A stretch of DNA of 64,000 nucleotides from an uncultured Candidatus Saccharibacteria bacterium (GTDB lineage: Bacteria > Patescibacteriota > UBA1384 > CAYJQE01). The stretch is taken from contig CAYJQE010000002.1 in NCBI GenBank assembly GCA_964372245.1, positions 206-64,205 of the forward strand. Direction: 5' to 3'. Within the stretch, counting starts at the first letter, position 1. Each line of letters starts with the position of its first letter. Below, one piece after another: positions 1 to 64,000 of the stretch. The position numbers were made by a program, and so were the translations under genes. Under the pieces are notes generated by a model that saw only the letters and a list, made by a program, of their open reading frames with translations, ran no database searches and was not told the origin of the DNA.

Positions 1-5
1 GAAAT

Positions 6-1259
6 TTGTTAACGAGGCTCCTGAAAGGGAGTCTGATTCTGCTCCTCGGTCTCTTGATTACCAACTTGGCCAATTATCTTTATCAGCTGGCAATGGGGCG
101 ACTGTTGGGGGTTTCCGCTTATGGCGAGCTGGCCTCGCTCCTCTCTTTGCTGGTCATCGTTTCGGTTCCGGGCACCGCTCTTTTAACGATGGCGATGAAG
201 TTCGTTTCCGACTGGCAAGCCAACGATCTTCTTGGCGAGGCCCATACCTTTATGAGATCAGGCAGGCGGTATCTCGGTTTTTTAGCTATTTTGCTTATCT
301 TCTTCACCCTGACGCTGGCTCAACCGGTCGCCTCTTTTTTGAAGTTGCAGTCGTTGGCGCCGATCTATCTCTTGGGACCGATTCTCTCGCTCATTTTGCT
401 GGTTCAATTCAACCGAGGCGCGATGCAGGGTCTCCAGAAATTCGGGGCGACCTCGTTTAGCACCGCTCTCGAGTCGACTCTAAAGCTCGGTTTTGGCCTT
501 CTCTTTGTTTGGCTTGGTCTTTCGGTCTCGGGCGCGTTCGGCGCGATCCTCGCCAGTCTTTTGGTCGTCTACCTTCTCTCCTCTTTGCCGCTTGGGCCGA
601 TCAGTAAAGCGAGCGAGAAAAGGTTGTCCAAGAAGGCGATCTTTAATTATTCCGGCCCGGCTCTTTTGGCCGCTCTCTTGATCGCCTTGGCGACCAACGC
701 CGATGTCATCATAATCAAGCATTTTTTTGAGCCGGAATTGGCCGGTCTTTACGGCGCTCTTTCAACGATCGGCAAGATTCCCTTTTATCTTTCGGCGCCG
801 GTCGCGATGGTGATGTTTCCGATGATCGTTGATCTTTATGAACGACACGAGCGACATTTTCCCTTGCTGGTGCTGACCTTTCTCCTGACCATTTTGATCG
901 CTCTGCCGGTTCTGGCCGTCTTTGTCGCCGCCCCTTTTCTGATTGTCGGCCTGTTGTACGGTCAAGCCTATGTCGGGGCCGGACAATTTTTAGCTCTTTT
1001 CGGCCTGGCTCAACTCCTCTTCGCTCTGATGAATGTCTTTATCCAGTATTTCCTGGCGGTCGGAAAAAACTATCATTTTCTCTGGCCAATCGGTCTTTCC
1101 TCTCTGACAATGCTCTCCCTCCTCTGGTTTTACCACCCGGATTTTATGGTTGTCAGCCGAATTTTGGTCATCTCTTTCGCCATCGGCCTTGTCTTGATGG
1201 TGAGCTATTATTTGATCGAGAAACGAGAGACGATTCTCGCGACGCTCACGCGGAGCTAA
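6..1259 (+). CDS. Polysaccharide/oligosaccharide flippase (MOP/Wzx-like), ~12 TM; N-terminus may lie upstream of window
   Basis: 417-aa highly hydrophobic multi-TM protein with Wzx/MATE-like organisation. ORF opens with TTG at pos 6 next to window edge. Confidence 0.6.
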   Translation: MLTRLLKGSLILLLGLLITNLANYLYQLAMGRLLGVSAYGELASLLSLLVIVSVPGTALLTMAMKFVSDWQANDLLGEAHTFMRSGRRYLGFLAILLIFFTLTLAQPVASFLKLQSLAPIYLLGPILSLILLVQFNRGAMQGLQKFGATSFSTALESTLKLGFGLLFVWLGLSVSGAFGAILASLLVVYLLSSLPLGPISKASEKRLSKKAIFNYSGPALLAALLIALATNADVIIIKHFFEPELAGLYGALSTIGKIPFYLSAPVAMVMFPMIVDLYERHERHFPLLVLTFLLTILIALPVLAVFVAAPFLIVGLLYGQAYVGAGQFLALFGLAQLLFALMNVFIQYFLAVGKNYHFLWPIGLSSLTMLSLLWFYHPDFMVVSRILVISFAIGLVLMVSYYLIEKRETILATLTRS

Positions 1260-1377
1260 AGAGCCGATCAAGGTTTTCTTGCTCGCCTAAATGGACGGTC
1301 TGGATACGCGACATGACACCCCGTTTCATTGCCAGGATTGGACTGGAAGTGTCACGCGTGTGTTTACGCGCTATGGC

Positions 1378-1413
1378 AAGTTGATTTAGTCTGAAAAGTT
1401 GATTAGCCTGAAA
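1378..1413 (+). promoter_or_regulatory. Tandem direct repeat AAGTTGATT(T)AG(T/C)CTGAAA x2 in intergenic region upstream of the GT2 gene; candidate regulator binding site
   Basis: Two adjacent ~18-nt near-identical copies read directly in the sequence (aagttgatttagtctgaaa / aagttgattagcctgaaa), 105 bp upstream of the ATG at 1519. Confidence 0.3.
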
Positions 1414-1518
1414 GGGGTCCTGGTCTTGAGGTTTTGTCTCCGGTTGGAAAATCAATCCGCTTTGCCGATCGACCGAGATCTAACCAACCGACTGGCTGAT
1501 TAACTTAACTCTCCGCCA

Positions 1519-2304
1519 ATGAATCTCTCAATTGTCATCCCGGCCTACAACGAGGAGAAAAGCATCAAAGGAACGGTCGAGATTTTGACCGACGAGCTTG
1601 ATCGCCAGCCGATCGAGTATGAGGTTTTGGTTGTTTGCGACGGCAATTCCGATCGCACCCACGAAGCGGCGGTCTCGATCGGACATCAAAAGGTCCGGGT
1701 CTATCGCTATCAGCCGAATCAGGGCAAGGGCTTTGCTCTCAAGTTCGGCAGTCTGAAAGCCAATGGCGACCTGGTTTGTTTCTATGACGCCGGTGGCGAC
1801 TACAGTCCCGATCAGGTTGTTTTCTTTTATCACTTAATGAAAAACACCGACATAGACGGCGTTATCGGCTCGAAGAGGCACATCGGTTCGGTAGTTGATT
1901 ATCCAAAAATTCGTCGGCTCTACTCTTTTACTTATCAGGTTTTAGTTCGCCTTCTTTTCGGGCTCAATATCAGAGACACCCAAGTCGGCTTGAAGATTTT
2001 TCGGGCCGAGGTTTTAAGACGAGTTTTGCCAAGAGTCCTAGTCAAGCGCTATGCCTTCGATCTCGAGCTCTTGGTCGTTGCCAAAACTTTGGGTCATCGG
2101 AAGATTATCGAGGCGCCGGTCAAGATGGATTTTAACCAGATGGCGACTGGCATCACTCTCTTGACGATTCGAAATATGTTGAAGGACACCCTGGCTATCT
2201 TCTGGCGCGATCGGATTCTCCGCGACTACAGCCGCCGGTTTCCGGATAAAGGGATACCCGCGGCCGACGCGGCCACGGGTATCGAGGTGACGATTGGCGA
2301 CTAG
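1519..2304 (+). CDS. Family 2 glycosyltransferase (Dpm1/GtrB-like catalytic domain)
   Basis: N-terminal 'IVIPAYNEE' motif, DxD-type 'CDGNSD'/'YDAGGD', GT-A fold hallmarks. ATG start. Confidence 0.75.
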   Translation: MNLSIVIPAYNEEKSIKGTVEILTDELDRQPIEYEVLVVCDGNSDRTHEAAVSIGHQKVRVYRYQPNQGKGFALKFGSLKANGDLVCFYDAGGDYSPDQVVFFYHLMKNTDIDGVIGSKRHIGSVVDYPKIRRLYSFTYQVLVRLLFGLNIRDTQVGLKIFRAEVLRRVLPRVLVKRYAFDLELLVVAKTLGHRKIIEAPVKMDFNQMATGITLLTIRNMLKDTLAIFWRDRILRDYSRRFPDKGIPAADAATGIEVTIGD

Positions 2305-2324
2305 CTCGATCAGCTGAGAAAGCT

Positions 2325-3407
2325 TTAAGACCTTGATGCTGACTGGTCATCCCACCAAAGCTCGATTGGCTCTTTAGTCAGACGGAACTCAAGCGCTTGA
2401 CCGCCAGTATCAAGCCCGGCCTTGTTAAGGGCAAGCTTTACCTCATGGGCGCTATCGGGTGGGGCGAAAAAGGCGATAACGCCACCGCCGCCAGCGCCGC
2501 AGATCTTGGCGCCTTGAGCCCCAGCTTTGAGGCCGACCGTGATAAACTGGTCAATCAGATCGTTGCTGACTGATGGATGGAGACTAAGGTGAGCCGCTCG
2601 AGCCTCGTTCATAATTGGTCCAATCGCCAAGAGGTCGCCCTCTAAAAGGGCTGATCGCGCTTTACGGGCGCACTGGCTCATCTTCTGAAGGGCGGCCAAG
2701 ACTGGAGGATCTTGGTCTCTAATGCCCGTTGTCACCCGGTCGAGAACATTTTTAGCCGATCGAGAAATGCCGGTAAAGAAGAGAACCAGCCTTGATTCGA
2801 TCTGTTGGATGAGGCTTCTGTTGAGGGACAAGGCTTCTATCTCTAAGCCTTCGCCAACGATCCAATTGTAGAATTTCAATTCGCCAGAGATTGTCGGATG
2901 GTACTGATCTTGCCAGCCGTACCAGGAGTTAAGCGCTTCCTTTTCAGCCGAGATCGTCATCCGAGCCAAGTCGTGGTTTGTAAAACCGGTTTGAGTAACA
3001 ACATTGGCCATGGCGGCAGAGAGGTAGGCGACAGCTGAGCCGGTGCCCAGACCAACGCCTTCTGGCGTGAAAGTCTCGGTTGAGAACTCCAGATTGACCC
3101 GAGCTTCGTGGAGCCGAAATCGGCGAAAGATCTCAATCACCAAGCCAAAATCCTCATCGTCGGATCGAGCTTCTCTCGACCCGACAAAGATCCGACGCCT
3201 GAACCCTTCTTGAGTCCGGCCGCGCTTGGTCAAGTTAAAGACCGGCTCACCACTCGTTATTTCTAACCTTGCCTCGATGCAAATGGTTGTCGTGAGAGCC
3301 AAAACACAGGCTCCGTATTGGGCCGAATAACGGTGCTGATCAGACATTCCCGAGAACGGGTCAGCCCGAAGATTAACTCGACCGCATAGCGTTCTTCCTT
3401 TGATCAT
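2325..3407 (-). CDS. GHMP-family sugar kinase
   Basis: GHMP motifs 'GLGTGSAVAYLSAA' and 'ICGAGGGGVIAFF'. Start placed at internal ATG (3407) preceded by perfect SD AAGAGGTGA. Longer ORF to 3467 is probably a 5' extension. Confidence 0.7.
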   Translation of the reverse strand: MIKGRTLCGRVNLRADPFSGMSDQHRYSAQYGACVLALTTTICIEARLEITSGEPVFNLTKRGRTQEGFRRRIFVGSREARSDDEDFGLVIEIFRRFRLHEARVNLEFSTETFTPEGVGLGTGSAVAYLSAAMANVVTQTGFTNHDLARMTISAEKEALNSWYGWQDQYHPTISGELKFYNWIVGEGLEIEALSLNRSLIQQIESRLVLFFTGISRSAKNVLDRVTTGIRDQDPPVLAALQKMSQCARKARSALLEGDLLAIGPIMNEARAAHLSLHPSVSNDLIDQFITVGLKAGAQGAKICGAGGGGVIAFFAPPDSAHEVKLALNKAGLDTGGQALEFRLTKEPIELWWDDQSASRS

Positions 3408-3509
3408 TTGATCACCTCTTTCAATGTTCTTCGCCAGTTTCTGGCTAGATAGCAGCAATGCTAGCATGGGCGGTTAATCGGTGACAACAAAAATCGAGCG
3501 CGAAACGAT

Positions 3510-4610
3510 ATGAATAACATGAACTTTGGGCGAGAAATTGAAAGCGGTCTGCTAGAATACTGGTTTGTGCCAAACGGAAAGAAAAAGAGGCAGCCAGTTT
3601 CGGTCATTGTCGCTCTCCTCGAGCCGAACGACTATTTGAGGGAAACGTTTGAAGCGATCTCGAGGCTCAAGTTACAGCCGGCCGAGGTGATTGTTTTGCC
3701 TAACAGGAAACCTCCGGCCGCCAGAATCAAGAATCTGGAATTGAGAATCAAGAAAGAAGGAGGACCGCCTATTCGCTGGATCGCGACCGCTCGGTCCGAG
3801 CCTTCGATTAAGCGAAACATCGGGGTTCAGAAGGCGAAGTCGGAAATAGTCGCTTTTTTAGACGACGATTCCTACCCGGTTGATGGCTGGCTTGAGCGGG
3901 CCCTGCCTCACTTTAAAGACAAGCGGGTTGTCGGTGTCGGTGGGCCGGCAATTACCCCGGAGTCTGACGATTTTTTGAAGCAGGTCTCGGGCGCGGTTTT
4001 CGAGTCGTTTCTCGGAGGCGGGACGGCTCGCCACCGCTATCTCTCGCTCGGTCGGACCCGGCCAACCGACGACTGGCCGACCGTTAATCTTTTGGTCCGT
4101 AAAGAATCATTTACAGCGGCTGGCGGCTTTGATAAGAGATATTGGCCGGGAGAAGACACAAAACTCTGTTTTGATCTTGTAAAAAAAGGCGGACAGATTG
4201 TCTATCAACCAGACTCGATCGTCTACCATCATCGCCGGAGCGATCTTTCAAAACACCTTCGTCAAATCTTGCAATATGGCAAGCATCGCGGCCATTTTGC
4301 CCGACTTGGCCACCAAACCTCCCTCCGTTTTGGCTACCTTTTGCCAAGTCTCTTCCTGCTCTACCTAATTGGTCTCTTGATTCTTTTATTGGTCAGGTTC
4401 CCCCAAACTCCTTTGGCCCGACTCTTGACACCGCTTGGCCTCTACGGTCTGGGATTGATAATTGACGGCCTGATTACAACGATTCGTCATCGCCATATCC
4501 TGATCGGGCTTACGACAATAGTCATGATTCCGTTGACTCATATTTCTTACGGTTTGGGATTTATTCTTGGTCTGTTCCAGCCGCCGCCCCGATCAGTCAA
4601 GGACTACTAA
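3510..4610 (+). CDS. Family 2 glycosyltransferase with C-terminal transmembrane domain (CsbB/GtrB/ArnC-like polyprenyl-phosphate glycosyltransferase architecture)
   Basis: GT-A catalytic region ('VVGVGGPAITPESDD', 'FLDDDS') followed by ~4 hydrophobic helices at the C-terminus. Confidence 0.65.
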   Translation: MNNMNFGREIESGLLEYWFVPNGKKKRQPVSVIVALLEPNDYLRETFEAISRLKLQPAEVIVLPNRKPPAARIKNLELRIKKEGGPPIRWIATARSEPSIKRNIGVQKAKSEIVAFLDDDSYPVDGWLERALPHFKDKRVVGVGGPAITPESDDFLKQVSGAVFESFLGGGTARHRYLSLGRTRPTDDWPTVNLLVRKESFTAAGGFDKRYWPGEDTKLCFDLVKKGGQIVYQPDSIVYHHRRSDLSKHLRQILQYGKHRGHFARLGHQTSLRFGYLLPSLFLLYLIGLLILLLVRFPQTPLARLLTPLGLYGLGLIIDGLITTIRHRHILIGLTTIVMIPLTHISYGLGFILGLFQPPPRSVKDY

Positions 4611-4672
4611 TGAGCGGCGGAAAATCACGATTTAGCTTAAATAAAATACTGCTCCTCTTTTGCCAGATTGAC

Positions 4673-4700
4673 TTGACAAGGGCCGACCGATCCCTAGAAT
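4673..4700 (+). promoter_or_regulatory. Sigma70-like promoter (TTGACA-16-TAGAAT) plus AAGGAG SD for the downstream radical-SAM-like gene
   Basis: TTGACA at 4673-4678 and TAGAAT at 4695-4700. AAGGAG at 4726-4731 precedes ATG 4744. Confidence 0.5.
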
Positions 4701-4743
4701 TGGGATTGTGCGTCAATAACCCTAGAAGGAGTTTATTAGAATC

Positions 4744-6291
4744 ATGAAGGTTGTGGTTGGCTATCCGGCCATGCCCTCGGAGAAGGGGGCGGCTCTGATC
4801 TCTCAAAATCGTCAGTTTCAATACTTTAACGCCCCGACTTTTATCTTTCCGGTTGTGCCGGCTTATGCCGCGACAATGGTCAGAGGCGACGGCCATGAGG
4901 TGGTTTGGCTTGACGGCGTGGCCGAAGAGATGGATTATGATCAGTATCTCGCCGCCTTGGAAGAGGCCGATGCCGATATTTTGGCAATCGAGTCGAAGAG
5001 TCCGACGATTCGACGGTTCTGGAAGCTGATCAACTATGTCAAAGACCAGCCGGAGTTCAAAAAGCTGAAGATTGTTCTAATGGGCGATCATGTGACCGCT
5101 TTGCCGAAAGAGTCGCTTTTGAACTCGAGGGTCGATTTTGTTTTGACCGGCGGCGATTATGACTTCGCTCTCCGGAATTTAGTTCGGTTTCTCGAGGGCA
5201 AAGAGAAGCTTGAATCGGGGGTTTATTGGCGGAACCGAAAGACCGACAAGATAGAGACCAGCGGTAAATTTGAGATTACCCACCAACTGACCGAGCTGCC
5301 CTTAATGGACCGGGAACTGGTTAAGTGGCGGCTCTATTCCGAGGCGAACGGCAATTTTAAGCACCTGCCGGGGACCTACACGATGTTTGGCCGAGACTGC
5401 TGGTGGCGGAAGCCGAACGAGGACTCGGTCTCGAAGGGCGTTGGTTGCACCTTTTGCTCTTGGACCTCGATCTTTCCGAATTTTCGAACGATGAGCGTTG
5501 ATCAGGCGATCGCCGAGGTCAAAGAGTGCATTAGGCTTGGCATCAGGGAGATTTTTGACGACACCGGCACTCTGCCGATTGGACCCTGGCTGAAGGAATT
5601 TTGCGAGCGAATGCAGGCCGAAGGTTTGGAGAAACAGATCGTTATGGGTTGCAATATGCGGGCCAACGCTCTCAACCGAGAACAGTATCAGATGCTCGGC
5701 CGGACCAATTTCCGATTCATCCTTTATGGGGTTGAGTCTGGCTCACAGCGAACGCTTGACATGTTGAACAAGGGGACAAAATGGGACGATATCAAACAGG
5801 CGACCCAATGGGCGAAGGAGGCCGGTCTCGATCCCCATCTCACCTGCATGGTCGGCTATCCTTGGGAAACGAAAGAGGAAGCCCAATCAACGATCGATCT
5901 CGCCCGAGGGCTTTTTGACAAGGGCCATGTTGATACCCTTCAGGCGACGATCGTGATGCCTTATCCTGGAACCCAGCTTTACAAGCAGTGCGTCGAGAAC
6001 GGCTGGCTTCGGTTTGGCGAGACCGAGTATGAGTATCTCGATATGCGCGGACCGGCCATGATCAGCCCAATCCCCGACGACGAAATCTACGAGCTGACCC
6101 AAGAGCTCTATAAGGCTTTCCTGACGCCGCGCTACATCTGGCGGCGGCTCTCGACAATTCGCTCCTTTGACGATCTTCAGTTTATCTATCGGGCCGCCAA
6201 GCAGTTCTTTGGACACACGCTTGACTTTTCGGCTAGGGGCAACAAGAAGCTCCGAGCGGCGGAATTGGCCGAGATTCAGACCGGATTCTGA
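4744..6291 (+). CDS. B12-binding-domain / radical SAM-like protein (probable sugar C-methyltransferase or epimerase-type tailoring enzyme)
   Basis: 515 aa. N-terminal Rossmann-like B12-binding region, central Cys cluster 'DCWW...GVGCTFCSW' and TIM-barrel-like core typical of class-B rSAM. Canonical CX3CX2C not obvious. Confidence 0.5.
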   Translation: MKVVVGYPAMPSEKGAALISQNRQFQYFNAPTFIFPVVPAYAATMVRGDGHEVVWLDGVAEEMDYDQYLAALEEADADILAIESKSPTIRRFWKLINYVKDQPEFKKLKIVLMGDHVTALPKESLLNSRVDFVLTGGDYDFALRNLVRFLEGKEKLESGVYWRNRKTDKIETSGKFEITHQLTELPLMDRELVKWRLYSEANGNFKHLPGTYTMFGRDCWWRKPNEDSVSKGVGCTFCSWTSIFPNFRTMSVDQAIAEVKECIRLGIREIFDDTGTLPIGPWLKEFCERMQAEGLEKQIVMGCNMRANALNREQYQMLGRTNFRFILYGVESGSQRTLDMLNKGTKWDDIKQATQWAKEAGLDPHLTCMVGYPWETKEEAQSTIDLARGLFDKGHVDTLQATIVMPYPGTQLYKQCVENGWLRFGETEYEYLDMRGPAMISPIPDDEIYELTQELYKAFLTPRYIWRRLSTIRSFDDLQFIYRAAKQFFGHTLDFSARGNKKLRAAELAEIQTGF

Positions 6292-6377
6292 TTTTTGATC
6301 AAGGTCCGTTTAAGAACCGCCCGATCAAGACGGTCGCCTCTGTTCGGGGCGCCTATTTTTGGTTATGCTAGCCGAGT

Positions 6378-7463
6378 GTGAAAAACTCGCGCGTTTTGCC
6401 GACGATTTCGATTCTGACCGCGACCTATAACTCGATTCGGACCCTGCCCGATTATCTCAAGGCGATCGAGCTTCAAGATTATCCAAAGGGGCGGATCGAG
6501 CTCTGTTTTGGCGATGGCGGCTCAACCGACGGGACATTGGAGTTTCTGAACAGAATCAGGGCCGAAAAGACCGATCGCTCGACGCCCGATGGTCAAGCGA
6601 ACGGTTTTCGGGCGGTTAGAATTGTTCACAATCGGTTGAAGACCGGCGAGAGCGGCAAGGCGGCGGCCTTGAAAGTCTCAACCGGCCAGTATGTCGCCTT
6701 GGTTGATTCCGATAATCTTTTGCCGACAAAGGACTGGCTGAAAGAGATGATCAGGCCGCTTGAAGAGGATCAAGAGCTGATTGGCTCGGAGCCGCTTGGC
6801 TATAGCTATCGGCCTTTCGATCCGGCCCTCACTCGCTACTCGGCTCTCCTTGGCATGAACGACCCGCTTGTTCATTTTCTCGGCAATTATGATCGGTTCA
6901 ACACTCTGACCGGCCGTTGGACCGAGTCGCCCCTTGATCTCCTTAAAGAGACCGAGAGCGAGATAATCATCGGTCTCAAGCCGGAAAACTTGCCGACGAT
7001 TGGAGCCAACGGCACCGTCCTGCGTCGAGAATTGATGCTCAAAATGGTTGGCGATTCCGATTATCTCTTTGACATTGACGAAATTGCCAAGCTGTCGGCT
7101 CTGGGCCGGAACAGGTTTGCCAAGGTCAAAAACGAGATCGTCCATCTTTATGCCGGCGACCTGAAAACCTTTGCCCGGAAGCAAAATCGTCGGGTGAGAG
7201 ATTTTTTCTATTATCGAAAGGCTGGCGTTAGACATTTTACCTGGGGCGGGCCTTCGAGGTGGCGGTTAATCTATTTTGCTTTCGCCTGTCTGACCGTCGT
7301 CCCGCTCCTTTGGCAGGCGGCCAAAGGCTATCTCAAGAAACCCGATTCGGTCTGGCTTCTCCACCCGATCTATTGCGAGATTACCTTTTACGTTTATCTC
7401 GCCGGCTTTCTGAAAAGTCTGTTCAGGCCGGAGATCGCCTCAAGAGAGACTTGGAGCCAGTGA
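6378..7463 (+). CDS. Family 2 glycosyltransferase with C-terminal TM helices (polyprenyl-phosphate sugar synthase-like)
   Basis: 'ISILTATYNSIRTLPDYL...CFGDGGSTDGT' GT2 N-terminus and 'LVDSDN' DxD. Hydrophobic C-terminal ~70 aa. GTG start. Confidence 0.7.
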   Translation: MKNSRVLPTISILTATYNSIRTLPDYLKAIELQDYPKGRIELCFGDGGSTDGTLEFLNRIRAEKTDRSTPDGQANGFRAVRIVHNRLKTGESGKAAALKVSTGQYVALVDSDNLLPTKDWLKEMIRPLEEDQELIGSEPLGYSYRPFDPALTRYSALLGMNDPLVHFLGNYDRFNTLTGRWTESPLDLLKETESEIIIGLKPENLPTIGANGTVLRRELMLKMVGDSDYLFDIDEIAKLSALGRNRFAKVKNEIVHLYAGDLKTFARKQNRRVRDFFYYRKAGVRHFTWGGPSRWRLIYFAFACLTVVPLLWQAAKGYLKKPDSVWLLHPIYCEITFYVYLAGFLKSLFRPEIASRETWSQ

Positions 7464-7603
7464 ATTTCCCCGATCGTGTTCCTTGAAAGACTCGGCGGAA
7501 AATCTTTTTTTTGTCCCTCGCTCGGCCGTTTTTGACTGAAGGATTTGAATGTCTGGACCAAATCATTGCCGTCAAAAACAATATCTGACAGGATGGCAGA
7601 CGG

Positions 7604-8839
7604 ATGGTTGAAGCGGAGAACTATCAATCCCAACCGGCTCAAGTTTCCGATCTTGGTTTTCGCGTTGCCAAACTCGAAGCCGAACTTAAGGTCTTAAGAA
7701 TCGAACTTGCTCGGCGAGAAATTGAGGCTGGTTCGGATCTGGGGACGGTCTTGGTTACCGGCGGCGCCGGCTATATCGGATCTCATACCGTCCGTGAATT
7801 GCTCGAAGCGGGCTTTCAGGTTGTGGTTTTTGATTCACTCTTTTGGGGTCATCAGAAATCAATTCCCGAGAAAGTCAAGTTTGAATTTGGCGATATGAGA
7901 AACCGAGCTCGGCTCGACGAGGTTTTTAAGAAGCACAGGCCGAAGTTCGTAATCCATTTTGCGGCGAGGCACGAAATTCCCGATTCAGTCAAAAATCCGG
8001 CCGAGTATTTTGAGGTCAATCTCTCCGGCGGCCTAAATCTTCTGGATACGATGAGGGCTCATCGGGTGAGGTTTTTGGTCTTTTCTTCGAGCGCCGCCGT
8101 CTATGGCGAGCCGAAAAAGATTCCGATTTCGGAAGAAGAGGCCGGCTCGCCGGTCAATCCTTACGGTTGGACGAAATGGGCTTTTGAAAGGGCTCTTCAA
8201 GCCTATGACGCGGCCTATGATCTAAAATCGGTCAGCCTGCGTTACTTCTGCGCCGCCGGCGCTCATCCCGACGGGACGATTGGCGAGGATCACCCGACCG
8301 AAAACCATGTCATCCCGATCCTTTTTCAGGCCGCGATTTTAAAGAGGGATAAGTTTAATATCTATGGCGTCAACTGGCCAACGCCGGACGGCTCGCCGAT
8401 CCGGGATTATGTTCATGTCGTCGATCTCGCCAGAGCCCATCTGAAGGCTCTCCGCTATCTGGAAGACGGTGGCCAGACCGATGTCTTTAATGTTGGCACT
8501 GGACGAGGCTATTCCGTCAGAGAGCTGGTCAACGCCGTCAAGGAGCTGACCGGTCGGGATTTCCCGGTCGTTTCAGCCGAATCCCGGCCGGGCGATCCGG
8601 CCAGACTGGTTGCCGACGTTTCGAAGATCAAGCGCGTTCTGGGTTGGCAGGCCGAGTATCAAGATGTCAAGTCGATTATCGAGACCGCTTGGCGCTGGCA
8701 CCAGAGTCATCCCGATGGCTATCAAGATCGAGGCGAGCTGTTGGACGCTAGTCAAATAACGAGGAAAAACCAATTGCCCTTGTCCGATCAGATCGATCGG
8801 GGCCAAACCGCAAAGCTTGATCAAAAATTAAACGTTTGA
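7604..8839 (+). CDS. galE: UDP-glucose 4-epimerase (extended SDR) with ~45-aa N-terminal coiled-coil-like extension and C-terminal tail
   Basis: 'VLVTGGAGYIGSH' Rossmann motif, catalytic 'YxxxK' region ('PYGWTKWAFE'), GalE-like throughout. 411 aa vs ~330 typical. Confidence 0.8.
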   Translation: MVEAENYQSQPAQVSDLGFRVAKLEAELKVLRIELARREIEAGSDLGTVLVTGGAGYIGSHTVRELLEAGFQVVVFDSLFWGHQKSIPEKVKFEFGDMRNRARLDEVFKKHRPKFVIHFAARHEIPDSVKNPAEYFEVNLSGGLNLLDTMRAHRVRFLVFSSSAAVYGEPKKIPISEEEAGSPVNPYGWTKWAFERALQAYDAAYDLKSVSLRYFCAAGAHPDGTIGEDHPTENHVIPILFQAAILKRDKFNIYGVNWPTPDGSPIRDYVHVVDLARAHLKALRYLEDGGQTDVFNVGTGRGYSVRELVNAVKELTGRDFPVVSAESRPGDPARLVADVSKIKRVLGWQAEYQDVKSIIETAWRWHQSHPDGYQDRGELLDASQITRKNQLPLSDQIDRGQTAKLDQKLNV

Positions 8840-8863
8840 TAGCGTTTTATCACCAATCAAGCG

Positions 8864-9598
8864 ATGAAGGCCTTAATTTTAGCGGCTGGCGAAGGGACTC
8901 GACTTCGGCCGCTGACTGAAACGACCCCCAAGGTTATGGTCCCGATTGGCGGAAAGCCTGCCTTAGAGCATATCATCGCTCTCTGTCGAAAGCACGGCAT
9001 TGTCGAGCTCGCCCTGAATCTCCACTATCTGCCTGACCAGATAACCGACTATTTTGGCGATGGCTCGAAGTTTGGGGTCAAAATCCGGTATCTCCACGAA
9101 GCCGAACTCTCGGGTGACGCCGGGCCGATCAAAAAACTTGAAGACTATTTTGAAGACACCTTTCTTGTCATGACCGGCGACAACCTGACGACCGTTGATC
9201 TGACAAAGATGGCCGAGTTTCATCGTCAAAAGTGGGGTTTGGCGACCGTCGCGGTCGTTCAAGACGATGACCGAGAGAGCATTAAAAGGCGAGGCTGCGT
9301 CCTCCTCGGAGACGATGGCAAGATCTCTCGTTTTGAAGAAAAACTGGCCCGACCGTTTAGCAACTTGGTCTCCGGCCATATCTGGATTTTCGAAAATCGG
9401 ATCTTCGACTATATCCCTCGAGACAGACACTATATGATCGGTTATCAGCTTGTGCCGGAGCTCTTTCGGAGCAACGAGCCGATCTATGGCCATCTTCTCT
9501 CAAATAACGAGTATCTTGAAGATTTTGGCACAATTGAACGCTATCAAAAATGTCTCGATGATTTTCCGAGCTTAGCGAGCGCTCTTTACTCTGGTTAA
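8864..9598 (+). CDS. Sugar-1-phosphate nucleotidyltransferase (HddC / mannose-1-P guanylyltransferase-like)
   Basis: 'MKALILAAGEGTRLRPLTETTPKVMVPIGGKP' NTP-transferase signature. 244 aa. Confidence 0.75.
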   Translation: MKALILAAGEGTRLRPLTETTPKVMVPIGGKPALEHIIALCRKHGIVELALNLHYLPDQITDYFGDGSKFGVKIRYLHEAELSGDAGPIKKLEDYFEDTFLVMTGDNLTTVDLTKMAEFHRQKWGLATVAVVQDDDRESIKRRGCVLLGDDGKISRFEEKLARPFSNLVSGHIWIFENRIFDYIPRDRHYMIGYQLVPELFRSNEPIYGHLLSNNEYLEDFGTIERYQKCLDDFPSLASALYSG

Positions 9599-10000
9599 GA
9601 GGCTGAAAGGGACGATTCGGTCAGCTAAAGATTGCGGCTCCAAAAAAGAGCCAAAAATTCCGCTGATCGGGCTTTCACATTTAGCAAACCCCTGTCGAAA
9701 CGGGTAAAGAGTTATCTGAAACTGGTTATTGGCTGGACCATGACAGCCAGTCTCTAAACCGACATGGGGAGCCTTGATCAAGGTGGGAGTGAAGGAAGAT
9801 AATAAAATGTCCTCTTTTCGACCGAAGATTCTGCTTTGGCGCAGTAGTGCCGATCCTCTACCATCTCGGCGCCAACGAGGTCATCTTCGCCCCTCAGAGG
9901 GGAACCTACTCGCTCCCCGTTCCTCATCAGGAAATGTTGAAAATTTATCAAGAGACTTGGCTTGAGGGAGAAGGACAAGAGTAGAGGAATTAAAAGCCCA

Positions 10001-10025
10001 AACCCGCCCCGGATCGGGGCGGGTT
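10001..10025. terminator. Bidirectional intrinsic terminator hairpin between convergent genes
   Basis: Perfect inverted repeat AACCCGCCCCG-GATC-GGGGCGGGTT. T-rich tract (TTTTAATT) follows on the minus-strand transcript. Confidence 0.6.
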
Positions 10026-10030
10026 CGTTG

Positions 10031-11035
10031 TCATCTCGGCGTCCGCCAGTTTTGGTGCTCGACATGCGAACCGCCGGCGAACAGATCAAAGTTTTTCGGT
10101 CGGAGGCCGACTTTTCTCATGGCGTCGCTGACGGCGGCTCTTTTTTCCTGAGGAACAGCGAAAACCCAAAAGCCGTCCTGGCCAGCGCCGTTCAATTTGC
10201 CGCCTAAGGCCCCGGCCCCAATCGCTGTTTCGTAGTGCTCTTCAAGCCTGGAGCTTGTGACCCCCGGCAGCCTCTTCTTCTCTTGCCACTCACGGCCGAT
10301 AATTTTTCCGGCCTCCACGAAATCACTGGCTTCGAGGGCCGCCCCGAACTCGTAAGCCAGATTTTTTATTTGGTCGTAGACGGGAAAGTTATCCTTCACT
10401 TCCCGATCCTGTTTCTTAAGGAGATCATCGGTCGACCGAGCCAGGCCGGTTTCGAAGAAAAGCAGACAGTCGGAGAACTCTCTCCGGCGATCGGTCGGCA
10501 AGTTGACAGCCGACACGCCGACCGAACCGTCGGGATGGTATTCGTAGAGCTGGATTCCGCCAAAAGCGACTGTCCAAGGATCTTGAGCGCCGGTCAGATG
10601 GCCGATGTCGCGTTCGATCTTCAACGCCTCTCTCGCCAGTTCTTCGGCGCCCGGCAAGCGGCCGGAGAGGACCCAAAGAGCGTGGAGAAGGCCGACGGTG
10701 AAGGCCGACGACCCCGCCAGACCCGAGCCTCGCGTTGTCAACTCTCCCATGGCGTGAACCTCAAGGTTGTCGGTGATTCCCGTCTTTGTCATGACTGCCC
10801 TGAACAGCGGGTTTGAGACCTCGTCAATCGAATCGACCCGCTCATTTACTCGAGTGACGACGACTATCCCCGCCTCGCCCTTCGGCGGGTCTGTCCGAAA
10901 GGCGGCGATTCTTAACATGATATCGAGGGCCATACCGACGCTCGCGCCGCCTCTCTCCTCGACATACTGCGGCCGATCGGTTGAACCTCCGACCGAGAAT
11001 CTGGCCGGCGTGGCGGTAAGAACGAAAGCTGACAT
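10031..11035 (-). CDS. GHMP-family kinase, HddA-like (sugar/heptose-7-phosphate kinase)
   Basis: 'GSGLAGSSAFTVGLLHAL' GHMP motif and C-terminal 'GAGALGGKLNGAGQDGF'. ATG at 11035 with AAGGAG SD. ORF track starts at GTG 11038. Confidence 0.7.
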   Translation of the reverse strand: MSAFVLTATPARFSVGGSTDRPQYVEERGGASVGMALDIMLRIAAFRTDPPKGEAGIVVVTRVNERVDSIDEVSNPLFRAVMTKTGITDNLEVHAMGELTTRGSGLAGSSAFTVGLLHALWVLSGRLPGAEELAREALKIERDIGHLTGAQDPWTVAFGGIQLYEYHPDGSVGVSAVNLPTDRRREFSDCLLFFETGLARSTDDLLKKQDREVKDNFPVYDQIKNLAYEFGAALEASDFVEAGKIIGREWQEKKRLPGVTSSRLEEHYETAIGAGALGGKLNGAGQDGFWVFAVPQEKRAAVSDAMRKVGLRPKNFDLFAGGSHVEHQNWRTPR

Positions 11036-11151
11036 CACATCACTCCTTTTTCAAAGTCGGATTTCCAATCAACTCTATTCGAGCTGGTTTGGCTGTCAAG
11101 CTCGATTGACAGCCATCTTGGTCTGGTCTAGCTTCGATACCAGATCGGACT

Positions 11152-11847
11152 TTGACATTGGGGGTAGATATTGGAAAACTATTTTTCGTTTCTCGACTGG
11201 TGGCAAGGGGGGGACCGATAGCCGGTTGGTCAAGCCGGATCGGAGAGTTTGACGAATCGGCATTTGGCCTTGCCGTTCTTCGAGCGGCGGCAATGATCAA
11301 TCGGGTGAGGGAGAAAGGGAACTGGGTTTTTGCTCTCGAAGACGGCGATTAAGCCATTCAAAAGAATTTTGTTCCCGCTCTTTTCGCTGTCACTAATCGT
11401 CTGATTGTCGGTCAAAATAAGGAGATCAAGCCGATCCGAGCCTGTCAGATCGGGGCCAATCCGGCGGGTCTTTTTCGGCAATCGGTGAACGATCTTTCGA
11501 AGCGCGTTTTCGAGGTTTCGGACTTTGTCCGGAAAAACGATCTCTTAATTATTTTCTCCAGCTCTGGCGATTCCGCCGATCTCGTCTTGGCGACGACCGC
11601 GGCTTTGTACAGAAAAGCCGAAATCATAGCCATTGTCGGTCAGGGCGGAGGCCGATTAAGAGAGGGGCTATCTGACTTGGCCCACGGGATTTTTTTCGGT
11701 CAAGCCGTTTGTGGGCTTAAAGACGACCCGATCGGTTATTCATCCGGCCTTGCCGACGCCGGAAACTCGGCGGCGGTTGTCTGTCAAGCGATCTTTCTCG
11801 CGTTCCAAGCCGGGATTTTGGGGAACTACCCGCTCCCAAACGGCTAG
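11152..11847 (+). pseudogene. gmhA: gmhA-like sedoheptulose-7-phosphate isomerase (SIS domain) interrupted by in-frame TAA at 11350-11352
   Basis: Frame 1 reads straight through ORF 11152-11352, the TAA, then ORF 11485-11847. C-terminal half carries SIS motifs ('LLIIFSSSGDSADLV', 'IIAIVGQGGG'). N-terminal half aligns to GmhA, but the GNGGS motif is replaced by 'LEDGD*'. Confidence 0.5.
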
Positions 11848-11923
11848 GTTTGCGCTTTCCGATTAAAAGAGCGATCATTCGGCTCAAAGCTCTAATCAAG
11901 GACTGAAAAGGAGGCGGGAGATC

Positions 11924-12571
11924 ATGAAAAAAAATGCCAACTTTGATTGTTTCAATGCTTGGTTCCAGAGAAGGTATGGCAGGGAGGGCTGTCTCTACGA
12001 GCCGGATCTTGGGAAGAGCACGGCGCTAAATGGGATCTGGCGGGCGGCCTCAGTCATTGAAGGAGTAAGACTATTGGGTCGGACAGTCTATCTGGCCGAC
12101 GATCTGCCCGGTCCAAACTCGATCCTTTATTTGCTTGCCGATCTGGCAAACGGCGATCCGGCTGGTCGTTCGGGCCTCAAACTCCGACTTAAACCTCTGC
12201 CGCCCAAAACCGATCTTCTGCACCAGAAGGCCGGCTGTCTGGTGGTTTTTTCCGGCCAGGCTCAAGTCAGTCTGGCTATCAAGTGGGCTATGGTTTACGC
12301 CAACAGAAGGGAGCCGTCTTTGCCGGTGATTCTCTTTGCCGGCGGCGATTCGTGGCTAAAAGAAGACTTTCAGGCCGGCGGGATTGAGGCCGACCAAGTG
12401 ATCTTCTTTGGTCAGCCACCCAACAACTCGGCCGATCCAGTTGATCGAGCCTTCCAACGGGCCGGCACGATTACCGGCCTGATTGGCTTGGCCGAACTGC
12501 TTGGTTTGGCCATAGTCGGGCTTTCGCTCAACCAATTCCCGATCGCCCCGGAAATTCGGGCTGAAGACTAA
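11924..12571 (+). CDS. Hypothetical protein (215 aa) with C-terminal hydrophobic segment, sits in the heptose cassette
   Basis: ATG with strong AAGGAGG SD. No recognisable motif by eye. Positionally where a GmhB-type phosphatase would be expected, but no DxDG HAD motif. Confidence 0.4.
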   Translation: MKKNANFDCFNAWFQRRYGREGCLYEPDLGKSTALNGIWRAASVIEGVRLLGRTVYLADDLPGPNSILYLLADLANGDPAGRSGLKLRLKPLPPKTDLLHQKAGCLVVFSGQAQVSLAIKWAMVYANRREPSLPVILFAGGDSWLKEDFQAGGIEADQVIFFGQPPNNSADPVDRAFQRAGTITGLIGLAELLGLAIVGLSLNQFPIAPEIRAED

Positions 12572-12627
12572 TTCGGCCCGATTTCCTTTTCTAAAATATT
12601 TTTTTTTGTTAGCTTCAAGAAAAGGCA

Positions 12628-13854
12628 ATGAATAACCGACCGACAGTCTTTATCGTCTCGCCCTTCTTTCAGCCAAACACCGGCGGCGTTGAGTCTCATC
12701 TCAAGAAGTTGACCGAGTATTTAATCGGTCATGGGCACCGAGTCATTGTCTCGACCTACCAGCCCTTGATGACCGAGGCCAGGGGCTTAAGTTTTGAGGA
12801 GAGCGAGGACAAACCGGGCTTGACGATCTACCGTCAGACTTGGTTCGGCCGGGGCTGGTTCGGAAAGCTCGAGTCCTACTTCCCGCTGGTCTTTCTTTAT
12901 CTCTTCCCGGGCCTTTTCTATCAGTCCTTAAAGGTCTATCGGAAACACCGAGAAGAGATAGAGGTGATTCACGCTCACGGTTTTATCGCCGCCCTAATCG
13001 CTCTTTTTCTCAAGCGGCTTGACAACAAGAGAATCGTGGTCTCGACTCACGCCATCTATCACTTCAAGGGCAGACCGATCCTGGCTTTCTTTATGAAACG
13101 GATTCTTAAGCCCTTTGATTATATCTTGGCCGTCGGTCAACCTTCGAAGGCCGAGGTGATTCTCGATCTTTCGATCCCGTCCGAAAAGGTCGAGGTTCAT
13201 CCCAACTGGATTGATCTTTCAACCTTCAAAAGCCCGGGTCGCCAACTGGCCAAGGAGCGCCTTGGTCTCTCGGGCAAGTTTGTCGTCCTCTTCATCGGTC
13301 GGCTGATCGAGAAAAAGGGCGTCCGGGTTCTTCTCGAGGTTGCCAAGAAGCTGCCGGCCGCGACCTTTGTCTTCATCGGCGACGGCGAGATGGAGCCGGC
13401 GGTTGAAGCGGCGGCCAAGGGAGGCAATCTCAACGTTAAAAAGGTCGGACGGCTCTCGCAGGGCCAGCCGGAAGAGCTGAAGGAGCTAATCAACTACTAC
13501 TCGGCGGCTGACGTTATGGCCTCGCCGGTCCAGTACGACGAGGGGTTCGCGACCGTCTATCTTGAGGCCTTGGCTTGCGAGACCCCGATTTTGACGGCCA
13601 AAAAGGGTCAACTTCCCCATTTTTTGACCGATGAGGTGGGCGTTCTTCTTGAAGAGGCGACGGTTCCGGCCGTTTATCAAACCCTTTCCGATTGGCTCAA
13701 GAACCGAGAAAAACTTGAGCGGCTGGCCGAAGCGGCCAGAGCCTACGCCGTCAGACATTTCTCGGAGGATAATGTCAAGGTCATTACCAACGCTTATTTA
13801 CCAAAGACTGAAAAATGGCCCGCCTCTCCCGAGGTCAGCCCTACCGGATCCTAG
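12628..13854 (+). CDS. Family 4 glycosyltransferase (GT-B, GT1 fold)
   Basis: 'GGVESHLKKLTEYLIGHGHRVIV' N-terminal GT4 motif. 408 aa. Confidence 0.75.
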   Translation: MNNRPTVFIVSPFFQPNTGGVESHLKKLTEYLIGHGHRVIVSTYQPLMTEARGLSFEESEDKPGLTIYRQTWFGRGWFGKLESYFPLVFLYLFPGLFYQSLKVYRKHREEIEVIHAHGFIAALIALFLKRLDNKRIVVSTHAIYHFKGRPILAFFMKRILKPFDYILAVGQPSKAEVILDLSIPSEKVEVHPNWIDLSTFKSPGRQLAKERLGLSGKFVVLFIGRLIEKKGVRVLLEVAKKLPAATFVFIGDGEMEPAVEAAAKGGNLNVKKVGRLSQGQPEELKELINYYSAADVMASPVQYDEGFATVYLEALACETPILTAKKGQLPHFLTDEVGVLLEEATVPAVYQTLSDWLKNREKLERLAEAARAYAVRHFSEDNVKVITNAYLPKTEKWPASPEVSPTGS

Positions 13855-15089
13855 TTCTAGCCGGTCAGCTTCTGGCCTCCTCGATCGCTTCAGGCGGCGA
13901 TCGGCTCTTTGGCGAGATTGCGATTGAGTGGCAGAAGAAAGGTCATAAGGTTACCCTGCTTCTCCCGAGCTTCGCCAGGGCGGCCTATCAGCAGACCTTC
14001 GGTTTCCAGAATTTTATAGAGCTCTCTGTCGACATCCGCGACCGGATTGATCAATCGGCGATCAGGCTCTGGCAAGTGCTGGCTCTCTATCTTCGACGGG
14101 CTAGGGACATAAAGGCCCTGATCGGAAAAGAAGAGTTCGATCTGATTTACACCAGCGGCGATTTCTTGTGCAACACTTTGCCGGCCGTTGACTACCTCAA
14201 TCATCACCCGAAAGCGAAATGGTTTGCCAATATCTTCCACATCAACGAGGTTCCCTGGCGTCGGCGAAGCAACTGGTGGCTGATCGCTCTTGGCTCTTAC
14301 CTGATCCAACGTTGGTCTTTTTTCTTGATCAACCGCCTTGCTCACAAAATCTTTTTGCTTAATCGGGGAACAGAGAAAGAGCTTGCCGAAATGGGCTTTA
14401 ACCGGTCAAAGTTGGCGGTTGTCGGCGGCGGCTTGAGATTTTTACCGCTTAGTCGGAAAAAGCCGGCCGACATCGCTCTCTTTATCGGTCGGCTGAATAA
14501 GACGAAAGGCGTTTTTGACCTGCCGAGGATTTGGCGTCGGGTGCTGGAAAGAGCCCCGATGGCGACCCTGATATTGGTCGGTCGGGGCGACCCCCAAGTC
14601 GAGCAGGACCTGAAGCGGGCCTTCGCGCGAGCCGGTCTTTCTCAATCGGTCAACTTTTATGGTTTTGTTGACGATGATCGGCTGATCGGCCTAATGCGGC
14701 AGGCCAAGGTCTTCATTCTCCCCTCCTACGAAGAGGGTTGGAGCATAGCGACTTACGAGGCGATAGCGGCCGGCGCGGCGCCGGCTCTTTATCGTCTGCC
14801 GATCTTTCGAGAGGTCCTCGGTTTGGCCGATCTGCCGGCGCCGGGTGAAATTAGGAAGATGGCCGACCGGGTGGCCTATTTTTTGACTGACGAGCGGACT
14901 CGAAGGAATTTTGTGCTCGCTCTCCGCCGTCGGGTTCGACCCTACTCCTGGTCTCGGCTGGCCGCCGCTGAACTGGCTTTCCTCGATCCTGAAAATCGGC
15001 CGTTCAAATCCAGTCGTCGAAAAAAGTCGCCCAAAGACCCGTCAAGATCTCTTGAGCCGAGAAGGCGAACGGTCGCCGTTTTGAAGTGA
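13815..15089 (+). CDS. Family 4 glycosyltransferase
   Basis: EX7E motif 'EGWSIATYEAIAAGAAP'. Overlaps the upstream GT4 by 40 nt. Confidence 0.7.
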   Translation: MARLSRGQPYRILVLAGQLLASSIASGGDRLFGEIAIEWQKKGHKVTLLLPSFARAAYQQTFGFQNFIELSVDIRDRIDQSAIRLWQVLALYLRRARDIKALIGKEEFDLIYTSGDFLCNTLPAVDYLNHHPKAKWFANIFHINEVPWRRRSNWWLIALGSYLIQRWSFFLINRLAHKIFLLNRGTEKELAEMGFNRSKLAVVGGGLRFLPLSRKKPADIALFIGRLNKTKGVFDLPRIWRRVLERAPMATLILVGRGDPQVEQDLKRAFARAGLSQSVNFYGFVDDDRLIGLMRQAKVFILPSYEEGWSIATYEAIAAGAAPALYRLPIFREVLGLADLPAPGEIRKMADRVAYFLTDERTRRNFVLALRRRVRPYSWSRLAAAELAFLDPENRPFKSSRRKKSPKDPSRSLEPRRRTVAVLK

Positions 15090-15092
15090 AGG

Positions 15093-18000
15093 CTATTTTT
15101 TGCCAGCCGGTTTCTTCTCGGAGTTAAACCAGAGAATTAGCAGAAAGAGGAGAAAGAGCAGACTGATCAGGTTGGCCAAAGCGAACCGAGTCTGATTCTT
15201 AAAATTAAGTTCGAGCTCGACTCTTTCCCCAATCGGCGGCATGAGAAAACCTTGGGCGAAGTGATTGACTGTCAGCCGCTCGGCCGCCACCGGTCTCTGA
15301 TCGATAAGGACCTGCCAGTTTGGGTTTTTCGACTCGAGAAAGGTCAATAAAAAGGGCGAATCGGTCTTCTCGATGGTCATCTTGGCCCGAGTTGGCGAGA
15401 GTCTCTGATAGTCGGAGATCGCGACCCTGTCCGGCTCGACCTTGAGAGATTTTTCGATAAAGATTGTTTCTAGGGGTTTGGCTTTTTCTCTCAAAACAAT
15501 ATTCGTCAGGCCGATCGTTGATCCCTCTTTGTCGCCGACAGCGAAAAAACCGAGCTCGGTTTTCTTTCCAGCTTTGAGACTAAGAGTTTGGTTGTAATGT
15601 CGCCAACCGACGTGTTTGCCAAGATAGCCGGCGATAACCGCTTGTCGTTCAGAGTCTCCGATCTGCTCGAGCTTGAGATCGAGCGTCTGGTCGTGGCGCC
15701 GCTGGCCGATTTGATTGCTAAGATAGCCGGCGATAACCGCTTGTCGTTCAGAGTCTCCGATCTGCTCGAGCTTGAAACCGATCGGCGAGTCTGAACCTTG
15801 AGCCATAAAATAGTCGAATCCAAGCTCATAGTCGCCCTCTTTCGTAACCGCCTGAAGCTTGGTCGTAAGCTCAACCTCTCGGTTTACCCGGTCGGTCTGA
15901 AGAGTCAGAAATTTTTGCCCGTCCTCTCTAAGGCTAAATTCAAAACATCGCTGGCAGGGATTTTCGATCTGCCAACCTTTGAGGCCCTGCTTGAAATCGG
16001 GATTGAGAATCAAGTTCTCGGATTGCCGACCCTCGCCCGAAGTCCGAATCTCAAACTCGGCTTTCTTGGGCGTTTGAGGTCTGGTCTTGGGCTCGGTTCT
16101 CGGTTGAGCGAGATAGATGATCGGCTTTGACTCGATCAATCTTGATGCCCGATTCTCAGCTTGCCGCCAGCGATCTTCCGGGACGACGATCAATCGGGAA
16201 ACGGCGTTAAAACCGGGACCGCTTTCGAGTTGACCGGAAAGCTTGCCGCTTGGAAGCTCGACCCTTCCAAGATCGAACCAGTGGTAACCCTTGCTCTCTG
16301 ACCAGCCGGTCACGATTGGTTCGAGCTTTTGATCGTCGAGCGAGAGCTCGAGTTGGCTGCCGGCTGGCGACCTAAAGGCTTGGAGAAGGACTCGATAATC
16401 GCCAGTCTCTTCGAGTCTGATCTCAAAATTCAAGCGATCTTCGGTCTCCGAGAGAATATAATCCGAGGTCGAGTTGGCGACCGGCTCTTTCCACCACCAC
16501 TGGTTGAGATAGGCGGCGACAAAATGCTCGTTAGCGTCGGCGTCGGTTGGCGGGATGAACCGCCCCAAGTCATATTTGTATCTTGCCGGCAAGAAGGCGG
16601 TCGTGAGGGTCTGTTCGTGATCCTCGGTCAGCCAAAGAGCCGAAACCTGCTCGATCGCCTCGTCGGAAAGTTCATTCTGTTCGGCGGCGAAAAGAAGCGG
16701 CGGCGGACTTTGATAAACCGACAACTCCGAGACCCGATCTATCAGATCGAAATCGCCTACCAAGAGGGCGGCTTTTTTGGCCATGACCGGACCGATCGCT
16801 CGCTCGTTTTGAAAAACCGAGACCCGGCCAAGTCGTTCTCTGAGCGAGAGATCTTTTTGGCGAGGGAGGATTTTTTCCAGACGGGCTTTCTTGAAGAGCT
16901 CGAAAAGCCAAGGATTATCTCGGTTGACAATGAATGAGGGATAACGAGAGGTAAAGTTTCTGTCAAAGATGATCTGGCCGATATTGGCCGTCGCCGCCGA
17001 GAAGCCGAAGTTATCGGTCTGGCCAAAGTTAAGGAGATTTATCAAATAGGCCGAGAGAGCCGGCCAGGCGGATGGGTTGGCGCCGGTCCAGAAAACCGGT
17101 TTGGCCGGTGTTTGGGTGAAGGGATTGACGCCGGGCGAGGTTTCCCGGCCAAAGCCGTTGTTTTCAAGGCTCATCGGCTGGTTGGTCGGCGCGTGCATAA
17201 TTCGAAAGTCGGCCGGGTTCTCTCGGAGCCGCTGGTAGACGATTTGAGAATCTTTTGGCGCCCGATAAGGCACGAGCTTGTCCCGGATGTAGGGCAGATA
17301 ATAGACCGAACTTGAGACGAGCGGGATGAAGAAAAGAATCGGCAAGATCAAAAATCGGCGATTGGTCTCAAGCAGCCAGTCGGCGGCAATGGCGAAGAGC
17401 AGACTAAAAGCCAGAGTGGTCAGGGCTAAGGCGTATGAACTGTTTCTCAAGACTGTCATCGGAGCGAAGTTGTCGTAGAGCCACTGGTTGAGCTGGCCGA
17501 GCGGCGGATTGACGCCTTTGGCCAAGAGGAGGCTGAAAATCGAGAGAGCGAGGAGAAAGAGGACCAGCGGCCTTCGTTTTTTGACCTTCAAAGAGACGAC
17601 AATCAGGCAGAGAAGCAGGATTCGGCTTGCGATCCAAACCGTTTTAAGCCAAGGAATCTGGCTAATCGAGTTTAAAAAGTGATTGGTGAATCTGCCGCCC
17701 TGAAGTGAAAGAGCCGACAGAAGCGAGGGATGCCCGAGGATGACATGGGATTTGATGGCGGTCGAGAGCTGATCGGACAGGTCAGCCGATCGCGACAAGC
17801 CGAGGAGCTCGAAAAGGAGGATGAGAAGCGTTGGTTGGAGGAAGATCGGCCCAAGTAGGAAGCCCAAGCCGGATAAGACCAGTCGGCCTCTTTGAGACCA
17901 ATCGTTTTTTTGGCCAAGATGCCAGATCAGACTGAAGAGAAGCAGCAAAGCGCCGATGATCAAGAAGTTTAACGAGCTGGCGATGAGGCCAAAAACGACG

Positions 18001-18545
18001 GCCGTTTTCAGAATCTCCCCCGCCGATCGCCTTTTTGGCAAGAACCAGAGATCGCCCAAAAATTCCGGCAGGAAAACGTAGGACGGGAAAAACTTCAGGT
18101 AACCTTCGACCAGACTGTCAAAGAAAAGCGGAGTGACAAGATAAAGAAAGCCGGCCAGAAAGCTGGCCAATCTCGAAAGACCGAGTCTTCTTGCCAGTCT
18201 TGTCATCGTCAGACCGGCGATTGGCAAGAGAAAGATTGGATATTTTGAGATTATCGCCCCGCCAAAGCGGCCAAGATAGGCCGAGAGAGCCATAAGCTGT
18301 TCAACATAGTTGCCGAATTGGCGGCTTTGTTCAAAGCCGAAATAATTTTTGTTCCAGAAAAAAAGGCTGTTGAGTCCGAGTTTTTCGTTTTGCCAAGGCA
18401 TGGGTGGGATCGGCCAGTCGCCGGAAAGTCCGATCGTCCCGGGAGAAAAAATCAGTTGCCAGAGACCAAAACCGACGATCAGGCTAAAAAAAAGACCGGT
18501 GGCAAAGAGCCATCGTCTCTTGATAAACTCCCCAAACCAGATCAT
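15093..18545 (-). CDS. Giant YfhO-like/GT-C-type polytopic membrane glycosyltransferase candidate (1150 aa), paralog of the genes at 29108, 31481 and 35253
   Basis: N-terminal multi-TM block with 'GLSGDWPIPP' loop motif, long extracytoplasmic domain, C-terminal 'SxxNPNWQVLIDQRPV...FAQGF' block plus single C-terminal TM anchor. Shares blocks ('NNGFGRETSPGVNPF', 'IFDRNFTSRYPSFIV') with the 1263-aa paralog. Confidence 0.6.
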   Translation of the reverse strand: MIWFGEFIKRRWLFATGLFFSLIVGFGLWQLIFSPGTIGLSGDWPIPPMPWQNEKLGLNSLFFWNKNYFGFEQSRQFGNYVEQLMALSAYLGRFGGAIISKYPIFLLPIAGLTMTRLARRLGLSRLASFLAGFLYLVTPLFFDSLVEGYLKFFPSYVFLPEFLGDLWFLPKRRSAGEILKTAVVFGLIASSLNFLIIGALLLLFSLIWHLGQKNDWSQRGRLVLSGLGFLLGPIFLQPTLLILLFELLGLSRSADLSDQLSTAIKSHVILGHPSLLSALSLQGGRFTNHFLNSISQIPWLKTVWIASRILLLCLIVVSLKVKKRRPLVLFLLALSIFSLLLAKGVNPPLGQLNQWLYDNFAPMTVLRNSSYALALTTLAFSLLFAIAADWLLETNRRFLILPILFFIPLVSSSVYYLPYIRDKLVPYRAPKDSQIVYQRLRENPADFRIMHAPTNQPMSLENNGFGRETSPGVNPFTQTPAKPVFWTGANPSAWPALSAYLINLLNFGQTDNFGFSAATANIGQIIFDRNFTSRYPSFIVNRDNPWLFELFKKARLEKILPRQKDLSLRERLGRVSVFQNERAIGPVMAKKAALLVGDFDLIDRVSELSVYQSPPPLLFAAEQNELSDEAIEQVSALWLTEDHEQTLTTAFLPARYKYDLGRFIPPTDADANEHFVAAYLNQWWWKEPVANSTSDYILSETEDRLNFEIRLEETGDYRVLLQAFRSPAGSQLELSLDDQKLEPIVTGWSESKGYHWFDLGRVELPSGKLSGQLESGPGFNAVSRLIVVPEDRWRQAENRASRLIESKPIIYLAQPRTEPKTRPQTPKKAEFEIRTSGEGRQSENLILNPDFKQGLKGWQIENPCQRCFEFSLREDGQKFLTLQTDRVNREVELTTKLQAVTKEGDYELGFDYFMAQGSDSPIGFKLEQIGDSERQAVIAGYLSNQIGQRRHDQTLDLKLEQIGDSERQAVIAGYLGKHVGWRHYNQTLSLKAGKKTELGFFAVGDKEGSTIGLTNIVLREKAKPLETIFIEKSLKVEPDRVAISDYQRLSPTRAKMTIEKTDSPFLLTFLESKNPNWQVLIDQRPVAAERLTVNHFAQGFLMPPIGERVELELNFKNQTRFALANLISLLFLLFLLILWFNSEKKPAGKK
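15621..15818. repeat. 99-bp in-frame tandem duplication (2 copies) inside the 1150-aa membrane protein gene
   Basis: First 56 nt of each unit identical (aagatagccggcgataaccgcttgtcgttcagagtctccgatctgctcgagcttga). Encodes 'LEQIGDSERQAVIAGYL...' twice. Confidence 0.85.
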
Positions 18546-19090
18546 AATTTCTTTTCAAGCTCGAGTCTTTCGATCAAAACGATCTCATTGATCTGGTAGA
18601 GCCGGTCGGGCTGAACTGTCTTTGAAACCGCGAATCTTAAAGCCTCGATTTTTTCTTTAACCCTTTTTGCCAAAACGATCTCGCGACTGATCTGGGTGTT
18701 CCTTTTAATGATCGCTAAAGTTTCAAAATCTGAAGCCCCCTCTTTTTTGATCATCAGGCTAAAGTCAACCGGCATTCTGGCTAAACTGCTCTCGATGACG
18801 ATCTTCGAGAGCGGTTTTGGGGTTTTTAGGCTGACCTCGAAGGTTGAGAGCTGATCATCGTCGATCGAGCCAAACCAAAAAGAGTCGAGATCGCCGTCAA
18901 TCGTCGAGGAGGGACTGCCGCCTCTCTCTGGACGATAACCGAGGGTTGCCCGGCCGGAAACCGTCAATTCGCAGGCGCAGGGAAAATCTATGGTCTCTTT
19001 TTCGATTTTGACGATTGTGACAACCCGACTGATGAGGAAGAGAAAAAACAGACCGTTTAAGAACCAAAAAAATGCCGTCAAGCGTTTCAT
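18542..19090 (-). CDS. Small signal-anchored discoidin (F5/8 type C)-like domain protein, translationally coupled (ATGA overlap) to the downstream giant membrane protein
   Basis: Start taken at internal ATG 19090 ('MKRLTAFFWFLNGLFF' signal/anchor). 'DGDLDSFWFGS' matches the discoidin-like block of the 24464 protein. Stop TGA overlaps ATG of the 15093-18545 gene. Confidence 0.5.
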   Translation of the reverse strand: MKRLTAFFWFLNGLFFLFLISRVVTIVKIEKETIDFPCACELTVSGRATLGYRPERGGSPSSTIDGDLDSFWFGSIDDDQLSTFEVSLKTPKPLSKIVIESSLARMPVDFSLMIKKEGASDFETLAIIKRNTQISREIVLAKRVKEKIEALRFAVSKTVQPDRLYQINEIVLIERLELEKKL

Positions 19091-19185
19091 TATGATCCAG
19101 TATAGCTTGAAAACGGTCGAGTTCTTTCTGAACCGGAGAAGATCTTGGCTTTGAGCCTTATCGCTGCTAGCCTGAAAGACGACCA

Positions 19186-20907
19186 ATGGTTAAATTTCGA
19201 TTAGCCGGAGATCAAGAACTGGCCAGCCCGATCGAGGCCGGTCTTTACGATCGGCCCTATTTTGAGACCCTTAATCGGGGTTTTCTCGACTATCAGGTCG
19301 GCGCGATTCATCCCAAACTTAAGAAGGCGGTCTCGATGATCAAGGGCGAGAATCGGCGAGTCCTTGATATTGGTTCGGGTCGAGGCGAGTTCGCGGCCAG
19401 CGCCGCCTCGGACGGCCACCTTGTGATCGGTCTTGATTATTCCCGCTCGGCCATCGAACTGGCCGAGGATTATGTCTCTCGTCTGCCGGCCGATGTCAAA
19501 GCTCGAATCGGCTTTGTGCAAAAGGACGCCAAGAGCCTTGGCTTTGAGTCGGAATCATTCGATGTCGTCTCGCTGCTTGACGTCGTCGAGCATCTCCATC
19601 CCTGGGAGCTCGACCGGGCGATTTCCGAGGTCTATCGAGTCTTAAAGCCGGGTGGCCAGCTGATCGTTCACACCAGTCCGAACCGACGGTTAATGGCTCC
19701 GGTCCGGTCTCTTGGTCGGCTTTTTGGCTTTAGGACAAAAAGCGAGCGGTATCACGTTAATGAGCAGACGCCAAAGTCAATCGGGGCTTACTTAAAGGGC
19801 TTCAAGTTCACAGTCGAACTGGAGCGGGACCGAGATTTCTGGGCTTGGATGTTTCGGCCCGGCGACCGGCTGTTATCGGTCGCGAAGTTAGCCGATTTTA
19901 TTGTTGATTTTCCTCTTTGGTCTTGGCTCTTTGATCGCTGGCCGCTGAATCGCGTGTTTGCGACCGATATCTGGATTGACGCTCGAAAAAAAATCGGCGG
20001 CGGTCGTCTGGTTTTAACGGAGGAGGGGGAACGGAGGCTTTCGAAGATTCTCTCGAAGGTCGGCGATCTCAATTTTCGACGACGGATCTTGACGATGCTT
20101 GAGTATCTCGATATTAAGGATGGCGAGACGATTCTCGATGCCGGCGCGGGCGAGGGCTTTTACAGCCTGATTTTTTCCGAGCTCTATCCCAATTCAACGA
20201 TCGAGGCCTTTGATTATGATCCCGAGCTGGTCTCAATGGCGAAGAGCTGGCTCAAAGAGAGACCGAAAGTGATGATCCGGCTAGCCGACATCGTCCGCCT
20301 GCCTTATCTCGATCAAACTTTCGATAAGATCGTTTGCACCGAAGTTTTGGAGCATCTGCCCGACGACCGGATGGCGATGAAGGAGCTTTGGCGGGTTTTG
20401 AAGCCGGGCGGGACTTTGGCCATCACCGTTCCGAATCGTAACTATCCGCTCCTCTGGGACCCCCTGAACAAAATCAGGGAGCTTCTTCGTCTCGGTCATT
20501 TTTCCGGCCGACACGGTCTGCTTGGCGGCATCTGGGCGCTCAACCACTTTCGCCTTTACTCCCCGCTTGAACTTAAAGATCTGGTCGAGAAAAGCGGCTT
20601 TCTTTGCCGAGATCTTCGGGGCTTGACCCATTACGGTCTGCCCTTTAATCATCTGATCCTTTATCTTGGCAAGCAGTTTTACACCAAACTGCCGGTTCCG
20701 GAATCGATTCGGAGGGAGATGGAGAAATTTGAGTGGGACAGGGGAGAGAAGGGTCAAAAGGCTGAAAACCGGGGATTGGGTCTCCTCAAGGCCGGGCTCT
20801 GGCTGCTCAGGCTCACCGATAGTCTGAACGATCATTTTCATAATGAACACAATCTTTCGGTCTCGAGCATGGCGGTCTCGGCCAAGGCCGTGAAACCTAA
20901 AAGCTAA
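19186..20907 (+). CDS. Tandem two-domain class I SAM-dependent methyltransferase
   Basis: Two separate motif-I/post-I sets: 'VLDIGSGRGEFA...VLKPGGQLIV' and 'ILDAGAGEGFYS...VLKPGGTLAI'. 573 aa. Confidence 0.75.
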   Translation: MVKFRLAGDQELASPIEAGLYDRPYFETLNRGFLDYQVGAIHPKLKKAVSMIKGENRRVLDIGSGRGEFAASAASDGHLVIGLDYSRSAIELAEDYVSRLPADVKARIGFVQKDAKSLGFESESFDVVSLLDVVEHLHPWELDRAISEVYRVLKPGGQLIVHTSPNRRLMAPVRSLGRLFGFRTKSERYHVNEQTPKSIGAYLKGFKFTVELERDRDFWAWMFRPGDRLLSVAKLADFIVDFPLWSWLFDRWPLNRVFATDIWIDARKKIGGGRLVLTEEGERRLSKILSKVGDLNFRRRILTMLEYLDIKDGETILDAGAGEGFYSLIFSELYPNSTIEAFDYDPELVSMAKSWLKERPKVMIRLADIVRLPYLDQTFDKIVCTEVLEHLPDDRMAMKELWRVLKPGGTLAITVPNRNYPLLWDPLNKIRELLRLGHFSGRHGLLGGIWALNHFRLYSPLELKDLVEKSGFLCRDLRGLTHYGLPFNHLILYLGKQFYTKLPVPESIRREMEKFEWDRGEKGQKAENRGLGLLKAGLWLLRLTDSLNDHFHNEHNLSVSSMAVSAKAVKPKS

Positions 20908-20915
20908 TTTTTCCC

Positions 20916-21794
20916 TTGCTCGGCCAACTTAGCGGGCTTTTCTGGTCGTTTCGGCCAAACCAGTGGGTCAAAAATCTGGTTGTCTTAATTCCGCTGTTCT
21001 TTGCCGGCCAGCTCTTGAATCCCGACCTTTTTCGGTTGGCTTTGGCCGGAGCGCTGCTCTTCATTCTTGCCTCATCGGCCGCTTATTTGATCAACGATCT
21101 CTTCGATCTCCCGCTTGATCGGAAACTGCCGGTCGGTCTCAAGCGACCGATCGCTCGAGGTCGGGTCTCGACAAGGCTTGTGGCTTTCGCGATCGTCCTT
21201 CTTGTTTTCGGAGCGATTTCGATCTCGTTCAAACTTGAGCCGAAGTTTGGCTTGGTCATTCTTGGTTATCTGATCTTAAACATCCTCTACTCGGCCGGTC
21301 TTAAACAGCTGGCGCCGCTCGACGTCTTTATTGTCGCCTTGGGCTTTGTTCTCCGGGTGATCGGCGGCAAGGTTTTGACCGATCTGCCGAGCAGTCCCTG
21401 GCTCTTTTTGGGAACATTTTTTATCGCCCTCCTGCTTGTCCTTTCGAAGCGCTTTGTCGAAGCGAGGCTTTTTCTCGGGCGGGCGGTTGAGAAAAGGCGG
21501 GCCATTGGTCTCTATCAACCGGAACTCTTAAAATCCTGGTTAAATATTGCCGTCGCCGCCGTCCTCGTCGTCTACGCTCTCTACTCGATTGATTCCGAGG
21601 TTGTCGCCGCCTCGGCTCGGAGCGATCTCTTTGTCTACTCGATCGTCTTCGTGACCTTCGGTCTTTTTCGCTATCTTCAGCTGCTTTATCAGGGGGAAGA
21701 GGCCGGCTTTCTCGGTCCCTTAAAACGCGACCCGGCCTCCTGGCTGAACGGACTCTTCTGGCTTGGTTATACGGGCTTTATTCTCTATTTCTAG
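20916..21794 (+). CDS. UbiA-family prenyltransferase, decaprenyl-phosphate phosphoribosyltransferase (DPPR synthase)-like
   Basis: 'RPNQWVKNLVV' N-terminus and 'INDLFDLPLDRK' NDxxDxxxD motif characteristic of the Rv3806c-type subfamily. ~8 TM. TTG start. Confidence 0.65.
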   Translation: MLGQLSGLFWSFRPNQWVKNLVVLIPLFFAGQLLNPDLFRLALAGALLFILASSAAYLINDLFDLPLDRKLPVGLKRPIARGRVSTRLVAFAIVLLVFGAISISFKLEPKFGLVILGYLILNILYSAGLKQLAPLDVFIVALGFVLRVIGGKVLTDLPSSPWLFLGTFFIALLLVLSKRFVEARLFLGRAVEKRRAIGLYQPELLKSWLNIAVAAVLVVYALYSIDSEVVAASARSDLFVYSIVFVTFGLFRYLQLLYQGEEAGFLGPLKRDPASWLNGLFWLGYTGFILYF

Positions 21795-21964
21795 TTGAAA
21801 TCGAAACTTCGGCCGAAAAACTAAACAAAACGATGGCTGAAAAACCGACGGCCAGCCCGGAAAGAGACGATCTCTTTCGATGATCGGTCTTCGTTCAAAC
21901 GGTCGGTTTTTTTCAAATCGCGCGGCTTTAGGTTTTTGGCCGCGAATTCGCTAATCTCGATTGA

Positions 21965-22294
21965 GTGGCCTATTTTTTGCTCTTTCTCGCCTCTTTGGCC
22001 AATGCTTTGGCCAATCTTTTTATTCGGGCGGCCTCTTTCGAGCCGTTCGGTCTTAACCGTCTTTTTAAGCCCGCCAGCTGGTTTGGCATTCTGCTCTTTC
22101 TGGTCGCTCTCGCGCTTTACTCCGAGAGCCTTCACCGGCTCGGAATTGTCGTCTCCTACCCAATCTTCGGCCTTTTGAGTCTGTTTTTGATTATCTTTTT
22201 CGGTTACCGGCTTTTTCAAGAACCGATCTCGGCCAGCCAGATTCTTGGTTTTCTTTTGGCCGGGCTGGCGATTGTTCTTATCAGCCGGGGTTAG
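21965..22294 (+). CDS. Small 4-TM SMR/ArnE-ArnF-like (DMT superfamily) membrane protein, candidate lipid-linked sugar flippase subunit
   Basis: 109 aa, four hydrophobic helices. GTG start. Adjacent to the UbiA-like gene. Confidence 0.5.
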   Translation: MAYFLLFLASLANALANLFIRAASFEPFGLNRLFKPASWFGILLFLVALALYSESLHRLGIVVSYPIFGLLSLFLIIFFGYRLFQEPISASQILGFLLAGLAIVLISRG

Positions 22295-23364
22295 AAAAAG
22301 GCCTTGGCGAGCTTGAGAATCCCTTCTTTAACCGGCCGACGGTGGGTCGTGCCGTAGCGCTTGGCATAAAAAGCTCGATGCTCTCGATACCAGCTCAAGG
22401 CGGCCAAAAGCAGATCGAGGTTCGAATCCTTTGACCGCCAGCCAAGAACCCTCTCGGCCTTCCGGCAATCAAAGTAAAAAGCCGCGTCCGGAGTCTCAAA
22501 GTGCCAGTCAACCAGAGGCGAGAGACCGAGCCGATCGAGACCCCTCAAGGCGATTTTCGCCAGTTTGGGATTGATTGGTCTGACCCTTGATTTTGAGCTA
22601 ACCGCTTGGGCCAGAGCTTCGAGATCGGCCTTGACGGTCTGGTAGCTTCTCGCTCCGAGGTTGAAATCTTCGTTTTTGGCCTCTTTCCGAAGAAGAGCGA
22701 TCAGGCCGTTTACGACATCTCGACTCGAAACTAGCTGGAAGAGGTTCTCGCCCGAACCAATGATCGGAATCTTTCTCCCCTCGCTTATCCAGTCAAAGAG
22801 GAGAGCGAAGATTCCCAGTCGGCCCGGACCGACGATCGTTCGCGGTCTTAAAATCGAGAGATCGAACCGGCTGTTTCGGCTTGTTCGACAGAGCTCTTCG
22901 GCCAAAAACTTTGACCGGCCGTAGTCGCCAAGCGGCGCCAGCCGGGTCTGTTCGGTGATTGGCAGATCGAGCTCGCGTGGTCTGCCATAAACCGCGCTGG
23001 TCGAAACAAAAATAAACTTTTCGGTTCTTCCCTTGGCCAGCTCGAGCAGCCTTTTTGTCGCCTGAACATTGACCCTCTCATAATTTTTTCCAGCCTTGGC
23101 GATCGGCAAGACGGCGGCGAGATGAATTACATATTTAACCTTTGAGGCGGCCCTTTCAAGGGCCTTTTTTTCGGTCAGGTCAGCCTTTTGATACTCGACC
23201 GTCAAAGGCAGCTCAACCGGTCGTTCGTCTCGGTCAATCACTCTGACCGAAAAACCCTCCGCCACTAATTTTTGGCAGAGCGGGATACCGAGAAAACCGG
23301 CCCCGCCAGTCACCAGGACCAGATCCCCCTTGCCGTTTTTTCGAGCCGTTTTGACCGCTCTCAT
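22291..23364 (-). CDS. NAD-dependent epimerase/dehydratase (extended SDR)
   Basis: 'LVLVTGGAGFLGIPLCQKLVAEGFSVRVIDR' Rossmann motif and 'YGRSKFLAE' YxxxK. Confidence 0.75.
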   Translation of the reverse strand: MRAVKTARKNGKGDLVLVTGGAGFLGIPLCQKLVAEGFSVRVIDRDERPVELPLTVEYQKADLTEKKALERAASKVKYVIHLAAVLPIAKAGKNYERVNVQATKRLLELAKGRTEKFIFVSTSAVYGRPRELDLPITEQTRLAPLGDYGRSKFLAEELCRTSRNSRFDLSILRPRTIVGPGRLGIFALLFDWISEGRKIPIIGSGENLFQLVSSRDVVNGLIALLRKEAKNEDFNLGARSYQTVKADLEALAQAVSSKSRVRPINPKLAKIALRGLDRLGLSPLVDWHFETPDAAFYFDCRKAERVLGWRSKDSNLDLLLAALSWYREHRAFYAKRYGTTHRRPVKEGILKLAKAFF

Positions 23365-23438
23365 TTTTTGATCTTTCGCCCTTTAGGCCTTCAATCTAAT
23401 CGTTCGGTCAGTGGGGAAGTCAATGAGACTTTTAAACG

Positions 23439-24437
23439 TCAGGTGAGCCGACCGTTGGCCTCTGCCCACTCAACCGCCCGCTCGATAGCTTCCTCGACCG
23501 TTCTTTTTGGTCTTAAGCCGAGGAGCTTTTCCGCTTTTTGGCCGGAGGCGGCGATGGCTCGCGTCGTCTCGCCAAGAATATGGAGGGTTGGGTTGTAGAT
23601 TCCCAGTCTGGCTGTCAAAAGATCGAGCCTCTCGGCCAAAATCGCCGGCCAGGCCGGGAATCGCCTGATCCTCAACTCCACCTTGAGGGCTTTGGCCAAG
23701 AGAGCGAGGAACTCGCCGGTTCGGTAGGGCCGGTTAGAAACGATCCAAAACAGCTCGCCAGCCGCCCTTTTGTGAGCGACGGCAACGATCATCGCCTCGA
23801 CCAAGTTCTCGACCGGCGTGAAACTTCGTGGCTTGTCAGCGGAGCCGAAAATTGGCACTCGGCCTTGTTTGACCAGTTTCATTAAGACGGTCATTCGCTC
23901 GGGCTGCTCTTCGCCAATATACATTGATGGTCGAAGAACGACCGTTTCAAGACCTTGGCCGTGAGCGGCCAGGACCGCCTCTTCGGCCAAGAGTTTGCTC
24001 TTGCCGTAAGGGCTCTCCGGTCTCGGTTCGTCTTCCTCGGTCATCGTTCGATTGAGTCGGTCGGAAAAACCGGCCGCCGCGTTCGAGCTGACAAAAATAA
24101 AACGGCCGGCTCGGTCTTTGGCCGCCTCAAGCATATTTTTTGTCCCTTGGCTGTTTACCTGATAAAAGGAGCTTGTAGTTTTTGGATGGATGACGCCGGC
24201 GGCGTGGAAGACAATGTCGGCCGGTTCCTTAAAGAGAGCCTTTAAACTCTCCTTATTGGCGACATCGCCGATCTCGACCTTGATCTTCGAAGCAATATCC
24301 GGCGGCAGTCGGTCAGAGTCGGCCTCTCTGACGAGAGCGACAATCTTAAAGCCCTCGTTCAAGAGCCGACGGGCCAGCCGGTTGGCCAACCAGCCGGGCA
24401 GACCGGTGATCACCGATTTTCTCTTCAAATCGCTCAT
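23439..24437 (-). CDS. NAD-dependent epimerase/dehydratase (extended SDR)
   Basis: 'VITGLPGWLANRLARRLLNEGFKIVALVR' and 'YGKSKLLAE' YxxxK. Confidence 0.75.
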   Translation of the reverse strand: MSDLKRKSVITGLPGWLANRLARRLLNEGFKIVALVREADSDRLPPDIASKIKVEIGDVANKESLKALFKEPADIVFHAAGVIHPKTTSSFYQVNSQGTKNMLEAAKDRAGRFIFVSSNAAAGFSDRLNRTMTEEDEPRPESPYGKSKLLAEEAVLAAHGQGLETVVLRPSMYIGEEQPERMTVLMKLVKQGRVPIFGSADKPRSFTPVENLVEAMIVAVAHKRAAGELFWIVSNRPYRTGEFLALLAKALKVELRIRRFPAWPAILAERLDLLTARLGIYNPTLHILGETTRAIAASGQKAEKLLGLRPKRTVEEAIERAVEWAEANGRLT

Positions 24438-24463
24438 TAAGCCTTTAGTGTAGACTAGAAGAA

Positions 24464-26461
24464 ATGGTGTCAGAAAGGAATGTTAGAGTTCTCATCTGGT
24501 CAACTATTCTGGTTCTGGCGGTTTTGGCAGTCGGTCTTCTCAGCTTCAGGGCTTCAAAGTTCGAGCGACTTTCGCCGGCGACAATCACCGACGACCCGAA
24601 TCTTTCTTACTCGACATTGGGCTCTCGATCGAGGCCCGAAAATGTCGGAGACGGCGATCTCTTCACCTTCTGGACCGGCAACACTCAACCCTCGAGCAAG
24701 AATTGGCTCGAGTTTCGCTTCGACCAGCCAGTCAATCTCAATCGTGTTGTTTTGAGTTCGAACAAAGCCCGATTTCCGAAAAAGATAACAGTTCGGTCAG
24801 AGATCGTTCCGACCGAGGGTCCAGAACAGGGGCTGAAAGTTCTTCAAGAGGTTGAGACTTTTAGAGTCAGAGGGCCGCGCGTCAGACTCAAACTCCCTCA
24901 ACCGGTCATCTCGTCCCGATTCATGCTCTGGTTCGAAGAGGGCAATATTAATGACGGCAAGATTGAGATTCATGAGGTCGAGTTGCTTAGTCAAAGAGAT
25001 CGTGATCTGATGGCGGGTTTAAGTTCGAGTCTCCGGTCTCTCGGACTGGCTGGCCTTGCGATATTGGTTGTTCTGGCCATTCACCTGCTATTTCTTTTTG
25101 TTGGTGGCCGTCCTCGATCAAGTCGAGCAATTGATCTCATGGTTGGCTATGGCCGGGGACTGGCCCTCTTTGGAGTGATCGGGATCTCTGTCGGTCTTGG
25201 CTCGACACTTCTAGCCTGGCTTGGTCTCCTCTTTGCCGTTATCCAAATTATCTTGGCCGTCAGGGAAGGTTCTCTTTTGGGGCTCATTCAATCAAGAGTC
25301 TTTAAGCTCCTTGCGGCCAGCCAACTCATCGTCCTTTTGATACTGATCTTTCGCCTGATAGTTGAGGGCTTTTTCTTTCAGGCAGACTTTTTGCAGCCAT
25401 TTTATCTTAGTCAATTGGTTGAGACCGGCCAGTCGCTCTTTTCAGAAAAAGCGGTCGAGACCCTTTTTGGTTGGCAGGCCCTTGATCGGACGCCCTTGCT
25501 CTCGGTAATTTTTACCGGCTTGAGTGGATTTTCCGGCCTCTCATTTAGTCTCTATGTCCTGCTTCAAGCCGTTCTGGCTAGTCTCTTGAGCTTGGCCGCT
25601 CTCTCATTGCTTGAATTTCTTTCAATCAAGGAAAATTGGCGACAAAACCTCGCTCTCCTAGTCGCCATCTCGCCCTATTTCTTGATCACTGGCGCGATTT
25701 ATCCAACCCGGCCGGTCGTCGCCTTTTTCTTGGTTCTTTCGGTCATTGTTTTGTTCCAAAGCCAAAACCTGAAAAGCGGTCTCCTGGCTTCCTTGTTCGC
25801 CGCTTTGGCCTTTCTGGCCCACCCAATGGCTCTTTTTTACATCCCCCTTTTTGCGATCGGCTATCTCGTTGAGAAGAAGAACCTCCTCTCAACATTGGTT
25901 TTTCTGCTCTTGCCGGGATTGAGCTATCTTGGCTTTACGATTGCCGGCCGATTGCTCGAGATGCCTTCCCGGCTCTTTCTCTATTTCTTCGCGGTCAAGG
26001 ACGAATATGAGTACTTTCAGTTTAGTCGGCCCGAGCTGATCGAACGGTTTCTCCAAACGCCAGTTATAGAGATAGTCGGCAATCGTCTCCAAAATCTCGG
26101 TTCGCTCTTTATGCCCCTTCAGAAGAGCTTCTTTGGCGATATCAGCCATCTCAACACCTGGCTGATTTGGGGCGCGCTCTTTTTCACCCTCCTGCCATTT
26201 TTGCTCCCAGCCTTCAAAAAAGTTTGGCGAGAGAAACGGCCGCTCTTGATTTATCTCGTCTTACTGCCAGCCCTCTTCCAAACCCTTTTTCTTGGCTTTC
26301 CGGCTCCCCAGGCATTGCTTTTCCCGCTGCCAGCCGTTCTGATCCTTCTAACACTCCTTTTCAGTCAGGCTTCGGCCCGGATGGAGCGCTATCTTTGGCT
26401 GGCCGGCCTTGAGTTTGCTCTGATCTTCCTGTTGCCGACAATTGTTGGCTATTCCGTCTGA
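24464..26461 (+). CDS. Fusion protein: N-terminal signal-anchor plus discoidin (F5/8 type C)-like domain followed by ~12-TM GT-C/ArnT-PMT-like membrane domain
   Basis: 'DGDLFTFWTGN...WLEFRFDQPVNLNRVVL' discoidin-like block homologous to ORF 18542-19090, then continuous hydrophobic helices to the C-terminus. Confidence 0.55.
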   Translation: MVSERNVRVLIWSTILVLAVLAVGLLSFRASKFERLSPATITDDPNLSYSTLGSRSRPENVGDGDLFTFWTGNTQPSSKNWLEFRFDQPVNLNRVVLSSNKARFPKKITVRSEIVPTEGPEQGLKVLQEVETFRVRGPRVRLKLPQPVISSRFMLWFEEGNINDGKIEIHEVELLSQRDRDLMAGLSSSLRSLGLAGLAILVVLAIHLLFLFVGGRPRSSRAIDLMVGYGRGLALFGVIGISVGLGSTLLAWLGLLFAVIQIILAVREGSLLGLIQSRVFKLLAASQLIVLLILIFRLIVEGFFFQADFLQPFYLSQLVETGQSLFSEKAVETLFGWQALDRTPLLSVIFTGLSGFSGLSFSLYVLLQAVLASLLSLAALSLLEFLSIKENWRQNLALLVAISPYFLITGAIYPTRPVVAFFLVLSVIVLFQSQNLKSGLLASLFAALAFLAHPMALFYIPLFAIGYLVEKKNLLSTLVFLLLPGLSYLGFTIAGRLLEMPSRLFLYFFAVKDEYEYFQFSRPELIERFLQTPVIEIVGNRLQNLGSLFMPLQKSFFGDISHLNTWLIWGALFFTLLPFLLPAFKKVWREKRPLLIYLVLLPALFQTLFLGFPAPQALLFPLPAVLILLTLLFSQASARMERYLWLAGLEFALIFLLPTIVGYSV

Positions 26462-26736
26462 CTGTTGCTTGACCTCTTTAAGACCCCGAATCGCCATCCC
26501 GATTTCCTGGTAAATTATCCAGTCGAGCGCTCGGCTCTCTTTTTCGAGGGCTTTCGTCTTTGGTTCGGGCGGGGAGCCGGAGCGGACAAATAAAAGCCGG
26601 AGGCTGAAATCCTGAACTTCGGGACTAGAGGCTGAAACCCGAGAGTTTCAACCGGCTTGTCAAAGCGAGTTCCGGCCGACGAGCTTAGGGGAAGGGGGCT
26701 CTCTCGCTTTTATTTAATAAGAGGCCGACTTTTTTC

Positions 26737-26765
26737 TTGAAACAGGCTCGATCGGCTGATATTAT
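26737..26765 (+). promoter_or_regulatory. Sigma70-like promoter TTGAAA-17-TATTAT upstream of the GT4 gene
   Basis: TTGAAA 26737-26742, TATTAT 26760-26765. Lies in a 340-bp intergenic gap. Confidence 0.5.
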
Positions 26766-26801
26766 CGAACGGAAGAGGGCCGGTTCATAAAGCTTAATTC
26801 G

Positions 26802-27998
26802 ATGAAAATACTTTTTGTAGCTAACTCGATTGTGGGCGATAAACCGGGCGTTTCCGGCGGCGAGTCGAGAATGATCGAGATCGCCGGAGCTTGGGCGGAA
26901 AAAGGTTACGAGATTCATCTTCTCTCCTCGCCGGGCGCCAAGTATCTCTGCGATCAGTTTGGCCTTAGGGTTAAGCTTCATCTCATCACCAAGTCGACCG
27001 CCTACGGTCGCCGGGTTTATTTCGCCCGGGCGCTGCTCTCGATCTTTAATCTTCCGAAAAGCCTCTTCGAGGAGCGGTTCGATATCGTCTACTCGGCCTC
27101 GGAACAGATCTACGATGTCATGCCGCCCTTGATTTTGAAGCGTCGCTCGCCCTCGATCCGTTGGGCGACGACCGTTCACTGGCTGCCGCCCTTCCCGCCT
27201 TGGAAAAGAACCGGTTCAACTTGGTATAACGCGATCTGGTTTTTTATCTCCGAGCGGCTCGGTTTAGCGGTCGCTCGTCGAGGAGCCGACATTTTATTGG
27301 CTGTTTCCGACGAGACCGTCAAGCAGCTGGCGGCCATTAAAATTCCGTCCTTCCGCTACCAGGCTGTCGAGTGCGGCGTTGACTTCCCAAGGATAAGCCG
27401 GGTCGCGAGTTCAGTTAAGATGAAAACTCGGGAGGCTGTTTTTATGAAGCGACTTCAGAGGGTGAAAGGCGTTTTCGACCTGATTGATATCTGGGCTAAA
27501 GTCGTGGCCAAAAAACCCAATGCCAAACTGGTTGTGATCGGCGAGGGGATTGATGGCAAAGAGGCTGAAAGACGAAGCCAGAAGCTTGGCCTTTCGAAAA
27601 ATATTGAGTTTTTAGGCGCGATCTATGATTTTGAAGAGAAGTTTCGGCGGATCGCTGAAGCCAGACTCTTTTTACTGCCGACCCACGAGGAGAACTGGGC
27701 GATCGTTGTCGGCGAGGCGATGGCGGCCGGAACGCCGGTTTTGTCCTACGACCTGCCCGAGCTTCGGTCGGTCTGGCGGGCGGCGGCGATCTTCATCAAA
27801 AAGCATGATCTCGAAGCCTTTGCCAAGAAGATCGTTGAGCTTCTTGACAATCCTGAAGCCCAGAGGGCTTGGCGGGTAAAGGGACTCGATTATGTCAGCC
27901 GCTACGATTGGCGAAAGATTGCCGAAAAGGAGCTTGAAACGATTTTGAAAAACGGTCGGAGGCGAGAGGCGGTCGTTCCGGCCGAAGTCGGTTCGTGA
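26802..27998 (+). CDS. Family 4 glycosyltransferase
   Basis: 'MKILFVANSIVGDKPGVSGGESRMIEIAGAWAEKGYEIHLL' and 'ENWAIVVGEAMAAGTPV' EX7E. Confidence 0.75.
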   Translation: MKILFVANSIVGDKPGVSGGESRMIEIAGAWAEKGYEIHLLSSPGAKYLCDQFGLRVKLHLITKSTAYGRRVYFARALLSIFNLPKSLFEERFDIVYSASEQIYDVMPPLILKRRSPSIRWATTVHWLPPFPPWKRTGSTWYNAIWFFISERLGLAVARRGADILLAVSDETVKQLAAIKIPSFRYQAVECGVDFPRISRVASSVKMKTREAVFMKRLQRVKGVFDLIDIWAKVVAKKPNAKLVVIGEGIDGKEAERRSQKLGLSKNIEFLGAIYDFEEKFRRIAEARLFLLPTHEENWAIVVGEAMAAGTPVLSYDLPELRSVWRAAAIFIKKHDLEAFAKKIVELLDNPEAQRAWRVKGLDYVSRYDWRKIAEKELETILKNGRRREAVVPAEVGS

Positions 27999-29086
27999 AG
28001 ATTGCCGTCGCTCTCGGCACCCGGCCGGAAATCGTCAAGCTCTCGTCAATCATCAGAGAAGCCGAGTCCGATCGCTCGATCGATCTGGTCCTGATCCACT
28101 CCGGCCAACACTATTCTTATGAACTCGATCGGCTTTTTTTTCAAGAACTCGAGCTTAAACCGCCGCTCTACAATCTGGGAGTCGGTTCGTTGAGTCATAA
28201 TCTGATGACAGCCCGGATTTTGGAGCGGATCGAGCCGGTCTTGATTAAAGAGAGACCGGATCTGCTTATCGCTCAAGGCGACACAAACACGGTTTTGGCC
28301 TCGATTCTGGCCGCCCTAAAACTTGGAATCAAAACCGGCCATGTCGAGGCCGGTCTCCGATCTTACGACCGGAGGATGCCGGAAGAGCATAATCGCGTCG
28401 TCGTCGATCATCTGGCCGATTTTCTCTTCGCCCCGACCAGAGAGGCCGCCGCCTTGCTCGCGTCCGAGGGTTTGCCCTCGAAGCGGATTTTTATCGTTGG
28501 CAACACGATCGTTGACGCCGTTTTAGATCATCGAAAGCTTGCCCGAAAGAGGGCCTCGGTTTTGAAGCGATATTCGCTCGAAAAACCGTTTTTGCTGGCC
28601 ACCGCCCATCGGCCGGAAAATGTTGATCAGAAAAAGACCCTTCGGGAGTTGATCGGCCTTTTGGCTGGCGTCGCCGACGATCTCAAGTTGCCGGTTTATT
28701 GGCCGATCCATCCTCGGTCAAAAAAACAGCTCGAGACCTTTTCGCTTAAACTGCCGGGCTCGATCAAGCTCTTGCCGCCTCTTGGCTTTCTGGAATTTCT
28801 TTATCTCGAGCAGGCGGCGAGCCTGATTCTGACCGACTCGGGCGGGATTCAGGAAGAGGCCTGCATTTTAAAGGTTCCCTGTCTGACGATGAGAATCTCG
28901 ACCGAGAGGCCGGAAACGGTTTCGGTTGGGGCAAACAAAATTGTCGCGACCGATCAAGCTAAAGCGATTAAGGCGGCAAGAATAATGATCAAGAGACGAA
29001 GAACTTGGCGAAATCCCTTTGGTCGGGGCCAAAGCGGCAAAAAGATTCTTTCGATCTTAAAGCGAAAGCTCCGGCAAACCACCTGA
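27995..29086 (+). CDS. wecB: UDP-N-acetylglucosamine 2-epimerase (non-hydrolysing)
   Basis: 'MKIAVALGTRPEIVKL', 'HVEAGLRSYD', 'DSGGIQEEA' signature blocks. GTGA overlap with upstream GT4. Confidence 0.8.
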   Translation: MKIAVALGTRPEIVKLSSIIREAESDRSIDLVLIHSGQHYSYELDRLFFQELELKPPLYNLGVGSLSHNLMTARILERIEPVLIKERPDLLIAQGDTNTVLASILAALKLGIKTGHVEAGLRSYDRRMPEEHNRVVVDHLADFLFAPTREAAALLASEGLPSKRIFIVGNTIVDAVLDHRKLARKRASVLKRYSLEKPFLLATAHRPENVDQKKTLRELIGLLAGVADDLKLPVYWPIHPRSKKQLETFSLKLPGSIKLLPPLGFLEFLYLEQAASLILTDSGGIQEEACILKVPCLTMRISTERPETVSVGANKIVATDQAKAIKAARIMIKRRRTWRNPFGRGQSGKKILSILKRKLRQTT

Positions 29087-29107
29087 TCTGATTTGCTTTA
29101 AGGAGAG

Positions 29108-31426
29108 ATGATGGCTCAAAGGTCAAATCCGAGGCTCAATCGGCCCTGGCCTTCGCTGGTCTTCAAAGGGTTTAAGACGAAGGCTGGCCGAGAGTTGATC
29201 TTTGTCCTGATTTTTTTTCTCGTCTCTTTGATCCCGACCTTTGTCAATGTTTCAAAACTCGATCGGGGCTTTCTTTCGATCGTTGACGCCGGGATTCCCT
29301 ATTATCCGAAATCGGAGCTGGGCGATCTTTTTCAGGCAATTGACGGTCGGTTTGGTTATGGCTTCGAAAGAACCAACTGGCAGGTTTTCTCAAAAAGCTT
29401 GCCCCTTTTCGGTCTCGTCGGACTTTTTAAGAATCATGAGACGGCCATCAGACTCTTTTTTAGTCTCTTGATTTTTGGCGCGATCTCAAGCGGCTTTCTT
29501 CTTTTCCGGCGAGCGGTAAGACGGCCGGTTCTGGCCGCCGCCTTAGCCGTCTTTTACGGACTCTCGACTCAAGTCTTCTTCTGGCTTCTCTATTCGCCCA
29601 ATATCGCGCTCGCTTATGCCGCTCTGCCGCTTCTTTTTTACAGCTTTCTCGAGTTTCACGACCGCTTGAAGGCCGGCTTTCCGACTCGCCATTTTTTGAT
29701 CTTTGGCTTAAGTTTTCTCCTTCTTCTCTCAGCCGATATCTCGTATGCCCTGGTCGGCCTTTTGGGTTTTTTTATTCTAGCTCCCTTTGTGATCTTGGCT
29801 CGAGGCCGGGCCGAAATTTTAGTTCGTCTCAAGACCTCGCTTCTCGCCCTCCTTTTTGCCTTGAGTCTCGGCCTCCTTGTCGTTTCCGGCTTGCTCTCCG
29901 GCCTGATCTTTTCGGGCAGCAAAAGCTATATTAACGCCGATTATTCGGCCGAAGCGGTCGAGTTTTCGGCCACTCGAGCCGACATCTTTTCCTCGATTCG
30001 GCTTGGGAGCGGCGCCCTATATCCCTTCGCCGACCTTGATCCGAGACCGACTCGCTTTTACGAGCATCTGGCCGTCAAGGAGCCAAGCGTCGTGATGATG
30101 CTCGGTCTCTTTCTTTTGGCCATCTTCTTTCGTCCTCGATCGCCCCTTGTCCGGGCCGCGATGTTCTTGGTCCTTTTAGGCGGCCTCCTTTCGGCCGGTC
30201 GTTGGCTCCCGAACTGGCCGCAATTTTATCAAAAGCTTTATCAAATTCCCGGCCTCTACATCGTTCGAAATATGGTCAAATTTAACTTTCTTGAACTGCT
30301 TGGCCTGTTTATCGTCGGAGCCTTTGTTTTCGATCGGCTTCTCGACCGATTCGCGACGGCTAAAGAGCGATCTTCAAAACTGGCCGGCGGCCTTGTGCTC
30401 TCTCTCCTCTTCGCGCCTTTCGTCATCGGTTCAGTCGGTTTTCTCTTCAGGGACATGGCCGGCCTCTTAAAGTTCTCCCGGCTGCCGGCCGATTATCATC
30501 AGCTGAATTCACTCATCGCCAAGGACGAGATTTGGCGACCGAACGAGCTCTTTCTCGGCCGGGGTTTTCGAATTTTCTTCTATCCGCTGAAAAATCCAGT
30601 TGAGCCAGAAAAATATACTTGGAACAGGACTTACGGCACCCAAAAGCCCTTTCTCGCGACACTCCTTGACCGGCCGAATAATCTCGATATTCCGATTGAG
30701 CAGCACCCGCCCTCGATTGACATCTTTAATATGCTCGGCGATCAGTTTTTGGAGGATCGGGTCTTAACCTTTTGGCGGGCGCTCGGCAATTTGAGCTATC
30801 GCTATCTGGTTTTTCGGAAAGACGTGCCCAAAGAGCTTGAGAACGGGCAGTCGGTCGAGCGGGTGAGAGACGGCCTTTTAACTCTCGACTCGGCTGGCTT
30901 CAAGCCCTTTTTTCAATCTGACAATCTGATCGCTTTTGAGACGCCGAGCCGGTTACTCCGGCCGATCGCTTACGCCGAGGGCGGTCGGATAGTTAAGGCT
31001 TCAAAATCATTTCATCGGTTGTCGATTGCCCCCGATTGGCGGGAAAATAGCGGCCGAGTGGCGGCCGTCATCAACTCCAACCGAGTTGATCGCTGGCTCG
31101 CTCACAAGCCCCGATTCTCGGGTCGGATGGGGGCTTGGCTGGCCGATCGGAACGCCCTGCTTTTTGGTGTTTCACTGATCCGGAATAGGCCCGATTCTCA
31201 AGCCTGCGAGGCCTATCTTGATCTGATCCACCATCGCGATCTCTCGGTCGGCAACTGTTTGGTCTTTGGCGCTTCGGCTGACGGCAATAATCCCGAGCTG
31301 ATCTTGGTCGAGCCGCTGGCCGATTATCTGACCCGCCAGATCAAATATCTCGCTCTCCTTCTGGCCGGCCTCCTCTTCCTCCTGACAAAAAAGGGGTCAG
31401 GAGCCTTTTTTTTTCGAAACTCTTAA
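29108..31426 (+). CDS. YfhO-like/GT-C-type polytopic membrane protein (772 aa), divergent paralog
   Basis: N-terminal ~10 TM, extracytoplasmic C-terminal domain, C-terminal TM anchor 'IKYLALLLAGLLFLL' plus basic tail. Same architecture as the three larger paralogs. Confidence 0.45.
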   Translation: MMAQRSNPRLNRPWPSLVFKGFKTKAGRELIFVLIFFLVSLIPTFVNVSKLDRGFLSIVDAGIPYYPKSELGDLFQAIDGRFGYGFERTNWQVFSKSLPLFGLVGLFKNHETAIRLFFSLLIFGAISSGFLLFRRAVRRPVLAAALAVFYGLSTQVFFWLLYSPNIALAYAALPLLFYSFLEFHDRLKAGFPTRHFLIFGLSFLLLLSADISYALVGLLGFFILAPFVILARGRAEILVRLKTSLLALLFALSLGLLVVSGLLSGLIFSGSKSYINADYSAEAVEFSATRADIFSSIRLGSGALYPFADLDPRPTRFYEHLAVKEPSVVMMLGLFLLAIFFRPRSPLVRAAMFLVLLGGLLSAGRWLPNWPQFYQKLYQIPGLYIVRNMVKFNFLELLGLFIVGAFVFDRLLDRFATAKERSSKLAGGLVLSLLFAPFVIGSVGFLFRDMAGLLKFSRLPADYHQLNSLIAKDEIWRPNELFLGRGFRIFFYPLKNPVEPEKYTWNRTYGTQKPFLATLLDRPNNLDIPIEQHPPSIDIFNMLGDQFLEDRVLTFWRALGNLSYRYLVFRKDVPKELENGQSVERVRDGLLTLDSAGFKPFFQSDNLIAFETPSRLLRPIAYAEGGRIVKASKSFHRLSIAPDWRENSGRVAAVINSNRVDRWLAHKPRFSGRMGAWLADRNALLFGVSLIRNRPDSQACEAYLDLIHHRDLSVGNCLVFGASADGNNPELILVEPLADYLTRQIKYLALLLAGLLFLLTKKGSGAFFFRNS

Positions 31427-31480
31427 CCGGCTTCGGTCCCTCTTCACCTTAAGAGCCCGAAGGGTTAGTCTGGGTGGGTA

Positions 31481-34400
31481 ATGGGGGCAAGAAGGATCGA
31501 AAGCTTGGCTCGCTTGGGCGGGTTTTTTCAGCTCTTAGTTCGAGAGTGGCAACGGCTTTCAGGTTCTGGCAGGGCGATTCGGCTCTTTCTTGTCCTGACC
31601 TTTCTTTCAAGCTGGCGACTCCTTTTTTCCGGCGGAACCTTGGGCCTTCGTGACGACTGGGCGATACCGCCTCTGCCCGAGCAAAATATCATCCAAGTCG
31701 TCCGAAATATCTTCCAACCTTGGTTGCCGAACTACCTCGGCTATAGCCAGCCTCGTCAAGTTGGCAACTATGTTGATATTATCCTCGGCCTGTTCTCCCA
31801 ACTTTTTCATTTCGGCGGAGCAATCTATTCACGTTTTCCGATAATTTTCATTTTTCTCTCCGGCTATCTGATGTGGCGGCTTTTGCGGTCGATCAAACGA
31901 TCGGAAACGGCCAGCCTGATCGGCGGCAGCTTCTATATGCTCACCCCCTTCGTCTTCAACACCTTGATCTCCGGTTATGCCAAGTTTTCGATCTCCTACG
32001 CCTTTTTGCCGCTCCTTTTTGAGCTTTACCTTGAGCTGGTTTCGGCCAAAAAACTCGCCCTTCGTCGTCTTTTGCTCCTCGGTCTAGCGATGGGTCTGGT
32101 TGGGACGCAACTCAATTTTCTCGTGCTCGGTTTTGGTCTGATCTCGGGCTATTGGCTCTTTGAGCTGATTCTTCGGCTAATCTCAAGAAAGAACCCGGTT
32201 AATCTTTTTCTTCGCCACATCCTCCTTCTTTTGGTCGCGCTCTCGGGCGGCCTGATTCTCCAATCCCATCTTTTGGTTGAGCTTTTAGGCTCGCTCTTCG
32301 GTTTCTCGAACTCTCAATTGACAGCCGATTTTAGGGAGACGTTTAACTCCTCCTGGTTGGCTCTTAAGGGCTCAAATTTGATCGAGGCCATCTCTCTTTT
32401 CGGCGGCGGCTACAGCTACTTCGAGCGAACGGCCAGAGCTTTGCCCCTCTGGGACGTAGCTCGTCTCTTTTTGCCGATCTTGGCCGCGCTTGGTTTTCTC
32501 TTCCGACCAAAAGATCGCCTCAATCTCTTCGCCCTGCTTTGCGGCCTTGGCTCGATCTTTCTTTTGAAGGGCGAGAATCCGCCCTTGGCCGGATTAAACC
32601 GCTGGCTCTTCGAGCAGGTCTCGGCCATGGTCGTGATTCGAAATCTTCTCTACGTCACATTTATTGGCGCTTTGGCCTATGCTATTTTGATCAGTTCATT
32701 CGTTGACGGCGCCTTGATTCGCTGGCCGGCAAGACGGAACTTGATTGCCGCCATCTCTCTGGTGGCGATAATTCTTGCCGAGTGGCCGATGCTGACCGGC
32801 AATTTCGGCGGCCAGATTAGAGCCTATCGAGTTGAGGAAGACACGACCTCGAGCTTTAGAGAGCTCCTTTCCGAGTCCGGAGACTGGCGGCTTTTAGAGC
32901 TGCCTTTTCATCAGCCGATGACCTACTTTGATGAAAATGGCAACACGAGCTTTCCGGGCGACAACCCATTCGTCGCCTTCTCGCCAAAACCGGCCCTCTG
33001 GATGGGAGTTTTCGGCGCCGGATTCCCGCCTTTCAACGCCTTTATTTCGAATCTGATGAATCATGGCTTGACGTCCAAGTTTGGCCGAGCCCTCTCGCTT
33101 GCCAATGTCAAAAAGGTCCTTTTTGACCGTCATTTTCAGTCAAACTATCCGGGTTTTGTCGTTTCCGAACAACATCCTTGGCTTGGCTTCGCGATGAACA
33201 ATCGGTTCGTTTCGAATTTTTTGGGGAAACAGTCCGATTTGAAGCTCTCTTCAGAAAAGGGCCAGGTCTCAATTTATGACAACCAGAGCTTTCTCGAATC
33301 TCGCCGTCTCAAGCTTGAAAAAACAATGCCTCTGGTCGTTGGCGACTACCTGACAGCTCACAAAATCGAGGGAGTTTCGACCAAGGGTCGGTCGCCAGTC
33401 TTTGCCTCTCAAGTCAGCTTGGACGAAAATCAATCGGCTCTCTCGGCGATTGGCGAACTCTGGCTTGACTCAAATGAGAGCGAAAGCCTTTTTGAGGCCT
33501 TTTTGCCGAAGAGAACGAAAATTGATCCAGCCAACTTTGTCGGGTCAAACGACTCCGACGCCCATAATGGCTTTCGAGCGACTTATCGAAATGAGTGGTG
33601 GTGGCTTGAACCGAAGATAGCCGGTCTGGAAAATAGCATTCTGACCTTTGCCAAAGATCGTTTTTCTCTCCCGATCGAGGTTGAGACGGCGGGGAAATAT
33701 CATATTTTGGTCAAGCCGTTTTTGAGCGAACGGGGCTCGAGACTTCGGTTCTCGCTGGCCGACAACTCGCCGGTTGAGATCTCGACCCGGTCGGCGTTCG
33801 AGACCAACTATCGCTACTTCGATCTTGGCCAATTCGATCTCTTGGCCGGCCAAAATTCTTTGGTTTTCGAAAGCGATGGCTTGGGCCTAAACGCAATCGC
33901 GAGAGTGATCGTAGTTTCTGAAACCGACCTTCTTGTGGCCAGGCGGCGAGCGGCCGATCTGTTGAATGAGCGAAATCTGACTCTGCTGGTTGACAATTTT
34001 TCCGAAACCGGCTCGACTCGCCAGATCAGCCTTTCCGCCTCGGGCGATTACGCGGTCGAGATTATGGGCAGAAAGGGCTTCCGTTATAAACTTTTAATTG
34101 ACGGCCAGCCAGTTTTTGGCGGTCAGCTTAAAGCCGATGGTCAAAATCCAGCCGGCAAGGTTTTTCTCTCGGCCGGTCGTCATAAGCTTGAGCTTGTGCC
34201 GGAAGTGATCGAGGTCGAGGTCCTTGACGACCCGTCTTTTGAGGTCGGTCTCTGGGGCGGGGCCAAGGATTCGAACATCGGATTGCCGACGCCGCCCGAT
34301 TTCTCGGCCAATCGGTCGTCAGACCGAACGGAGGGCGAATTTTCGGTCGAGCTCGAGTCGCGATCGCACATTGCCAACATTCATCAGACGTTGTCCGATT

Positions 34401-35272
34401 TTGACGAGAAAGCGGTCTATCGAATTAGCTTCGATTACAAAAATGTTGCCGGCAATCCGCCGGCCTTTGCCCTCAAAGAAGAGGGATCGGAGCTCATCAA
34501 ACCCTATGATTTTTTGCCAAAATCGAGCAGCTGGCAACGTTATGAATTTATCTGGCGACCCTCGCCCGGCGCGACCGGTGGCACCCTTCACTTTTTTGCC
34601 CATCCGACCGAATCTGGCGGTCAGACGATTAATCGCTATGACCGGGTTTCGGTTATCAAACTTCGTTCAGCCGAGAGCCTGATGCTTCATCGCCGAACCA
34701 GCCAGCTTTCAGACCCCCCGGCCTCGACCGATCTTACATTCGAGACCCACTCGCCGACCAAATATCGGGGGCAGATCGCCGAGCCGGGTTTCTTGGTCTT
34801 TAACGAGGCCTTTGATCGAAGATGGCGGTTAAAGATCAACGGTCGGCCGATTGATCCCGAAAACCAGTTTAGGGTTTTCGGTTTCGCCCAGGCTTGGCCG
34901 GTCACCTCGGCCGGTGAGTTTGAGCTTGAATATCGTCCGGCCTCGCTCTTTCGAATCGTGAGTTATCTAGCCACGATTTTGACCTTTCTCGGCTTCGGCC
35001 TTTTGCCGGACTGGCGGGGCTGGTTCAGGCGAGTTGTCGTCCCGGTTACGAAGCGACAGAGGAAAAGGCTTTTCAACTGGCCAGGATTGTTGAGACGGAT
35101 GATCAATGATCGGCCGGCGGTTGTCTTTGCCTTTTTAGCCGGCCTCTTTGTCCTGCTTGAAGGCAGCCTTTTAAAATCGAAAGAGAGTTTTCTGATGGCG
35201 ACCTTGAGCCTGACCGCCGCGGCGATAACTCTTCTGATCAAAATCTTTAAGGATGGCGATGAAGAATCTTGA
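31481..35272 (+). CDS. Giant YfhO-like/GT-C-type membrane glycosyltransferase candidate (1263 aa)
   Basis: 'GGTLGLRDDWAIPP' first-loop motif (DD), multi-TM N-domain, and blocks shared with the 1150-aa paralog. C-terminal 'FNEAFDRRWRLKINGRPIDPENQFRVFGFAQAWP...EFELEYRPASLFRI' plus TM anchor resembles YfhO C-termini. Confidence 0.6.
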   Translation: MGARRIESLARLGGFFQLLVREWQRLSGSGRAIRLFLVLTFLSSWRLLFSGGTLGLRDDWAIPPLPEQNIIQVVRNIFQPWLPNYLGYSQPRQVGNYVDIILGLFSQLFHFGGAIYSRFPIIFIFLSGYLMWRLLRSIKRSETASLIGGSFYMLTPFVFNTLISGYAKFSISYAFLPLLFELYLELVSAKKLALRRLLLLGLAMGLVGTQLNFLVLGFGLISGYWLFELILRLISRKNPVNLFLRHILLLLVALSGGLILQSHLLVELLGSLFGFSNSQLTADFRETFNSSWLALKGSNLIEAISLFGGGYSYFERTARALPLWDVARLFLPILAALGFLFRPKDRLNLFALLCGLGSIFLLKGENPPLAGLNRWLFEQVSAMVVIRNLLYVTFIGALAYAILISSFVDGALIRWPARRNLIAAISLVAIILAEWPMLTGNFGGQIRAYRVEEDTTSSFRELLSESGDWRLLELPFHQPMTYFDENGNTSFPGDNPFVAFSPKPALWMGVFGAGFPPFNAFISNLMNHGLTSKFGRALSLANVKKVLFDRHFQSNYPGFVVSEQHPWLGFAMNNRFVSNFLGKQSDLKLSSEKGQVSIYDNQSFLESRRLKLEKTMPLVVGDYLTAHKIEGVSTKGRSPVFASQVSLDENQSALSAIGELWLDSNESESLFEAFLPKRTKIDPANFVGSNDSDAHNGFRATYRNEWWWLEPKIAGLENSILTFAKDRFSLPIEVETAGKYHILVKPFLSERGSRLRFSLADNSPVEISTRSAFETNYRYFDLGQFDLLAGQNSLVFESDGLGLNAIARVIVVSETDLLVARRRAADLLNERNLTLLVDNFSETGSTRQISLSASGDYAVEIMGRKGFRYKLLIDGQPVFGGQLKADGQNPAGKVFLSAGRHKLELVPEVIEVEVLDDPSFEVGLWGGAKDSNIGLPTPPDFSANRSSDRTEGEFSVELESRSHIANIHQTLSDFDEKAVYRISFDYKNVAGNPPAFALKEEGSELIKPYDFLPKSSSWQRYEFIWRPSPGATGGTLHFFAHPTESGGQTINRYDRVSVIKLRSAESLMLHRRTSQLSDPPASTDLTFETHSPTKYRGQIAEPGFLVFNEAFDRRWRLKINGRPIDPENQFRVFGFAQAWPVTSAGEFELEYRPASLFRIVSYLATILTFLGFGLLPDWRGWFRRVVVPVTKRQRKRLFNWPGLLRRMINDRPAVVFAFLAGLFVLLEGSLLKSKESFLMATLSLTAAAITLLIKIFKDGDEES

Positions 35273-38009
35273 TTATAGTGGCTGGCCCGGTCTTTTGAGA
35301 ACGAAGCTCAAAAGTTGGTTTAAGAGCGATCGGTTAAAAATTGGCCTTTTCTTTCTCTTTTTGGCGATTCTTTTCAGTTGGCCGCTCCTTGGTCGGCCGG
35401 GCCTGATCGGCCTTCGTCACGACTGGTCAATTCCGGTCTTTGATCTCGATTACTTTCTCTCGCTTGGCGGTTCGGCTTGGACCAAGGAGAACCTTGGCCA
35501 CTCAAGGATCTTTGGTTCGATCTATCTCTTTGATTTGGCCTTTGGCTTGCTTGGCCTGATCGGTATTAACGGCGCCCTTCTCTCAAAAATTCTTCTTGTC
35601 GCAAGTCTGACGGTTGCCGGTTTCGGCGGCTTTTATCTCGCCAGTCAGCTCGGTCTCTCGCTCCTGCCAGCCGCGATTTCCGGTTGGCTCTATCTCGCCT
35701 CGCCGATTCTTTTTGACAAGTTGACCGCCGGCCAGCACGGCTACTTCTTGGCCTACGCTCTGGCCCCTTATTTTCTCGGTCTGGTTGATCGGTTTTTGGT
35801 CGGTCGGAAACCGAGACTTAGCCAGCTGCTTTGGCCGGCGTTCCTGTTCGCTTTGATCGCCGGCCAGCTCCAATTTTTAGCGATGGCCTCAATCGCTTCC
35901 TATCTTGTCTCGGCCCGATTCGGTTTTCGACGATGGCTTTGCCTCTATCTGAAGATTGTCGGCCTCTCGGCGATTTTTATGCTCCCTTGGCTGACGTTGC
36001 TCTTCCTGAACCGGGGGGCGGTCAGCGATTTGGCCGGTGGGGCGACCAGTCTTTCTTGGCTGGCCGGTCTCTCCTCATCGCTCTTTGACAGTCTTCAGCT
36101 CACGACTACGGCTAATCCCTACTTTGTTAAGGTCGCCTCGGAGTTCAATTTCCTCTGGCCGGCCAGTTTTCTCCTGGTCGGGAGCCTGTTCGGACTGGTC
36201 TTAGGGCCGAAAAAGCGCGTTCTGCCGATCGGTTTACTGCTTCTTATCGGCATCTTTTTGGCTAAAGGCACCTACCCGCCGCTTGGCGGAATCTACTCTC
36301 GGGCGATTCAAACTCTGCCTTACCTCGCGAGTTTTAGAGAGGTGAGCCACTGGCTCTTCCTGCCGACCCTGGCCGCCGTTCTCCTCTTCGCTTTCTTTGT
36401 CTCGCGGATCATTGAAGCTCGAAACCGGAGCCTGATCGTCTCTTCAAGCTTGATTATTCTCGGTCTTCTCTGGTATAGCTGGCCCTATCTTTCAGGCGGT
36501 CTCTCGCGAGAACTCCAGGTCTTCAATCCCCTGCCGGAATACAAACGTTATTACTTTGAACAGGTCAGGGGAGAGGATCGGACCCGGGTTTTTTATCTCC
36601 CGAGCTCCAAAAAGACCCATTTTGCCGGTTTGGCCCATGCTGGCGCCGATCCGTTTATTCTCGGTTCGAAAAAACCGGCTTTGGCCGAGGAGGGCAATAT
36701 TATCTCGACCGCCGATCCGAGCACGGCCTTTCGAAATTTTCTTCAAAACGAGCTTCAGCTCGCGCCGCTTGAAGAGGCGAAAAAGAGTTTTCAACCGCTC
36801 CTTTCCTTGGCCGATATTTCGGCGGTCAATTTGAAAACTCGAGCGACCGATGATTTTCCGGCCTATTCTTTTCTCCGACACCATCCCGAGAAGGCGAGAG
36901 TCTGGGACATGGCCTATCGCCTAGAGCGACTTAACGAACTTTTTAAGCCAAGTCAAAGACGGCAACTTGGCTCGCTTCTCGTTTACGAAATCGACAATCG
37001 CTCGAAAAAATTTCGTTTTGCCACTCGACCGGTCTTTACGACCGGCGGTCGAGAGATTTTGAGAGATAAACAATATGACGCGGTTTTCTTTGCTTATCAG
37101 GTTAATCGATCCGAGCTTTCAGCGATCAAGCCGACAGTCGAGAGCTCGACGGCCGAGGCTTGGGCGCTGGCTCAAGCGCCGAAAGACCGGGCGTTTGAAC
37201 TTTCGGAGCTGGCCAAAAGGACTGTTTCGGCCGACGAGGGCTTTATTCCGGGTCATTACTATTGGTGGTATGATCGGGCCTTCAGCGAAATTGTTGAACC
37301 GTTCGTCGTCAGTTTTTCAGACGACTCGCTTCGCTTCGATCTCTCTCCCGGCCAAGGGCCGGAGAATCTTTTAATTAAATACCTGGCCTGGCCGGAAGGC
37401 GGCGAGATCAAGATCAAAATCGGTCAAGAGACGAAAACTCTTTCGACCAAAGCCCAAGAAAAAGCTTGGCGAGTTCTCGATCTCGGACCGGTTGAGGGCT
37501 TGAAAGATCAATCGCTAAAGGCTGAAATTTCAGTCTCGGGCGGGAAAAACGCGATCGCCCGATTGGCTCTTGTCGACCAAGCGGAGATCGAGAAAGGCCG
37601 CGAGGCGGGAGCCGGCTCGCTGGCCAAGAATCTTGATCCGGCCGGATTGGGAACGCTCGCCGACCGGTCGCAAGAGCCGGAAGTTGAGGTTCTTCGGTCA
37701 AGTTTGACAAAATACACAATCAGGACCAAAACAGTAAAACCCTTCTACCTGATTTTTTCCGAGTCCTACCACCCGGGCTGGCGGCTTATCGGCTCGGCTG
37801 GCCAAGAGCTTAAGCCGATTATGGTTGATTCCTTTGCCCAAGCCTACCCGATCTCCGATCTTTCCGAGCAGACCTGGCGGCTTGAGTTTCTGCCCCAGAG
37901 GGCCTACCGGACCAGCCTCTTAATCGCGCTCGCGGCTCTGACTGTAACGGTCGGTCTTCAGATCGGTTCAAGATTCCGCTTGAAGAAATCGAAAACCGAA
38001 ATTAGCTGA
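35253..38009 (+). CDS. Giant YfhO-like/GT-C-type membrane glycosyltransferase candidate (918 aa)
   Basis: 'GLIGLRHDWSIPV' loop motif, and C-terminal 'FSESYHPGWRLIGSAGQELKPIMVDSFAQAYP...WRLEFLPQRAYRTSLLIALAAL' plus TM anchor. Overlaps upstream paralog by 20 nt. Confidence 0.6.
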   Translation: MAMKNLDYSGWPGLLRTKLKSWFKSDRLKIGLFFLFLAILFSWPLLGRPGLIGLRHDWSIPVFDLDYFLSLGGSAWTKENLGHSRIFGSIYLFDLAFGLLGLIGINGALLSKILLVASLTVAGFGGFYLASQLGLSLLPAAISGWLYLASPILFDKLTAGQHGYFLAYALAPYFLGLVDRFLVGRKPRLSQLLWPAFLFALIAGQLQFLAMASIASYLVSARFGFRRWLCLYLKIVGLSAIFMLPWLTLLFLNRGAVSDLAGGATSLSWLAGLSSSLFDSLQLTTTANPYFVKVASEFNFLWPASFLLVGSLFGLVLGPKKRVLPIGLLLLIGIFLAKGTYPPLGGIYSRAIQTLPYLASFREVSHWLFLPTLAAVLLFAFFVSRIIEARNRSLIVSSSLIILGLLWYSWPYLSGGLSRELQVFNPLPEYKRYYFEQVRGEDRTRVFYLPSSKKTHFAGLAHAGADPFILGSKKPALAEEGNIISTADPSTAFRNFLQNELQLAPLEEAKKSFQPLLSLADISAVNLKTRATDDFPAYSFLRHHPEKARVWDMAYRLERLNELFKPSQRRQLGSLLVYEIDNRSKKFRFATRPVFTTGGREILRDKQYDAVFFAYQVNRSELSAIKPTVESSTAEAWALAQAPKDRAFELSELAKRTVSADEGFIPGHYYWWYDRAFSEIVEPFVVSFSDDSLRFDLSPGQGPENLLIKYLAWPEGGEIKIKIGQETKTLSTKAQEKAWRVLDLGPVEGLKDQSLKAEISVSGGKNAIARLALVDQAEIEKGREAGAGSLAKNLDPAGLGTLADRSQEPEVEVLRSSLTKYTIRTKTVKPFYLIFSESYHPGWRLIGSAGQELKPIMVDSFAQAYPISDLSEQTWRLEFLPQRAYRTSLLIALAALTVTVGLQIGSRFRLKKSKTEIS

Positions 38010-38107
38010 TTCTTGGTCCGATCTTTACCGCCTGTCTTTTGACTCTTAAATCACTTACGGCGCGAGCCGCTAAGCCCGCCCGCCCGCCCGTGGGTTGACA
38101 CCTTTTT

Positions 38108-38142
38108 AAGCCCCGCCAAAAGCTCTCTTTTTGGCGGGGCTT
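38108..38142. terminator. GC-rich hairpin between convergent genes (putative terminator, no classical U-tract)
   Basis: AAGCCCCGCCAAAAG-CTCTC-TTTTTGGCGGGGCTT inverted repeat. Preceded by a (GCCC)4 microsatellite at 38074-38090. Confidence 0.45.
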
Positions 38143-38144
38143 GG

Positions 38145-40487
38145 TCATGGCAAAATCTCGATCTCAAAAGTCGCGGTCTCGCCAAACCAGTGAGAGTTCT
38201 CGGTTAGCAGTTGGAACGATTCTGAATACCGCCCGACCGGCCCGCTGGCCGTCAAGAGCAGCTCAAAAGCTCCGATTTGCCCGGGTTCGACAACCGCTTC
38301 GTTCAGGCCCGGCCCTCGATTGGTTGTCCCGATGAAAAAGCTCAACCGGTCTCTCGGTCTGGCCGTGCCGAGTCGAACCGGCGCTAAACCGGTCTTTTGC
38401 CAAGCCGCGCCGCCGGTGTTTTGAAATTGAACAAAAACCCAAACAGTCTCTCCCTGCCTGATTTTTATTGGGGCGCTTGTCGTTCCTCCGCTTTGCTTGA
38501 CGACTCGACTGTCATGAGGCGGAACACTGAAATGAAGTTCAAAAATCGTACCAAACCAGCTTTTGCCTTCGGCTAAGAGCTGGACCGGTTCTCGGTAGAG
38601 GCCGGGGGCGAGTGGGGCGGCGAAAGAGAATTCAAAGCCGGCCGTCTGGTTGCGACCGACCAACTCCTCGTTGACCGTGGCGAGGCGGTTGCTCTGAAAG
38701 ACCGAACTGATCCGGTCGGTCGGACCTTGGGTGCCAAGTCTGACCGGGGCTGAAGATTTTTGCCACGCTCCGCCATCGTTCTTCATCGCCACCCAACCGT
38801 TTAAGATCTGACCGGGCGAGAGCTCGATTCGGTTGTTTTGACCGAGACTCGAAGCGATAAATGAACCTTTCAAGCCTTCGATAGAGATCGGGATTTCGAT
38901 CGTCGTTCCAAAATAGGCACCGTTTTCCTCAACGAGCTGAAATTTTTCCAGAGCCTCGCCCGATTGAAGATCGGTTGAGAGAGTGATCGGAAACTCGCCG
39001 GTTTGGTTGCTTTGAGTTCGCTCTTTGACTGCCGCCAGTCGGGTGAGATTCTTGGTGAAGGCCGATTTTCGATCATTTGGCGCCGCCGTGCCGATAAGAA
39101 TTCGGGACGAACCGCCGGACAACCAAGCCCCAGAGCCAATATTTTTGAGTCTGACTGTCAGCTTGGTCTCGGTGTCGGGCGATAGATAAAGTCGGCCGTC
39201 GTCGGAAAGTCCGACGATTTCAAGAAGCTTGGCGTCGAGTCTTGGTCGGTCGTCAACCAAGGAGAGCAGGTCGATCCGGCCGGAGCCATATTCATCGGTT
39301 CTAGAACTCTCGCCCATGCCGGAAACTCGTTCGGCGTTGTCTTTCAGTCGTTGTTCGATTTGAGAGACCGAGAGCGAGGGTTTGTGGTCAAGGATCAGGC
39401 TGACGGCGCCGGCGACGATTGAGGCCGAGAGCGACGTTCCGGATGACGACCCATAGGCGGTGTCGCTGGAATTCGAAGTCGTCATTATCTCGAGACCGGG
39501 GGCGATCAGGTCGAGCTTTTCGCCTTTGTTTGAGAAATGGAGTCTTTCGTCGGAGCGATTGGAAGCTCCGACGCTGATCACTTCATCATATCGGGCCGGG
39601 AAGGCCAGCTCGCCGCCCGAATTGCCGGCAGCGGCAACCACAACGATGCCGTCTCGAATTGCGTCTTTGATCGTGTCGAGAAGAGAGCCCGAGGCGCTGG
39701 CGCCGCCGAGCGAGAGATTGATGATTTTCGCCCCGTTCTTTCTGGCGTAGCTGATGCCGGCGATCAGGTCGCTCTCGACTCCTTCACCCTTGTCGTTAAG
39801 AACCTTGATCGGCATGACTTTGGCGCCATGGGAGACGGCGGCGATTCCCTTGGAGTTTCCGGTTGATGCGGCGGCCACGCCGCCAACCCTTGTCCCGTGG
39901 CCGTTGTCGTCCGAGGGATCGCCGTCCCCATTGACAAAATCATAACCCTGACGGTCGTCAACATAACCGTTGCCGTCGTCATCAATCCCGTTGCCGGCTA
40001 TCTCTTTTTCATTCGTCCAGATCTTCGCCTTGAGGTCCTCGTGGCTCAATCTGACCCCGGTGTCAATGACGGCGACGATGTCGCCTCGGCCGGTTTTTTG
40101 ATCCCAAGCCTCCTTGGCCCGAATTTTCTCCAAGTACCACTGATCGCCGATCTGCGAATCATCGGGCGTCAAAAAAGCCTGAAAGCGATGGTCGGGACTA
40201 AAGTCCTCGATTTCGCTGTCAAAAGGGATGAAAATCTTTCGCCAGCGCCCTCTGGCCGGGATCTTGATCGAATAGACATGCTCGCCAATTTTTTCGATCG
40301 AGTCTTTGGCCGCCCCGATTTTCTTGAGTTTTCGCGGCGCGTCCGCTTTGCCGTCGAGCTTGACGATATAACCGCCGGCCGAGTCGACTTGAGCCGAGAC
40401 CATGGCCGGCCAGCCGAAGATTATGAGACTGAAAGCGACCGACAGGCCGGCTAGTAATTTAAGTTTCGATTCCGCCCGATCCGTCAT
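38145..40487 (-). CDS. Secreted subtilisin-like serine protease (peptidase S8) with C-terminal ~100-aa repeat domains
   Basis: Catalytic triad blocks 'VAVIDTGV', 'HGTRVGGVAA', 'SGTSLSASIVAGA'. Signal peptide after ATG 40487 (ATGA overlap with upstream gene). Three C-terminal repeats with 'NxGGAAWQK...PVRLGT..P.DR.S.F' pattern. Confidence 0.8.
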   Translation of the reverse strand: MTDRAESKLKLLAGLSVAFSLIIFGWPAMVSAQVDSAGGYIVKLDGKADAPRKLKKIGAAKDSIEKIGEHVYSIKIPARGRWRKIFIPFDSEIEDFSPDHRFQAFLTPDDSQIGDQWYLEKIRAKEAWDQKTGRGDIVAVIDTGVRLSHEDLKAKIWTNEKEIAGNGIDDDGNGYVDDRQGYDFVNGDGDPSDDNGHGTRVGGVAAASTGNSKGIAAVSHGAKVMPIKVLNDKGEGVESDLIAGISYARKNGAKIINLSLGGASASGSLLDTIKDAIRDGIVVVAAAGNSGGELAFPARYDEVISVGASNRSDERLHFSNKGEKLDLIAPGLEIMTTSNSSDTAYGSSSGTSLSASIVAGAVSLILDHKPSLSVSQIEQRLKDNAERVSGMGESSRTDEYGSGRIDLLSLVDDRPRLDAKLLEIVGLSDDGRLYLSPDTETKLTVRLKNIGSGAWLSGGSSRILIGTAAPNDRKSAFTKNLTRLAAVKERTQSNQTGEFPITLSTDLQSGEALEKFQLVEENGAYFGTTIEIPISIEGLKGSFIASSLGQNNRIELSPGQILNGWVAMKNDGGAWQKSSAPVRLGTQGPTDRISSVFQSNRLATVNEELVGRNQTAGFEFSFAAPLAPGLYREPVQLLAEGKSWFGTIFELHFSVPPHDSRVVKQSGGTTSAPIKIRQGETVWVFVQFQNTGGAAWQKTGLAPVRLGTARPRDRLSFFIGTTNRGPGLNEAVVEPGQIGAFELLLTASGPVGRYSESFQLLTENSHWFGETATFEIEILP

Positions 40488-42268
40488 TGCTCGACGATTA
40501 TTTCGAAGCTGACTAATGGGCCGAACCACATCGAGCCTTCGGCCACTGGCTGGAAAGTTTCGCGGTAGCGGCCTGGTTTTTCCGGCGCGGTGATCAGAAA
40601 CTCGAAAGAGCCAACCTCTCCCGGCCGGACAATCGGCTCGTTGATCGTGTCCGTCCGATTGCTCGTTCCGATGAAGAAACTTAACCGATCTTGAGGGGCC
40701 TGGCTGCCGAGTTTGGTTGGGGTCGGACCCACCTTGCGCCAGGTCGGGATACCAGTGTTTCGATACTGAACCCAGACGGTTTTCTGTTCACCCGGCTTGA
40801 GTCGGATCGGATCGGCCCATCCGCCGCCGCTCTGGGCGTGAAAGGCGGCTTGGAAAGGCTCGACGACGATCGAGACCGTCTCGGCCGTTCCAAACCAAGA
40901 GTAGCCCTCGGCCAACGGTCTCAAGATTTCCTGGTAGGAGCCGGGGGCGAGAGGAGCGGTGATCGGGAATTCGAAGGCGCCGACCTGATTTTGATTGACA
41001 ACCGATTCATTGAGCGAACCGGCCCGGTTTGAGCCGTTCAAGAAAACGCTTCTTCGATCCCTTGGGATATCGGTTCCGAGTTTGACCGGAAATCGCCCTT
41101 CTTTGATCCAAGGAGCCGAGCCGGTGTTATAAAACTGAAGCCAGATGTTGGTTGTTTGACCGGGTTGGAGATGAATTTTGCCGTCGGCCGAAAGCGGGCC
41201 TTTGGCATAGGGCAGAGCGTTGAATCCGCCGACCGGAATAGTGTAACCGATCGCTTCCGGACCGAACCAATACAGGCCCTCGGCCAGAAGGCCATAAAAT
41301 TCGGTGTAGAGACCCGGTTTTTCCGGAGCGGTGGCGAAAAAGCTAAATGAGCCAATTTCACCCGGTCCGACCTGATCCTGGTTGAGATAGGCGACTCGAG
41401 TCGCCCGATTGCCAAAGAGGCTTTGGCCGTCTCTTGGCTTAGAGACTCCCAACCGGACCGGGTTTTGTCCCTCTCTCTGCCAGGTCTTGCCGCCGGTGTT
41501 TCTAAGCCTGATTTTCAGCTCAAACTGTTCGCCCGGCGGGACAGTAACATCAAAAGCGCCGAAGCCTTGATATGGTTCTTGCGAGACGAGTTCGGCGCTG
41601 TAGATCTCGAACCAGCCGGTGAAAAGATTGTAAAAGCTTCGGTTGCCGCTTAGGTAGGGGGTGTAAGAATAGAGGCTGGCGGTCGCTCGGTTGCTGATGG
41701 TGATGGTTGTTGTTTTGGAATCGGAACTCGAATTTTGAATCGGGCACTGATCGCCGACCCTGCAGCCGTTGGTCGAGAGGCTGGAATCATATCGAGCTTT
41801 AAGAATCTCGGCTCCCTTCTCGACTTGAGTGGCGAATCCGCCGGCGTAAAGAGAGTTGCTCGGATCAATATAGGGACTGCCGGCATAGACGCCGAAGCCC
41901 ATAGCGAAGTCGAGTTGATAGTCGGAAGGCGAAGAGCTGGCGACCAAACTCTGTTCCTTCTGAAGGGTGGCAAGAATAACCTGGGGGTTTAGGCCATATT
42001 TCAAGCCGGCGGCGTGAATGACCTCGGAGGCTTTCCGGCCGGCCGATTTCAAACGGCTCGGCTCGGTCTTTTGAAGACCGCCGCGATCGTTTAAGAACTT
42101 GGCGATGTCGGCCTCGTGCATCGTCGTCAAGGCGATAAAGAGGTTGTCGTCAATGATTCGGTTTGGGTCAAAGCTTGAGGCTCGGGCCAATTTGACGGTT
42201 GACGAAAAAAGGCCAGCCAGAATCAATCCGGCCAGGATCGGAATCGAAAAATAAAGGCGCTTTTTCAT
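40484..42268 (-). CDS. Secreted surface protein: N-terminal possible glucosaminidase-like region plus 4 copies of a ~100-aa beta-sandwich-like repeat shared with the downstream protease
   Basis: Signal peptide 'MKKRLYFSIPILAGLILAGLF'. Repeats each contain 'NTG...W...G..PV(R/K)LG...P.DR.S.F....NR...........V.PGE.G.F.F...AP..PG.Y.E.....AEG..WFG'. Confidence 0.55.
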   Translation of the reverse strand: MKKRLYFSIPILAGLILAGLFSSTVKLARASSFDPNRIIDDNLFIALTTMHEADIAKFLNDRGGLQKTEPSRLKSAGRKASEVIHAAGLKYGLNPQVILATLQKEQSLVASSSPSDYQLDFAMGFGVYAGSPYIDPSNSLYAGGFATQVEKGAEILKARYDSSLSTNGCRVGDQCPIQNSSSDSKTTTITISNRATASLYSYTPYLSGNRSFYNLFTGWFEIYSAELVSQEPYQGFGAFDVTVPPGEQFELKIRLRNTGGKTWQREGQNPVRLGVSKPRDGQSLFGNRATRVAYLNQDQVGPGEIGSFSFFATAPEKPGLYTEFYGLLAEGLYWFGPEAIGYTIPVGGFNALPYAKGPLSADGKIHLQPGQTTNIWLQFYNTGSAPWIKEGRFPVKLGTDIPRDRRSVFLNGSNRAGSLNESVVNQNQVGAFEFPITAPLAPGSYQEILRPLAEGYSWFGTAETVSIVVEPFQAAFHAQSGGGWADPIRLKPGEQKTVWVQYRNTGIPTWRKVGPTPTKLGSQAPQDRLSFFIGTSNRTDTINEPIVRPGEVGSFEFLITAPEKPGRYRETFQPVAEGSMWFGPLVSFEIIVEQ

Positions 42269-42428
42269 CCTGATACAATTCAGTTTATCGGATTTTTAGT
42301 TCTTTGACTGACGGCGAAAGAAAGACCGGCTCTTTCGATCAAAATGACTGGTTTGAGAAAACCATGGAGGCCGATCGGGCTCGTTCAACTTCTCCCTAGT
42401 GGCTTCGAAGGGATGGACAAGGTGGCTA

Positions 42429-43733
42429 TCACTCGTTGGTCGCCTTTCTTGAATACCAGTCGGCGATCACCTTTTGAGCCGGTTTGCCCCGAACCCCCTC
42501 CTCGTCCGAGTACCGACTCGATTTATCCCAGTAATCCTCACCCCAAAAGAAGATGCCGTCAATTAGACCCGGCTCTTGGTCAATAACATTAAAGAGCGCC
42601 TGATGAACATTGGCCTGTTGCTCCATCGCGTCGTCAATTTGATTTGAATTTCGATCGGTCAGCTTTCTTTCCAAGAGATTGTTCGGCTCGGGTCGGTCGT
42701 CGGTTAGCGGACCGTCATAACCGGCGTATAAACTGGTTTTGTTTAAGTACTCGAGAAAAACGATCGGCTTGTCCGGAAACTCCTTTTTCAGGGGTAAAAG
42801 ATACTCGGTTAGAATCTTTTTCCAGCCGGCCTCAAGCTTGGTCAAAGAGGTAACGGTCTCGGGCGGATCGGTCAAGGGACTGAAATAGGCGCTTATACCA
42901 ATTAAGTCAAAATCAAGGTCCCGCCAGAGCGATCTGATCGCCTCCGGATCGGGATGTTTTGGTGTGTAGGCGAACGAGTGGGAATCGTAGCTGACTTTGC
43001 CATTAAAGACCTGTCTGACTCGTTTTATCATCTCGGCCAGCTCTCTTTTGTAACCGCCCGGTTGGCCGCCCAACTCTCGGGTTCGGAAAAGGCCCTCGGT
43101 CTCCGTCCCCAAGGAAAAGAGTGAAACTCCCTCGTCGCTGGCAATTTGCGCAAAATGAACCGCCTGATCAGCGTAGCTCTGCCAAAACTCTTGAACGAAC
43201 CGTTTGTGATCCGGGTGGTCAGGATTCCAAGGCCAGTCGTTTCGATCTTGAAGCGCGCCGAGCTGGGAGCGATGGTAGGGGTGATCTTTGGCTTTTTTGG
43301 CGTCTTCAAAAGCCAAGGTCAGATAGACCTGAAAGTTATGATGTCGAAGCTCTTTGATCAATCTCCTTAACTCGTCGTCTCGGTAGGTTGGGATATCGAT
43401 TGCCTGATACTTTCTCTCAACCGTTGAGTCGAGACTGTCATCTACATAAAGGGCAACCGAAATGCCGACCCAGTTAACGCCCAGATCGCGGAGATACTCA
43501 AAATATTCTTGATCGAGTGACGAAACTAGGCGCTGGTTGAAGTCGCCTAAGACACCCATGTGGGCTCCTCTCATAAAGCTTGAGTTCTCGACCTCTTTGA
43601 TCTGCCAGTTATCGTTTCTCGGTTGGTTTCGGCCCGAAGACCTTTTAAGGAAAAAGAGGCCGGTTGAAACCGAAATCCCGACGATCAAGATTATCAAGAC
43701 TGGGTAGGTCAGAAAAAACTTATTCCGTTTCAC
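42429..43733 (-). CDS. Membrane-anchored TIM-barrel glycoside hydrolase-like protein (GH5/GH113-like)
   Basis: N-terminal TM anchor. 'DLGVNWVGISVALYVD', 'LFSLGTETE', 'IVFLEYLN' blocks reminiscent of clan GH-A (two catalytic Glu). First gene of the three-gene minus-strand operon. Confidence 0.5.
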   Translation of the reverse strand: MKRNKFFLTYPVLIILIVGISVSTGLFFLKRSSGRNQPRNDNWQIKEVENSSFMRGAHMGVLGDFNQRLVSSLDQEYFEYLRDLGVNWVGISVALYVDDSLDSTVERKYQAIDIPTYRDDELRRLIKELRHHNFQVYLTLAFEDAKKAKDHPYHRSQLGALQDRNDWPWNPDHPDHKRFVQEFWQSYADQAVHFAQIASDEGVSLFSLGTETEGLFRTRELGGQPGGYKRELAEMIKRVRQVFNGKVSYDSHSFAYTPKHPDPEAIRSLWRDLDFDLIGISAYFSPLTDPPETVTSLTKLEAGWKKILTEYLLPLKKEFPDKPIVFLEYLNKTSLYAGYDGPLTDDRPEPNNLLERKLTDRNSNQIDDAMEQQANVHQALFNVIDQEPGLIDGIFFWGEDYWDKSSRYSDEEGVRGKPAQKVIADWYSRKATNE

Positions 43734-43958
43734 TCTTGGCCCGCCTCGTCCGGTTGAAGGGGTTTTCGATCTGGCTGGTTGGGAAAAATTTTGATTGACT
43801 CCATCCAGTCCTCATTATAGTCGTATTTTTTGATCGCTCTTTCAGTTTGGGGTCGGCGGATTCTGTCGGCCCGAGCCGGTGAGGCTTGAGAGGAGGGTCG
43901 AAGAAAGGGCTTCAGAGGCCTTTTACTCCCGACTCCAGCTTTTTGCTAGACTTGAGGA

Positions 43959-45434
43959 GTGTTAGAGAAGGAACCGGCTTTAAAAGTCAATCTGCCTCAA
44001 AAAATCGCCTTCAACGCCGCCGCTCAATTTATCGGCCGCGGTCTTGGTCTTTTGGTCTCGATCGTCTCGGTCGGCTTTATTACTCGCTATCTCGGCGTCT
44101 CGGGCTACGGCCAGTACGCGGCAATCTTTGCCTACGCCGCCTTTTTCGGGACAATTGCCGATTTCGGCATGTCTTGGATCTTCGTTCGGGAGCTCTCTTT
44201 GGCCAGACATCAAGATCGGGGCCGGCTGCTCTCATCTTATATCTGGTTTAGGTTGTTAAGCGCCTTGACTGTTCTTTTGGCCGGCCTTCTGATCCTCCCC
44301 CTCTTTCACTACGAAAGGATCGTCTGGCAAGGGGTTATCCTTGCCATGCTTAGCGCCTTTTTTGGTCTAATAAACGGCGCCTTCGTCTCGGTCTTCCAAG
44401 CTGAATTGAGGATGCACATTCCGGTTTCAACCGAGCTTATTGGCCGAATCCTGGCTCTTTTGGGGGTAATTTACGTCTCGGCCTTCAATCTCGGTCTTTT
44501 AGCTCTGGTTTTTGCCTCGATCTTAGCGATCGCGGTCAACCTCGCCCTCAATATTTTTCTGATCAGCAAAGGCGTAAAAGTTAATCTCAAGCCCGATTTT
44601 CAACTTCTCAAGGGGCTTTTTCGAGAGACCGCGGTCATGGGTTTGGTGGTAATTTTGGGTCTTGTCTATTTCAAGATTGATCTGATCATGCTCTCGGTCA
44701 TGAAGCCAAGTTTTGACCTCGGGATTTATGGCGCCGGCTATAAGCTCTTTGAGGTCGCTCTGGCCGTGCCGGCTCTTTTTCTGGGCGTTGTTTTACCGCC
44801 CCTGACCCGAAGTCTTAAAGAGAGTCATTCAAGAACCAGGACGATAATTCAACACGCCTTCGACGCCCTCTCTTTCTTAGCCGTTCTCTTTTTCATCATC
44901 GTTCTTGCCCGAAGTCGGGAGCTGGTTTTAGCGATCGCTGGCGACGAGTTTGTCTCCCGAGGCTCGGTCAGTCTTTTTGGCCAGCTGGTAACTTCAGCCG
45001 TTGTTCTTCAGATATTGAGCTTCGCTGGCTTCGTCTCTTATATCTCCCATCTTTTTGGGACGATTGTCGTTGCTATGCGGGATCAAAAAATTCTACTTTT
45101 TATCAATCTCGGCGCCGTCTTGGTCAATGTTGGCTTGAATTATCTCCTTATCCCCAGCTACTCTTATCTCGCCGCCGCTCTAGTAACCGTTCTGACCGAG
45201 ATTGTCGCCTTTGTCGCCACTGTTTATGTCGTTAGCCGCCGGCTGGCCTTTCTGCCAAGATCGAATCGTTTGGTCGTCAATCTGCTGGCCGGCGTTCTTG
45301 GCTTTCTGGTCATGTCGGCCAATCTGCCTTGGCTGGTCGCTCTTGTCCTTGGTTTGTTGGTCTATCTTGTTGTTGGCCTCGGTTTGGGCGGCTTTGACGC
45401 CAATGTTCTCCGGGGCGCGCTCGGTCGCCGATAG
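43959..45434 (+). CDS. wzx: Wzx-type polysaccharide flippase (MOP superfamily)
   Basis: 491 aa, ~14 TM. N-terminal 'KIAFNAAAQFIGRGLGLLVSIVSVGFITRYLGVSGYGQYAAIFAY' typical of PST/Wzx family. GTG start. Confidence 0.7.
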   Translation: MLEKEPALKVNLPQKIAFNAAAQFIGRGLGLLVSIVSVGFITRYLGVSGYGQYAAIFAYAAFFGTIADFGMSWIFVRELSLARHQDRGRLLSSYIWFRLLSALTVLLAGLLILPLFHYERIVWQGVILAMLSAFFGLINGAFVSVFQAELRMHIPVSTELIGRILALLGVIYVSAFNLGLLALVFASILAIAVNLALNIFLISKGVKVNLKPDFQLLKGLFRETAVMGLVVILGLVYFKIDLIMLSVMKPSFDLGIYGAGYKLFEVALAVPALFLGVVLPPLTRSLKESHSRTRTIIQHAFDALSFLAVLFFIIVLARSRELVLAIAGDEFVSRGSVSLFGQLVTSAVVLQILSFAGFVSYISHLFGTIVVAMRDQKILLFINLGAVLVNVGLNYLLIPSYSYLAAALVTVLTEIVAFVATVYVVSRRLAFLPRSNRLVVNLLAGVLGFLVMSANLPWLVALVLGLLVYLVVGLGLGGFDANVLRGALGRR

Positions 45435-45591
45435 GGCAAGATCGAAAATGAGCGATCGAGAATTAGGGCGGAGTTTAAAAACTTTTTTTTCGACTCGGGC
45501 TTTTAGTTTAGAATTGAATCGGCGATTCTCGGATTGAGAGTAACAGCTTTTTAGCGGGGGAAATTGTGATCGAAAGGACCGGATTTAACCG

Positions 45592-46791
45592 ATGAGAGTG
45601 GGCGTTGATATCTCTTGGGCGATCAACGAGCGGGCCGGCGTTGGCCGATACTCTTACGAGCTGGTCGCTCATCAGCTAAAAATTCGGTCTCGGCCGGAGT
45701 TCGAGTTTTTCGCCTCATTTTTGAGCCAGAGGAAGGAGAAACGGGAAAGACTCAAGAGTTTGATTGGCCGGGAAAGGGATCGGGTGACTGAGATCCTTGT
45801 CCCCGGCCGGCTAAAAGAGCTCTTCTTTAGTCAAAGAATCTTCGATCCTTTGCCCCTTTTCTTCCGAAACTCACTCGATCTCTATCACGCCCACACAATT
45901 CAGGCCTTTCCGCTTCTAAAGAGCGCCAAAGCGCCGGCGGCAAAAGACGGGACCGGCCTAAAGGTCTTAACGGTTCACGATCTCTCCTATATTCACTTCC
46001 CCGATCATCTTGGTCGAAAGATCAGTCGCCGGTTTGAGATTCAAACTCGGGCGGCGGCGGAGATTGCCGATCTGATTATCTGCGATTCAAGGGCGACCGA
46101 GCGGGATCTTCATCGGGAAATTAAGATCAGCCGAAACAAAACCGAGACAATTTTGCTCGGCGCGAGCGAAAAATTTCGGCCCCTTCGCCGACCAGTCGAT
46201 CGGGCAAAAATCCGACGGAAGCTTAAGTTGCCAAAAGAGTTTATATTGTTCGTCGGCAGCCTTGAACCGCGGAAAAACCTAGTTTCGCTCATCAGGGCCT
46301 TTTCCGAGTTGCCGACCGGACTTCGAAAGAGCTATCCCTTGGTGATCGCCGGTGGTCGGGGCTGGAATAATAGCGATATTTGGCGGGAGGCGAAAGAGTT
46401 TGTTGCCTCGGGCCTGATAAGATTTCTCTCTTTCGTTGAAGACGACGATCTACCCGGCCTTTACAGCCTTTCAACGGTTTTCGCTTACCTGCCATTGCTT
46501 GAGGGTTTTGGTTTGCCACCGCTCGAGGCGATGAGTTGCGGCCGGCCGGTCTTGACCAGCAACCGATCTTCACTGCCCGAGGTCGTCGGTCGGGCCGGTC
46601 TTTTTGCCGACCCGAAAGATCATCAAGAGATCGCCAGCAAGCTTAAAGAGCTGCTCGAAAACGAGAAACTTCGGAGCCGGCTTGGGTTGATGGCCAGAGC
46701 TCGGGCTAAACGGTTCAGCTGGCGAAAAACGGCCGAGAAGACTCTTTTGGCTTACCAGCGAGTCTATCGGGAGAGTCAGGCTCGTTCTTAA
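45592..46791 (+). CDS. Family 4 glycosyltransferase
   Basis: 'EGFGLPPLEAMSCGRPVLTSNRSSLPEVVG' EX7E block. Confidence 0.8.
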   Translation: MRVGVDISWAINERAGVGRYSYELVAHQLKIRSRPEFEFFASFLSQRKEKRERLKSLIGRERDRVTEILVPGRLKELFFSQRIFDPLPLFFRNSLDLYHAHTIQAFPLLKSAKAPAAKDGTGLKVLTVHDLSYIHFPDHLGRKISRRFEIQTRAAAEIADLIICDSRATERDLHREIKISRNKTETILLGASEKFRPLRRPVDRAKIRRKLKLPKEFILFVGSLEPRKNLVSLIRAFSELPTGLRKSYPLVIAGGRGWNNSDIWREAKEFVASGLIRFLSFVEDDDLPGLYSLSTVFAYLPLLEGFGLPPLEAMSCGRPVLTSNRSSLPEVVGRAGLFADPKDHQEIASKLKELLENEKLRSRLGLMARARAKRFSWRKTAEKTLLAYQRVYRESQARS

Positions 46792-46926
46792 AGTTGACCG
46801 AGTGATTCCTTATTCCGACAAAAAAAGAGGCCGCGCCGGCTTTGCTTTTGATGTCTCGATCTCTTGTCGGCGGAATGGAAGCGGCCATCGTGATATCCGG
46901 CCCTCGTTCGATATGGCAATCTCTTA

Positions 46927-48024
46927 ATGGGCGGTGAGATGAAGGTTGCCATTGACGTCCAGACGACCGTTGGTCAGAAGGTTGGCATGGGCAGTTATGT
47001 CTCCAATCTTGTCAGATGGCTCAAAAAGATTGATCTTAAGAACGAATACCGACTTATCTCTCCGACTTCGGCCTCCGATCTCAACTCTCTTCGGCGATTT
47101 TTTTGGGATCAAGCTCGATTTCCCTTGAGAAGCCTAGAAGCTCGGGCCGAGATCGTTCACCAGCCGGCTTTTTCGGTTCCGATTCTTTTTCCAGGCAAAA
47201 AAGTGGTGACGATTCACGATCTCATCGTTTTTCATTTTCCGAAGAATATACCGCTCGGTTCAAGACTCTACTTTTCTCGCTGGATGACATTTTCTTATCG
47301 TTTTGCCGATGCCATTATCGCTGATTCGAATCACGCGAAGAAAGATATTGTCGAGCTTCTGAAGTTCGCGCCGGAAAAGATCAATGTCATACCGTTGGCG
47401 GCCAGCGAGACTTTCCGGCCGATTAGGGACAAGACCTTACTGGCTCGAATTCGCCATCGCTACCAAACCGGCGATCAATTCATTCTTCACGTCGGAACCT
47501 TGGAGCCCCGAAAAAATCTTGAGTTTCTGGTTAGGGTTTTTGCTGACTGCGTTCGGAATCGGCCGACTTTGGCGCACAATCTCGTTATTGCCGGAAAGGC
47601 CGGCTGGTATTTCGAGAATCTTTTTGAGTTGACCGAAAGGCTTGGTCTTAGTGATCGGGTCCGATTTACCGGTTATGTTCGAGAATTGGATCTGCCGACT
47701 CTCTACTCGGCGGCCGAGCTCTTTGTTTTTCCCTCGCTTTATGAAGGTTTTGGTTTGCCGCCGCTCGAAGCGATGGCTTCTGGCACGCCGGTCTTAGTTT
47801 CAAACAACTCTTCTCTGCCGGAGGTCGTCGGTCGGGCCGGTCTTTTGGTCGAGACCAACAACCGAACTGTTTGGCAGAAGGCGGTCGAAGGTCTGCTTTT
47901 AAATCGCTCGCTGCGAGCAAAAATGACCGAGGCCGGTCTTAAGCAAGCGGCCAGGTTCTCATGGCAAAAAACGGCCGAAAAAACGGTCGATGTCTATTCG
48001 GCTGTTGCGCGGAAGCCTGTCTAG
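46927..48024 (+). CDS. Family 4 glycosyltransferase
   Basis: 'EGFGLPPLEAMASGTPVLVSNNSSLPEVVG'. Confidence 0.8.
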   Translation: MGGEMKVAIDVQTTVGQKVGMGSYVSNLVRWLKKIDLKNEYRLISPTSASDLNSLRRFFWDQARFPLRSLEARAEIVHQPAFSVPILFPGKKVVTIHDLIVFHFPKNIPLGSRLYFSRWMTFSYRFADAIIADSNHAKKDIVELLKFAPEKINVIPLAASETFRPIRDKTLLARIRHRYQTGDQFILHVGTLEPRKNLEFLVRVFADCVRNRPTLAHNLVIAGKAGWYFENLFELTERLGLSDRVRFTGYVRELDLPTLYSAAELFVFPSLYEGFGLPPLEAMASGTPVLVSNNSSLPEVVGRAGLLVETNNRTVWQKAVEGLLLNRSLRAKMTEAGLKQAARFSWQKTAEKTVDVYSAVARKPV

Positions 48025-48171
48025 AAGCCGAGCCGTCCATCCGATCGGGTCTTTTTCCAAACGGCCAACCCGTTCTTATTTCTCGAAAAAGGGCCCTTGA
48101 GCTCGTGACAATTCATTCCCCAAAACCCACTTTTCGTCGTGGCCTCTGGTCTGTTCTGATAGCATAACGGG

Positions 48172-49284
48172 GTGAAGATCGGTCTTGATGTCAGAGAGCT
48201 GGCGAAGCCGAAGGCCGGCAAAGCCGTCTATCTCCTTGAGCTTTTGAAGGCTTTCAGTCGGATTTCTAATCATCAGTTGATTCTCTATACCGACCGCCGT
48301 TTTTCACTTAAAAGACTGGGTTTGGCGGGAGACTTGAAACTTCGAATTCTGCCCGGTCGGGGCCTTATCTGGCAGTGGCGGTTGGCCAAAATTCTGAAAT
48401 TGGAGACCGATCTCTTTTTTTCCGCCCTTTCCTATGTCGCCGCCAGCTTGACTCAAGTCAGAACCGTTCTCGTTGTTCACGACCTGGCGAGCTTTCTTTT
48501 TCCCAAATTTTCGACTCCGAAAACCCGACTCGTCGAGCGGTTTTTTCTGCCGGTCGCGGCGAGGCGGGCGAAGATGATCTTTGTTTCTTCAAAATCAACA
48601 AAAAAAGATCTTTTGAACCTGATTGCCGTTCCCCCGGATCGGGTCAGAGTTTCTTATCTTGGAGTCAACAAAATCTATTTCGAAAAGGTAACCGAATTAA
48701 AAATAAAAGAGATTCTCAATCGCTACCGGCTACCAAAAAATTTTTTGCTCTTTCTCGGGACTCTTGAACCGAGGAAAAATCTTGAGCGTTTGATCGAAGG
48801 CTTTTTTTTGCTTTCTGGCAAACTAAAAAGGCAGTATATACTAGTTATCGCCGGTCGGAAGGGTTGGAAATATCGGCCGATTTTTCGGGCCGTCGAAGAA
48901 CTTGAGTTGACCGATCGGGTAGTCTTTCTCGATTATATCGAGGACGGCGATCTTCCGGCTCTCTATCAAGCCGCTCGAGCCCTGGTCTTCCCGGCTTACT
49001 ACGAGGGTTTTGGTCTGCCGCCGCTTGAGGCGATGGCTTCCGGTCTGCCGGTTCTTGTCAGTCGAGCCGGTTCCTTGCCCGAGGTAGTCGGCGGAGCCGG
49101 CTTTTATGTCGAAACCGAAAATCCGAGAACCATCGCCAAGGCCGTCGAGATGGTCCTGAAAAATCCGGCCCTTACGAAAAAGCGAATTTTGATCGGTCGC
49201 GAAAGGGCGAGTTCGTTCAGTTGGCAAAAAACGGCGAGTCAGGTCTTAAGCGGCTTGGACGAAGTTTTCAAAGCGTCGGGTTGA
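48172..49284 (+). CDS. Family 4 glycosyltransferase (contains an 11/12 copy of the AGTATATACTAT motif at 48833-48844)
   Basis: 'EGFGLPPLEAMASGLPVLVSRAGSLPEVVG'. GTG start. Confidence 0.8.
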   Translation: MKIGLDVRELAKPKAGKAVYLLELLKAFSRISNHQLILYTDRRFSLKRLGLAGDLKLRILPGRGLIWQWRLAKILKLETDLFFSALSYVAASLTQVRTVLVVHDLASFLFPKFSTPKTRLVERFFLPVAARRAKMIFVSSKSTKKDLLNLIAVPPDRVRVSYLGVNKIYFEKVTELKIKEILNRYRLPKNFLLFLGTLEPRKNLERLIEGFFLLSGKLKRQYILVIAGRKGWKYRPIFRAVEELELTDRVVFLDYIEDGDLPALYQAARALVFPAYYEGFGLPPLEAMASGLPVLVSRAGSLPEVVGGAGFYVETENPRTIAKAVEMVLKNPALTKKRILIGRERASSFSWQKTASQVLSGLDEVFKASG

Positions 49285-50525
49285 TGAGAATCACTTTTTT
49301 AGCGCCCTTTGTCCATCTCTCGGGCGGGATTAGGGTTGTTTTTGAACTGGCCGCCGATCTCTCGGCGCGCGGCCACAATGTTACCGTCGTCTATCCCGGC
49401 CGGCTCGAGAGCGAGAACTTTTCGAAGATGGGCTGGCTTGAGAAGGTTTTGCGATTTTGGAAATATCGGCTTTTCGTTGATCTTCTCCGGCTTCACGAAG
49501 CCAAGTGGTTCGAAAATTACTCGCGGTTTAAGATTATTCGGCGGCCGACTTTCGAGAATCAATACCTTCCAGAGGCCGACATTTTAGTCGCGACCGGCGA
49601 CTGGGCGGCTGGCTGGCTGCTCGATTGCGATAATCGAAAAGGTCGGAAATTTCATCTCATTCAAGGTTATGAAACCTGGTTTCGACCGGAAAGAGAGGTT
49701 AAAAAAAGTTGGCGGTTGCCAATTGACAAGCTGGTTGTCTCGAATTACCTCTATCAAATAGCCAAAAAACTCGGTCAAGAAAGGCGAACGGAAATGATCG
49801 GACCGCTTGGCCTTGATCGCTCGCTTTTGGGGGTGAAGCGAAGACCGGACAAAAAAATCAGGATTCTGATGCTCTACCATCAGTCGGCCAACAAGGGGCT
49901 ATCGGCGGGAATTTCAGCTGTCAGAGAGGTTAAAAAAGACCATCCCGAGATCGAGTTGTGGATGTATGGTAGTATATACTATTCCGAGAAAGAGCCGAAC
50001 GAAGGTATGAAAAAATCTGGACTCGGCTTCAAACCGGACGGAAAAAATAGTATATACTATCTCGATAAAAGCTCGATGAGGGCTCTGAAAAAAAAGTCTC
50101 CGCTTGATCGCCGCTCTAGCCGGCAAGAAAATAGTATATACTATTTTGAAAAAGAATTAACGAATGTTCTAGACAGATATATCCTTCGTCCCAGACCGAG
50201 TCAGCTGGCTAGTATATACTATTTCGCCGATATCTTTCTTTGGCCGGCGGACAATGAGGGCTTTGGACTGCCGCCTTTTGAGGCGATGGCGGCCGGCTTG
50301 GCGGTTGTCACAACTAAGAGCGGAGCGATGCCGGAAATCGGTCTTGAGGGAAAGACCGTTCTTTTCGTGCGACCCGGTGATATCGGCGGCATGAAAGCGG
50401 CCCTTTCACGTTTGATTGAAGACCGAGAGCTTAGGCTTAGACTTGGTCGGGCGGCGAGACGGAGAGTCGAGGCCCACACCTGGCCAAAGTTCACCGACCG
50501 TTTTTTAAAAGCCATCTCGAAATGA
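49284..50525 (+). CDS. Family 4 glycosyltransferase carrying an ~50-aa low-complexity in-frame insertion built from 4 SIYY-initiated repeat units
   Basis: 'NEGFGLPPFEAMAAGLAVVTTKSGAMPEIG' EX7E. Start at ATG 49284 (TGATG junction with upstream gene; ORF track gives 49221). Insertion 'GSIYYSEKEPNEG...NSIYYLDKSS...NSIYYFEKEL...ASIYYFADIF'. Confidence 0.75.
   Translation: MRITFLAPFVHLSGGIRVVFELAADLSARGHNVTVVYPGRLESENFSKMGWLEKVLRFWKYRLFVDLLRLHEAKWFENYSRFKIIRRPTFENQYLPEADILVATGDWAAGWLLDCDNRKGRKFHLIQGYETWFRPEREVKKSWRLPIDKLVVSNYLYQIAKKLGQERRTEMIGPLGLDRSLLGVKRRPDKKIRILMLYHQSANKGLSAGISAVREVKKDHPEIELWMYGSIYYSEKEPNEGMKKSGLGFKPDGKNSIYYLDKSSMRALKKKSPLDRRSSRQENSIYYFEKELTNVLDRYILRPRPSQLASIYYFADIFLWPADNEGFGLPPFEAMAAGLAVVTTKSGAMPEIGLEGKTVLFVRPGDIGGMKAALSRLIEDRELRLRLGRAARRRVEAHTWPKFTDRFLKAISK
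49971..50222. repeat. Quasi-periodic (78/84/78 nt) in-frame AT-rich tandem repeat, each unit starting with perfect 12-mer AGTATATACTAT (10-nt palindrome AGTATATACT); fifth exact copy at 51170-51181 and an 11/12 copy at 48833-48844
   Basis: Exact 12-mers at 49971, 50049, 50133, 50211 and 51170, all in codon phase AGT-ATA-TAC-TAT (S-I-Y-Y). Local AT-richness contrasts with a ~53% GC genome. Confidence 0.85.
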
Positions 50526-51460
50526 GCGCGAAAGTCGGTCTCAAATATCGGTTGATCGTTATCAATTGGAACGGATTTGAGGACACCGGCCGCTGTCTCG
50601 AATCAATCAAAGCCGCCGCTTCGGGTCGAGGCGATGTCGGGCTTTTGGTTCTTGACAACGGTTCGACCGACGATCAGGCCGGGGCCCTCAAGAGAGAGTC
50701 GCCCTCGATCGATCTCCTTAGAAGCAAGACCAATCTCGGTTTCGCCGGCGGTAATAACTTGGCGATCAAGTGGGCCTTGAGGCGAGGCGGGAGCTGGCTG
50801 ATTCTTTTGAACAACGACACTATAGTCGCCAAAAATTTCTTTCAGGTTCTTGACGAGGAACTTTCAGAGCCGGCTCTCTACGGCGGCAAGGGCTATTATC
50901 TTGGATCGGAAATCGCGAATCGGATCTTGAGCAAGACGGAAAGACCTCTCTTTGAGGGCGGGGAAATTGATTGGCTTCGGGGGACCGGCCGCCATAAAAT
51001 CGAACTGAAGGTCAAAAACCGGCAAGGCAGGATCGAGGTGGATTTCTTAACCGGCGCCTGCCTGATTGTTCATCGAAAGATTTTCCGATCGGTCGGCCTT
51101 TTCGACGAGGCCTTCTTCGCTTACAACGAGGATGCCGATTTTTGTCTCCGGGCGAGGAAAAAGGGAGTTAGTATATACTATCTTCCGAGGTTGATCTATT
51201 GGCATAAGGAGGCGGCCTCGACCGGAAAGAAATCGCCAACCTTTTGGTATCTCAACACGAGAAACAAATGGTTGTTGATGAAAAAGCACGCCAGTCCCGG
51301 CCGTTGGCCAGCCTTCCTTCTTTACTTTTTTTTCGTTAAACCGCTGGCCTTCCGTCTCTTGGCCCTCCTCAAGTTCAATCGAGAAAACCTCGAGGCTTTT
51401 CGGGCGACCTTGAACGGAACGGCAGACGCCATCCTTGGCCGTTTTGGCCAACCCGAATGA
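50522..51460 (+). CDS. Family 2 glycosyltransferase
   Basis: 'LIVINWNGFEDTGRCLESI', 'LDNGSTDD', 'YNEDADFCLRARKKG' GT2 blocks. ATGA overlap with upstream GT4. Contains motif copy 5 ('VSIYYLP'). Confidence 0.75.
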   Translation: MSAKVGLKYRLIVINWNGFEDTGRCLESIKAAASGRGDVGLLVLDNGSTDDQAGALKRESPSIDLLRSKTNLGFAGGNNLAIKWALRRGGSWLILLNNDTIVAKNFFQVLDEELSEPALYGGKGYYLGSEIANRILSKTERPLFEGGEIDWLRGTGRHKIELKVKNRQGRIEVDFLTGACLIVHRKIFRSVGLFDEAFFAYNEDADFCLRARKKGVSIYYLPRLIYWHKEAASTGKKSPTFWYLNTRNKWLLMKKHASPGRWPAFLLYFFFVKPLAFRLLALLKFNRENLEAFRATLNGTADAILGRFGQPE

Positions 51461-51699
51461 AAAAAACCGGCCAGATAGGAGCAGGAACTCAATTGAGGAA
51501 AGTCTGACGATTTCAGCCAGTTTTTGCCGATGAGGCAAGAGAGTGATCAGTCGGGCTGATATGTCGATTGATCCTTTCACGCGAGACTCCTTTTTTAAAG
51601 CGACTTTCCCTCCCGCCATTTTGAGGATGGAGTCTCCACGCTGCGTCTGAATAAAGGCAGCGAGATCGTTAAAGACTGGCTGTGATAAAATGATGGGGC

Positions 51700-53151
51700 G
51701 TGAAAGACCTTTCAGAAAAGCTTTTTGCCAAGAAAGAAAACCTTAATTTATGGCCGGCCGGTCTAATGATAGTTATAGTCTCGGCTTTCTTGATCGTTTC
51801 TTTCGAGATATTGGGTTTGGGAGCGGTTGCGAGTTTTCTGGGCGGGCTTTTGATCCTGATTCTTTTTCTGGCCAATTTAAAGCTCGGCCTTTTATCGGTC
51901 GTCTTTTTCGCCCCGTTTGAAAGGATTCCGAGTCTCGAACTTTTCGGTGTCAGTCTTCGGATCAACCACCTCCTCGTTCCGATTCTGGCCTTTGCCTGGC
52001 TGCTCTCCTCGCTGGCCGGCAAGAAATTGATCATTCGAAAGGATCCGAGCTATCTCTTTTTTGGTCTGATGATTCTTTTTATGACGATTTCAAGCCAAGA
52101 GGCTCTCCTTTCCGATCGAGCCTGGCTCTATCTGGCTTTCACGATTTTCGTCGGTCTGGCTTTTTTCCTTTTGAGCAATCTGGTCAAGCAAGGCTCCGAT
52201 ATCGAAGCCATCGTCCGGGTCGTTCTGATCGCCAGTTCGGCGATCGCTCTCTTTGGCATTTATCAATTCGTCGGCGATATGGCCGGCCTGCCGTCCGAGC
52301 TGACCGGCATAAAATTCGGCTATCACAAGGCCGTTCTTGGCTTTACCAGAATTCAATCGGTCGCTCTCGAACCGCTCTTTTTGGCCAACTATCTTCTTTT
52401 GCCAATCGGTCTGCTCTCGGCCTATCTGATTCTCAAACAGCCCTTCATCGATTCTTTTCGGGCGACCGGCCTTCTCCTGCCCTTGACTTTCGTTTTTTTG
52501 ATGACCCTCTCTCGCGGCGGCTATATCGGTTTGTTAGCCATGTTTCTCGTCTATCTCCTGCTCTTTGCCAAGCAGGTTTTTCGGCCGCGGGTGATTCTTT
52601 CCGGCCTGACGGTCATTTTTTTGGTTGGCGCCGCGGTCTCGGCGATTCTTGATGAGGTCGATCCGGATGCCAAAGAACGGTTCATCAATCATTCAAGAAT
52701 CAACGAAATCGTCGCTGGCGGCCAATCCCTGTTCCAAAGACTGGACAACGCCGAACTGGCCTATAATATCTTTCTGTCAAAACCGCTTTTTGGCGTCGGG
52801 CCGGGAAACTTTGGTCAAGCGGCGACCAACTCCCTTTCCGAGCCGAGAGAGGGCGGTTGGCCGGTTGTCAATAATCAATACCTCGAGATGCTGGCTGAGA
52901 CCGGCCTATTTGGCTTCTTGGCCTTTAGCCTGGTTCTTTTGACCGTTCTTTGGCGTTCGTTTCGAGCTTTCTTGCTAGCCAAAGATCCCTTTCTCAAGGC
53001 AACGGCGCTCGGTTTTCTAGGCGCCTTGATCGGGACCCTCTTTCAATGGTTAACCTTCTCGACAATCTATATCCTGCCGGTTTGGATTCTTTTGGGACTG
53101 ACGGCCGGAATTAGCGGCTTTATCCTCACGAACGAGGGGCCGGCTCGATGA
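51700..53151 (+). CDS. O-antigen ligase/polymerase family protein (Wzy/WaaL-like)
   Basis: ~11 TM plus periplasmic loop 'LSRGGYIGL...FGVGPGNFGQ...NQYLEMLAETGLFGFL' typical of the Wzy_C/O-antigen ligase domain. GTG start. Confidence 0.65.
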   Translation: MKDLSEKLFAKKENLNLWPAGLMIVIVSAFLIVSFEILGLGAVASFLGGLLILILFLANLKLGLLSVVFFAPFERIPSLELFGVSLRINHLLVPILAFAWLLSSLAGKKLIIRKDPSYLFFGLMILFMTISSQEALLSDRAWLYLAFTIFVGLAFFLLSNLVKQGSDIEAIVRVVLIASSAIALFGIYQFVGDMAGLPSELTGIKFGYHKAVLGFTRIQSVALEPLFLANYLLLPIGLLSAYLILKQPFIDSFRATGLLLPLTFVFLMTLSRGGYIGLLAMFLVYLLLFAKQVFRPRVILSGLTVIFLVGAAVSAILDEVDPDAKERFINHSRINEIVAGGQSLFQRLDNAELAYNIFLSKPLFGVGPGNFGQAATNSLSEPREGGWPVVNNQYLEMLAETGLFGFLAFSLVLLTVLWRSFRAFLLAKDPFLKATALGFLGALIGTLFQWLTFSTIYILPVWILLGLTAGISGFILTNEGPAR

Positions 53152-53169
53152 AATCCCCGCCTGAAAGCC

Positions 53170-54261
53170 TTGCCCGAGAATTCTTGGAAGAGTAAGTTGG
53201 GATTGATGAAGCAACTTTTGATTGTCGTTGTCATCGTCTTGGTCGGCTTGAACGCTCTGATTTTCGGGCTTAGGCGAGTCGCTCTCAAACCGGCCGAGCT
53301 TGACTTAAAACCAAGCAAGGTCGCTTATGGCGTCATCCTTCATCCGAACGCTCAACTTTTGCCGGTTGAAAAGGTGATTGAGGCCCAGATGAAGGCGATC
53401 AAGGAACTGGGCGCGACCTTTGTCAAAACCGACCACATCACCAGGACCGGCGAGACCTTTCTAGGTTCGAGCTACAACGATCAAATCGTTAAGGCGGCAA
53501 AGGAGGCCGGCCTTAATTTGGTCTTGGTCATTGATTGGCAGCTTGAGGACATCGAGCCATTTAAGGAAGCTGACATCGAGAGTCGGGCCTTTGAGATTGC
53601 CAAAAAAATCGCTGGTCGCTACCTCGACAAAGTTCGTTATTATCAGATCTCGTCCGAGCCGGGCGGACTGGTCTTGAAATCGCCCTTTCTGCCGGGACTT
53701 GAAAAATCCGATTACGATGAAGAGAGATATCAAAAGATCAAGCTCTGGCTTAAAGGAACGCTTGATGGTCTCGAGGCCGGCGATCCTAAAGCTAAAGCCT
53801 TTATCGTTGGCCAATTCCTCCATCTCGGCTTCTTTGACCGGCTGAAAGACGATGGCATCGATAATTACCACGGCATCGGTTGGGATCTTTATTCCGATGT
53901 TGCCGACAATCTCGAGACGATCAGATATCAAGCCGGCGAGTTCAAATTGCTCGAGAAGCTTAAATCGTACGACAAGGAGCTTTGGCTGACCGAGGTCGCC
54001 AAGCGCGACGGCACGACCGACGGCAACGAGCGAGTCGTCGCCGACTATCTCGAGCGGGTTTTCGACTTTGTCGAGAAGACCGAGGCCATCTCCGGCTACT
54101 TTGTTTACGAGCTGACCGACCAGCCGGCGATCAAGGGCGCGGAGGCCAACTACGGCCTGATCGGTCTGGAAAAAAATCACGATGGCAGCTTTGCCCTTGG
54201 CGTTAAAAAAGAGGCCTACTGGAAACTGAAGGAGCTTTTTCAGACCGCCAAGCGAAAATGA
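53170..54261 (+). CDS. Membrane-anchored TIM-barrel glycoside hydrolase-like protein
   Basis: N-terminal TM ('LLIVVVIVLVGLNALIF'; real start possibly ATG 53206). 'ELWLTEVAKRDG' and 'YFVYELTD' blocks reminiscent of clan GH-A nucleophile/acid-base. Confidence 0.45.
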   Translation: MPENSWKSKLGLMKQLLIVVVIVLVGLNALIFGLRRVALKPAELDLKPSKVAYGVILHPNAQLLPVEKVIEAQMKAIKELGATFVKTDHITRTGETFLGSSYNDQIVKAAKEAGLNLVLVIDWQLEDIEPFKEADIESRAFEIAKKIAGRYLDKVRYYQISSEPGGLVLKSPFLPGLEKSDYDEERYQKIKLWLKGTLDGLEAGDPKAKAFIVGQFLHLGFFDRLKDDGIDNYHGIGWDLYSDVADNLETIRYQAGEFKLLEKLKSYDKELWLTEVAKRDGTTDGNERVVADYLERVFDFVEKTEAISGYFVYELTDQPAIKGAEANYGLIGLEKNHDGSFALGVKKEAYWKLKELFQTAKRK

Positions 54262-54393
54262 GGCAGACTGACGACAAAGGGCCGCGAACTCGGAAAGAGC
54301 TTGAATCTCGGAAAGGGGTTCTCTTCTTTTCGGGCTTTGGTTTTTTCGCCCCCGATTTCGCCCCCGGCTTGGGATGAACTGATTGCTCGGCAG

Positions 54394-55551
54394 ATGGCTA
54401 GGATAGCCATAGATTGTCGGTTTTTTGGTCGCTGGTCGGCCGGTCTTGGCCGGTATGTCGAAGAGTTGGTCAAGAATCTCGCCGATCTTGACAGAAAGAA
54501 TCACTATTTTTTGCTTTTTAACAAAAGGAATTTTGACCAGCTTTCGAATCCAGCCAGAAATATGGAGAAGGTTCTTATCCGGTCGGGCTATTATTCTTTG
54601 GCCGAGCAGACTTTAATGCCTTTCGAGCTCGCTCGGCTTTCGCTCGATCTCGTCCACTTTACTCACTTCAATCACCCGCTTTATTATCGGGGCCGGTTTA
54701 TCGTCAATATTCACGATCTAACCTTGAGCTTTTTTGAATCGAGAAAGCCGACTTCGACAATCAAGTACTTGGCCTATCGCAAGGTTGTCGAAGACGCGGC
54801 CAAAAGGAGCGAAAAGATTATCACTCTGGCTCGCTCAACAGCCAAAGAGGCGAGCCAGCTCTTCAGCCTTCCGGAAGAGAAATTTGTCACCATTCCGATC
54901 GCCGTTGACGAGCGATACAACAGGAGAGTAAAAAACCAAAAATCAAGAATCAAAAGAACGCTCGGGAAATACCGGCTCGAGGCGCCTTATCTGATCTATG
55001 TCGGTCAGCAGCGGCCCCACAAGAACCTTGTTAGGCTGATCGAGGCCTTTGATCGGGTCTCAAAAGCGATTGAGCTTGAAAGCGGCAAGACCGAGATCAA
55101 ATTAGTTTTAGCCGGCGAATCCGATCAAAAATCAAATTTTCTTCAAGAAACGATCTTAAAAAATAAACTCGCCGAGAGAGTCAAATTGACCGGCTTTATT
55201 CCGGACGACGACCTGCCATTTCTAGTCGCCGGCGCCGAAATTTTCCTTTGGCCGTCGCTTAATGAGGGCTTCGGCCTGCCGCCGCTCGAAGCGATGGCTC
55301 TCGGTGTCCCGGTTGTTTCCTCCAATCGCTCGGCCATGCCAGAAGTTTTAGGTCGGGCGGCCCACTACTTTGATCCGGAAAATGTTTCCGATATGGCGGA
55401 GAAAATTAGGGAGACCTTGATTGACGATGAGCTGAAAGCCAGCCTTTCGAAAAATGGTTTCAAGCAGGTCAAAAAGTACTCCTGGCTCAAGATGGCGGCC
55501 GAGACCTTGAGAGTTTATCAAGCGGTCTTAAACGTTAAAACCGAGGTTTAA
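54394..55551 (+). CDS. Family 4 glycosyltransferase
   Basis: 'EGFGLPPLEAMALGVPVVSSNRSAMPEVLG'. Start set at ATG 54394 ('MARIAIDCRFF'); ORF track begins at TTG 54301. Confidence 0.75.
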   Translation: MARIAIDCRFFGRWSAGLGRYVEELVKNLADLDRKNHYFLLFNKRNFDQLSNPARNMEKVLIRSGYYSLAEQTLMPFELARLSLDLVHFTHFNHPLYYRGRFIVNIHDLTLSFFESRKPTSTIKYLAYRKVVEDAAKRSEKIITLARSTAKEASQLFSLPEEKFVTIPIAVDERYNRRVKNQKSRIKRTLGKYRLEAPYLIYVGQQRPHKNLVRLIEAFDRVSKAIELESGKTEIKLVLAGESDQKSNFLQETILKNKLAERVKLTGFIPDDDLPFLVAGAEIFLWPSLNEGFGLPPLEAMALGVPVVSSNRSAMPEVLGRAAHYFDPENVSDMAEKIRETLIDDELKASLSKNGFKQVKKYSWLKMAAETLRVYQAVLNVKTEV

Positions 55552-55627
55552 TGGTCGGCCTAAACTTTGTCTTGACGGCTCTTTTTGCTAAATTGATCTG
55601 GCGGGGAAGGGCTTAAACATAAGATTT

Positions 55628-57649
55628 ATGAGTTTAGTCGATCTTTTTTCTTGGTCGGGAGTTTTGGCCGGCACAATCGCCGTTCTCTACAGTCTTTTTC
55701 TGGCCGCCAGAATCTTGAAACAACCGAGCGGCGGCGAAAAGATGCAAGCGATCGCGGCCGCGATTCAGGAAGGGGCCTATGCCTATCTAAAAAAGCAATA
55801 TCAAGCGGTCGCCATTGTCGCGGTCATTATCGCCGGCTTGATTTACTGGCAGCTCGGTCGCTCTTTGACTCTGACTTTTTTGATCGGGGCGCTACTTTCC
55901 GGCCTGGCCGGGATTGTCGGCATGTCGATTGCCGTCAAGGCCAACGTTCGAACGGCTAAAGCGGCTGAGCAAAGCCTGCCCGCCGCTTTCGATTTGGCCT
56001 TCAAGGGCGGGGCGGTAACCGGCTTCTTGGTTGTCGGCCTAGCTTTGATCGGTCTGTCCTTGACCTTTCTGGTGACCAAAGACGCAAACGCTCTTCTGGG
56101 CCTCGGCTTTGGTGGCTCGCTGATCTCGATCTTCGCCCGGCTAGGCGGCGGCATTTTCACTAAAGCGGCCGATGTTGGCGCCGATCTGGTTGGCAAGGTC
56201 GAGATTGGAATTCCCGAAGACGACCCCCGGAACCCGGCCGTTATCGCCGACAATGTTGGCGACAATGTTGGCGACGACGCTGGCATGGCGGCCGACCTTT
56301 TTGAAACCTATGTCGTGACCGGTTTGGCCGCGATGCTCATCATTCAGATTGAGTTTGGGAGCGAGGCGCTGATCGCCTTTCCTTTGTTGCTCGGGGCGAT
56401 TGCCATTCTTGGCTCAATCATCGCCTCGTTCTTCGTCAAAATTCCCAATAACGAGCGATTGATTATGAACGGCCTCTACCGCGGTCAGATCCTGGCCGGC
56501 CTTTTCTCGGCCGCCGGCTTTTATTTTGCGATTAACCGCTATCTCTCGGCCGCCGGCTTCGATGGCAATCCGGTAAAGATCTTTTTAGCCGCCTTGGTCG
56601 GTCTGGTCATCACCTTTTTGATTGTTCTTTTGACCGATTTCTACACCTCGACGAAATATCGTTCGGTTCAAGCGATCGCTAAGGCCTCGGAGACTGGCCA
56701 CGGGACCAATATCATCGCCGGGCTGGCCCTTTCGATGAGAGTGACCGCGTGGCCGGTCGTTGTCATTGTTGCCGGCATCCATCTCGCTTTTAGCTTGGCC
56801 GGACTCTTGGGCGTAGCGATCGCGGCCTTCGCCTTACTTTCGATGACCGGCATTGTTGTGGCGATCGACGCCTTCGGCCCGATTACCGACAACGCCGGCG
56901 GAATCGCCGAGATGGCTGGTCTCTCGGGCAAGGTTCGGAAAATAACCGACTCGTTGGATGCCGTTGGCAATACGACAAAAGCCGTGACCAAAGGTTACGC
57001 CATCGGTTCGGCCGGCCTCGCCACCCTGGTTCTCTTCGGCGCTTACACCGAGGAGCTCGGTCGGGCTCTCAATCAGGCTGGCAAGGCGGCAGTCGACTTT
57101 AGTCTCTCCGATCCCAAGGTCTTGGTCGGCCTCTTCTTTGGCGGTTTGATGCCTTTTCTTTTCTCGGCCTTCGCGATTGAGGCGGTTGGCCGAACGGCCG
57201 GCGCTGTTGTCCAAGAAGTCAGGCGTCAGTTTAAGACGATCAAGGGGATTATGGAGGGGACGGGAAAACCCGATTATGATCAGGCCGTCTCGATCGTCAC
57301 TAAGGCGGCGATTAAGGAGATGATCAAACCGGCCCTAATACCTGTCCTGGCGCCGATCTTGGTCGGTTTTATTTTGGGACCGGAGGCCTTGGGCGGCCTC
57401 TTGGTTGGCCTGATTATCACCGGTCTTTTTGTCGCTCTGATGATGACAACCGGCGGCGCCGCCTGGGACAACGCGAAAAAATATATCGAGGCCGGGCATC
57501 TCGGCGGCAAAGGATCGGAGGCCCACAAAGCCGCCATCACCGGCGACACCGTCGGCGACCCCTATAAGGACACGGCCGGACCGGCCATCAATCCCTTGAT
57601 CAAAGTCGCCAATATCGTGGCGCTCCTGATCGTTCCCCTGATCGTCTAA
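55628..57649 (+). CDS. hppA: Membrane-bound proton/sodium-translocating pyrophosphatase (H+-PPase)
   Basis: '[11 protein letters not shown]', '[22 protein letters not shown]', '[22 protein letters not shown]' signature blocks. 673 aa, ~16 TM. Confidence 0.85.
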
Positions 57650-58018
57650 GGCCCCGATCGCTTCCTCCTGGCCGGGACATCGGTTTGAGTTCGATCTTCG
57701 AGACGAGTCTCGATTGGTCGGCCGTTTAATCGTCCGCCCTTTCGGCATTTTTAGCCGACTGGCGAACGATCGGATTTTCATTGCCTTGTCGGCGCTTGAA
57801 GCCGAACCGGCCAAGCCCCGCCGGGTTCTTGAAAGCGGGACGACCCCTCCCCAAGCTAATACCCGACTTTTTTGCTAAATTGACCTTACTATGATTAAAC
57901 CGGCGGCTGAAATTTTTTCTCGGCTGGCGGAGATTGTCTCGGCCGATCTTTTGGGTTTAGTCATTCAAAGTGATTAAAAACCGATGATCCCAACACCTGC
58001 TCAAGAGAGGCTTGGCTG

Positions 58019-59986
58019 ATGGCTCTTTTCCGAAAGAAAAAAGGCGCCGGCTCGACCAAGGACGAGACGATCAAGCGGCTTAAGCGAGAAAAGCGGAAGC
58101 TTAATTCCGCGATTGGAAAAATTCGTCTCGCTCTCTTCATCTTTCTTGGTTCTCTGCTCGCTTTGACGGTTTTGTCGCTCTTTTTTGAGATCGGTTTCAA
58201 AGATCGGGTTTATCCTTGGCTCGAGCTTGACGGTCAATCAATTGGTGGCCTTTCGGAACCAGCCTTAAAGGTTTTTCTTGAGAATCGGGTCGGGCTTTTT
58301 AATCGGGAGGCGATCAAACTTCAATCCCAAGCCAAATTTTTTAGTCTCAAGCCTTCGGACTTTGGTCTGGTTTATGACATTGACGGAACGGTTGACAGAC
58401 TGCTTCGTCGGAGTTCGAAGCCGGAGATTCCGGACCGCCTGACAGCTCTTTTTGCCGGCTGGTTTTCAGGTCGAGAGGCGAGTTTTCAGTTCGAATACGA
58501 CTCGGGCGCCTTGGCCGAGAAAATTGTCCAAATTGCCGAGCAAGTTGATCGACCGGAGCGCGATTTGAGACTCGAGATCAAAGGCGATCAGGTTGAGATC
58601 TTAACCGACGTAAAAGCCGGTAGCCGACTTGATCGAGCGGCCCTTGAGCAGGCGCTTGCCGAGCTTTGGCCAACCGCCAAGCCGGCGACTCTGGTTCTGC
58701 CGATTGTCGTCGCTCAACCGTCGGTCAGTCTCGAGTCGGTAAAGGCCGCCAAGATTGAGGCCGAACGGATCATGGCCGACGATCTCGTCTTCAGCTTTCA
58801 AGAGAGGCAGATTGTCGCCAAGCCGGCTCTGATCGGCGGCTGGTTGGAAACTTTTCCCGAAACCGGCAGCTTGAAGGTCTTAGTCAACGAGGAGAGATTG
58901 AGAGAATATCTTGACAAGGAGGTGCGATCGAAGATTGATCGCAAGGCTAAGGACGCCAGACTCGAGATAAAAAATGGCAAGGCGGTCGTTTTTCAGGCCT
59001 CGGAAGACGGTTTGACCGTGGATCAGAACAGACTTTCGCTCTTGACTCGCGACCTCCTTGAGTCAAGGCGAAAGGGGCTCTCAACCGGAGTGGCGACGAT
59101 CGAGGTCACGGCCGCCGTCACCGAGGCGAAAATCGCCGACAAAAAGATCGGCAGTCTTGGGCTTAAAGAGTTGATTGGCAAGGCGAAGACCTCGTTCAAA
59201 GGTAGCCCGGATAACCGAATTCACAACATCAAAACTGGCGTCGAGTTTCTTTCGGGAGCGATCATCCCGCCCGGCGAAGAGTTTTCGACTCTCGACGAGC
59301 TTGGCGAGGTTGACGCCCTCTCCGGTTATTTGCCCGAGTTGGTCATTAAGGAAAATCGGACGATTCCCGAGTATGGCGGCGGTCTCTGCCAAGTCTCGAC
59401 CACCCTCTTTCGAGCGGCCCTGAACGCCGGTCTGCCGATTACCGAGCGGCAAAACCACTCCTACCGCGTCTCTTATTACGAACGGGGCATTGGGCCGGGT
59501 CTCGACGCGACCATCTATTCACCCCGTCCCAACCTCAAGTTCAAAAATGATACCGGCAAACATATTATGGTTCAAGGTTATGTTTTTGGCGATGAGGTGA
59601 GCTTAGAAATTTACGGCACTTCCGACGGTCGAAAATCGGAGATTAAGGGGCCATTTGCTTCCGACTTTGTTCCAGCGCCGGCGCCGATTTATATCGAGAC
59701 ATCGAATTTGCCGACGGGCGAAAAAAAACAGATCGAGAAACCTCACGCCGGCGCTTCGGCCATCGCCTATTACACCGTTTATCGAGGCGGCGAGGCGATC
59801 AACAAACAGATCTTTCGAAGCAAATATAAGGCTTGGCCGGCTCGATTCTTGGTTGGAGTTGGTCCCGCGCCGGCTCCGCCAAGCGAGTCCTCGCCGGCGG
59901 TCCCGCCGACCGATTCGACTCCGACCGAAGCGGTTCCCGTGGTTGCCGAGCCGCCGAGCGCCGAGCCACCGCCGCCACCGACTTAA
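58019..59986 (+). CDS. VanW-family protein (membrane-anchored, Pro-rich C-terminal tail)
   Basis: 'YGGGLCQVSTTLFRAALNAGLPITERQNHS' VanW-domain block. N-terminal TM. C-terminal 'PAPAPPSESSPAVPP...EPPPPPT'. Confidence 0.7.
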   Translation: MALFRKKKGAGSTKDETIKRLKREKRKLNSAIGKIRLALFIFLGSLLALTVLSLFFEIGFKDRVYPWLELDGQSIGGLSEPALKVFLENRVGLFNREAIKLQSQAKFFSLKPSDFGLVYDIDGTVDRLLRRSSKPEIPDRLTALFAGWFSGREASFQFEYDSGALAEKIVQIAEQVDRPERDLRLEIKGDQVEILTDVKAGSRLDRAALEQALAELWPTAKPATLVLPIVVAQPSVSLESVKAAKIEAERIMADDLVFSFQERQIVAKPALIGGWLETFPETGSLKVLVNEERLREYLDKEVRSKIDRKAKDARLEIKNGKAVVFQASEDGLTVDQNRLSLLTRDLLESRRKGLSTGVATIEVTAAVTEAKIADKKIGSLGLKELIGKAKTSFKGSPDNRIHNIKTGVEFLSGAIIPPGEEFSTLDELGEVDALSGYLPELVIKENRTIPEYGGGLCQVSTTLFRAALNAGLPITERQNHSYRVSYYERGIGPGLDATIYSPRPNLKFKNDTGKHIMVQGYVFGDEVSLEIYGTSDGRKSEIKGPFASDFVPAPAPIYIETSNLPTGEKKQIEKPHAGASAIAYYTVYRGGEAINKQIFRSKYKAWPARFLVGVGPAPAPPSESSPAVPPTDSTPTEAVPVVAEPPSAEPPPPPT

Positions 59987-60153
59987 TCGGGTTCCCCGCC
60001 ATTCTCTCGATTTAAAAATTAAAGCCAACCGACCGGCTAGCCTCAAGATCGTTTCGACCGCCAAGTTTTTAGCCGGTCAATTGGCAGTGGGAAATAGGCT
60101 GGCGGCAGACCATTCAAAAATGTCCCTGTTCTGAAACTGGTAATCTGGACTAA

Positions 60154-62853
60154 ATGGCTTTGATTAAAGATCCGGCTCAATTGTCGGCTAATGACTTGGC
60201 GAGAAAACTTACAGTCTCGCTTAAATCGGGCTTAAGCCGGCAAGAAGCCGAGAATAGACTGAAGGCTTCAGGTCAAAATATCTTGCCGGAAAGAGATGGT
60301 TTGTCTCTGACCTTGATCGTTCTCAAAAATCTCCGCGATGTTTTTGTGGTTTTTTTGTTGATTAGCGCCGGTTTTGCCTATTTGATCGGCGGTCGGGTCG
60401 AGGCCTTCCTTTTAATTTTGGTCGCGATCGTTAACCTTTTGATCCGGGTTTGGCTTGAGATCTCGGCCAGTCGCCAGGTCAGATCGCTCGACAAGCTTGA
60501 AGCCCGAGAATCGACGATTATTAGAGGGGGCGAGGTCAGGCTTGTTAACTCGGCCGATCTGGTTTTGGGCGATCTAGTTTTAATCGAGGCCGGAATCAGA
60601 GCGCCGGCCGACATTAGGCTGGTTGAGATCGAGCGGCTTCAGGTTGACGAGGCGATCTTGACCGGCGAATCGGCGGCGGTCGAAAAGACGGTCGAGAGGA
60701 CCGATGGCGAGAGTCCGATTGCCCAAAAAAATCTTCTCTATCAGGGGACTTTGGTTGTTGCCGGCCGAGCTCGAGGTCTGGTTGTCGCCACCGGGTCCGA
60801 CACCGTTTTCGGCCAATTGGCCCTAAAGCTCACAAAAATCGGGGAGAAGACTCCCCTTGAGACTAGACTTGAGCGGCTGGCGTTGGTTCTTTCGATTCTC
60901 GGCCTGACGGTTATCGTCGCTCTTTTAATTTTTGGTCTGGCCGAGGGTCAATCGATTTTGCCGCTCCTGCTTTTCTCGACCTCGCTTTTTATCGCCGCCA
61001 TTCCCGAGAGCCTGCCAACGGTCGTTACCCTCGCCCTCTCACAAGCGGCCTATAAATTAGCCAACCGGAAAGCGGTTTTAAGAAATCCGGCCGCCATCGA
61101 GGGTTTGGCGGCGGTCACCGTCGTTGCCGCCGACAAGACCGGGACCCTGACCGAGGGGCGGATGACGGTTACCGATTTAGCCATCAGATCGGGTAAAAAA
61201 ATGGTCAGAGCGACCATCGTCGAACATCGGAGCGGGAAAACCTCACTTTTGTCAAACGATCGCGATCTCAATCCCAAGGTGAAGAGAGCCTTTTTTCAAC
61301 TGGTCGAGACCGGAACGCTCGCTTCAAAAGCCGTTTTTTCCGGCCAAGGCGTAGAGCGACAGCTGATCGGGCCGCCAACCGAGGGAGCGGTCTATCTCTT
61401 GGCCGAGCGGTTGGCCTTGAAGCCTCGAGTTTTGAGATCGGATTTTGGCAATTCGGGCGAGATTCCCTTCGATTCGAAGCATCGCTTCTCGGCCGTTATC
61501 GGCGACCGGGCGATTGCCGTTCTCGGCGCGCCGGAAATCTTGCTCGGCGCCTCTCGGGTTGACGCTCGTCTTCGATCGGAAGTCAGAGATCAGCTCGACG
61601 AGCTCCTCTCCCAGGGTCTAAGAGTTCTGGCGGTCGCCAAATTGGCTCTTTCGCCGACTCGAGCTCGAAGAGAGAGACTGGTTAAGATCGTTCTTGAGTC
61701 GGGCAGTCTCTCGGGCCTTGAGTTTCTTGGTCTGGTCGGGATTCGCGATCGAGAGAGAGAGTCGTCAAAGCGGTCGGTCGAGTTGGCGGTCAAAGCCGGC
61801 ATACGGCCGGTCGTCGTGACGGGCGATCATCCGGAAACGGCTCGTCATCTGGTTGAGCGGCTTGGCATCAAAGTTGGCCGCTCGGAGATTATGACCGGCG
61901 ATCAACTTAACAGCCTTTCCGATGCTGTTTTGAAAACCGTGGTCAAACGATTCCGGATTTTTGCCCGAATTTCGCCGGCCGGAAAGGTTAGGATTATCAA
62001 GGCTCTCAAGGACTCGGGTGAAGTTGTGGCCGTAACCGGCGACGGGGTCAACGATGTTCTCGCCCTCCAGGGGGCGCAGGTCGGAATTGCCATGGGCCGA
62101 ACCGGAAGCGATGTCGCTCGCGAGGCGGCCGACATCGTCCTGCTTGACGACACCTATGCCACGATTATTGACGCCATCCGATTTGGCCGTCTGGTCTATG
62201 ACAATATTCGCCGCGCGATCCTTTTTCTGCTCGGGACCAATCTCAATGAGCTTCTTTTGGTCGCTCTTTTCTTCTTCCTTGGCTGGCCGTTGCCCTTTAC
62301 GGCCGCCACTCTCTTGCTTATCAATTTGGTTACCGATACCATCCCGGCCACCGCTCTTTCGCTCGAAACAAAAAACGAACTTCGGCTTGAATCCGGTCCG
62401 AGAGACGCTCGAGTTACCAGTCTCTCGCCGGTCATTTTTCGGTCGGCGCTCTACGCCCTGATTCTCCTTAGCCTTCAATTGAGTTTGATCTCGATCATCG
62501 GTCTGGGTGACGATTTGGCTCTTCGAACGAATATCTTTCTCCTGACGATCTTTTTTGAACTTGGTCTGGTTTTCTCTCTTGTTAGTCGGGAACTTCTTTG
62601 GCGGGGCGGAGCGAGAGCCGTCAGTCTGCCGATTTTTTTGAGCGTCGTCTCGGCTCTTTTTATCTCGTTGGCGGCCTTTCTGCCGGCCTTACGAGACCTT
62701 TTCGGCTTCGGCGAGCTTCGTCTTGAAGAAGTTTTCCAAACCGGACTCTTGGCGATCGTCGGTCTCTTGATTGTCGAGCTGACTAAAGGCTTAAGCCGGA
62801 TGATCAAACCGAGTCTTAAGACCTGGTCCGAGCTCTCTTTTGGCCGGTCTTAA
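60154..62853 (+). CDS. Cation-transporting P-type ATPase (P2/P3-type, Ca2+/Mg2+-like)
   Basis: 'DKTGTLT' phosphorylation site, 'TGES' actuator motif, 'VTGDGVNDVLAL' hinge. 899 aa with ~10 TM. Confidence 0.85.
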   Translation: MALIKDPAQLSANDLARKLTVSLKSGLSRQEAENRLKASGQNILPERDGLSLTLIVLKNLRDVFVVFLLISAGFAYLIGGRVEAFLLILVAIVNLLIRVWLEISASRQVRSLDKLEARESTIIRGGEVRLVNSADLVLGDLVLIEAGIRAPADIRLVEIERLQVDEAILTGESAAVEKTVERTDGESPIAQKNLLYQGTLVVAGRARGLVVATGSDTVFGQLALKLTKIGEKTPLETRLERLALVLSILGLTVIVALLIFGLAEGQSILPLLLFSTSLFIAAIPESLPTVVTLALSQAAYKLANRKAVLRNPAAIEGLAAVTVVAADKTGTLTEGRMTVTDLAIRSGKKMVRATIVEHRSGKTSLLSNDRDLNPKVKRAFFQLVETGTLASKAVFSGQGVERQLIGPPTEGAVYLLAERLALKPRVLRSDFGNSGEIPFDSKHRFSAVIGDRAIAVLGAPEILLGASRVDARLRSEVRDQLDELLSQGLRVLAVAKLALSPTRARRERLVKIVLESGSLSGLEFLGLVGIRDRERESSKRSVELAVKAGIRPVVVTGDHPETARHLVERLGIKVGRSEIMTGDQLNSLSDAVLKTVVKRFRIFARISPAGKVRIIKALKDSGEVVAVTGDGVNDVLALQGAQVGIAMGRTGSDVAREAADIVLLDDTYATIIDAIRFGRLVYDNIRRAILFLLGTNLNELLLVALFFFLGWPLPFTAATLLLINLVTDTIPATALSLETKNELRLESGPRDARVTSLSPVIFRSALYALILLSLQLSLISIIGLGDDLALRTNIFLLTIFFELGLVFSLVSRELLWRGGARAVSLPIFLSVVSALFISLAAFLPALRDLFGFGELRLEEVFQTGLLAIVGLLIVELTKGLSRMIKPSLKTWSELSFGRS

Positions 62854-62947
62854 ATGGTCGAGTCTTAAAACTCTTTCGTTTCTCTCGTGCTCGGTTTGGT
62901 CGAGACGAAGCAAAAAGCGGAGAAAGTTCGACTCTTGAGGAAAAAAG

Positions 62948-62976
62948 TTGACTAACCCGCTCCTCGCGACTATCAT
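62948..62976 (+). promoter_or_regulatory. Strong orphan sigma70-like promoter TTGACT-17-TATCAT with no obvious downstream CDS; candidate sRNA promoter
   Basis: TTGACT 62948-62953, TATCAT 62971-62976. ~180 nt downstream, a hairpin (GGGGGACGC...GCGTCCTCCC) is followed by TTTTTT at 63160-63165. Confidence 0.4.
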
Positions 62977-63305
62977 CAAGTCAACCGCGTCAAGTAATCT
63001 TAGGCGGAGTTGGTCGTTGGGTGTTCGTCTTTGGCAGTTGGTCTTTGAGGGTCTGCCTTGGTTGGCTGGGCCGGTAGTCGAATTGAGAGTTTTCGGGGGG
63101 ACGCTGAAAGAACCTGTTGAACCGAAGTTTGAAAGCGTGAGCGGGCGTCCTCCCGAGATTTTTTGTGGTTGACCCTGGATGATAGGGTTTCATGGCCTGT
63201 TAAGGCTGACTTTTCGAAATGTCCCGGGTCAACCGCCCAACATAAAGGCCCAGCCAGGAGCCGGGACCTGTTTATCCCTCAAATCCCAATTTTTCGAAAA
63301 TAAGA

Positions 63306-64000
63306 TCAGACGCCAAGTCCCATCTTAAGCTTCATATCGGCCAATGTTCGCTCGGCGATCATTCTGGCTCGACGTTCCGAGTGGCGCAAAGCAAGCTCAA
63401 TTTCAACCTCGTTTATCGTCTCAAATCGTTTCTGGATCGGTAAGAGGTGATCAACGACAATTGTCGAGAGATCGTCTTTGAGCGCGAGATAACCCTTGCT
63501 CTGGTATTGATTCTCGATCTCTTTGATCGGCCGTTCAGTCAGCCGATGATAGATCTCAAGCAGGTTCGAGATTGCCGGCCGCTTATCTCGATCGTAGGCG
63601 ATCATTGAGGTCGAGTCGGTTTTTGCCGCCTTGATCTTTTGGCCGATCGTTTCCGGACTGTCGGCGAGGTAGATCACCCCCTTTTCCGAAGCCGATTTGC
63701 TCATCTTTTCTTCCGGTTCAACCAGGTCCATCACCCGAGCCGCCTTTTCAGGGACGATCGCCTCGGGCAGACGAAAGGTCTGGCCAAACCGTCGGTTGAA
63801 GCGATCGGCGAGATCGCGCGCCAGCTCGAGGTGCTGTTTCTGATCTTCCCCGACCGGCACCCCGATTGATTCAACGCTTTTGATATGACTGTAAAGGAGA
63901 ATATCGGCCGCCATTAGGGTCGGATAGGTCAGCAGTCCGGTTGGGACGGCGCTCTCGTTCTTTGATTTTTCTTTATACTGGGTCATTCGGGAGAGCTCGG
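63306..64000 (-). CDS. trpS: Tryptophan--tRNA ligase, C-terminal part (gene continues beyond window end)
   Basis: 'GLLTYPTLMAADILLY', 'VPVGEDQKQHLELARDLADRFN' and KMSKS motif ('EKMSKSAS'). Confidence 0.85.
   Translation of the reverse strand, partial: ELSRMTQYKEKSKNESAVPTGLLTYPTLMAADILLYSHIKSVESIGVPVGEDQKQHLELARDLADRFNRRFGQTFRLPEAIVPEKAARVMDLVEPEEKMSKSASEKGVIYLADSPETIGQKIKAAKTDSTSMIAYDRDKRPAISNLLEIYHRLTERPIKEIENQYQSKGYLALKDDLSTIVVDHLLPIQKRFETINEVEIELALRHSERRARMIAERTLADMKLKMGLGV

What the first reader, a model, noticed from the sequence alone, without database searches (positions are those of the whole stretch)
1519..24437. Complete logic for several lipid-linked monosaccharide donors, including a DPPR-synthase-like UbiA enzyme, in a non-actinobacterial context
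The locus combines three GT2 enzymes with CsbB/GtrB-type architecture (one has only the catalytic domain, two have C-terminal TM helices). It also has an SMR/ArnE-F-like 4-TM protein at 21965 and a UbiA-family enzyme at 20916 with the NDxxDxxxD motif of decaprenyl-phosphate phosphoribosyltransferase (Rv3806c type). Two SDR epimerase/dehydratases follow immediately at 22291-24437. In Corynebacterineae, UbiA plus an oxidoreductase pair make decaprenyl-phospho-arabinose, which GT-C arabinosyltransferases then use. Here the same gene logic sits next to the YfhO/GT-C paralogs, suggesting a polyprenyl-phospho-pentofuranose (ribose/arabinose-type) donor feeding extracytoplasmic GT-C enzymes. There is no DprE1-type FAD oxidase. 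If an oxidation/epimerisation occurs, it would have to be done by the SDR pair alone.
Basis: partly seen in the sequence, partly recalled or inferred. Interest (0 to 1): 0.7.

Follow-up and report, generated by a model that had tools for sequence, protein, structure and literature searches.

The report
Lipid-linked pentose sugar donor gene module
This gene group most likely makes a lipid-carried five-carbon sugar inside the cell, alters it, flips it outward and attaches it to surface glycans; the pathway type was described in 2024, and this copy is an unusual variant with two sugar-modifying enzymes instead of one.

Summary
The genes are real and at the stated coordinates. The UbiA protein (20916-21794) belongs to the Rv3806c/PPPRS clade: DPPR-synthase models score 132-171 bits against 53 or less for any other UbiA subfamily. 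Rv3806c is its only solved relative (E 1e-28). NDxxDxxxD and 10 of 13 PRPP/lipid-phosphate contact residues are kept.

It sits beside a 4-TM SMR-like protein, two extended SDRs, a tandem methyltransferase and a 665-aa membrane protein. Three of that protein's few homologues reach the Pfam cut-off for PMT_2, a GT-C family.

This matches the "three-component" pentofuranose glycosylation system of Kelly et al. 2024 (PPPRS, small flippase, GT-C, optional SDR epimerase). Homologues occur in dozens of non-actinobacterial phyla and are already auto-annotated, so the context is not new.

What is unusual:
- Two SDR clades sit together. Each is found singly next to PPPRS genes in unrelated genomes.
- There is no DprE1/DprE2 and no phosphatase in the window.
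- The GT-C family is very rare and carries an N-terminal discoidin-like domain.

Only one of the three GT2 enzymes is DPMS/GtrB-like. The "YfhO" label has no support. The final sugar is unknown.

Verdict: a new variant of a known kind, of moderate interest.

The parts
20916..21794 (+). UbiA-family polyprenyl-phosphate 5-phosphoribosyltransferase (PPPRS/DPPR-synthase clade), 292 aa
   Evidence: - NCBIfam DPPR-synthase models score 171, 161 and 132 bits, and the HAD-UbiA model 155 bits. Every other UbiA subfamily scores 53 bits or less.
- The only PDB relative is Rv3806c (8j8j), E 1e-28 over residues 5-287.
- Residue mapping to Rv3806c: R22, K28, Y70, N73, D77, D81, R90, Y138, K143 and K191 are identical. 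Q135 is N, Y157 is F and K208 is R. K87 is replaced by G74.
- The second Asp-rich motif is replaced by K178-R179-x-x-E182, as in Rv3806c.
21965..22294 (+). 109-aa, 4-TM SMR/DMT-type protein; candidate flippase for the lipid-linked pentose
   Evidence: - Pfam Multi_Drug_Res 24.0 bits (cut-off 23.7) and EamA 18 bits.
- Four predicted TM helices.
- A 104-aa counterpart sits in the same position in L001, 25% identical, pairwise E 0.001.
- The role is inferred from the EmrE/ArnE-like ORF14 of Kelly et al..
22291..23364 (-). Extended SDR, clade A (GGAGFLG, YGRSK), 357 aa, cytoplasmic; candidate epimerase or oxidoreductase acting on polyprenyl-P-pentofuranose
   Evidence: - Pfam Epimerase 139 bits. 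Best NCBIfam matches are HpnA, GalE and OleD.
- No TM helix.
- Homologues (32-46% identity) lie next to PPPRS genes in L001, L028, L047 and L088, and 8 kb away in L030.
23439..24437 (-). Extended SDR, clade B (GxPGWLA/G, YGKSK), 332 aa, cytoplasmic; second candidate modifying enzyme
   Evidence: - Pfam Epimerase 116 bits. Best NCBIfam matches are HpnA, OleD-type reductases and thioester reductase.
- 27% identical to clade A.
- Homologues (33-57% identity) lie directly downstream of PPPRS genes in L094 and L097, next to clade A in L001, and next to clade A about 9 kb from the PPPRS gene in L030.
24464..26461 (+). 665-aa membrane protein: N-terminal TM anchor, discoidin (F5/8C)-like domain, then about 12 TM helices; candidate GT-C glycosyltransferase of PMT_2 type
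   Evidence: - Weak F5_F8_type_C match, E 0.0015.
- Only 7 homologues among 1.84 billion representatives.
- Three of them (P0123, P0125, P0128) pass the Pfam PMT_2 gathering score with 37, 50 and 27.8 bits against 26.1. P0123 and P0125 have the same N-terminal discoidin domain.
- The AF2 model was too poor to use, pLDDT 47.7.
19186..20907 (+). 573-aa protein with two class-I SAM methyltransferase domains, ending 9 nt before the UbiA gene; possibly a sugar O-methyltransferase
   Evidence: - Two Methyltransf_11/25 domains.
- NCBIfam matches are generic (CpaM, UbiG, UbiE); MftM, an oligosaccharide methyltransferase, scores 73.7 bits on domain 1.
- Conserved upstream of UbiA in L001 at 53% identity. 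A single-domain methyltransferase lies next to UbiA in L047.
- Methyltransferases were the commonest neighbour family among de-duplicated PPPRS loci, 5 of 148 neighbouring ORFs.
18542..19090 (-). 182-aa TM-anchored discoidin-like protein, overlapping by 4 nt the start of the 1150-aa membrane protein
   Evidence: - F5_F8_type_C, E 1.8e-4.
- 33% identical over 60 aa to the discoidin part of 24464-26461, E about 5e-6.
- The 182-aa start follows the gene call in L002.
15093..18545 (-). 1150-aa membrane protein: about 9 N-terminal TM helices, a large extracytoplasmic part and a C-terminal anchor; candidate GT-C-like enzyme, unproven
   Evidence: - No Pfam family, and no YfhO match at E <= 10.
- Paralogue of 31481-35272 (30% identity) and 35253-38009 (26%).
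- An invariant D-W-x-I-P follows TM1 in all four paralogues.
- The AF2 model is unusable, pLDDT 37.6.
29108..38009 (+). Three further large membrane proteins (772, 1263 and 918 aa), paralogous to the 1150-aa protein
   Evidence: BLASTP E 6e-130 and 6e-33 to the 1150-aa protein. The 772-aa protein is only weakly related, E 8e-4. One has a weak CBM_4_9 match.
1519..2304 (+). 261-aa soluble GT2 of the DPMS/GtrB/ArnC/PpgS type; plausible polyprenyl-phosphate hexose synthase
   Evidence: PDB 5mlz (dolichol-P-mannose synthase) E 1e-11, GtrB 5ekp E 1e-6, ArnC E 2e-6. NCBIfam PpgS, dolichyl-phosphate hexose transferase and AglJ at E about 1e-12, all far below their cut-offs.
3510..7463 (+). GT2 with 3 C-terminal TM helices (3510-4610), B12-binding radical SAM enzyme (4744-6291) and GT2 with a C-terminal TM helix (6378-7463). 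No link to lipid-linked donors was shown.
   Evidence: Matches are MftF-like (119 bits), HpnJ-like (143 bits against a cut-off of 578) and 6yv7-like (E 4e-7).

Best explanation
The segment 19186-26461 encodes a pentofuranose version of extracytoplasmic 'three-component' glycosylation, embedded in a large Wzx/Wzy-type surface-glycan cluster.

Step 1 (strong homology): the UbiA-family enzyme transfers 5-phosphoribosyl from PRPP to a polyprenyl phosphate on the cytoplasmic face.

Step 2 (inferred, no gene found here): a phosphatase encoded elsewhere removes the 5-phosphate, giving polyprenyl-P-beta-D-ribofuranose.

Step 3 (inferred from gene association and one published precedent): the two cytoplasmic extended SDRs convert the lipid-linked ribose through keto intermediates into another pentofuranose. 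By precedent a C3 epimer (xylofuranose) is the most likely single change. The tandem methyltransferase may add O-methyl groups at some stage.

Step 4 (inferred): the 4-TM SMR-like protein flips the donor.

Step 5 (inferred from family membership of homologues): the PMT_2-type GT-C with its discoidin-like carbohydrate-binding domain transfers the pentose to a glycan or protein acceptor outside the membrane. The other large membrane paralogues may be further such transferases.
For: - UbiA clade assignment and PRPP/5-phosphate/ribose contact residues are conserved (residue roles from PMC10994848).
- The experimentally characterised prototype has the same parts list: PPPRS, an EmrE/ArnE-like 4-TM protein, a GT-C with a CBM, and a cytoplasmic GalE-like SDR that alone converts Ribf to Xylf (PMC11127046).
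- The order methyltransferase-UbiA-small TM-SDR A-SDR B-polytopic membrane protein is conserved in the only close relative, L001. Identities there are 58% for UbiA, 46% and 57% for the SDRs and 53% for the methyltransferase. Its downstream gene gives a weak PMT_2 hit.
- Each SDR clade recurs next to PPPRS genes in distant lineages:
  - Clade A: Lentisphaerales (a two-gene SDR-UbiA unit among unrelated genes), Gracilibacteria (UbiA-HAD-SDR) and L088 (UbiA...PHP phosphoesterase-SDR-PMT_2).
  - Clade B: L094 (UbiA-SDR-radical SAM) and L097 (UbiA-SDR-PMT_2 GT-C at 68.8 bits).
- Three of the seven homologues of the 665-aa protein pass the PMT_2 threshold.
- PMT_2/GT39 genes flank annotated DPPRS homologues elsewhere.
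- Both SDRs lack TM helices and score best against lipid-substrate SDR families such as HpnA and OleD.
Against: - No biochemical data exist for any protein here.
- No phosphatase is encoded in the 64 kb.
- K87 of Rv3806c, a beta-phosphate contact whose K87A mutant loses 82% activity, is Gly in this subclade. H84 is Leu.
- The UbiA scores below all NCBIfam equivalog cut-offs (171 against 234).
- The SMR assignment is borderline.
- GT-C status of the 665-aa protein rests on transitive homology. It has no Pfam hit of its own, no PDB hit for the family profile and a failed structure model.
- The SDRs also resemble nucleotide-sugar enzymes at E about 1e-18, and the cluster is full of nucleotide-sugar genes.
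- Orthology of either SDR to ORF13 could not be tested.
Confidence: 0.62

Rival explanations
1. The UbiA, small TM protein and GT-C make and use plain polyprenyl-P-ribofuranose. The two SDRs and the methyltransferase are ordinary nucleotide-sugar or glycan-tailoring enzymes of the surrounding polysaccharide cluster and do not act on the lipid-linked donor.
For: - Both SDRs match UDP-glucose 4-epimerases, UDP-GlcA decarboxylases and dTDP-glucose dehydratases at E 1e-13 to 1e-18.
- The window holds many nucleotide-sugar genes: GalE-like, NTP transferase, WecB and GHMP kinases.
- The SDRs are on the opposite strand from UbiA.
- Ribf-only systems without an epimerase exist, such as C. youngae O1 and the Lactococcus plasmid.
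Against: - Clade A and clade B SDRs recur directly beside PPPRS genes in unrelated lineages. Examples include a minimal SDR-UbiA pair flanked by ABC-transporter and translation genes (L028) and a UbiA-SDR-GT-C triple (L097).
- Seven of about 137 PPPRS loci (about 1.7 Mb in total) carry one of these specific clades, five of them within 1.7 kb of the UbiA gene.
Confidence: 0.17
2. One reading: the SDR pair replaces DprE1/DprE2. One SDR oxidises C2' of polyprenyl-P-ribose and the other reduces the 2'-keto intermediate, giving polyprenyl-P-arabinofuranose for GT-C arabinosyltransferases.
For: - There are two SDRs, matching the two-step DprE1/DprE2 logic.
- DprE1 and DprE2 are absent.
- DprE2 is itself an SDR (established knowledge of the DPA pathway).
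Against: - In the published survey all Araf systems carried DprE1/E2 homologues, and the SDR went with Xylf.
- Each SDR clade occurs alone beside PPPRS genes (L028, L047 and L088 against L094 and L097). This argues that each is self-sufficient rather than half of an obligate pair.
- L030 carries DprE1, DprE2 and both SDR clades. The SDRs are therefore not simply a substitute for C2 epimerisation.
Confidence: 0.1
3. The UbiA enzyme is a conventional prenyltransferase (quinone or ether-lipid type) working with the UbiE/UbiG-like methyltransferase upstream. It has nothing to do with sugars.
For: The upstream methyltransferase hits UbiG (102 bits) and MenG/UbiE (92 bits) models. JGI names many homologues '4-hydroxybenzoate polyprenyltransferase'.
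Against: - UbiA, MenA, MqnP, DGGGPS, CyoE and ChlG models score 53 bits or less, against 132-171 bits for DPPR synthase models.
- The residues that bind ribose and its 5-phosphate are conserved. The structure paper says these are not shared with prenyltransferases.
- The second Asp-rich motif is replaced by KRxxE.
- The methyltransferase hits are generic class-I matches spread over many families.
Confidence: 0.03

Closest known systems
Citrobacter youngae O1/O2 ORF12-ORF15 three-component pentofuranose side-chain system (Kelly, Duong, Nothof, Lowary, Whitfield, PNAS 2024; PMC11127046)
   Same: - A UbiA-family PPPRS using PRPP.
- A small 4-TM EmrE/ArnE-like putative flippase next to it.
- A GT-C transferase carrying a carbohydrate-binding domain.
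- A cytoplasmic extended SDR instead of DprE1/E2.
- The module is embedded in a surface-polysaccharide locus.
   Different: - There is no fused HAD phosphoribose-phosphatase domain and no separate phosphatase in the window.
- There are two SDRs of different clades rather than one.
- The CBM is an N-terminal discoidin-like domain rather than a C-terminal Ig-like domain.
- The GT-C belongs to a very rare PMT_2-related family; GT136 membership could not be tested.
- A tandem methyltransferase sits immediately upstream of the synthase gene, 9 nt away.
- The host cluster is Wzx/Wzy-type, not ABC-transporter-type.
Decaprenyl-phospho-arabinose pathway of Corynebacterineae (Rv3806c, Rv3807c, DprE1, DprE2, Rv3789, Emb/Aft GT-C enzymes)
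   Same: The first enzyme is homologous; Rv3806c is the only solved relative (E 1e-28). The overall logic is the same: a lipid-linked pentofuranose is made from PRPP and used by GT-C enzymes outside the membrane.
   Different: No DprE1, DprE2 or PAP2 phosphatase is present. The small protein is SMR-like rather than GtrA-like. The GT-C is PMT_2-type rather than Emb/Aft. The product sugar is probably not arabinose.
DprE1/DprE2-type PPPRS loci outside actinobacteria (P. aeruginosa PA7 pilin arabinosylation as cited in PMC11127046; Chondrinema litorale plasmid NZ_CP111066.1; Weeksellaceae loci L053-L082)
   Same: A PPPRS homologue with GT39/PMT_2-type GT-C genes nearby.
   Different: Those loci have a FAD oxidase, a classical SDR and usually a HAD phosphatase directly downstream of the UbiA gene. 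About 25 of 87 loci show this. The window has none of these.
Lactococcus cremoris plasmid pF27D EPS locus (hypothetical 462 aa, DPPRS, HAD-IB phosphatase, GtrA)
   Same: A PPPRS module inside a Wzx/Wzy-type exopolysaccharide cluster of a non-actinobacterium.
   Different: It has a phosphatase and a GtrA-type small protein and no SDR, so it is presumably a ribofuranose system.
ArnC/ArnE-ArnF/ArnT lipid A L-Ara4N modification
   Same: The flow is the same: a polyprenyl-P-pentose donor, an SMR-type flippase and a PMT_2-family GT-C.
   Different: In Arn the donor is made by a GT2 enzyme (ArnC) from a UDP-sugar, and the sugar is modified at the nucleotide level. Here it is made by a UbiA enzyme from PRPP.

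Membership tests
Three-component pentofuranose glycosylation system (PMC11127046) | UbiA-family polyprenyl-phosphate phosphoribosyltransferase with N-D-x-x-D-x-x-x-D in cytoplasmic loop 1 and the PRPP contact residues | tested here: met
   The motif is N60/D61/D64/D68. Ten of 13 Rv3806c substrate-contact residues are identical and three are conservative or tolerated substitutions. K87 is lost. DPPRS HMMs score 132-171 bits.
Three-component pentofuranose glycosylation system (PMC11127046) | Phosphoribose 5-phosphatase (fused HAD PRP domain or separate enzyme) | tested here: not met
   The UbiA protein is 292 aa with no extra domain. No HAD, PAP2 or PHP protein was found among the annotated ORFs, by tblastn with HAD/PHP seeds, or by motif scan of all six frames. 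It could be encoded outside the window.
Three-component pentofuranose glycosylation system (PMC11127046) | Small 4-TM EmrE/ArnE-like transporter adjacent to the synthase | tested here: met
   The protein is 109 aa with 4 predicted TM helices. Pfam Multi_Drug_Res scores 24.0 bits against a cut-off of 23.7, which is borderline. It is conserved by position in L001. Flippase activity is not testable here.
Three-component pentofuranose glycosylation system (PMC11127046) | GT-C fold glycosyltransferase in the same locus | tested here: inconclusive
   The 665-aa neighbour has no family hit of its own. Homologues P0123, P0125 and P0128 pass the PMT_2 gathering score. The AF2 model has pLDDT 47.7 and the family profile has no PDB hit.
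Three-component pentofuranose glycosylation system (PMC11127046) | The GT-C belongs to CAZy family GT136 (ORF12-like) | not testable with these tools
   No ORF12 sequence was available in any accessible collection.
Three-component pentofuranose glycosylation system (PMC11127046) | Auxiliary cytoplasmic SDR epimerase orthologous to ORF13 (optional feature) | tested here: inconclusive
   Both SDRs have Gly-rich NAD motifs and YxxxK and lack TM helices. The ORF13 sequence is shown only as an image in the supplement, so orthology could not be tested.
Corynebacterineae DPA pathway | DPPR synthase equivalog (NCBIfam curated cut-off) | tested here: not met
   Scores are 171 against 234, 161 against 207 and 132 against 474 bits. 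The protein is in the same clade but is not an equivalog.
Corynebacterineae DPA pathway | DprE1 FAD oxidase and DprE2 reductase | tested here: not met
   No FAD_binding_4 or adh_short gene was found. tblastn with DprE1/DprE2-like seeds from L014 and L054 found nothing below E 0.3.
Classical UbiA/MenA aromatic or ether-lipid prenyltransferases | Best match to a prenyltransferase subfamily model, and a second Asp-rich motif for a second Mg2+ | tested here: not met
   All such models score 53 bits or less. The position of the second motif reads K178-R179-F-V-E182, as in Rv3806c (KRYAE).
GtrB/CsbB/DPMS/ArnC polyprenyl-phosphate glycosyltransferases (GT2) | Catalytic domain homologous to DPMS/GtrB/ArnC | tested here: met
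   Met for 1519-2304 only: 5mlz E 1e-11, 5ekp E 1e-6, ArnC E 2e-6. Not met for 3510-4610 (no PDB hit) or 6378-7463 (only 6yv7 and TarP-like hits).
GtrB/CsbB/DPMS/ArnC polyprenyl-phosphate glycosyltransferases (GT2) | C-terminal TM helices following that catalytic domain | tested here: not met
   The one GT2 with DPMS/GtrB homology has no predicted TM helix. The two GT2s with TM helices lack the homology.
YfhO-type GT-C | Match to Pfam YfhO (PF09586) | tested here: not met
   No YfhO hit for any of the five large membrane proteins, even at E <= 10. The topology (N-terminal TM bundle, large outside domain, C-terminal anchor) and an invariant Asp after TM1 are compatible with a GT-C but prove nothing.

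The most novel reading that the evidence does not exclude
The two SDR clades found here may be regiospecific epimerases acting directly on polyprenyl-P-pentofuranose, one at C2' and one at C3'. Each occurs alone beside PPPRS genes in other lineages. Alone, they would give a DprE1/DprE2-independent route to Araf and the known route to Xylf. Together, as in this window, L001 and L030, they would make polyprenyl-P-D-lyxofuranose. Kelly et al. note that this sugar has never been found in any solved glycan. It might be further O-methylated by the adjacent tandem methyltransferase.
Probability: 0.1. Interest if true: 0.75.

Novelty: new variant of a known kind. Interest (0 to 1): 0.4.

Why it matters
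If the scheme is right, this locus extends the recently defined pentofuranose three-component pathway to an uncultured lineage. That lineage has no close relatives in the GTDB species representatives or in the JGI metagenome contigs scanned. The locus also brings a different GT-C family.

More usefully, it points to two distinct SDR families that travel with polyprenyl-phosphoribose synthases. Only one lipid-linked pentose SDR epimerase has been characterised. Assigning the regiochemistry of these two clades would let sequence alone predict which pentofuranose (Ribf, Xylf, Araf or possibly Lyxf) decorates a surface glycan. It would also test whether Araf can be made without DprE1, the target of several anti-tuberculosis drug candidates.

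The practical value is modest, because the organism is unknown and nothing here overturns current understanding.

Tried and rejected
- Structure-based GT-C tests failed. AF2 on the 665-aa protein with its 7 homologues gave pLDDT 47.7. AF2 on the N-terminal 480 aa of the 1150-aa protein with its 3 paralogues gave pLDDT 37.6. No fold search was run on these models.
- A profile of the 665-aa family found nothing in the PDB.
- Word-indexed homologue searches returned only the query itself for the 665-aa protein, and nothing for the 1150-aa N-terminus.
- The organism could not be identified. The window's protein is in NCBI and Logan without a name. The GTDB-representative scan gave at best 42% identity, and the metagenome scan mostly about 41% or less over most of the protein. 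There are no tRNA or Rfam hits.
- The ORF13 sequence, needed to place it among the SDR clades, is only an image in the supplement.
- A first 33-sequence alignment was too divergent for the locus finder.
- BLAST-level detection of GT-C and small flippase genes across the 142 loci fetched by then (137 with a detectable UbiA match) failed because these proteins are too divergent.
- The Pfam census of 148 neighbouring ORFs was diluted by naive ORF calling in high-GC loci.
- Tandem Repeats Finder did not report the protein-level repeat in the 1150-aa gene.
- Hopanoid biosynthesis was considered because of HpnA- and HpnJ-like hits. It was rejected: all scores are far below the cut-offs and no hopanoid core genes are present.
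- Quinone biosynthesis was considered because of UbiE/UbiG-like methyltransferase hits. It was rejected on the UbiA subfamily scores.

Full report
**What is in the sequence**

The window (about 52% G+C, no tRNA or Rfam hits) is almost entirely a surface-glycan biosynthesis region. It holds two Wzx-like flippases, a Wzy/O-antigen-ligase-like protein, nine GT4 and four GT2 glycosyltransferases and several nucleotide-sugar enzymes. It also holds five very large membrane proteins without any Pfam family.

The genes that matter for its hypothesis form a compact block:

| Coordinates | Strand | Product |
|---|---|---|
| 19186-20907 | + | tandem double SAM methyltransferase |
| 20916-21794 | + | UbiA-family enzyme |
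| 21965-22294 | + | 109-aa 4-TM protein |
| 22291-23364 | - | extended SDR |
| 23439-24437 | - | extended SDR |
| 24464-26461 | + | 665-aa membrane protein |

**The UbiA enzyme**

It does not.
- NCBIfam models for decaprenyl-phosphate phosphoribosyltransferase score 171, 161 and 132 bits. The HAD-UbiA fusion model scores 155 bits.
- The next best model of any other UbiA subfamily scores 53 bits. Heme o synthase, DGGGP synthase, UbiA, ChlG and MqnP all score lower, and MenA is absent.
- Against all PDB sequences the only relative is Rv3806c (8j8j), at E 1e-28 over nearly the full length.

I mapped the residues that the Rv3806c cryo-EM paper identifies as contacts for PRPP and decaprenyl phosphate (PMC10994848) onto the window protein.
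- R22, K28, Y70, N73, D77, D81, R90, Y138, K143 and K191 are identical.
- Q135 becomes N, which is the family consensus outside mycobacteria.
- Y157 becomes F, a change the paper reports in some mycobacteria.
- K208 becomes R.

The paper says the contacts for ribose and its 5-phosphate are not shared with true prenyltransferases, so their conservation here is informative. The second Asp-rich motif of classical UbiA enzymes is replaced by KRxxE, as in Rv3806c.

There are two caveats. The protein scores below all NCBIfam equivalog cut-offs. It and its only close relative also read DRKLPxG/T where the whole family has DRxHPxK. This loses K87, a beta-phosphate contact whose K87A mutant loses 82% activity. 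Nearby K70 or K76 may compensate, but that is inference.

**This kind of system is already described**

Kelly et al. (PNAS 2024, PMC11127046) showed experimentally how alpha-pentofuranose side chains of Citrobacter youngae O antigens are added.
- A UbiA-family polyprenyl phosphoribose synthase (ORF15, 31% identical to Rv3806c) makes undecaprenyl-P-Ribf from PRPP. It carries a fused HAD phosphatase.
- An EmrE/ArnE-like 4-TM protein (ORF14) is the predicted flippase.
- A GT-C enzyme with a carbohydrate-binding module (ORF12, the founding GT136 member) transfers the sugar in the periplasm.
- In serotype O2 a single cytoplasmic GalE-like SDR (ORF13) turns the side chain from Ribf into Xylf.

Their survey found DprE1/E2 homologues with Araf glycans and ORF13 homologues with Xylf glycans. 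It noted that Lyxf, which needs both C2 and C3 inversion, is unknown in nature. Its premise that the non-actinobacterial setting is special does not hold.

The homologue search returned more than 570 relatives. Sources include Terriglobia, Deltaproteobacteria, Poribacteria, Armatimonadota, Ignavibacteriae, Anaerolineaceae, Prevotella and Spirochaetes, and many are already named decaprenyl-phosphate phosphoribosyltransferase by NCBI.

They came from Acidobacteriota, Myxococcota, Bacteroidota, Planctomycetota, Nitrospirota, Gemmatimonadota, Gracilibacteria and others.

Two annotated plasmids show the pattern.
- A Lactococcus cremoris EPS plasmid carries hypothetical-DPPRS-HAD-GtrA.
- A Chondrinema plasmid carries GT39-hypothetical-DPPRS-FAD oxidoreductase-SDR-acyltransferase-GT39.

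**The other components in the window**

The 109-aa protein has four hydrophobic helices. It just passes the Pfam SMR threshold (24.0 against 23.7 bits) and has a weak EamA/DMT signal. A 104-aa counterpart occupies the same position in the related locus L001.

The 665-aa protein has an N-terminal anchor, a discoidin-like domain and about twelve further TM helices.
- It is nearly an orphan. An exhaustive HMMER search of 1.84 billion representatives found seven homologues.
- Three of them (P0123, P0125, P0128) pass the gathering score of Pfam PMT_2, the ArnT/PMT-type GT-C family. P0123 and P0125 share the N-terminal discoidin domain.
- PMT_2-type genes also sit next to PPPRS genes in L088, L097, L144 and, weakly, L001.

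I therefore regard it as a divergent GT-C with a carbohydrate-binding domain, but by transitive homology only. The AF2 model was unusable and the family profile finds nothing in the PDB.

The 1150-, 1263- and 918-aa proteins are paralogues at 25-30% identity. The 772-aa protein is weakly related.
- Their topology fits a GT-C: an N-terminal TM bundle, a large outside part and a C-terminal anchor. They share an invariant D-W-x-I-P just after TM1.
- There is no YfhO or other family hit, and the AF2 model failed.
- The 1150-aa gene is preceded, with a 4-nt overlap, by a 182-aa TM-anchored discoidin-like protein. This looks like a split version of the fusion seen in the 665-aa protein.

**The two SDRs, the distinctive part**

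Both have intact NAD-binding and YxxxK motifs and no TM helix. They are only 27% identical to each other. Their best curated-family matches are lipid-substrate SDRs (HpnA and OleD-type reductases), ahead of or level with GalE. PDB matches are to nucleotide-sugar epimerases, decarboxylases and dehydratases at E 1e-15 to 1e-18.

I fetched 140 PPPRS-type loci and asked what lies beside the UbiA gene. Among the 87 loci with at least 3 kb on both sides:
- about 25 have a DprE1-like gene, 23 a DprE2-like gene and 22 a HAD phosphatase within 6 kb;
- nine have an extended SDR within 3 kb.

Alignment separates these SDRs into three groups.
- **Clade A** contains the window's first SDR. Members lie next to UbiA in a Lentisphaerales MAG, where SDR-UbiA is an isolated pair between ABC-transporter genes and prfC. 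Others are in a Gracilibacteria MAG (methyltransferase, SDR and FAD oxidase on one side; UbiA-HAD-SDR-RmlC-RmlB on the other) and in L088 (GT4-WecB-UbiA-LPG_synthase_TM-PHP phosphoesterase-SDR-PMT_2).
- **Clade B** contains the second SDR. Members lie directly downstream of UbiA in L094 (UbiA-SDR-radical SAM) and L097 (UbiA-SDR-PMT_2 GT-C).
- **A GalE-like group** occurs in Armatimonadota loci (Bac_transf-SDR-UbiA-GtrA).

Clades A and B occur together, adjacent and in the same order, in the window, in L001 and in an Ilumatobacteraceae MAG (L030). L030 also has HAD, DprE1 and DprE2.

Each clade occurs alone elsewhere, so they are probably self-sufficient enzymes rather than two halves of a DprE1/DprE2-like pair. 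L030 has DprE1/E2 as well, so they are probably not just a replacement for C2 epimerisation. Which carbon each acts on, and whether either is the ORF13 type, could not be determined. The ORF13 sequence is available only as an image.

**What is missing or weak**

No phosphatase for the ribose 5-phosphate is encoded anywhere in the 64 kb. Related loci have a HAD (L047, L143) or PHP (L088) gene at that spot. From my own recollection of the mycobacterial literature, not checked here, Rv3807c is dispensable. An unlinked phosphatase is therefore plausible, but the logic is not 'complete'.

Of the three GT2 enzymes, only 1519-2304 resembles polyprenyl-phosphate glycosyltransferases (DPMS, GtrB, ArnC). 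It lacks TM helices. The two with TM helices resemble other GT2 types. 'Several lipid-linked monosaccharide donors' is therefore supported for at most one hexose-type donor plus the pentose donor.

**The methyltransferase**

The 573-aa tandem methyltransferase ends 9 nt before the UbiA gene. It is conserved there in L001 at 53% identity, and a single-domain methyltransferase lies beside UbiA in L047. Methyltransferases were the most frequent neighbour family in a de-duplicated census, 5 of 148 ORFs from 49 loci.

Its family matches are generic. They include MftM, an oligosaccharide 2-O-methyltransferase, on domain 1. O-methylation of the pentose or of the acceptor is a reasonable guess and nothing more.

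**Verdict**

The locus is best filed as a new variant of the three-component pentofuranose glycosylation system. Its distinguishing features are:
- two PPPRS-associated SDR clades together;
- no DprE1/E2 and no linked phosphatase;
- a rare discoidin-PMT_2-type GT-C;
- a linked tandem methyltransferase;
- a UbiA subclade lacking K87.

The lineage is poorly sampled. The only relative above 45% identity is a 5.4-kb Logan contig.

The most novel reading still open is that the two SDRs are C2- and C3-specific lipid-linked pentose epimerases that together make D-lyxofuranose. I put that at about 10%.

Noticed in passing
window 15621-15671 and 15720-15770 (- strand): An exact 17-aa repeat, LEQIGDSERQAVIAGYL, occurs twice, 33 aa apart, in the extracytoplasmic part of the 1150-aa membrane protein. 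This suggests a recent internal duplication. Tandem Repeats Finder reported nothing at the DNA level.
   Followed up: partly
window 18542-19090 (-) and 15093-18545 (-): A 182-aa TM-anchored discoidin-like protein overlaps by 4 nt the start of the 1150-aa polytopic protein. It looks like a split version of the anchor, discoidin and polytopic fusion at 24464-26461.
   Followed up: partly
window 8864-12571: A GDP-heptose-like gene set: NTP transferase, GHMP kinase on the opposite strand, a 120-aa SIS fragment and a 215-aa ORF with no family. The short SIS ORF suggests partial gene decay. A second GHMP kinase lies at 2325-3467.
   Followed up: no
window 3510-7463: A trio of genes: an MftF-like GT2 with three TM helices, a B12-binding radical SAM enzyme (HpnJ-like, 143 bits, far below the cut-off) and a PcManGT-like GT2. 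Together with the MftM-like methyltransferase domain at 19186-20907, this hints at radical-SAM and methyl tailoring of a glycan or glycolipid.
   Followed up: no
L028:8797-9834, L047:11702-12745, L088:12536-13582: The clade A SDRs of a Lentisphaerales MAG, a Gracilibacteria MAG and an unidentified low-GC contig are 67-68% identical. The adjacent UbiA proteins are only 36-39% identical. Either the SDR is under much stronger constraint or it has moved horizontally.
   Followed up: partly
window 20916-21794 (residues 68-78) and L001:1260-2126: This UbiA subclade reads DRKLPxG/T where the other homologues aligned read DRxHPxK or a close variant. It therefore lacks the equivalents of H84 and K87 of Rv3806c.
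   Followed up: partly
window 38145-42268 (-): A subtilase (Peptidase_S8) and a second protein both carry NBR1-type Ig-like domains (PF16158). They lie between the membrane-protein paralogues and a GH113-like hydrolase.
   Followed up: no
L143 (Lactococcus cremoris plasmid pF27D, NZ_CP068515.2 17372-31932): A mobilizable dairy-strain EPS plasmid carries hypothetical (462 aa)-DPPRS-HAD-GtrA beside Wzx, a Wzy-like gene and an LCP gene. This suggests ribofuranose decoration of a lactococcal exopolysaccharide. The 462-aa protein has no Pfam family.
   Followed up: partly
window 24438-24463: Only 26 bp separate the divergently transcribed SDR gene (23439-24437, -) and the 665-aa GT-C candidate (24464-26461, +). 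Any promoters must overlap coding sequence or each other.
   Followed up: no

What the first reader, a model, noticed from the sequence alone, without database searches (positions are those of the whole stretch)
15093..38009. Expanded family of five paralogous giant YfhO-like / GT-C-type membrane proteins
Five genes encode 665-1263-aa proteins with the same architecture: 15093-18545 (-), 24464-26461, 29108-31426, 31481-35272 and 35253-38009. Each has an N-terminal 8-13-TM block carrying a conserved first-loop motif (L[RS]xDW[ASP]IP, with a DD dyad in one), a large extracytoplasmic domain, and a conserved C-terminal block ending in a single TM anchor. The C-terminal block (S/N-x-x-P-x-W-...-G-x-P/R-...-F-A-Q-A/G-...-E-x-x-L-E-F/Y) resembles the C-terminal signature of YfhO-family GT-C enzymes. 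Those enzymes transfer sugars from polyprenyl-phosphate donors onto teichoic-acid-type polymers. Five divergent copies in 23 kb, three of them in tandem, point to a diversified extracytoplasmic glycosylation toolkit. I know of no description of this family as a locus-level system in such lineages.
Basis: partly seen in the sequence, partly recalled or inferred. Interest (0 to 1): 0.72.

Follow-up and report, generated by a model that had tools for sequence, protein, structure and literature searches.

The report
Four AftD-like membrane glycosyltransferase paralogs
A cell-surface polysaccharide gene cluster from an uncultivated bacterium carries four (not five) related giant membrane enzymes. 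They most resemble the mycobacterial cell-wall arabinosyltransferase AftD and lie near a gene that could make their lipid-linked sugar donor, so this is a plausible but untested new setting for a known enzyme type.

Summary
All five ORFs exist at the stated coordinates, but they are not five paralogs. A (15093-18545 -), D (31481-35272) and E (35253-38009) are clear paralogs. They share an N-terminal ~11-TM domain with the first-loop motif, a large external domain, the C-terminal block and a TM anchor. C (29108-31426) is a divergent member: it keeps the loop Asp but lacks the C-terminal block. B (24464-26461) is unrelated and has a different architecture.

None of the five hits Pfam YfhO. The family links to AftD instead:
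- The family profile matches M. abscessus AftD in both the N-terminal domain and the C-terminal block (E 7e-21).
- The family consensus passes the Pfam GT-C_AftD threshold.

The family is large (13,147 clusters at 50% identity) and mostly unannotated. It often occurs in multiple copies in similar polysaccharide loci. In this window, a UbiA enzyme most like decaprenyl-phosphate phosphoribosyltransferase and two SDR epimerases lie between the paralogs.

Best reading: these are extracytoplasmic GT-C transferases that use polyprenyl-phosphate sugars, possibly pentofuranoses. This is a new variant of a known kind and of moderate interest.

The parts
15093..18545 (-). Paralog A, 1150 aa. AftD-like GT-C with an N-terminal ~11-TM domain (loop motif GLSGDWPIPP), an external domain with CBM-like modules, the C-terminal block and one TM anchor.
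   Evidence: blastp to D E 6e-130. Family HMM 855 bits. Motifs. Contains a 99-nt internal tandem duplication at 15574-15771.
18542..19090 (-). Small membrane-anchored discoidin-like protein. It lies upstream of A, overlaps it by 4 nt and is a possible accessory glycan-binding subunit. The ORF runs to 19186, but the likely start is the ATG at 19090.
   Evidence: Weak F5_F8_type_C hit, E 1.8e-4. Its domain is paralogous to the discoidin-like domain of B, E 3e-6. Sequence and start position read. The accessory role is inference.
19186..20907 (+). Double SAM-methyltransferase, 8 nt upstream of the UbiA gene.
   Evidence: Pfam Methyltransf_11/25/23, two domains. Methyltransferases recur next to family members in L007, L011, L012 and L013.
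20916..21794 (+). UbiA-family enzyme most like decaprenyl-phosphate phosphoribosyltransferase. Candidate synthase of a polyprenyl-phosphate pentose donor.
   Evidence: NCBIfam NF008977 E 3.7e-50, 171 bits (below the 234-bit cutoff). The top hits are all DPPR-synthase or related UbiA models. Pfam UbiA. Relatives are co-located with family GT-Cs in L028/29/31/33 and L039.
22291..23364 (-). Extended SDR (NAD-dependent epimerase/dehydratase family). Candidate epimerase of the lipid-linked or nucleotide sugar.
   Evidence: Pfam Epimerase E 1.8e-40. Nearest NCBIfam is HpnA, far below cutoff. The role is inference by analogy with PMC11127046.
23439..24437 (-). Second extended SDR epimerase/dehydratase-family protein.
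   Evidence: Pfam Epimerase E 2.7e-33; NCBIfam.
24464..26461 (+). Protein B, 665 aa. NOT a paralog. N-terminal TM anchor, external discoidin-like domain (about res 40-180), then about 12 TMs. Function unresolved.
   Evidence: hhalign to the family 1%. Negative HMM scores. Only weak F5_F8_type_C / NADase_discoid hits. No homologues found. Single-sequence model unusable, pLDDT 46. PMT_2 profile 13%.
26802..29086 (+). GT4 glycosyltransferase (26802-27998) and UDP-GlcNAc 2-epimerase (27995-29086). They head the co-directional run that continues into C, D and E.
   Evidence: Pfam Glycos_transf_1 E 1e-30; Epimerase_2 E 6e-104. Gene gaps of -4, 21, 54 and -20 nt.
29108..31426 (+). Paralog C, 772 aa. 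Divergent AftD-like GT-C domain (Asp kept in IVDAGIPYYP) with a different external domain and a C-terminal TM. Lacks the C-terminal block.
   Evidence: A4 HMM E 3.7e-32 over res 20-579. hhalign 96.8%. C-terminal block -2.9 bits.
31481..35272 (+). Paralog D, 1263 aa. AftD-like GT-C (GLRDDWAIPP), external domain with a weak CBM_4_9 hit, the C-terminal block, then about 3 extra TMs.
35253..38009 (+). Paralog E, 918 aa (or 916 aa from 35259). AftD-like GT-C and the protein that was modelled.
1519..2304 (+). Small GT2 with weak full-length similarity to polyprenyl-phosphate sugar synthases (PpgS, Dpm1-like, AglJ, ArnC). A second candidate donor synthase.
   Evidence: NCBIfam PpgS E 1.9e-12 over 5-225 of 226 positions, far below cutoff. 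A homologue sits beside a family GT-C and a UbiA gene in L039.
4744..6291 (+). B12-binding radical SAM enzyme. Recurs beside family GT-Cs in other loci.
   Evidence: Pfam. HpnJ-like E 1.5e-41, below cutoff. Homologues in L007, L011 and L039.
43959..45434 (+). Wzx/MOP-family flippase. A second one lies at 6-1259, and a Wzy_C polymerase/ligase-like protein at 51700-53151. Together they mark the surrounding polysaccharide assembly locus.
   Evidence: Pfam Polysacc_synt and Wzy_C.

Best explanation
A, D, E and the divergent C are members of a large, largely unannotated clade of AftD-like GT-C glycosyltransferases.

Proposed mechanism:
- Each protein sits in the cytoplasmic membrane with about 11 TM helices.
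- The conserved Asp of the first external loop (GxxGLxxDWxIP) faces outward and acts as the catalytic or metal-binding residue (inferred).
- The enzyme takes a sugar from a polyprenyl-phosphate-linked donor and transfers it to a growing or finished cell-surface glycan.
- That glycan is held by the CBM-like beta-sandwich modules of the large external domain.
- The glycan backbone is made by the surrounding Wzx/Wzy-type locus (GT4s, GT2s, flippases, Wzy_C).
- The four paralogs would add different residues or linkages as branching or extension steps.

The most likely donor in this window is a polyprenyl-phosphate pentofuranose. It would be made from PRPP by the DPPR-synthase-like UbiA enzyme (20916-21794) and possibly epimerised by the two adjacent SDRs. 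This parallels mycobacterial arabinan synthesis and the three-component pentofuranose systems of Kelly et al. 2024. A PpgS/Dpm1-like GT2 (1519-2304) could supply a second donor, a polyprenyl-phosphate hexose.

Shown: homology and fold similarity to AftD/GT-C, paralogy, motif conservation and gene neighbourhood. Inferred: catalytic activity, donor identity, acceptor and the division of labour among the copies.

B is not part of the family. Its role is unknown.
For: Paralogy.

Link to AftD:
- The family profile A5 matches AftD (6W98/6WBX) at E 7e-21. Two stretches align: the GT-C domain (profile 58-534 to AftD 50-544) and the C-terminal block plus TM (880-1008 to 1151-1281).
- The family consensus hits Pfam GT-C_AftD at 47.6 bits against a gathering score of 26, covering 65-624 of 661 profile positions. 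YfhO is not listed.
- PF11847 is the commonest Pfam hit among homologues, 5 of 18 and 7 of 45.
- By Foldseek the top three hits are all AftD (E 1.6e-11 to 2.8e-9), and the next GT-C hits (OST complexes) are near 1e-3.
- CBM6/35/36 matches cover the external beta-sandwiches.

Conservation in 100 members: loop Asp 89% plus 9% Glu, Y135 97%, P160 99%, R367 93%, P453 98%, W1077 95%.

Donor pathway:
- The UbiA gene's best matches are DPPR-synthase models (E 3.7e-50).
- Searching from the UbiA side, 5 of about 26 long metagenome loci carry a family GT-C within about 5 kb. These represent at least two independent lineages.
- L039 also shares the GT2 and the B12-rSAM.

Context and precedent:
- The window is a polysaccharide locus.
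- Related loci have 2-4 copies and similar neighbours.
- Kelly et al. 2024 (PMC11127046) describe UbiA-type synthase, flippase, GT-C with CBM, and an SDR epimerase.
- AftD architecture is described in bioRxiv 10.1101/2019.12.22.885152.
Against: - No individual window protein reaches any Pfam GT-C model. The AftD link rests on profiles and one medium-confidence model built from an 18-sequence alignment.
- The UbiA score is below NCBIfam's equivalog cutoff (171 vs 234 bits).
- No DprE1-like FAD oxidase, no PAP2/HAD phosphatase for the 5-phosphate and no GtrA/SMR flippase was seen among the main window ORFs scanned.
- None of the loci fetched around the GT-C homologues (L003-L013) has a UbiA gene within the flanking sequence held, up to 10 kb each side. 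A pentofuranose donor is therefore not a general property of the family.
- A and D have Asn where 81% of the family have Asp in the GxDP motif, which aligns with AftD's candidate catalytic D474/E475.
- C has lost the loop Trp and the C-terminal block. Some copies may therefore be inactive or have altered chemistry.
- No experimental data exist for any member outside Actinobacteria.
Confidence: 0.65

Rival explanations
1. One reading: these are YfhO-family enzymes of a CsbB/GtcA/YfhO-type three-component system that glycosylates teichoic-acid-type polymers.
For: The family HMM matches YfhO-annotated proteins (P0019, P0020, P0022, P0023) in both the N-terminal domain (down to iE 2e-30) and the C-terminal block (down to iE 3e-14). 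One of 45 close representatives hits PF09586. A small GT2 resembling polyprenyl-phosphate sugar synthases is present. A review reports that HHpred places YfhO-type enzymes next to AftD (PMC8035078).
Against: There is no PF09586 hit for any window protein or for the family consensus at E<=1. PF11847 is the dominant and only above-threshold family. The C-terminal block also occurs in AftD. No teichoic-acid genes and no GtrA/GtcA-like flippase were found among the scanned ORFs.
Confidence: 0.1
2. They are protein glycosyltransferases (OST/PMT/TfpW-like) that modify secreted or surface proteins, for example the neighbouring subtilase and Ig-domain proteins, rather than a polysaccharide.
For: The next-best structural matches after AftD are STT3B, PglB, AglB and PMTs. 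A conserved WWW[Y][D/N] motif in the external domain (about 70% of members) loosely recalls the WWDYG motif of oligosaccharyltransferases; that comparison is from memory and is only a lead. Secreted subtilase and Ig-like proteins lie immediately downstream on the other strand.
Against: The AftD match is clearly stronger than the OST matches by Foldseek (1e-11 vs 1e-3) and by sequence profile, where no OST is found. The motif lies about 270 residues after the last TM, not directly after it as in OSTs. CBM-type modules and the Wzx/Wzy context point to glycan acceptors.
Confidence: 0.1
3. Only one or two copies are active transferases. The others (C, and perhaps A and D) are degenerate paralogs that act as non-catalytic glycan-binding or scaffolding subunits.
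For: C lacks the loop Trp and the whole C-terminal block. A and D carry Asn at the GxDP Asp that aligns with AftD D474/E475. A carries a recent 33-aa internal duplication inside a CBM-like region.
Against: All four keep the first-loop Asp and long intact ORFs. About 10% of family members also have Asn at GxDP, so it may be a tolerated variant.
Confidence: 0.12

Closest known systems
AftD (arabinofuranosyltransferase D; Pfam PF11847 GT-C_AftD / DUF3367; PDB 6W98, 6WBX, 6WBY)
   Same: Order of parts: an N-terminal ~11-TM GT-C domain, a long external region with CBM-type beta-sandwiches, a C-terminal ES.xPGW...VN.[FW]...L.F block and a TM. It is the best sequence-profile, Pfam and fold match. A polyprenyl-phosphate pentose donor pathway is hinted at by the DPPR-synthase-like UbiA.
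   Different: Identity in the structure-based alignments is only 11-15%. Individual proteins fall below the Pfam threshold. They are shorter (772-1263 vs about 1400 aa). A, C and E have one C-terminal TM and D about four, versus five in AftD. The loop motif DW.IP is clade-specific. The source is not a mycolata organism, whereas AftD homologues were reported only across Actinobacteria. There are four copies in one locus. ACP binding is unknown.
YfhO family (PF09586) of the CsbB/GtcA/YfhO teichoic-acid glycosylation systems
   Same: GT-C enzymes with a large external domain. The same C-terminal block and TM anchor are detectable by the family HMM. Both use a three-component logic with a lipid-linked donor.
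   Different: No PF09586 hit. More distant than AftD-type sequences in every comparison. No teichoic-acid context.
Three-component pentofuranose systems (PPPRS + MATE flippase + GT136 GT-C, with or without an SDR epimerase; Kelly et al. 2024, PMC11127046)
   Same: A UbiA-type phosphoribose synthase homologue, SDR epimerase-family genes, MOP-family flippases and GT-C enzymes with CBM domains, all in one polysaccharide locus.
   Different: The GT-C here is AftD-like, not GT136 (ArnT-like). There are four GT-Cs rather than one. The UbiA protein has no fused phosphatase domain and no separate phosphatase was found. Function is untested.
Mycobacterial arabinan cluster (ubiA Rv3806c, dprE1/E2, aftA, embCAB, aftB) - from established knowledge
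   Same: Several paralogous GT-C genes, some in tandem, lie beside a DPPR synthase and epimerisation genes.
   Different: The GT-Cs there are Emb, AftA and AftB, and aftD lies elsewhere. Epimerisation there uses the FAD enzyme DprE1 plus DprE2. Here only two extended SDRs are present and there are no galactan genes.

Membership tests
GT-C fold glycosyltransferases | Multi-TM (7-13) core with the fold shared by STT3, PglB, ArnT, PMT and Aft enzymes | tested here: met
GT-C fold glycosyltransferases | Conserved acidic residue in the first extracytoplasmic loop | tested here: met
   Asp in GL..DW.IP of A, D and E, and in IVDAGIP of C. It is 89% Asp plus 9% Glu in 100 members. The outside location is inferred from the positive-inside N-terminus and the model. 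A catalytic role was not tested.
AftD / PF11847 GT-C_AftD | Match to the Pfam model above the gathering score | tested here: inconclusive
   Individual A, C, D and E give no hit, even at E<=10 on the N-terminal domains. The family consensus scores 47.6 bits against a gathering score of 26. 5 of 18 and 7 of 45 homologues hit.
AftD / PF11847 GT-C_AftD | Architecture: N-terminal GT-C TM domain, long periplasmic region with CBMs, C-terminal TM region | tested here: met
   The C-terminal TM region is reduced to one helix in A, C and E.
AftD / PF11847 GT-C_AftD | Candidate catalytic residues E251, D474 and E475 of M. abscessus AftD | tested here: inconclusive
   The family GxDP motif aligns with the D474/E475 site: Asp in E, Asn in A and D. 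The E251 region aligns to a variable loop that has an acidic residue in each paralog.
AftD / PF11847 GT-C_AftD | Uses decaprenyl-phosphate arabinofuranose to build arabinan; binds ACP | not testable with these tools
   Only a DPPR-synthase-like UbiA neighbour is seen. No DprE1/E2 genes were found.
YfhO / PF09586 | Match to the Pfam YfhO model | tested here: not met
   No hit for the proteins, their N-terminal domains or the family consensus. 1 of 45 representatives hits, at E 2e-4.
YfhO / PF09586 | C-terminal signature block followed by a TM anchor | tested here: met
   The family HMM C-terminal block matches YfhO-annotated P0019, P0020, P0022 and P0023. The same block matches AftD, so it does not discriminate.
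YfhO / PF09586 | Partner GT2 (CsbB-type) and GtcA/GtrA flippase; teichoic-acid acceptor | tested here: inconclusive
   A weakly PpgS/Dpm1-like GT2 is present. No GtrA-like protein or teichoic-acid gene was found among the scanned ORFs.
Three-component pentofuranose glycosylation system (PMC11127046) | Polyprenyl phosphoribose synthase of the UbiA/DPPRS type | tested here: inconclusive
   Best NCBIfam matches are DPPR-synthase models at E 3.7e-50, but 171 bits is below the 234-bit cutoff. An NDxxDxxxD motif is visible in the sequence.
Three-component pentofuranose glycosylation system (PMC11127046) | Phosphoribose phosphatase (fused PRP domain or separate enzyme) | tested here: not met
   The UbiA protein is 292 aa with no extra domain. 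No HAD or PAP2 protein was found among the scanned window ORFs.
Three-component pentofuranose glycosylation system (PMC11127046) | GT136-type GT-C | tested here: not met

The most novel reading that the evidence does not exclude
The locus may be an arabinan-like assembly line outside the Actinobacteria. A DPPR-synthase-like UbiA enzyme and two SDR epimerases would make one or more polyprenyl-phosphate pentofuranoses. Four AftD-like GT-Cs would then polymerise and branch them outside the membrane into a pentofuranose-rich, probably methylated cell-envelope polymer. If so, the 13,000-cluster clade would be a widespread, unrecognised class of extracytoplasmic glycan polymerases in uncultivated bacteria.
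Probability: 0.2. Interest if true: 0.7.

Novelty: new variant of a known kind. Interest (0 to 1): 0.4.

Why it matters
AftD is an essential cell-wall enzyme in mycobacteria, and its published homologue survey found it only within Actinobacteria. Three results here extend that picture:
- A very large clade of the same build exists elsewhere and mostly escapes Pfam annotation. It comprises 13,147 clusters at 50% identity, and only about 15% of the close representatives scanned hit PF11847.
- The clade typically occurs in several copies per polysaccharide locus.
- In this window and at least two other lineages it lies beside a DPPR-synthase-like gene.

If the inferred chemistry holds, extracytoplasmic pentofuranose glycosylation reaches beyond the GT136 systems and mycobacteria, and these enzymes would explain part of the unknown glycan diversity of uncultivated bacteria. 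For annotation, the practical result is a corrected call: A, C, D and E are AftD-like GT-C glycosyltransferases, and B has unknown function.

Tried and rejected
- Direct Pfam and NCBIfam scans of the five proteins and of their TM domains gave no GT-C family hit.
- phmmer of D and of B against PDB sequences found nothing useful.
- B:
  - No homologue in the 5.8-billion-protein word search or in the metagenome contigs.
  - hhalign to the family profile gave 1% and to a PMT_2 profile 13%. BLAST to the window's Wzy_C protein gave nothing.
  - The single-sequence AlphaFold model was unusable, pLDDT 46. B was therefore dropped as a fifth paralog and left unassigned.
- The AFDB Foldseek library was unavailable.
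- The search for related loci with alignment A1 failed for lack of conserved stretches. The three-sequence alignment A3 worked but returned only 4 genome loci.
- The 100-sequence Pfam scan exceeded the size limit.
- Taxonomy:
  - All window proteins looked up are singletons at 90% identity and carry no names.
  - The one named cluster mate, a 48-aa 'Bathyarchaeota' protein, has no similarity to A and is a clustering artefact.
  - The VanW/PG_binding_4/G5 protein suggests a bacterium. The lineage remains unknown.
- TRF found no tandem repeats in the region. The repeat finder did find the 99-nt duplication in A.
- No UbiA gene lies within the flanking sequence held (up to 10 kb each side) for the GT-C homologue loci L003-L013. 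The UbiA link is therefore not universal.
Full report
**1. Observation**

The five ORFs are present exactly as listed. I call them A (15093-18545, minus strand, 1150 aa), B (24464-26461, 665 aa), C (29108-31426, 772 aa), D (31481-35272, 1263 aa) and E (35253-38009, 918 aa). Public gene calls start E at 35259.

Pairwise BLAST shows that A, D and E are true paralogs:
- A-D: 30% identity over about 1180 residues, E 6e-130.
- A-E: E 6e-33.
- D-E: E 2e-27.
- C is barely detectable (C-D E 7.6e-4).
- B matches nothing.

Profile methods settle C and B:
- Family HMMs built from homologues score C at E 1e-25 to 4e-32 over residues 20-580. hhalign gives 96.8%.
- B scores negative bits and 1% probability.

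Motif checks:
- C has IVDAGIP, with the Asp in register.
- B has nothing comparable.
- The C-terminal block is strong in A, D and E (66-88 bits) and absent from C and B.

B also has a different layout: a TM anchor, a discoidin-like external domain and then about 12 TMs.

**2. What the family is**

None of the proteins, nor their isolated TM domains, hits any Pfam GT-C model, including YfhO PF09586.

Homologues recovered by word-indexed searches carry PF11847 (GT-C_AftD) and PF10131. Only the most distant ones carry PF09586.

An exhaustive HMMER search with a six-sequence profile found 13,147 cluster representatives (50% identity clusters) at E<=1e-3. Of these, 8,033 score <=1e-10 and 2,557 score <=1e-30. 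Most of the top 150 match the profile end to end. Of 45 such representatives, 7 hit PF11847, 2 DUF6541, 1 YfhO and 1 DUF2079. The rest hit no GT-C family.

Three tests point to AftD as the nearest characterised relative:
- *Sequence profile.* A 45-sequence family profile finds M. abscessus AftD (6W98/6WBX) at E 7e-21 among PDB sequences. Two separate stretches align: the GT-C domain, and the C-terminal block with its TM helix (AftD 1151-1281: ES.NPGW...VNGWQQGW...LTF).
- *Pfam.* The HMM consensus of the family passes the PF11847 gathering threshold (47.6 vs 26 bits, 65-624 of 661 positions). PMT_2, GtrII, DUF2079 and DUF6044 are weak, and YfhO does not appear.

The family HMM also matches YfhO-annotated proteins in both the N-terminal domain and the C-terminal block. 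However, the block is common to AftD, YfhO and this clade, so it is not diagnostic. A published review notes that HHpred places YfhO-type enzymes next to AftD (PMC8035078).

**3. Conserved positions**

In 100 family members:

| Position | Conservation |
|---|---|
| First-loop Asp | 89% (plus 9% Glu) |
| Following Trp | 89% |
| Y135 | 97% |
| P139 | 96% |
| G148 | 98% |
| Y156 | 95% |
| P160 | 99% |
| R367 | 93% |
| P453 | 98% |
| C-terminal W1077 | 95% |

A GxDP motif just after the TM domain is 81% Asp. It aligns with the D474/E475 pair that Tan et al. propose as catalytic candidates in AftD. E has Asp at this position, while A and D have Asn. A WWW[Y][D/N] motif in the external domain is about 70% conserved.

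**4. Context**

The whole window is one or more polysaccharide loci. It contains:
- Nine GT4 genes and four GT2 genes.
- Two Wzx-type flippases and a Wzy_C protein.
- GalE and UDP-GlcNAc 2-epimerase.
- Two GHMP kinases with a nucleotidyltransferase.
- A B12-radical-SAM enzyme.
- GH113-like and other glycosidase-like proteins.

Between A and B lie four genes of particular interest:
- A double methyltransferase.
- A UbiA-family gene whose best NCBIfam matches are decaprenyl-phosphate phosphoribosyltransferase models (E 3.7e-50, 171 bits, below the 234-bit cutoff).
- Two divergently transcribed extended SDRs.

A is preceded by a small membrane-anchored discoidin-like protein and overlaps it by 4 nt. 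That protein's domain is paralogous to B's. GT4, the 2-epimerase, C, D and E form a tight co-directional run.

**5. Related loci**

Eight independent loci around homologues show the same kind of neighbourhood: GT2, GT4, methyltransferases, B12-rSAM, SDR epimerases, Wzx and PMT_2-type GT-Cs.

Many carry 2-4 family genes:
- L003: 2
- L004: 2
- L006 (a Candidatus Woesebacteria MAG): 2
- L007: 3-4
- L013: 2

None of them has a UbiA gene in the flanking sequence held, up to 10 kb each side.

Searching from the other side, 60 metagenome loci encode relatives of the window's UbiA protein. Of about 26 that are longer than 9 kb, five carry a family GT-C (848-1097 aa, E 1e-31 to 1e-52) within about 5 kb:
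- L028, L029, L031 and L033 are one syntenic lineage.
- L039 is independent. It also shares homologues of the window's small GT2 and B12-rSAM, and its UbiA ORF is 487 aa, which suggests a fusion.

**6. Mechanism**

The best-supported reading is that A, D, E and C are extracytoplasmic GT-C transferases. They would take sugars from polyprenyl-phosphate donors and add them to a surface glycan made by the locus, with CBM-like modules holding the acceptor.

The DPPR-synthase-like UbiA gene and adjacent SDRs make a polyprenyl-phosphate pentofuranose (Ribf, or an epimer such as Araf or Xylf) the most attractive donor. This parallels mycobacterial arabinan synthesis and the three-component systems of Kelly et al. 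2024. In that work an SDR alone converts the Ribf donor to Xylf, and the GT-C carries a CBM.

Gaps in this reading:
- No phosphatase, no DprE1-type oxidase and no small flippase was found.
- The UbiA score is sub-threshold.
- The association with UbiA is not general for the family.

Confidence:
- About 0.75 that these are lipid-donor GT-C transferases acting on a glycan.
- About 0.35 that the donor is a pentofuranose.
- 0.65 overall for the statement as framed.

**7. Rivals**

- YfhO-type teichoic-acid glycosylation (0.1) fails the Pfam test and lacks context.
- Protein glycosylation (0.1) is suggested only by secondary fold matches and a Trp-rich motif.
- Partial loss of catalysis in some copies (0.12) is compatible with the main reading.

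**8. Novelty**

The fold, the architecture and the logic are all known. What is new:
- The placement of this large, mostly unannotated clade next to AftD.
- Its presence outside Actinobacteria, whereas the AftD structure paper found homologues only within that class.
- Its habit of occurring in multiple copies.
- Its co-location with a DPPRS-like gene here.

'DUF3367' appears in a single paper of the searchable library. I rate this a new variant of a known kind, with interest 0.4.

**9. Limits**

- B remains unassigned.
- The organism is unknown. All proteins looked up are singletons at 90% identity, and only a VanW/PG_binding_4/G5 protein suggests a bacterium.
- The structural evidence is for E only and comes from a shallow alignment.
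- Nothing here is experimental.

Noticed in passing
window 15574-15771 (inside gene A, minus strand): A 99-nt tandem duplication (two copies, 83% identical, with the 3' 57 nt of each printed copy identical). It encodes a repeated 33-aa unit (LEQIGDSERQAVIAGYL...) inside a CBM-like part of A's external domain. It could be a recent in-frame duplication or an assembly artefact.
   Followed up: partly
window 18542-19186 (-) and 24464-26461 (+): Two membrane-anchored discoidin-like (F5/8 type C-like) domains are paralogous to each other (E 3e-6). One is a small protein translationally coupled to A. The other is fused to the 12-TM body of B. AftD's PDB entry 6W98 is itself named 'F5/8 type C domain-containing protein'. 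These may be accessory glycan-binding modules for the GT-Cs.
   Followed up: partly
window 11152-11847 (+): A SIS-domain (sugar isomerase-like) reading frame is interrupted by a single in-frame stop at 11350-11352. It lies among GHMP-kinase and nucleotidyltransferase genes that look like a heptose- or hexose-nucleotide pathway. It may be a pseudogene or a sequencing error.
   Followed up: no
window 4744-6291 (+); also L007 2128-3645, L011 1862-3325, L039 5302-6756: A B12-binding radical SAM enzyme (nearest NCBIfam HpnJ, far below cutoff) recurs next to family GT-Cs in several unrelated loci, usually with SAM methyltransferases. This hints at unusual (C-methylated or rearranged) sugars in these glycans.
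   Followed up: partly
A res 683-687, D res 705-709, E res 672-676 (window about 16485-16499, 33593-33607, 37266-37280): A Trp-rich motif, WWW[Y/L/K][D/N/E], in the external domain is about 70% conserved across 100 family members. Its role is unknown. It is not covered by the sequence-profile alignment to AftD.
   Followed up: partly
window 38145-42268 (-): A subtilase with an N_BRCA1_IG Ig-like domain (794 aa), and a 594-aa protein with two such domains, lie directly downstream of E on the opposite strand. They are followed by a GH113-like hydrolase. They may be secreted proteins that process or carry the glycan.
   Followed up: no
L039 7687-9147: The UbiA homologue in this metagenome locus is 487 aa, against 292 aa in the window. 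This is consistent with a fused extra domain such as the phosphatase domain described for PPPRS enzymes.
   Followed up: no
protein cluster look-up for A: The database's 90%-identity cluster for A has a 48-aa 'Candidatus Bathyarchaeota' protein as its representative. That protein shows no similarity to A. This is a clustering artefact and not a taxonomic clue.
   Followed up: yes

What the first reader, a model, noticed from the sequence alone, without database searches (positions are those of the whole stretch)
18542..26461. Discoidin (F5/8 type C)-like domain found both fused to a GT-C-like membrane protein and as a stand-alone ORF translationally coupled to a giant YfhO-like protein
ORF 18542-19090 (-) encodes a signal-anchored ~180-aa protein whose blocks ('DGDLDSFWFGS', 'TFEVSLKTPKPLSKIVIES', 'INEIVLI') match the N-terminal extracytoplasmic domain of the 665-aa polytopic protein at 24464 ('DGDLFTFWTGN', 'WLEFRFDQPVNLNRVVLSS', 'IHEVELL'). 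The stand-alone gene's TGA overlaps the ATG of the 1150-aa YfhO-like gene (ATGA), implying stoichiometric co-expression. This fusion/fission pattern suggests the carbohydrate-binding domain is a dedicated acceptor-recognition subunit of these GT-C enzymes.
Basis: partly seen in the sequence, partly recalled or inferred. Interest (0 to 1): 0.55.

Follow-up and report, generated by a model that had tools for sequence, protein, structure and literature searches.

The report
Stand-alone sugar-binding module beside AftD-like glycosyltransferase
A small membrane-anchored protein with a discoidin/CBM32-type sugar-binding fold is encoded just upstream of, and overlapping, a giant AftD-like membrane glycosyltransferase; the same domain is fused to a second membrane glycosyltransferase 6 kb away, so a module that such enzymes normally carry inside their own chain is here a separate gene.

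Summary
The 182-aa ORF (18542-19090, -) has one N-terminal membrane helix followed by an F5/8-type-C / CBM32 beta-sandwich. The same domain subfamily forms the N-terminal outside domain of the 665-aa protein at 24464. The small gene's TGA overlaps the ATG of the 1150-aa gene (ATGA).

One label is wrong. The 1150-aa protein is not YfhO. It is a distant relative of mycobacterial arabinofuranosyltransferase AftD, which is also GT-C, and the window holds three more paralogs of it. The 665-aa protein is a PMT_2/ArnT-type GT-C.

Between these genes lie a DPPRS-like polyprenyl-phosphate phosphoribosyltransferase, an SMR-like candidate flippase and two SDR epimerases. Together these are the kit for lipid-linked pentofuranose donors.

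The domain subfamily is very rare: four relatives among 1.84 billion representative proteins. Three of the four sit in or beside a GT-C enzyme and the fourth is fused to one. One stand-alone copy overlaps the start of an AftD-like gene.

The "acceptor-binding accessory protein" reading is therefore plausible and has precedent in the in-chain CBMs of AftD, EmbC and GT136. A physical, stoichiometric subunit is not shown, and six other AftD-like relatives lack such a partner. I rate it a new variant of a known kind, of moderate interest.

The parts
18542..19090 (-). Small gene, 182 aa plus stop. It encodes a signal-anchored F5/8-type-C / CBM32-like protein (P0001) and is the first cistron of a two-gene minus-strand unit.
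   Evidence: Translation. Same gene call on Logan contigs. External-only HMM: 84.2 bits. AF2 pLDDT 76 and Foldseek match to 3nng, 2v72, 4a44.
19010..19066 (-). N-terminal transmembrane anchor, aa 9-27.
   Evidence: Hydropathy peak of 1.96. AF2 helix at residues 2-30. Relatives carry the same N-terminal helix.
18560..18949 (-). Beta-sandwich domain, aa ~48-177. Family-invariant residues are D65, W72, G74, R105, D162 and E169.
   Evidence: Alignment A2. AF2 strands at 72-177. Profile hits to CBM32 in the PDB at E 3.3e-8.
18542..18545 (-). ATGA stop/start overlap between the small gene and the 1150-aa gene.
   Evidence: Read directly.
19099..19104 (-). -10-like hexamer TATACT, 8 nt upstream of the ATG, with no Shine-Dalgarno motif. 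It may be the promoter of a leaderless transcript. This is an inference.
   Evidence: Upstream sequences. The same pattern occurs at other operon-first genes in the window.
15093..18545 (-). 1150-aa AftD-like GT-C glycosyltransferase (P0003). Hydropathy finds 8 TM peaks in aa 1-420 (the AF2 model shows more helices there), then a ~700-aa outside region with CBM6/35-like beta-sandwiches, then a C-terminal TM.
   Evidence: The family profile hits only AftD in the PDB, E 1.3e-5. Relatives hit PF11847. AF2 plus Foldseek put AftD in the top three, E 3.5e-9, with model pLDDT only 55. Hydropathy.
24464..26461 (+). 665-aa protein (P0002): TM helix, then the same F5/8-type-C domain, then a 13-TM PMT_2/ArnT-type GT-C module.
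24596..24997 (+). F5/8-type-C-like domain of the 665-aa protein, aa ~45-178.
   Evidence: BLASTP against the small ORF. Alignment A2. External HMM: 25.2 bits.
20916..21794 (+). UbiA-family protein whose best matches are decaprenyl-phosphate phosphoribosyltransferase (DPPRS). Candidate synthase of the lipid-linked pentofuranose donor.
   Evidence: NCBIfam NF008977: E 3.7e-50, 171 bits, below the 234-bit cut-off. Other UbiA subfamilies reach E 1e-14 at best, except the generic NF006088 'UbiA family prenyltransferase' model (E 2.3e-45). Pfam UbiA.
21965..22294 (+). 109-aa SMR-like small membrane protein. Candidate flippase for the lipid-linked sugar.
   Evidence: Pfam Multi_Drug_Res: 24.0 bits against a cut-off of 23.7. 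The role is inferred from Rv3789/ArnEF-type precedents cited in PMC11127046.
22291..24437 (-). Two SDR epimerase/dehydratase-family genes (357 and 332 aa). Candidate epimerases of the lipid-linked pentose.
   Evidence: Pfam Epimerase at E 1.8e-40 and 2.7e-33. The role is inferred.
29108..38009 (+). Three further AftD-like paralogs: 772 aa (29108-31426), 1263 aa (31481-35272) and 918 aa (35253-38009).
   Evidence: BLASTP of 1150 against 1263 at E 2e-129, and against 918 at E 2e-32. hhalign of the 772-aa protein against the family: 97.6%, E 2.6e-12.

Best explanation
The small gene encodes a type-II membrane-anchored lectin-like module, made of one TM helix and a CBM32/F5-8-type-C beta-sandwich facing outside. 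It is the first cistron of a two-gene unit with an AftD-like GT-C glycosyltransferase, inside a large surface-glycan locus. That locus also makes a polyprenyl-phosphate-linked pentofuranose donor using a DPPRS-like enzyme, an SMR-like flippase and SDR epimerases.

The most likely role is that of an in-trans carbohydrate-binding module. It would bind the growing or finished acceptor polysaccharide at the outer face of the membrane and hold it near the GT-C active sites. This is what the in-chain CBMs of AftD, EmbC and GT136 ORF12 do. The 665-aa PMT_2-type enzyme carries the same module in cis.

Shown here: the gene structure, the fold, membership of the domain family, the GT-C nature of both partners, and the recurrence of the association in other contigs. 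Inferred: outside topology, sugar binding, the identity of the ligand, and any physical contact with the 1150-aa enzyme.
For: - Fold and family.
- Operon structure: the ATGA overlap and a 95-nt divergent intergenic region upstream; the unit ends convergently at 15093.
- Partner is AftD-like.
- The 665-aa protein is PMT_2-like.
- Recurrence of the association. In L009 a stand-alone copy overlaps by 14 nt the start of a homolog of the window's 772-aa AftD-like protein (34% identity, E 2e-30). In L011 a protein with the domain fused to PMT_2 is followed after 84 nt by an 877-aa AftD-like gene (hhalign 99.8%). In L010 two copies are fused to PMT_2. In L008 a stand-alone copy lies between a PMT_2-like gene and a GT2 gene.
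- Donor pathway genes lie next door.
- Literature: AftD has three CBMs in cis, and the structural homolog of its CBM3 is CBM32 entry 4A45 (bioRxiv 10.1101/2019.12.22.885152). The ORF12 CBM binds the acceptor O-antigen (PMC11127046).
Against: - Six distant AftD-like relatives have no adjacent copy. The window's 1263-aa and 918-aa paralogs have none either.
- The 1150-aa protein already carries CBM-like beta-sandwiches in cis, so an extra CBM is not obviously needed.
- The conserved residues are mostly those expected of the fold's core and calcium site (from general knowledge; not tested here), and no ligand site could be assessed.
- The ORF12 CBM was dispensable in vivo (PMC11127046).
- In L008 the overlapping downstream gene is a cytoplasmic-type GT2, not a GT-C.
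- P0015 in L009 has no N-terminal TM as called. That contig has a gap and only 2x coverage.
- The subfamily has only 4 known relatives, so the statistics are thin.
Confidence: 0.6

Rival explanations
1. It is an independent surface lectin or adhesin. The membrane-anchored CBM32 domain would bind the cell's finished surface glycan, tethering a capsule-like layer, or a glycan on a host or partner cell. It would be co-transcribed with the GT-C only because it belongs to the same surface-glycan locus, and would not assist catalysis.
For: - CBM32/F5-8-type-C domains are general lectin modules found in many unrelated proteins.
- Partner genes differ between loci: AftD-like in two loci (the 1150-aa type here, the 772-aa type in L009) and GT2 in a third.
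- Most AftD-like relatives lack it.
- The window may come from a Patescibacteria-like episymbiont. H+-PPase best hits are 62-65% identical, which is weak evidence.
Against: The same subfamily is covalently fused to GT-C enzymes in three independent proteins: P0002, P0012 (two copies) and P0017. That is hard to explain if it has no role with the enzyme. The linker after the TM helix is short, only about 20-40 residues, which keeps the domain at the membrane surface rather than at the cell periphery.
Confidence: 0.2
2. It is a protein-binding scaffold rather than a sugar binder. The beta-sandwich would act like APC10/Doc1 or other discoidin-fold protein-interaction modules, for instance to assemble or stabilise a multi-GT-C complex in the membrane.
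For: APC10/Doc1 chains are among the best structural matches, E 2e-8. No ligand-binding residues could be identified.
Against: Sequence-profile matches are to bacterial CBM32 sugar-binding modules, not to APC10. The genomic context is entirely glycan synthesis. GT-C enzymes with appended beta-sandwich domains use them to bind glycans (literature cited above).
Confidence: 0.12
3. It is not a functional separate gene. It would be a broken N-terminal extension of the 1150-aa gene, through a frameshift or assembly error, or a decaying remnant.
For: The ORFs overlap in different frames. The window's 665-aa protein shows that an N-terminal fusion of this domain to a GT-C exists. The small protein has no close homolog in 5.8 billion clusters.
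Against: - DNA is identical in three assemblies from different runs.
- A direct fusion would invert the topology of the GT-C module. The domain is outside, whereas GT-C TM1 must start inside. The real fusions insert extra TM helices to solve this.
- The same two-gene arrangement with overlap recurs in L009.
- The full-length domain is intact and folds confidently.
Confidence: 0.03

Closest known systems
Mycobacterial AftD (GT-C arabinofuranosyltransferase; PDB 6W98; Pfam PF11847 plus CBM_AftD PF24607)
   Same: - Overall build: polytopic N-terminal GT-C module, a very large outside region made of beta-sandwich CBMs, and a return TM helix.
- AftD is the only solved structure hit by the family profile and the top structural match.
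- Shared motifs: an Asp after TM1 (D43 here, D41 in AftD) and an 'LRN' motif.
- AftD uses a lipid-linked pentofuranose made by a DPPRS, and a DPPRS-like gene lies 2.4 kb away here.
- AftD's third CBM is CBM32-like, the same fold as the small ORF.
   Different: - Here the CBM32-type module is a separate, membrane-anchored polypeptide, not part of the enzyme chain.
- The 1150-aa protein itself does not reach the Pfam AftD threshold.
- It lacks AftD's TM13-16/ACP-binding bundle and has a single C-terminal TM.
- The organism is not an actinobacterium.
- There are four paralogs in one locus.
Three-component extracytoplasmic pentofuranose systems (Kelly et al. 2024, PMC11127046; GT136 ORF12 with a C-terminal CBM)
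   Same: The logic is the same: a polyprenyl-phosphoribose synthase, a flippase, optional epimerases, and a GT-C enzyme with an attached CBM that binds the acceptor polysaccharide.
   Different: - The GT-C enzymes belong to different families (AftD-like and PMT_2-like, not GT136).
- The flippase candidate is SMR-like, not MATE.
- No phosphoribose phosphatase was identified.
- The CBM has a discoidin/CBM32 fold, and one copy is a separate gene.
CBM32 / F5-8-type-C modules of secreted glycoside hydrolases (e.g. C. perfringens GH89, GH84, ZmpB)
   Same: Same fold and the same sequence family.
   Different: Those modules are appended to soluble hydrolases or peptidases that degrade glycans. Here the module is tethered to the membrane by its own TM helix and is associated with glycan-synthesising membrane enzymes.
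   Same: From general knowledge (not tested here), YfhO is also a large polytopic GT-C-superfamily membrane protein involved in cell-surface glycosylation.
   Different: Neither the 1150-aa protein nor any of its relatives matches YfhO at E<=1. The detectable relationship is to AftD.

Membership tests
F5/8 type C (discoidin) / CBM32, for the small ORF and the 665-aa N-terminus | Match to Pfam PF00754 at or above the gathering score (28.2 bits) | tested here: not met
   The small ORF scores 22.6 bits (E 1.3e-4) and the 665-aa protein 19.1 bits (E 1.5e-3). Their relatives do pass: P0012 62.6, P0013 41.2 and P0017 34.6 bits. Six of seven family members match at E<=0.1.
F5/8 type C (discoidin) / CBM32 | Homology to established members shown by a family profile | tested here: met
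   phmmer links the small ORF to P0012 at E 3.7e-16 and to P0013 at E 4.1e-10, in a library of 1.84 billion proteins. The A2 profile hits solved CBM32 domains 7jnb, 4a4a and 4a42 at E 3e-8 to 8e-7.
F5/8 type C (discoidin) / CBM32 | Distorted jelly-roll beta-sandwich fold | tested here: met
   AF2 model: pLDDT 76.2, pTM 0.66, strands across residues 72-177. Foldseek: 3nng (F5/8 type C) at E 1.8e-8, and CBM32 entries 2v72, 4a44 and 4zxe with target-normalised TM-score 0.76-0.82.
F5/8 type C (discoidin) / CBM32 | Binds a carbohydrate ligand | not testable with these tools
   This needs glycan arrays or binding assays. The conserved residues D65, W72, G74, R105, D162 and E169 do not identify a ligand site.
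AftD-type GT-C (PF11847), for the 1150-aa protein | Match to Pfam GT-C_AftD at or above the gathering score (26 bits) | tested here: not met
   The 1150-aa protein itself has no hit at E<=1. Its relatives P0009 (44.6 bits) and P0008 (29.8 bits) pass.
AftD-type GT-C | Colinear homology to solved AftD | tested here: met
   The A1 profile hits only 6w98/6wbx in the whole PDB, E 1.3e-5, with an N-terminal stretch (17-483) and a C-terminal stretch (1036-1098) in order. Foldseek top three are 6w98, 6wby and 6wbx at E 3.5e-9, but the model pLDDT is only 55.
AftD-type GT-C | Architecture: polytopic N-terminal module, large extracytoplasmic CBM-rich region, return TM helix | tested here: met
   Hydropathy: TM helices within aa 1-420, a soluble stretch at 420-1120, and a TM at 1121-1139. 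CBM6/35-type structural hits for the soluble part. AftD's TM13-16 bundle is absent.
AftD-type GT-C | Essential acidic residue after TM1 (AftD D41) and arabinofuranosyl transfer from a decaprenyl-phosphate donor | tested here: inconclusive
   D43 in 'GDWPIPP' is invariant or nearly invariant in the family alignments. It lines up with AftD 'KLDLAINP' only after a 2-residue shift of the HMM alignment. Activity and donor are not testable here.
YfhO (PF09586), for the 1150-aa protein | Sequence match to the YfhO family model | tested here: not met
   No YfhO hit at E<=1 for the 1150-aa protein, its two large paralogs, or six relatives.
PMT_2 / ArnT-type GT-C (PF13231), for the 665-aa protein | Match to PF13231, or homology to proteins that match it | tested here: met
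   There is no direct Pfam hit. Full-length BLASTP to P0012 gives E 9e-9. The membrane part alone (aa 185-665) against an alignment of PMT_2-positive membrane domains gives hhalign 94.6%, E 6.9e-8 over 248 columns. P0012 scores 37.4 and P0017 45.3 bits on PMT_2.
Three-component lipid-linked pentofuranose system (PMC11127046) | Polyprenyl-phosphate phosphoribosyltransferase present | tested here: inconclusive
   ORF 20916-21794 has decaprenyl-phosphate phosphoribosyltransferase models as its best hits (E 3.7e-50, 171 bits). This is below the equivalog cut-offs of 207-474 bits.
Three-component lipid-linked pentofuranose system | Flippase and phosphoribose phosphatase present | tested here: inconclusive
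   An SMR-like 109-aa ORF scores 24.0 against a cut-off of 23.7 bits. No phosphatase was recognised among the ORFs scanned.

The most novel reading that the evidence does not exclude
The small protein is a true in-trans subunit. It would be a membrane-anchored CBM32 lectin that docks onto AftD-like, and perhaps other, GT-C polymerases of an arabinan-like pentofuranose pathway in an uncultured, possibly Patescibacteria, bacterium, and would set which acceptor glycan the enzyme extends. That would be a modular, exchangeable specificity subunit for GT-C enzymes, which are otherwise known only with covalently attached CBMs.
Probability: 0.3. Interest if true: 0.55.

Novelty: new variant of a known kind. 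Interest (0 to 1): 0.4.

Why it matters
GT-C glycosyltransferases that act on polymers (EmbA/B/C, AftD, GT136) carry carbohydrate-binding modules in their own chain. What those modules contribute, whether affinity, processivity or specificity, is still unclear, because they cannot easily be separated from the enzyme. A natural split version, in which the module is its own membrane-anchored protein, would give a clean system for asking that question.

The locus also shows that AftD-like enzymes, together with a DPPRS-like donor synthase, occur in multiple copies outside the Actinobacteria. This hints at arabinan-like or ribofuranan-like surface polymers in uncultured bacteria.

Tried and rejected
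- YfhO assignment: rejected, no match.
- Word-seeded homolog searches found only the window proteins themselves for the small ORF and the 665-aa protein. The exhaustive phmmer search was needed.
- A genome-contig scan with the 1150-aa protein found nothing. The source genome therefore could not be named, and conservation of the gene pair in close relatives could not be tested.
- A polymorphism or dN/dS test of the small ORF was impossible. The two other contigs carrying it are 100% identical in DNA.
- The promoter/terminator consensus scan of 14800-19500 was uninformative.
- No further copy of the domain exists in the window.
- A single-sequence PDB search was uninformative for all three proteins.
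- The AF2 model of the 1150-aa protein is low-confidence (pLDDT 55). I used it only for the AftD top hit, which agrees with the sequence profile.
- A co-fold of the small protein with the 1150-aa enzyme could not be run, because there is no multimer mode.
- Broken-fusion hypothesis: rejected on topology and on the identical assemblies.
- The 48-aa 'Bathyarchaeota' cluster mate of the 1150-aa protein does not visibly resemble it (no alignment was run), and I ignored it for taxonomy.

Full report
**What is in the sequence**

The minus-strand ORF 18542-19090 starts at the ATG at 19090 and encodes 182 aa (MKRLTAFFWF...). Its TGA overlaps the ATG of the 1150-aa gene 15093-18545 as ATGA. Upstream lies a 95-nt divergent intergenic region, and beyond it the plus-strand methyltransferase gene at 19186. 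Downstream, the 1150-aa gene meets a convergent GT4 gene at 15089. The minus-strand unit therefore has exactly two cistrons.

Gene callers on two independent Logan assemblies made the same 182-aa call.

**Is the similarity real?**

- BLASTP between the two proteins gives 33% identity over 60 aa, E=3e-7. It is the small ORF's only cross-match among 41 window proteins.
- The word-seeded search of 5.8 billion clusters found only the proteins themselves.
- The exhaustive phmmer search of 1.84 billion representatives found four true relatives:
  - P0012, 954 aa, two copies of the domain, E 3.7e-16.
  - P0013, called as 206 aa (227 aa from the upstream ATG in L008), stand-alone, E 4.1e-10.
  - P0015, 184 aa, stand-alone, E 1.4e-4.
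  - P0017, 642 aa, E 3.1e-4.
- The alignment covers the whole ~125-aa domain, with invariant D65, W72, G74, R105, D162 and E169.
- An HMM built from the external relatives only, scored against all 636 six-frame ORFs of the window, gives 84.2 bits for the small ORF, 25.2 bits for the 665-aa N-terminus and 3.0 bits for the best chance hit.
- No third copy exists in the window.

**What the domain is**

Pfam F5_F8_type_C is sub-threshold for the two window proteins (22.6 and 19.1 bits against 28.2). It is above threshold for P0012, P0013 and P0017, and six of seven family members match it. The family profile hits solved CBM32 modules at E 3e-8.

The AF2 model of the small protein has pLDDT 76 and pTM 0.66. 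It shows an N-terminal helix (residues 2-30) and a beta-sandwich (72-177). Foldseek's best matches are an F5/8-type-C domain (3nng, E 1.8e-8), APC10/Doc1, and many sugar-bound CBM32 modules.

Hydropathy gives a single TM at aa 9-27. Relatives have clearly basic N-termini before the helix, so the domain most likely faces outside. That topology is an inference.

**What the partners are**

The 1150-aa protein has no YfhO hit.

- Its few distant homologs (21-27% identity in their best local alignments, one short 53% segment apart) include two that pass Pfam GT-C_AftD.
- A profile of the family hits only mycobacterial AftD in the whole PDB (E 1.3e-5), with N- and C-terminal stretches colinear.
- The AF2 model is poor (pLDDT 55), but its top three Foldseek hits are the three AftD entries (E 3.5e-9). 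CBM6/35 jelly rolls and STT3 follow.
- Hydropathy shows the AftD-like plan: TM helices in the first 420 aa, about 700 soluble residues, and one C-terminal TM.
- The window holds three more members of this family, of 1263, 918 and 772 aa.

The 665-aa protein has a TM helix, the discoidin-like domain, and then 13 TM helices. Its membrane part alone matches an alignment of PMT_2-positive proteins at hhalign 94.6%, E 6.9e-8. It also aligns full-length with P0012. Both partners are therefore GT-C enzymes, from different families.

**Context**

Four kinds of gene lie between the two units:

- a double methyltransferase;
- a UbiA-family protein whose best NCBIfam matches by far are decaprenyl-phosphate phosphoribosyltransferase (E 3.7e-50, below the equivalog cut-off);
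- a 109-aa SMR-like protein;
- two SDR epimerases.

The rest of the window is surface-glycan machinery: GT2 and GT4 enzymes, Wzx-like and Wzy_C proteins, UDP-GlcNAc 2-epimerase, and a B12 radical-SAM enzyme.

This is the parts list of the extracytoplasmic pentofuranose pathways described for mycobacterial arabinan and for the three-component O-antigen systems (PMC11127046).

H+-PPase best hits are Patescibacteria MAGs at 62-65% identity. Other phyla reach about 60%, so the taxon is only weakly indicated.

**Does the association recur?**

Yes, in every locus that carries the subfamily:

- L009, from a groundwater 0.1-um fraction: stand-alone P0015 overlaps by 14 nt the start of a homolog of the window's 772-aa AftD-like protein (34% identity, E 2e-30).
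- L011: P0017 (domain plus PMT_2) is followed after 84 nt by an 877-aa AftD-like gene (hhalign 99.8%).
- L010: P0012 has two copies fused to PMT_2.
- L008: a PMT_2-like protein with a weak C-terminal copy, then stand-alone P0013, then a GT2 gene whose start overlaps it by 4 nt.

The converse does not hold. Six distant AftD-like relatives have no such neighbour.

**Mechanism**

AftD has three CBMs in its own chain. They bind long branched arabinans, and its flexible CBM3 resembles a CBM32 (bioRxiv 10.1101/2019.12.22.885152). EmbC's CBM is needed for efficient synthesis. The C-terminal CBM of GT136 ORF12 binds the unmodified O-antigen but is dispensable in vivo (PMC11127046).

The simplest reading is that the small protein is the same kind of module supplied in trans. 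It would be tethered at the outer membrane face and hold the acceptor glycan near the GT-C enzymes.

A broken fusion is unlikely. Joining the two ORFs would invert the GT-C topology. The natural fusions insert extra TM helices. Three assemblies agree base for base.

Several things remain unshown: sugar binding, the identity of the ligand, physical contact with the enzyme, and stoichiometry. The 4-nt overlap is also found at 27995-27998 and 50522-50525. It is an ordinary operon feature here.

**Verdict**

This is a new variant (a CBM in trans, with its own membrane anchor) of a known kind (GT-C enzymes with acceptor-binding CBMs). It is known from very few, uncultured examples.

Noticed in passing
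window 15590-15776 (-), aa 924-987 of the 1150-aa protein: A 33-aa (99-nt) tandem duplication, 'LKLEQIGDSERQAVIAGYL...' twice, with 80 of 96 nt identical. Both Logan contigs that carry this gene end at window position 15746, inside the first copy. The duplication may therefore be an assembly ambiguity, and the exact length of the 1150-aa protein is uncertain. TRF did not report it. The region is low-confidence in the AF2 model.
   Followed up: partly
window 19099-19104 (-), 24449-24457 region (both strands), 43945-43950, 60140-60145: Operon-first genes often have a -10-like TAnACT hexamer 7-9 nt upstream of the start codon and no Shine-Dalgarno motif. The divergent starts at 24437 and 24464 are only 26 nt apart. 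This suggests leaderless mRNAs. Shine-Dalgarno motifs are rare across the window.
   Followed up: partly
window 20916-24437: A DPPRS-like UbiA protein, an SMR-like 109-aa protein and two SDR epimerases sit next to five GT-C genes. This is an arabinan-like, lipid-linked pentofuranose donor pathway outside the Actinobacteria. No phosphoribose phosphatase was found.
   Followed up: partly
window 4744-6291 (+) and L010 3147-4646: A B12-binding radical-SAM enzyme in the glycan locus is homologous (26% identity, E 2e-36) to the gene immediately downstream of the double-discoidin PMT_2 protein P0012 in L010. That gene sits in a cluster with three more radical-SAM genes. This may indicate C-methylation or another radical modification of the sugar.
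   Followed up: partly
window 38145-42268 (-): Two adjacent paralogous proteins carry three to four N_BRCA1_IG-like repeats. One of them, 794 aa, has an N-terminal subtilase S8 domain. The two genes overlap by 46 nt as called.
   Followed up: no
window 35253-35272: The 918-aa AftD-like gene starts 20 nt before the stop of the 1263-aa paralog. Three AftD-like genes (772, 1263 and 918 aa) lie in tandem on the plus strand.
   Followed up: no
cluster look-up for window 15093-18545 (-): The 90%-identity cluster of the 1150-aa protein has as its representative a 48-aa 'Candidatus Bathyarchaeota' protein (MCK4474244.1) whose sequence does not visibly resemble it (no alignment was run). This looks like a database clustering artefact.
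   Followed up: yes
L009 370-379 and 480-1034: The contig has a run of N and about 2x coverage. P0015 is called from a TTG start and lacks the N-terminal TM helix seen in all other family members, although it has a C-terminal one. Its true start and topology are uncertain.
   Followed up: partly
L011 5827-6936: The related locus with P0017 encodes an RGP-family protein (Pfam PF03214). From memory, not tested here, this family includes UDP-arabinopyranose mutase, which would be another hint that these clusters handle arabinofuranose.
   Followed up: no
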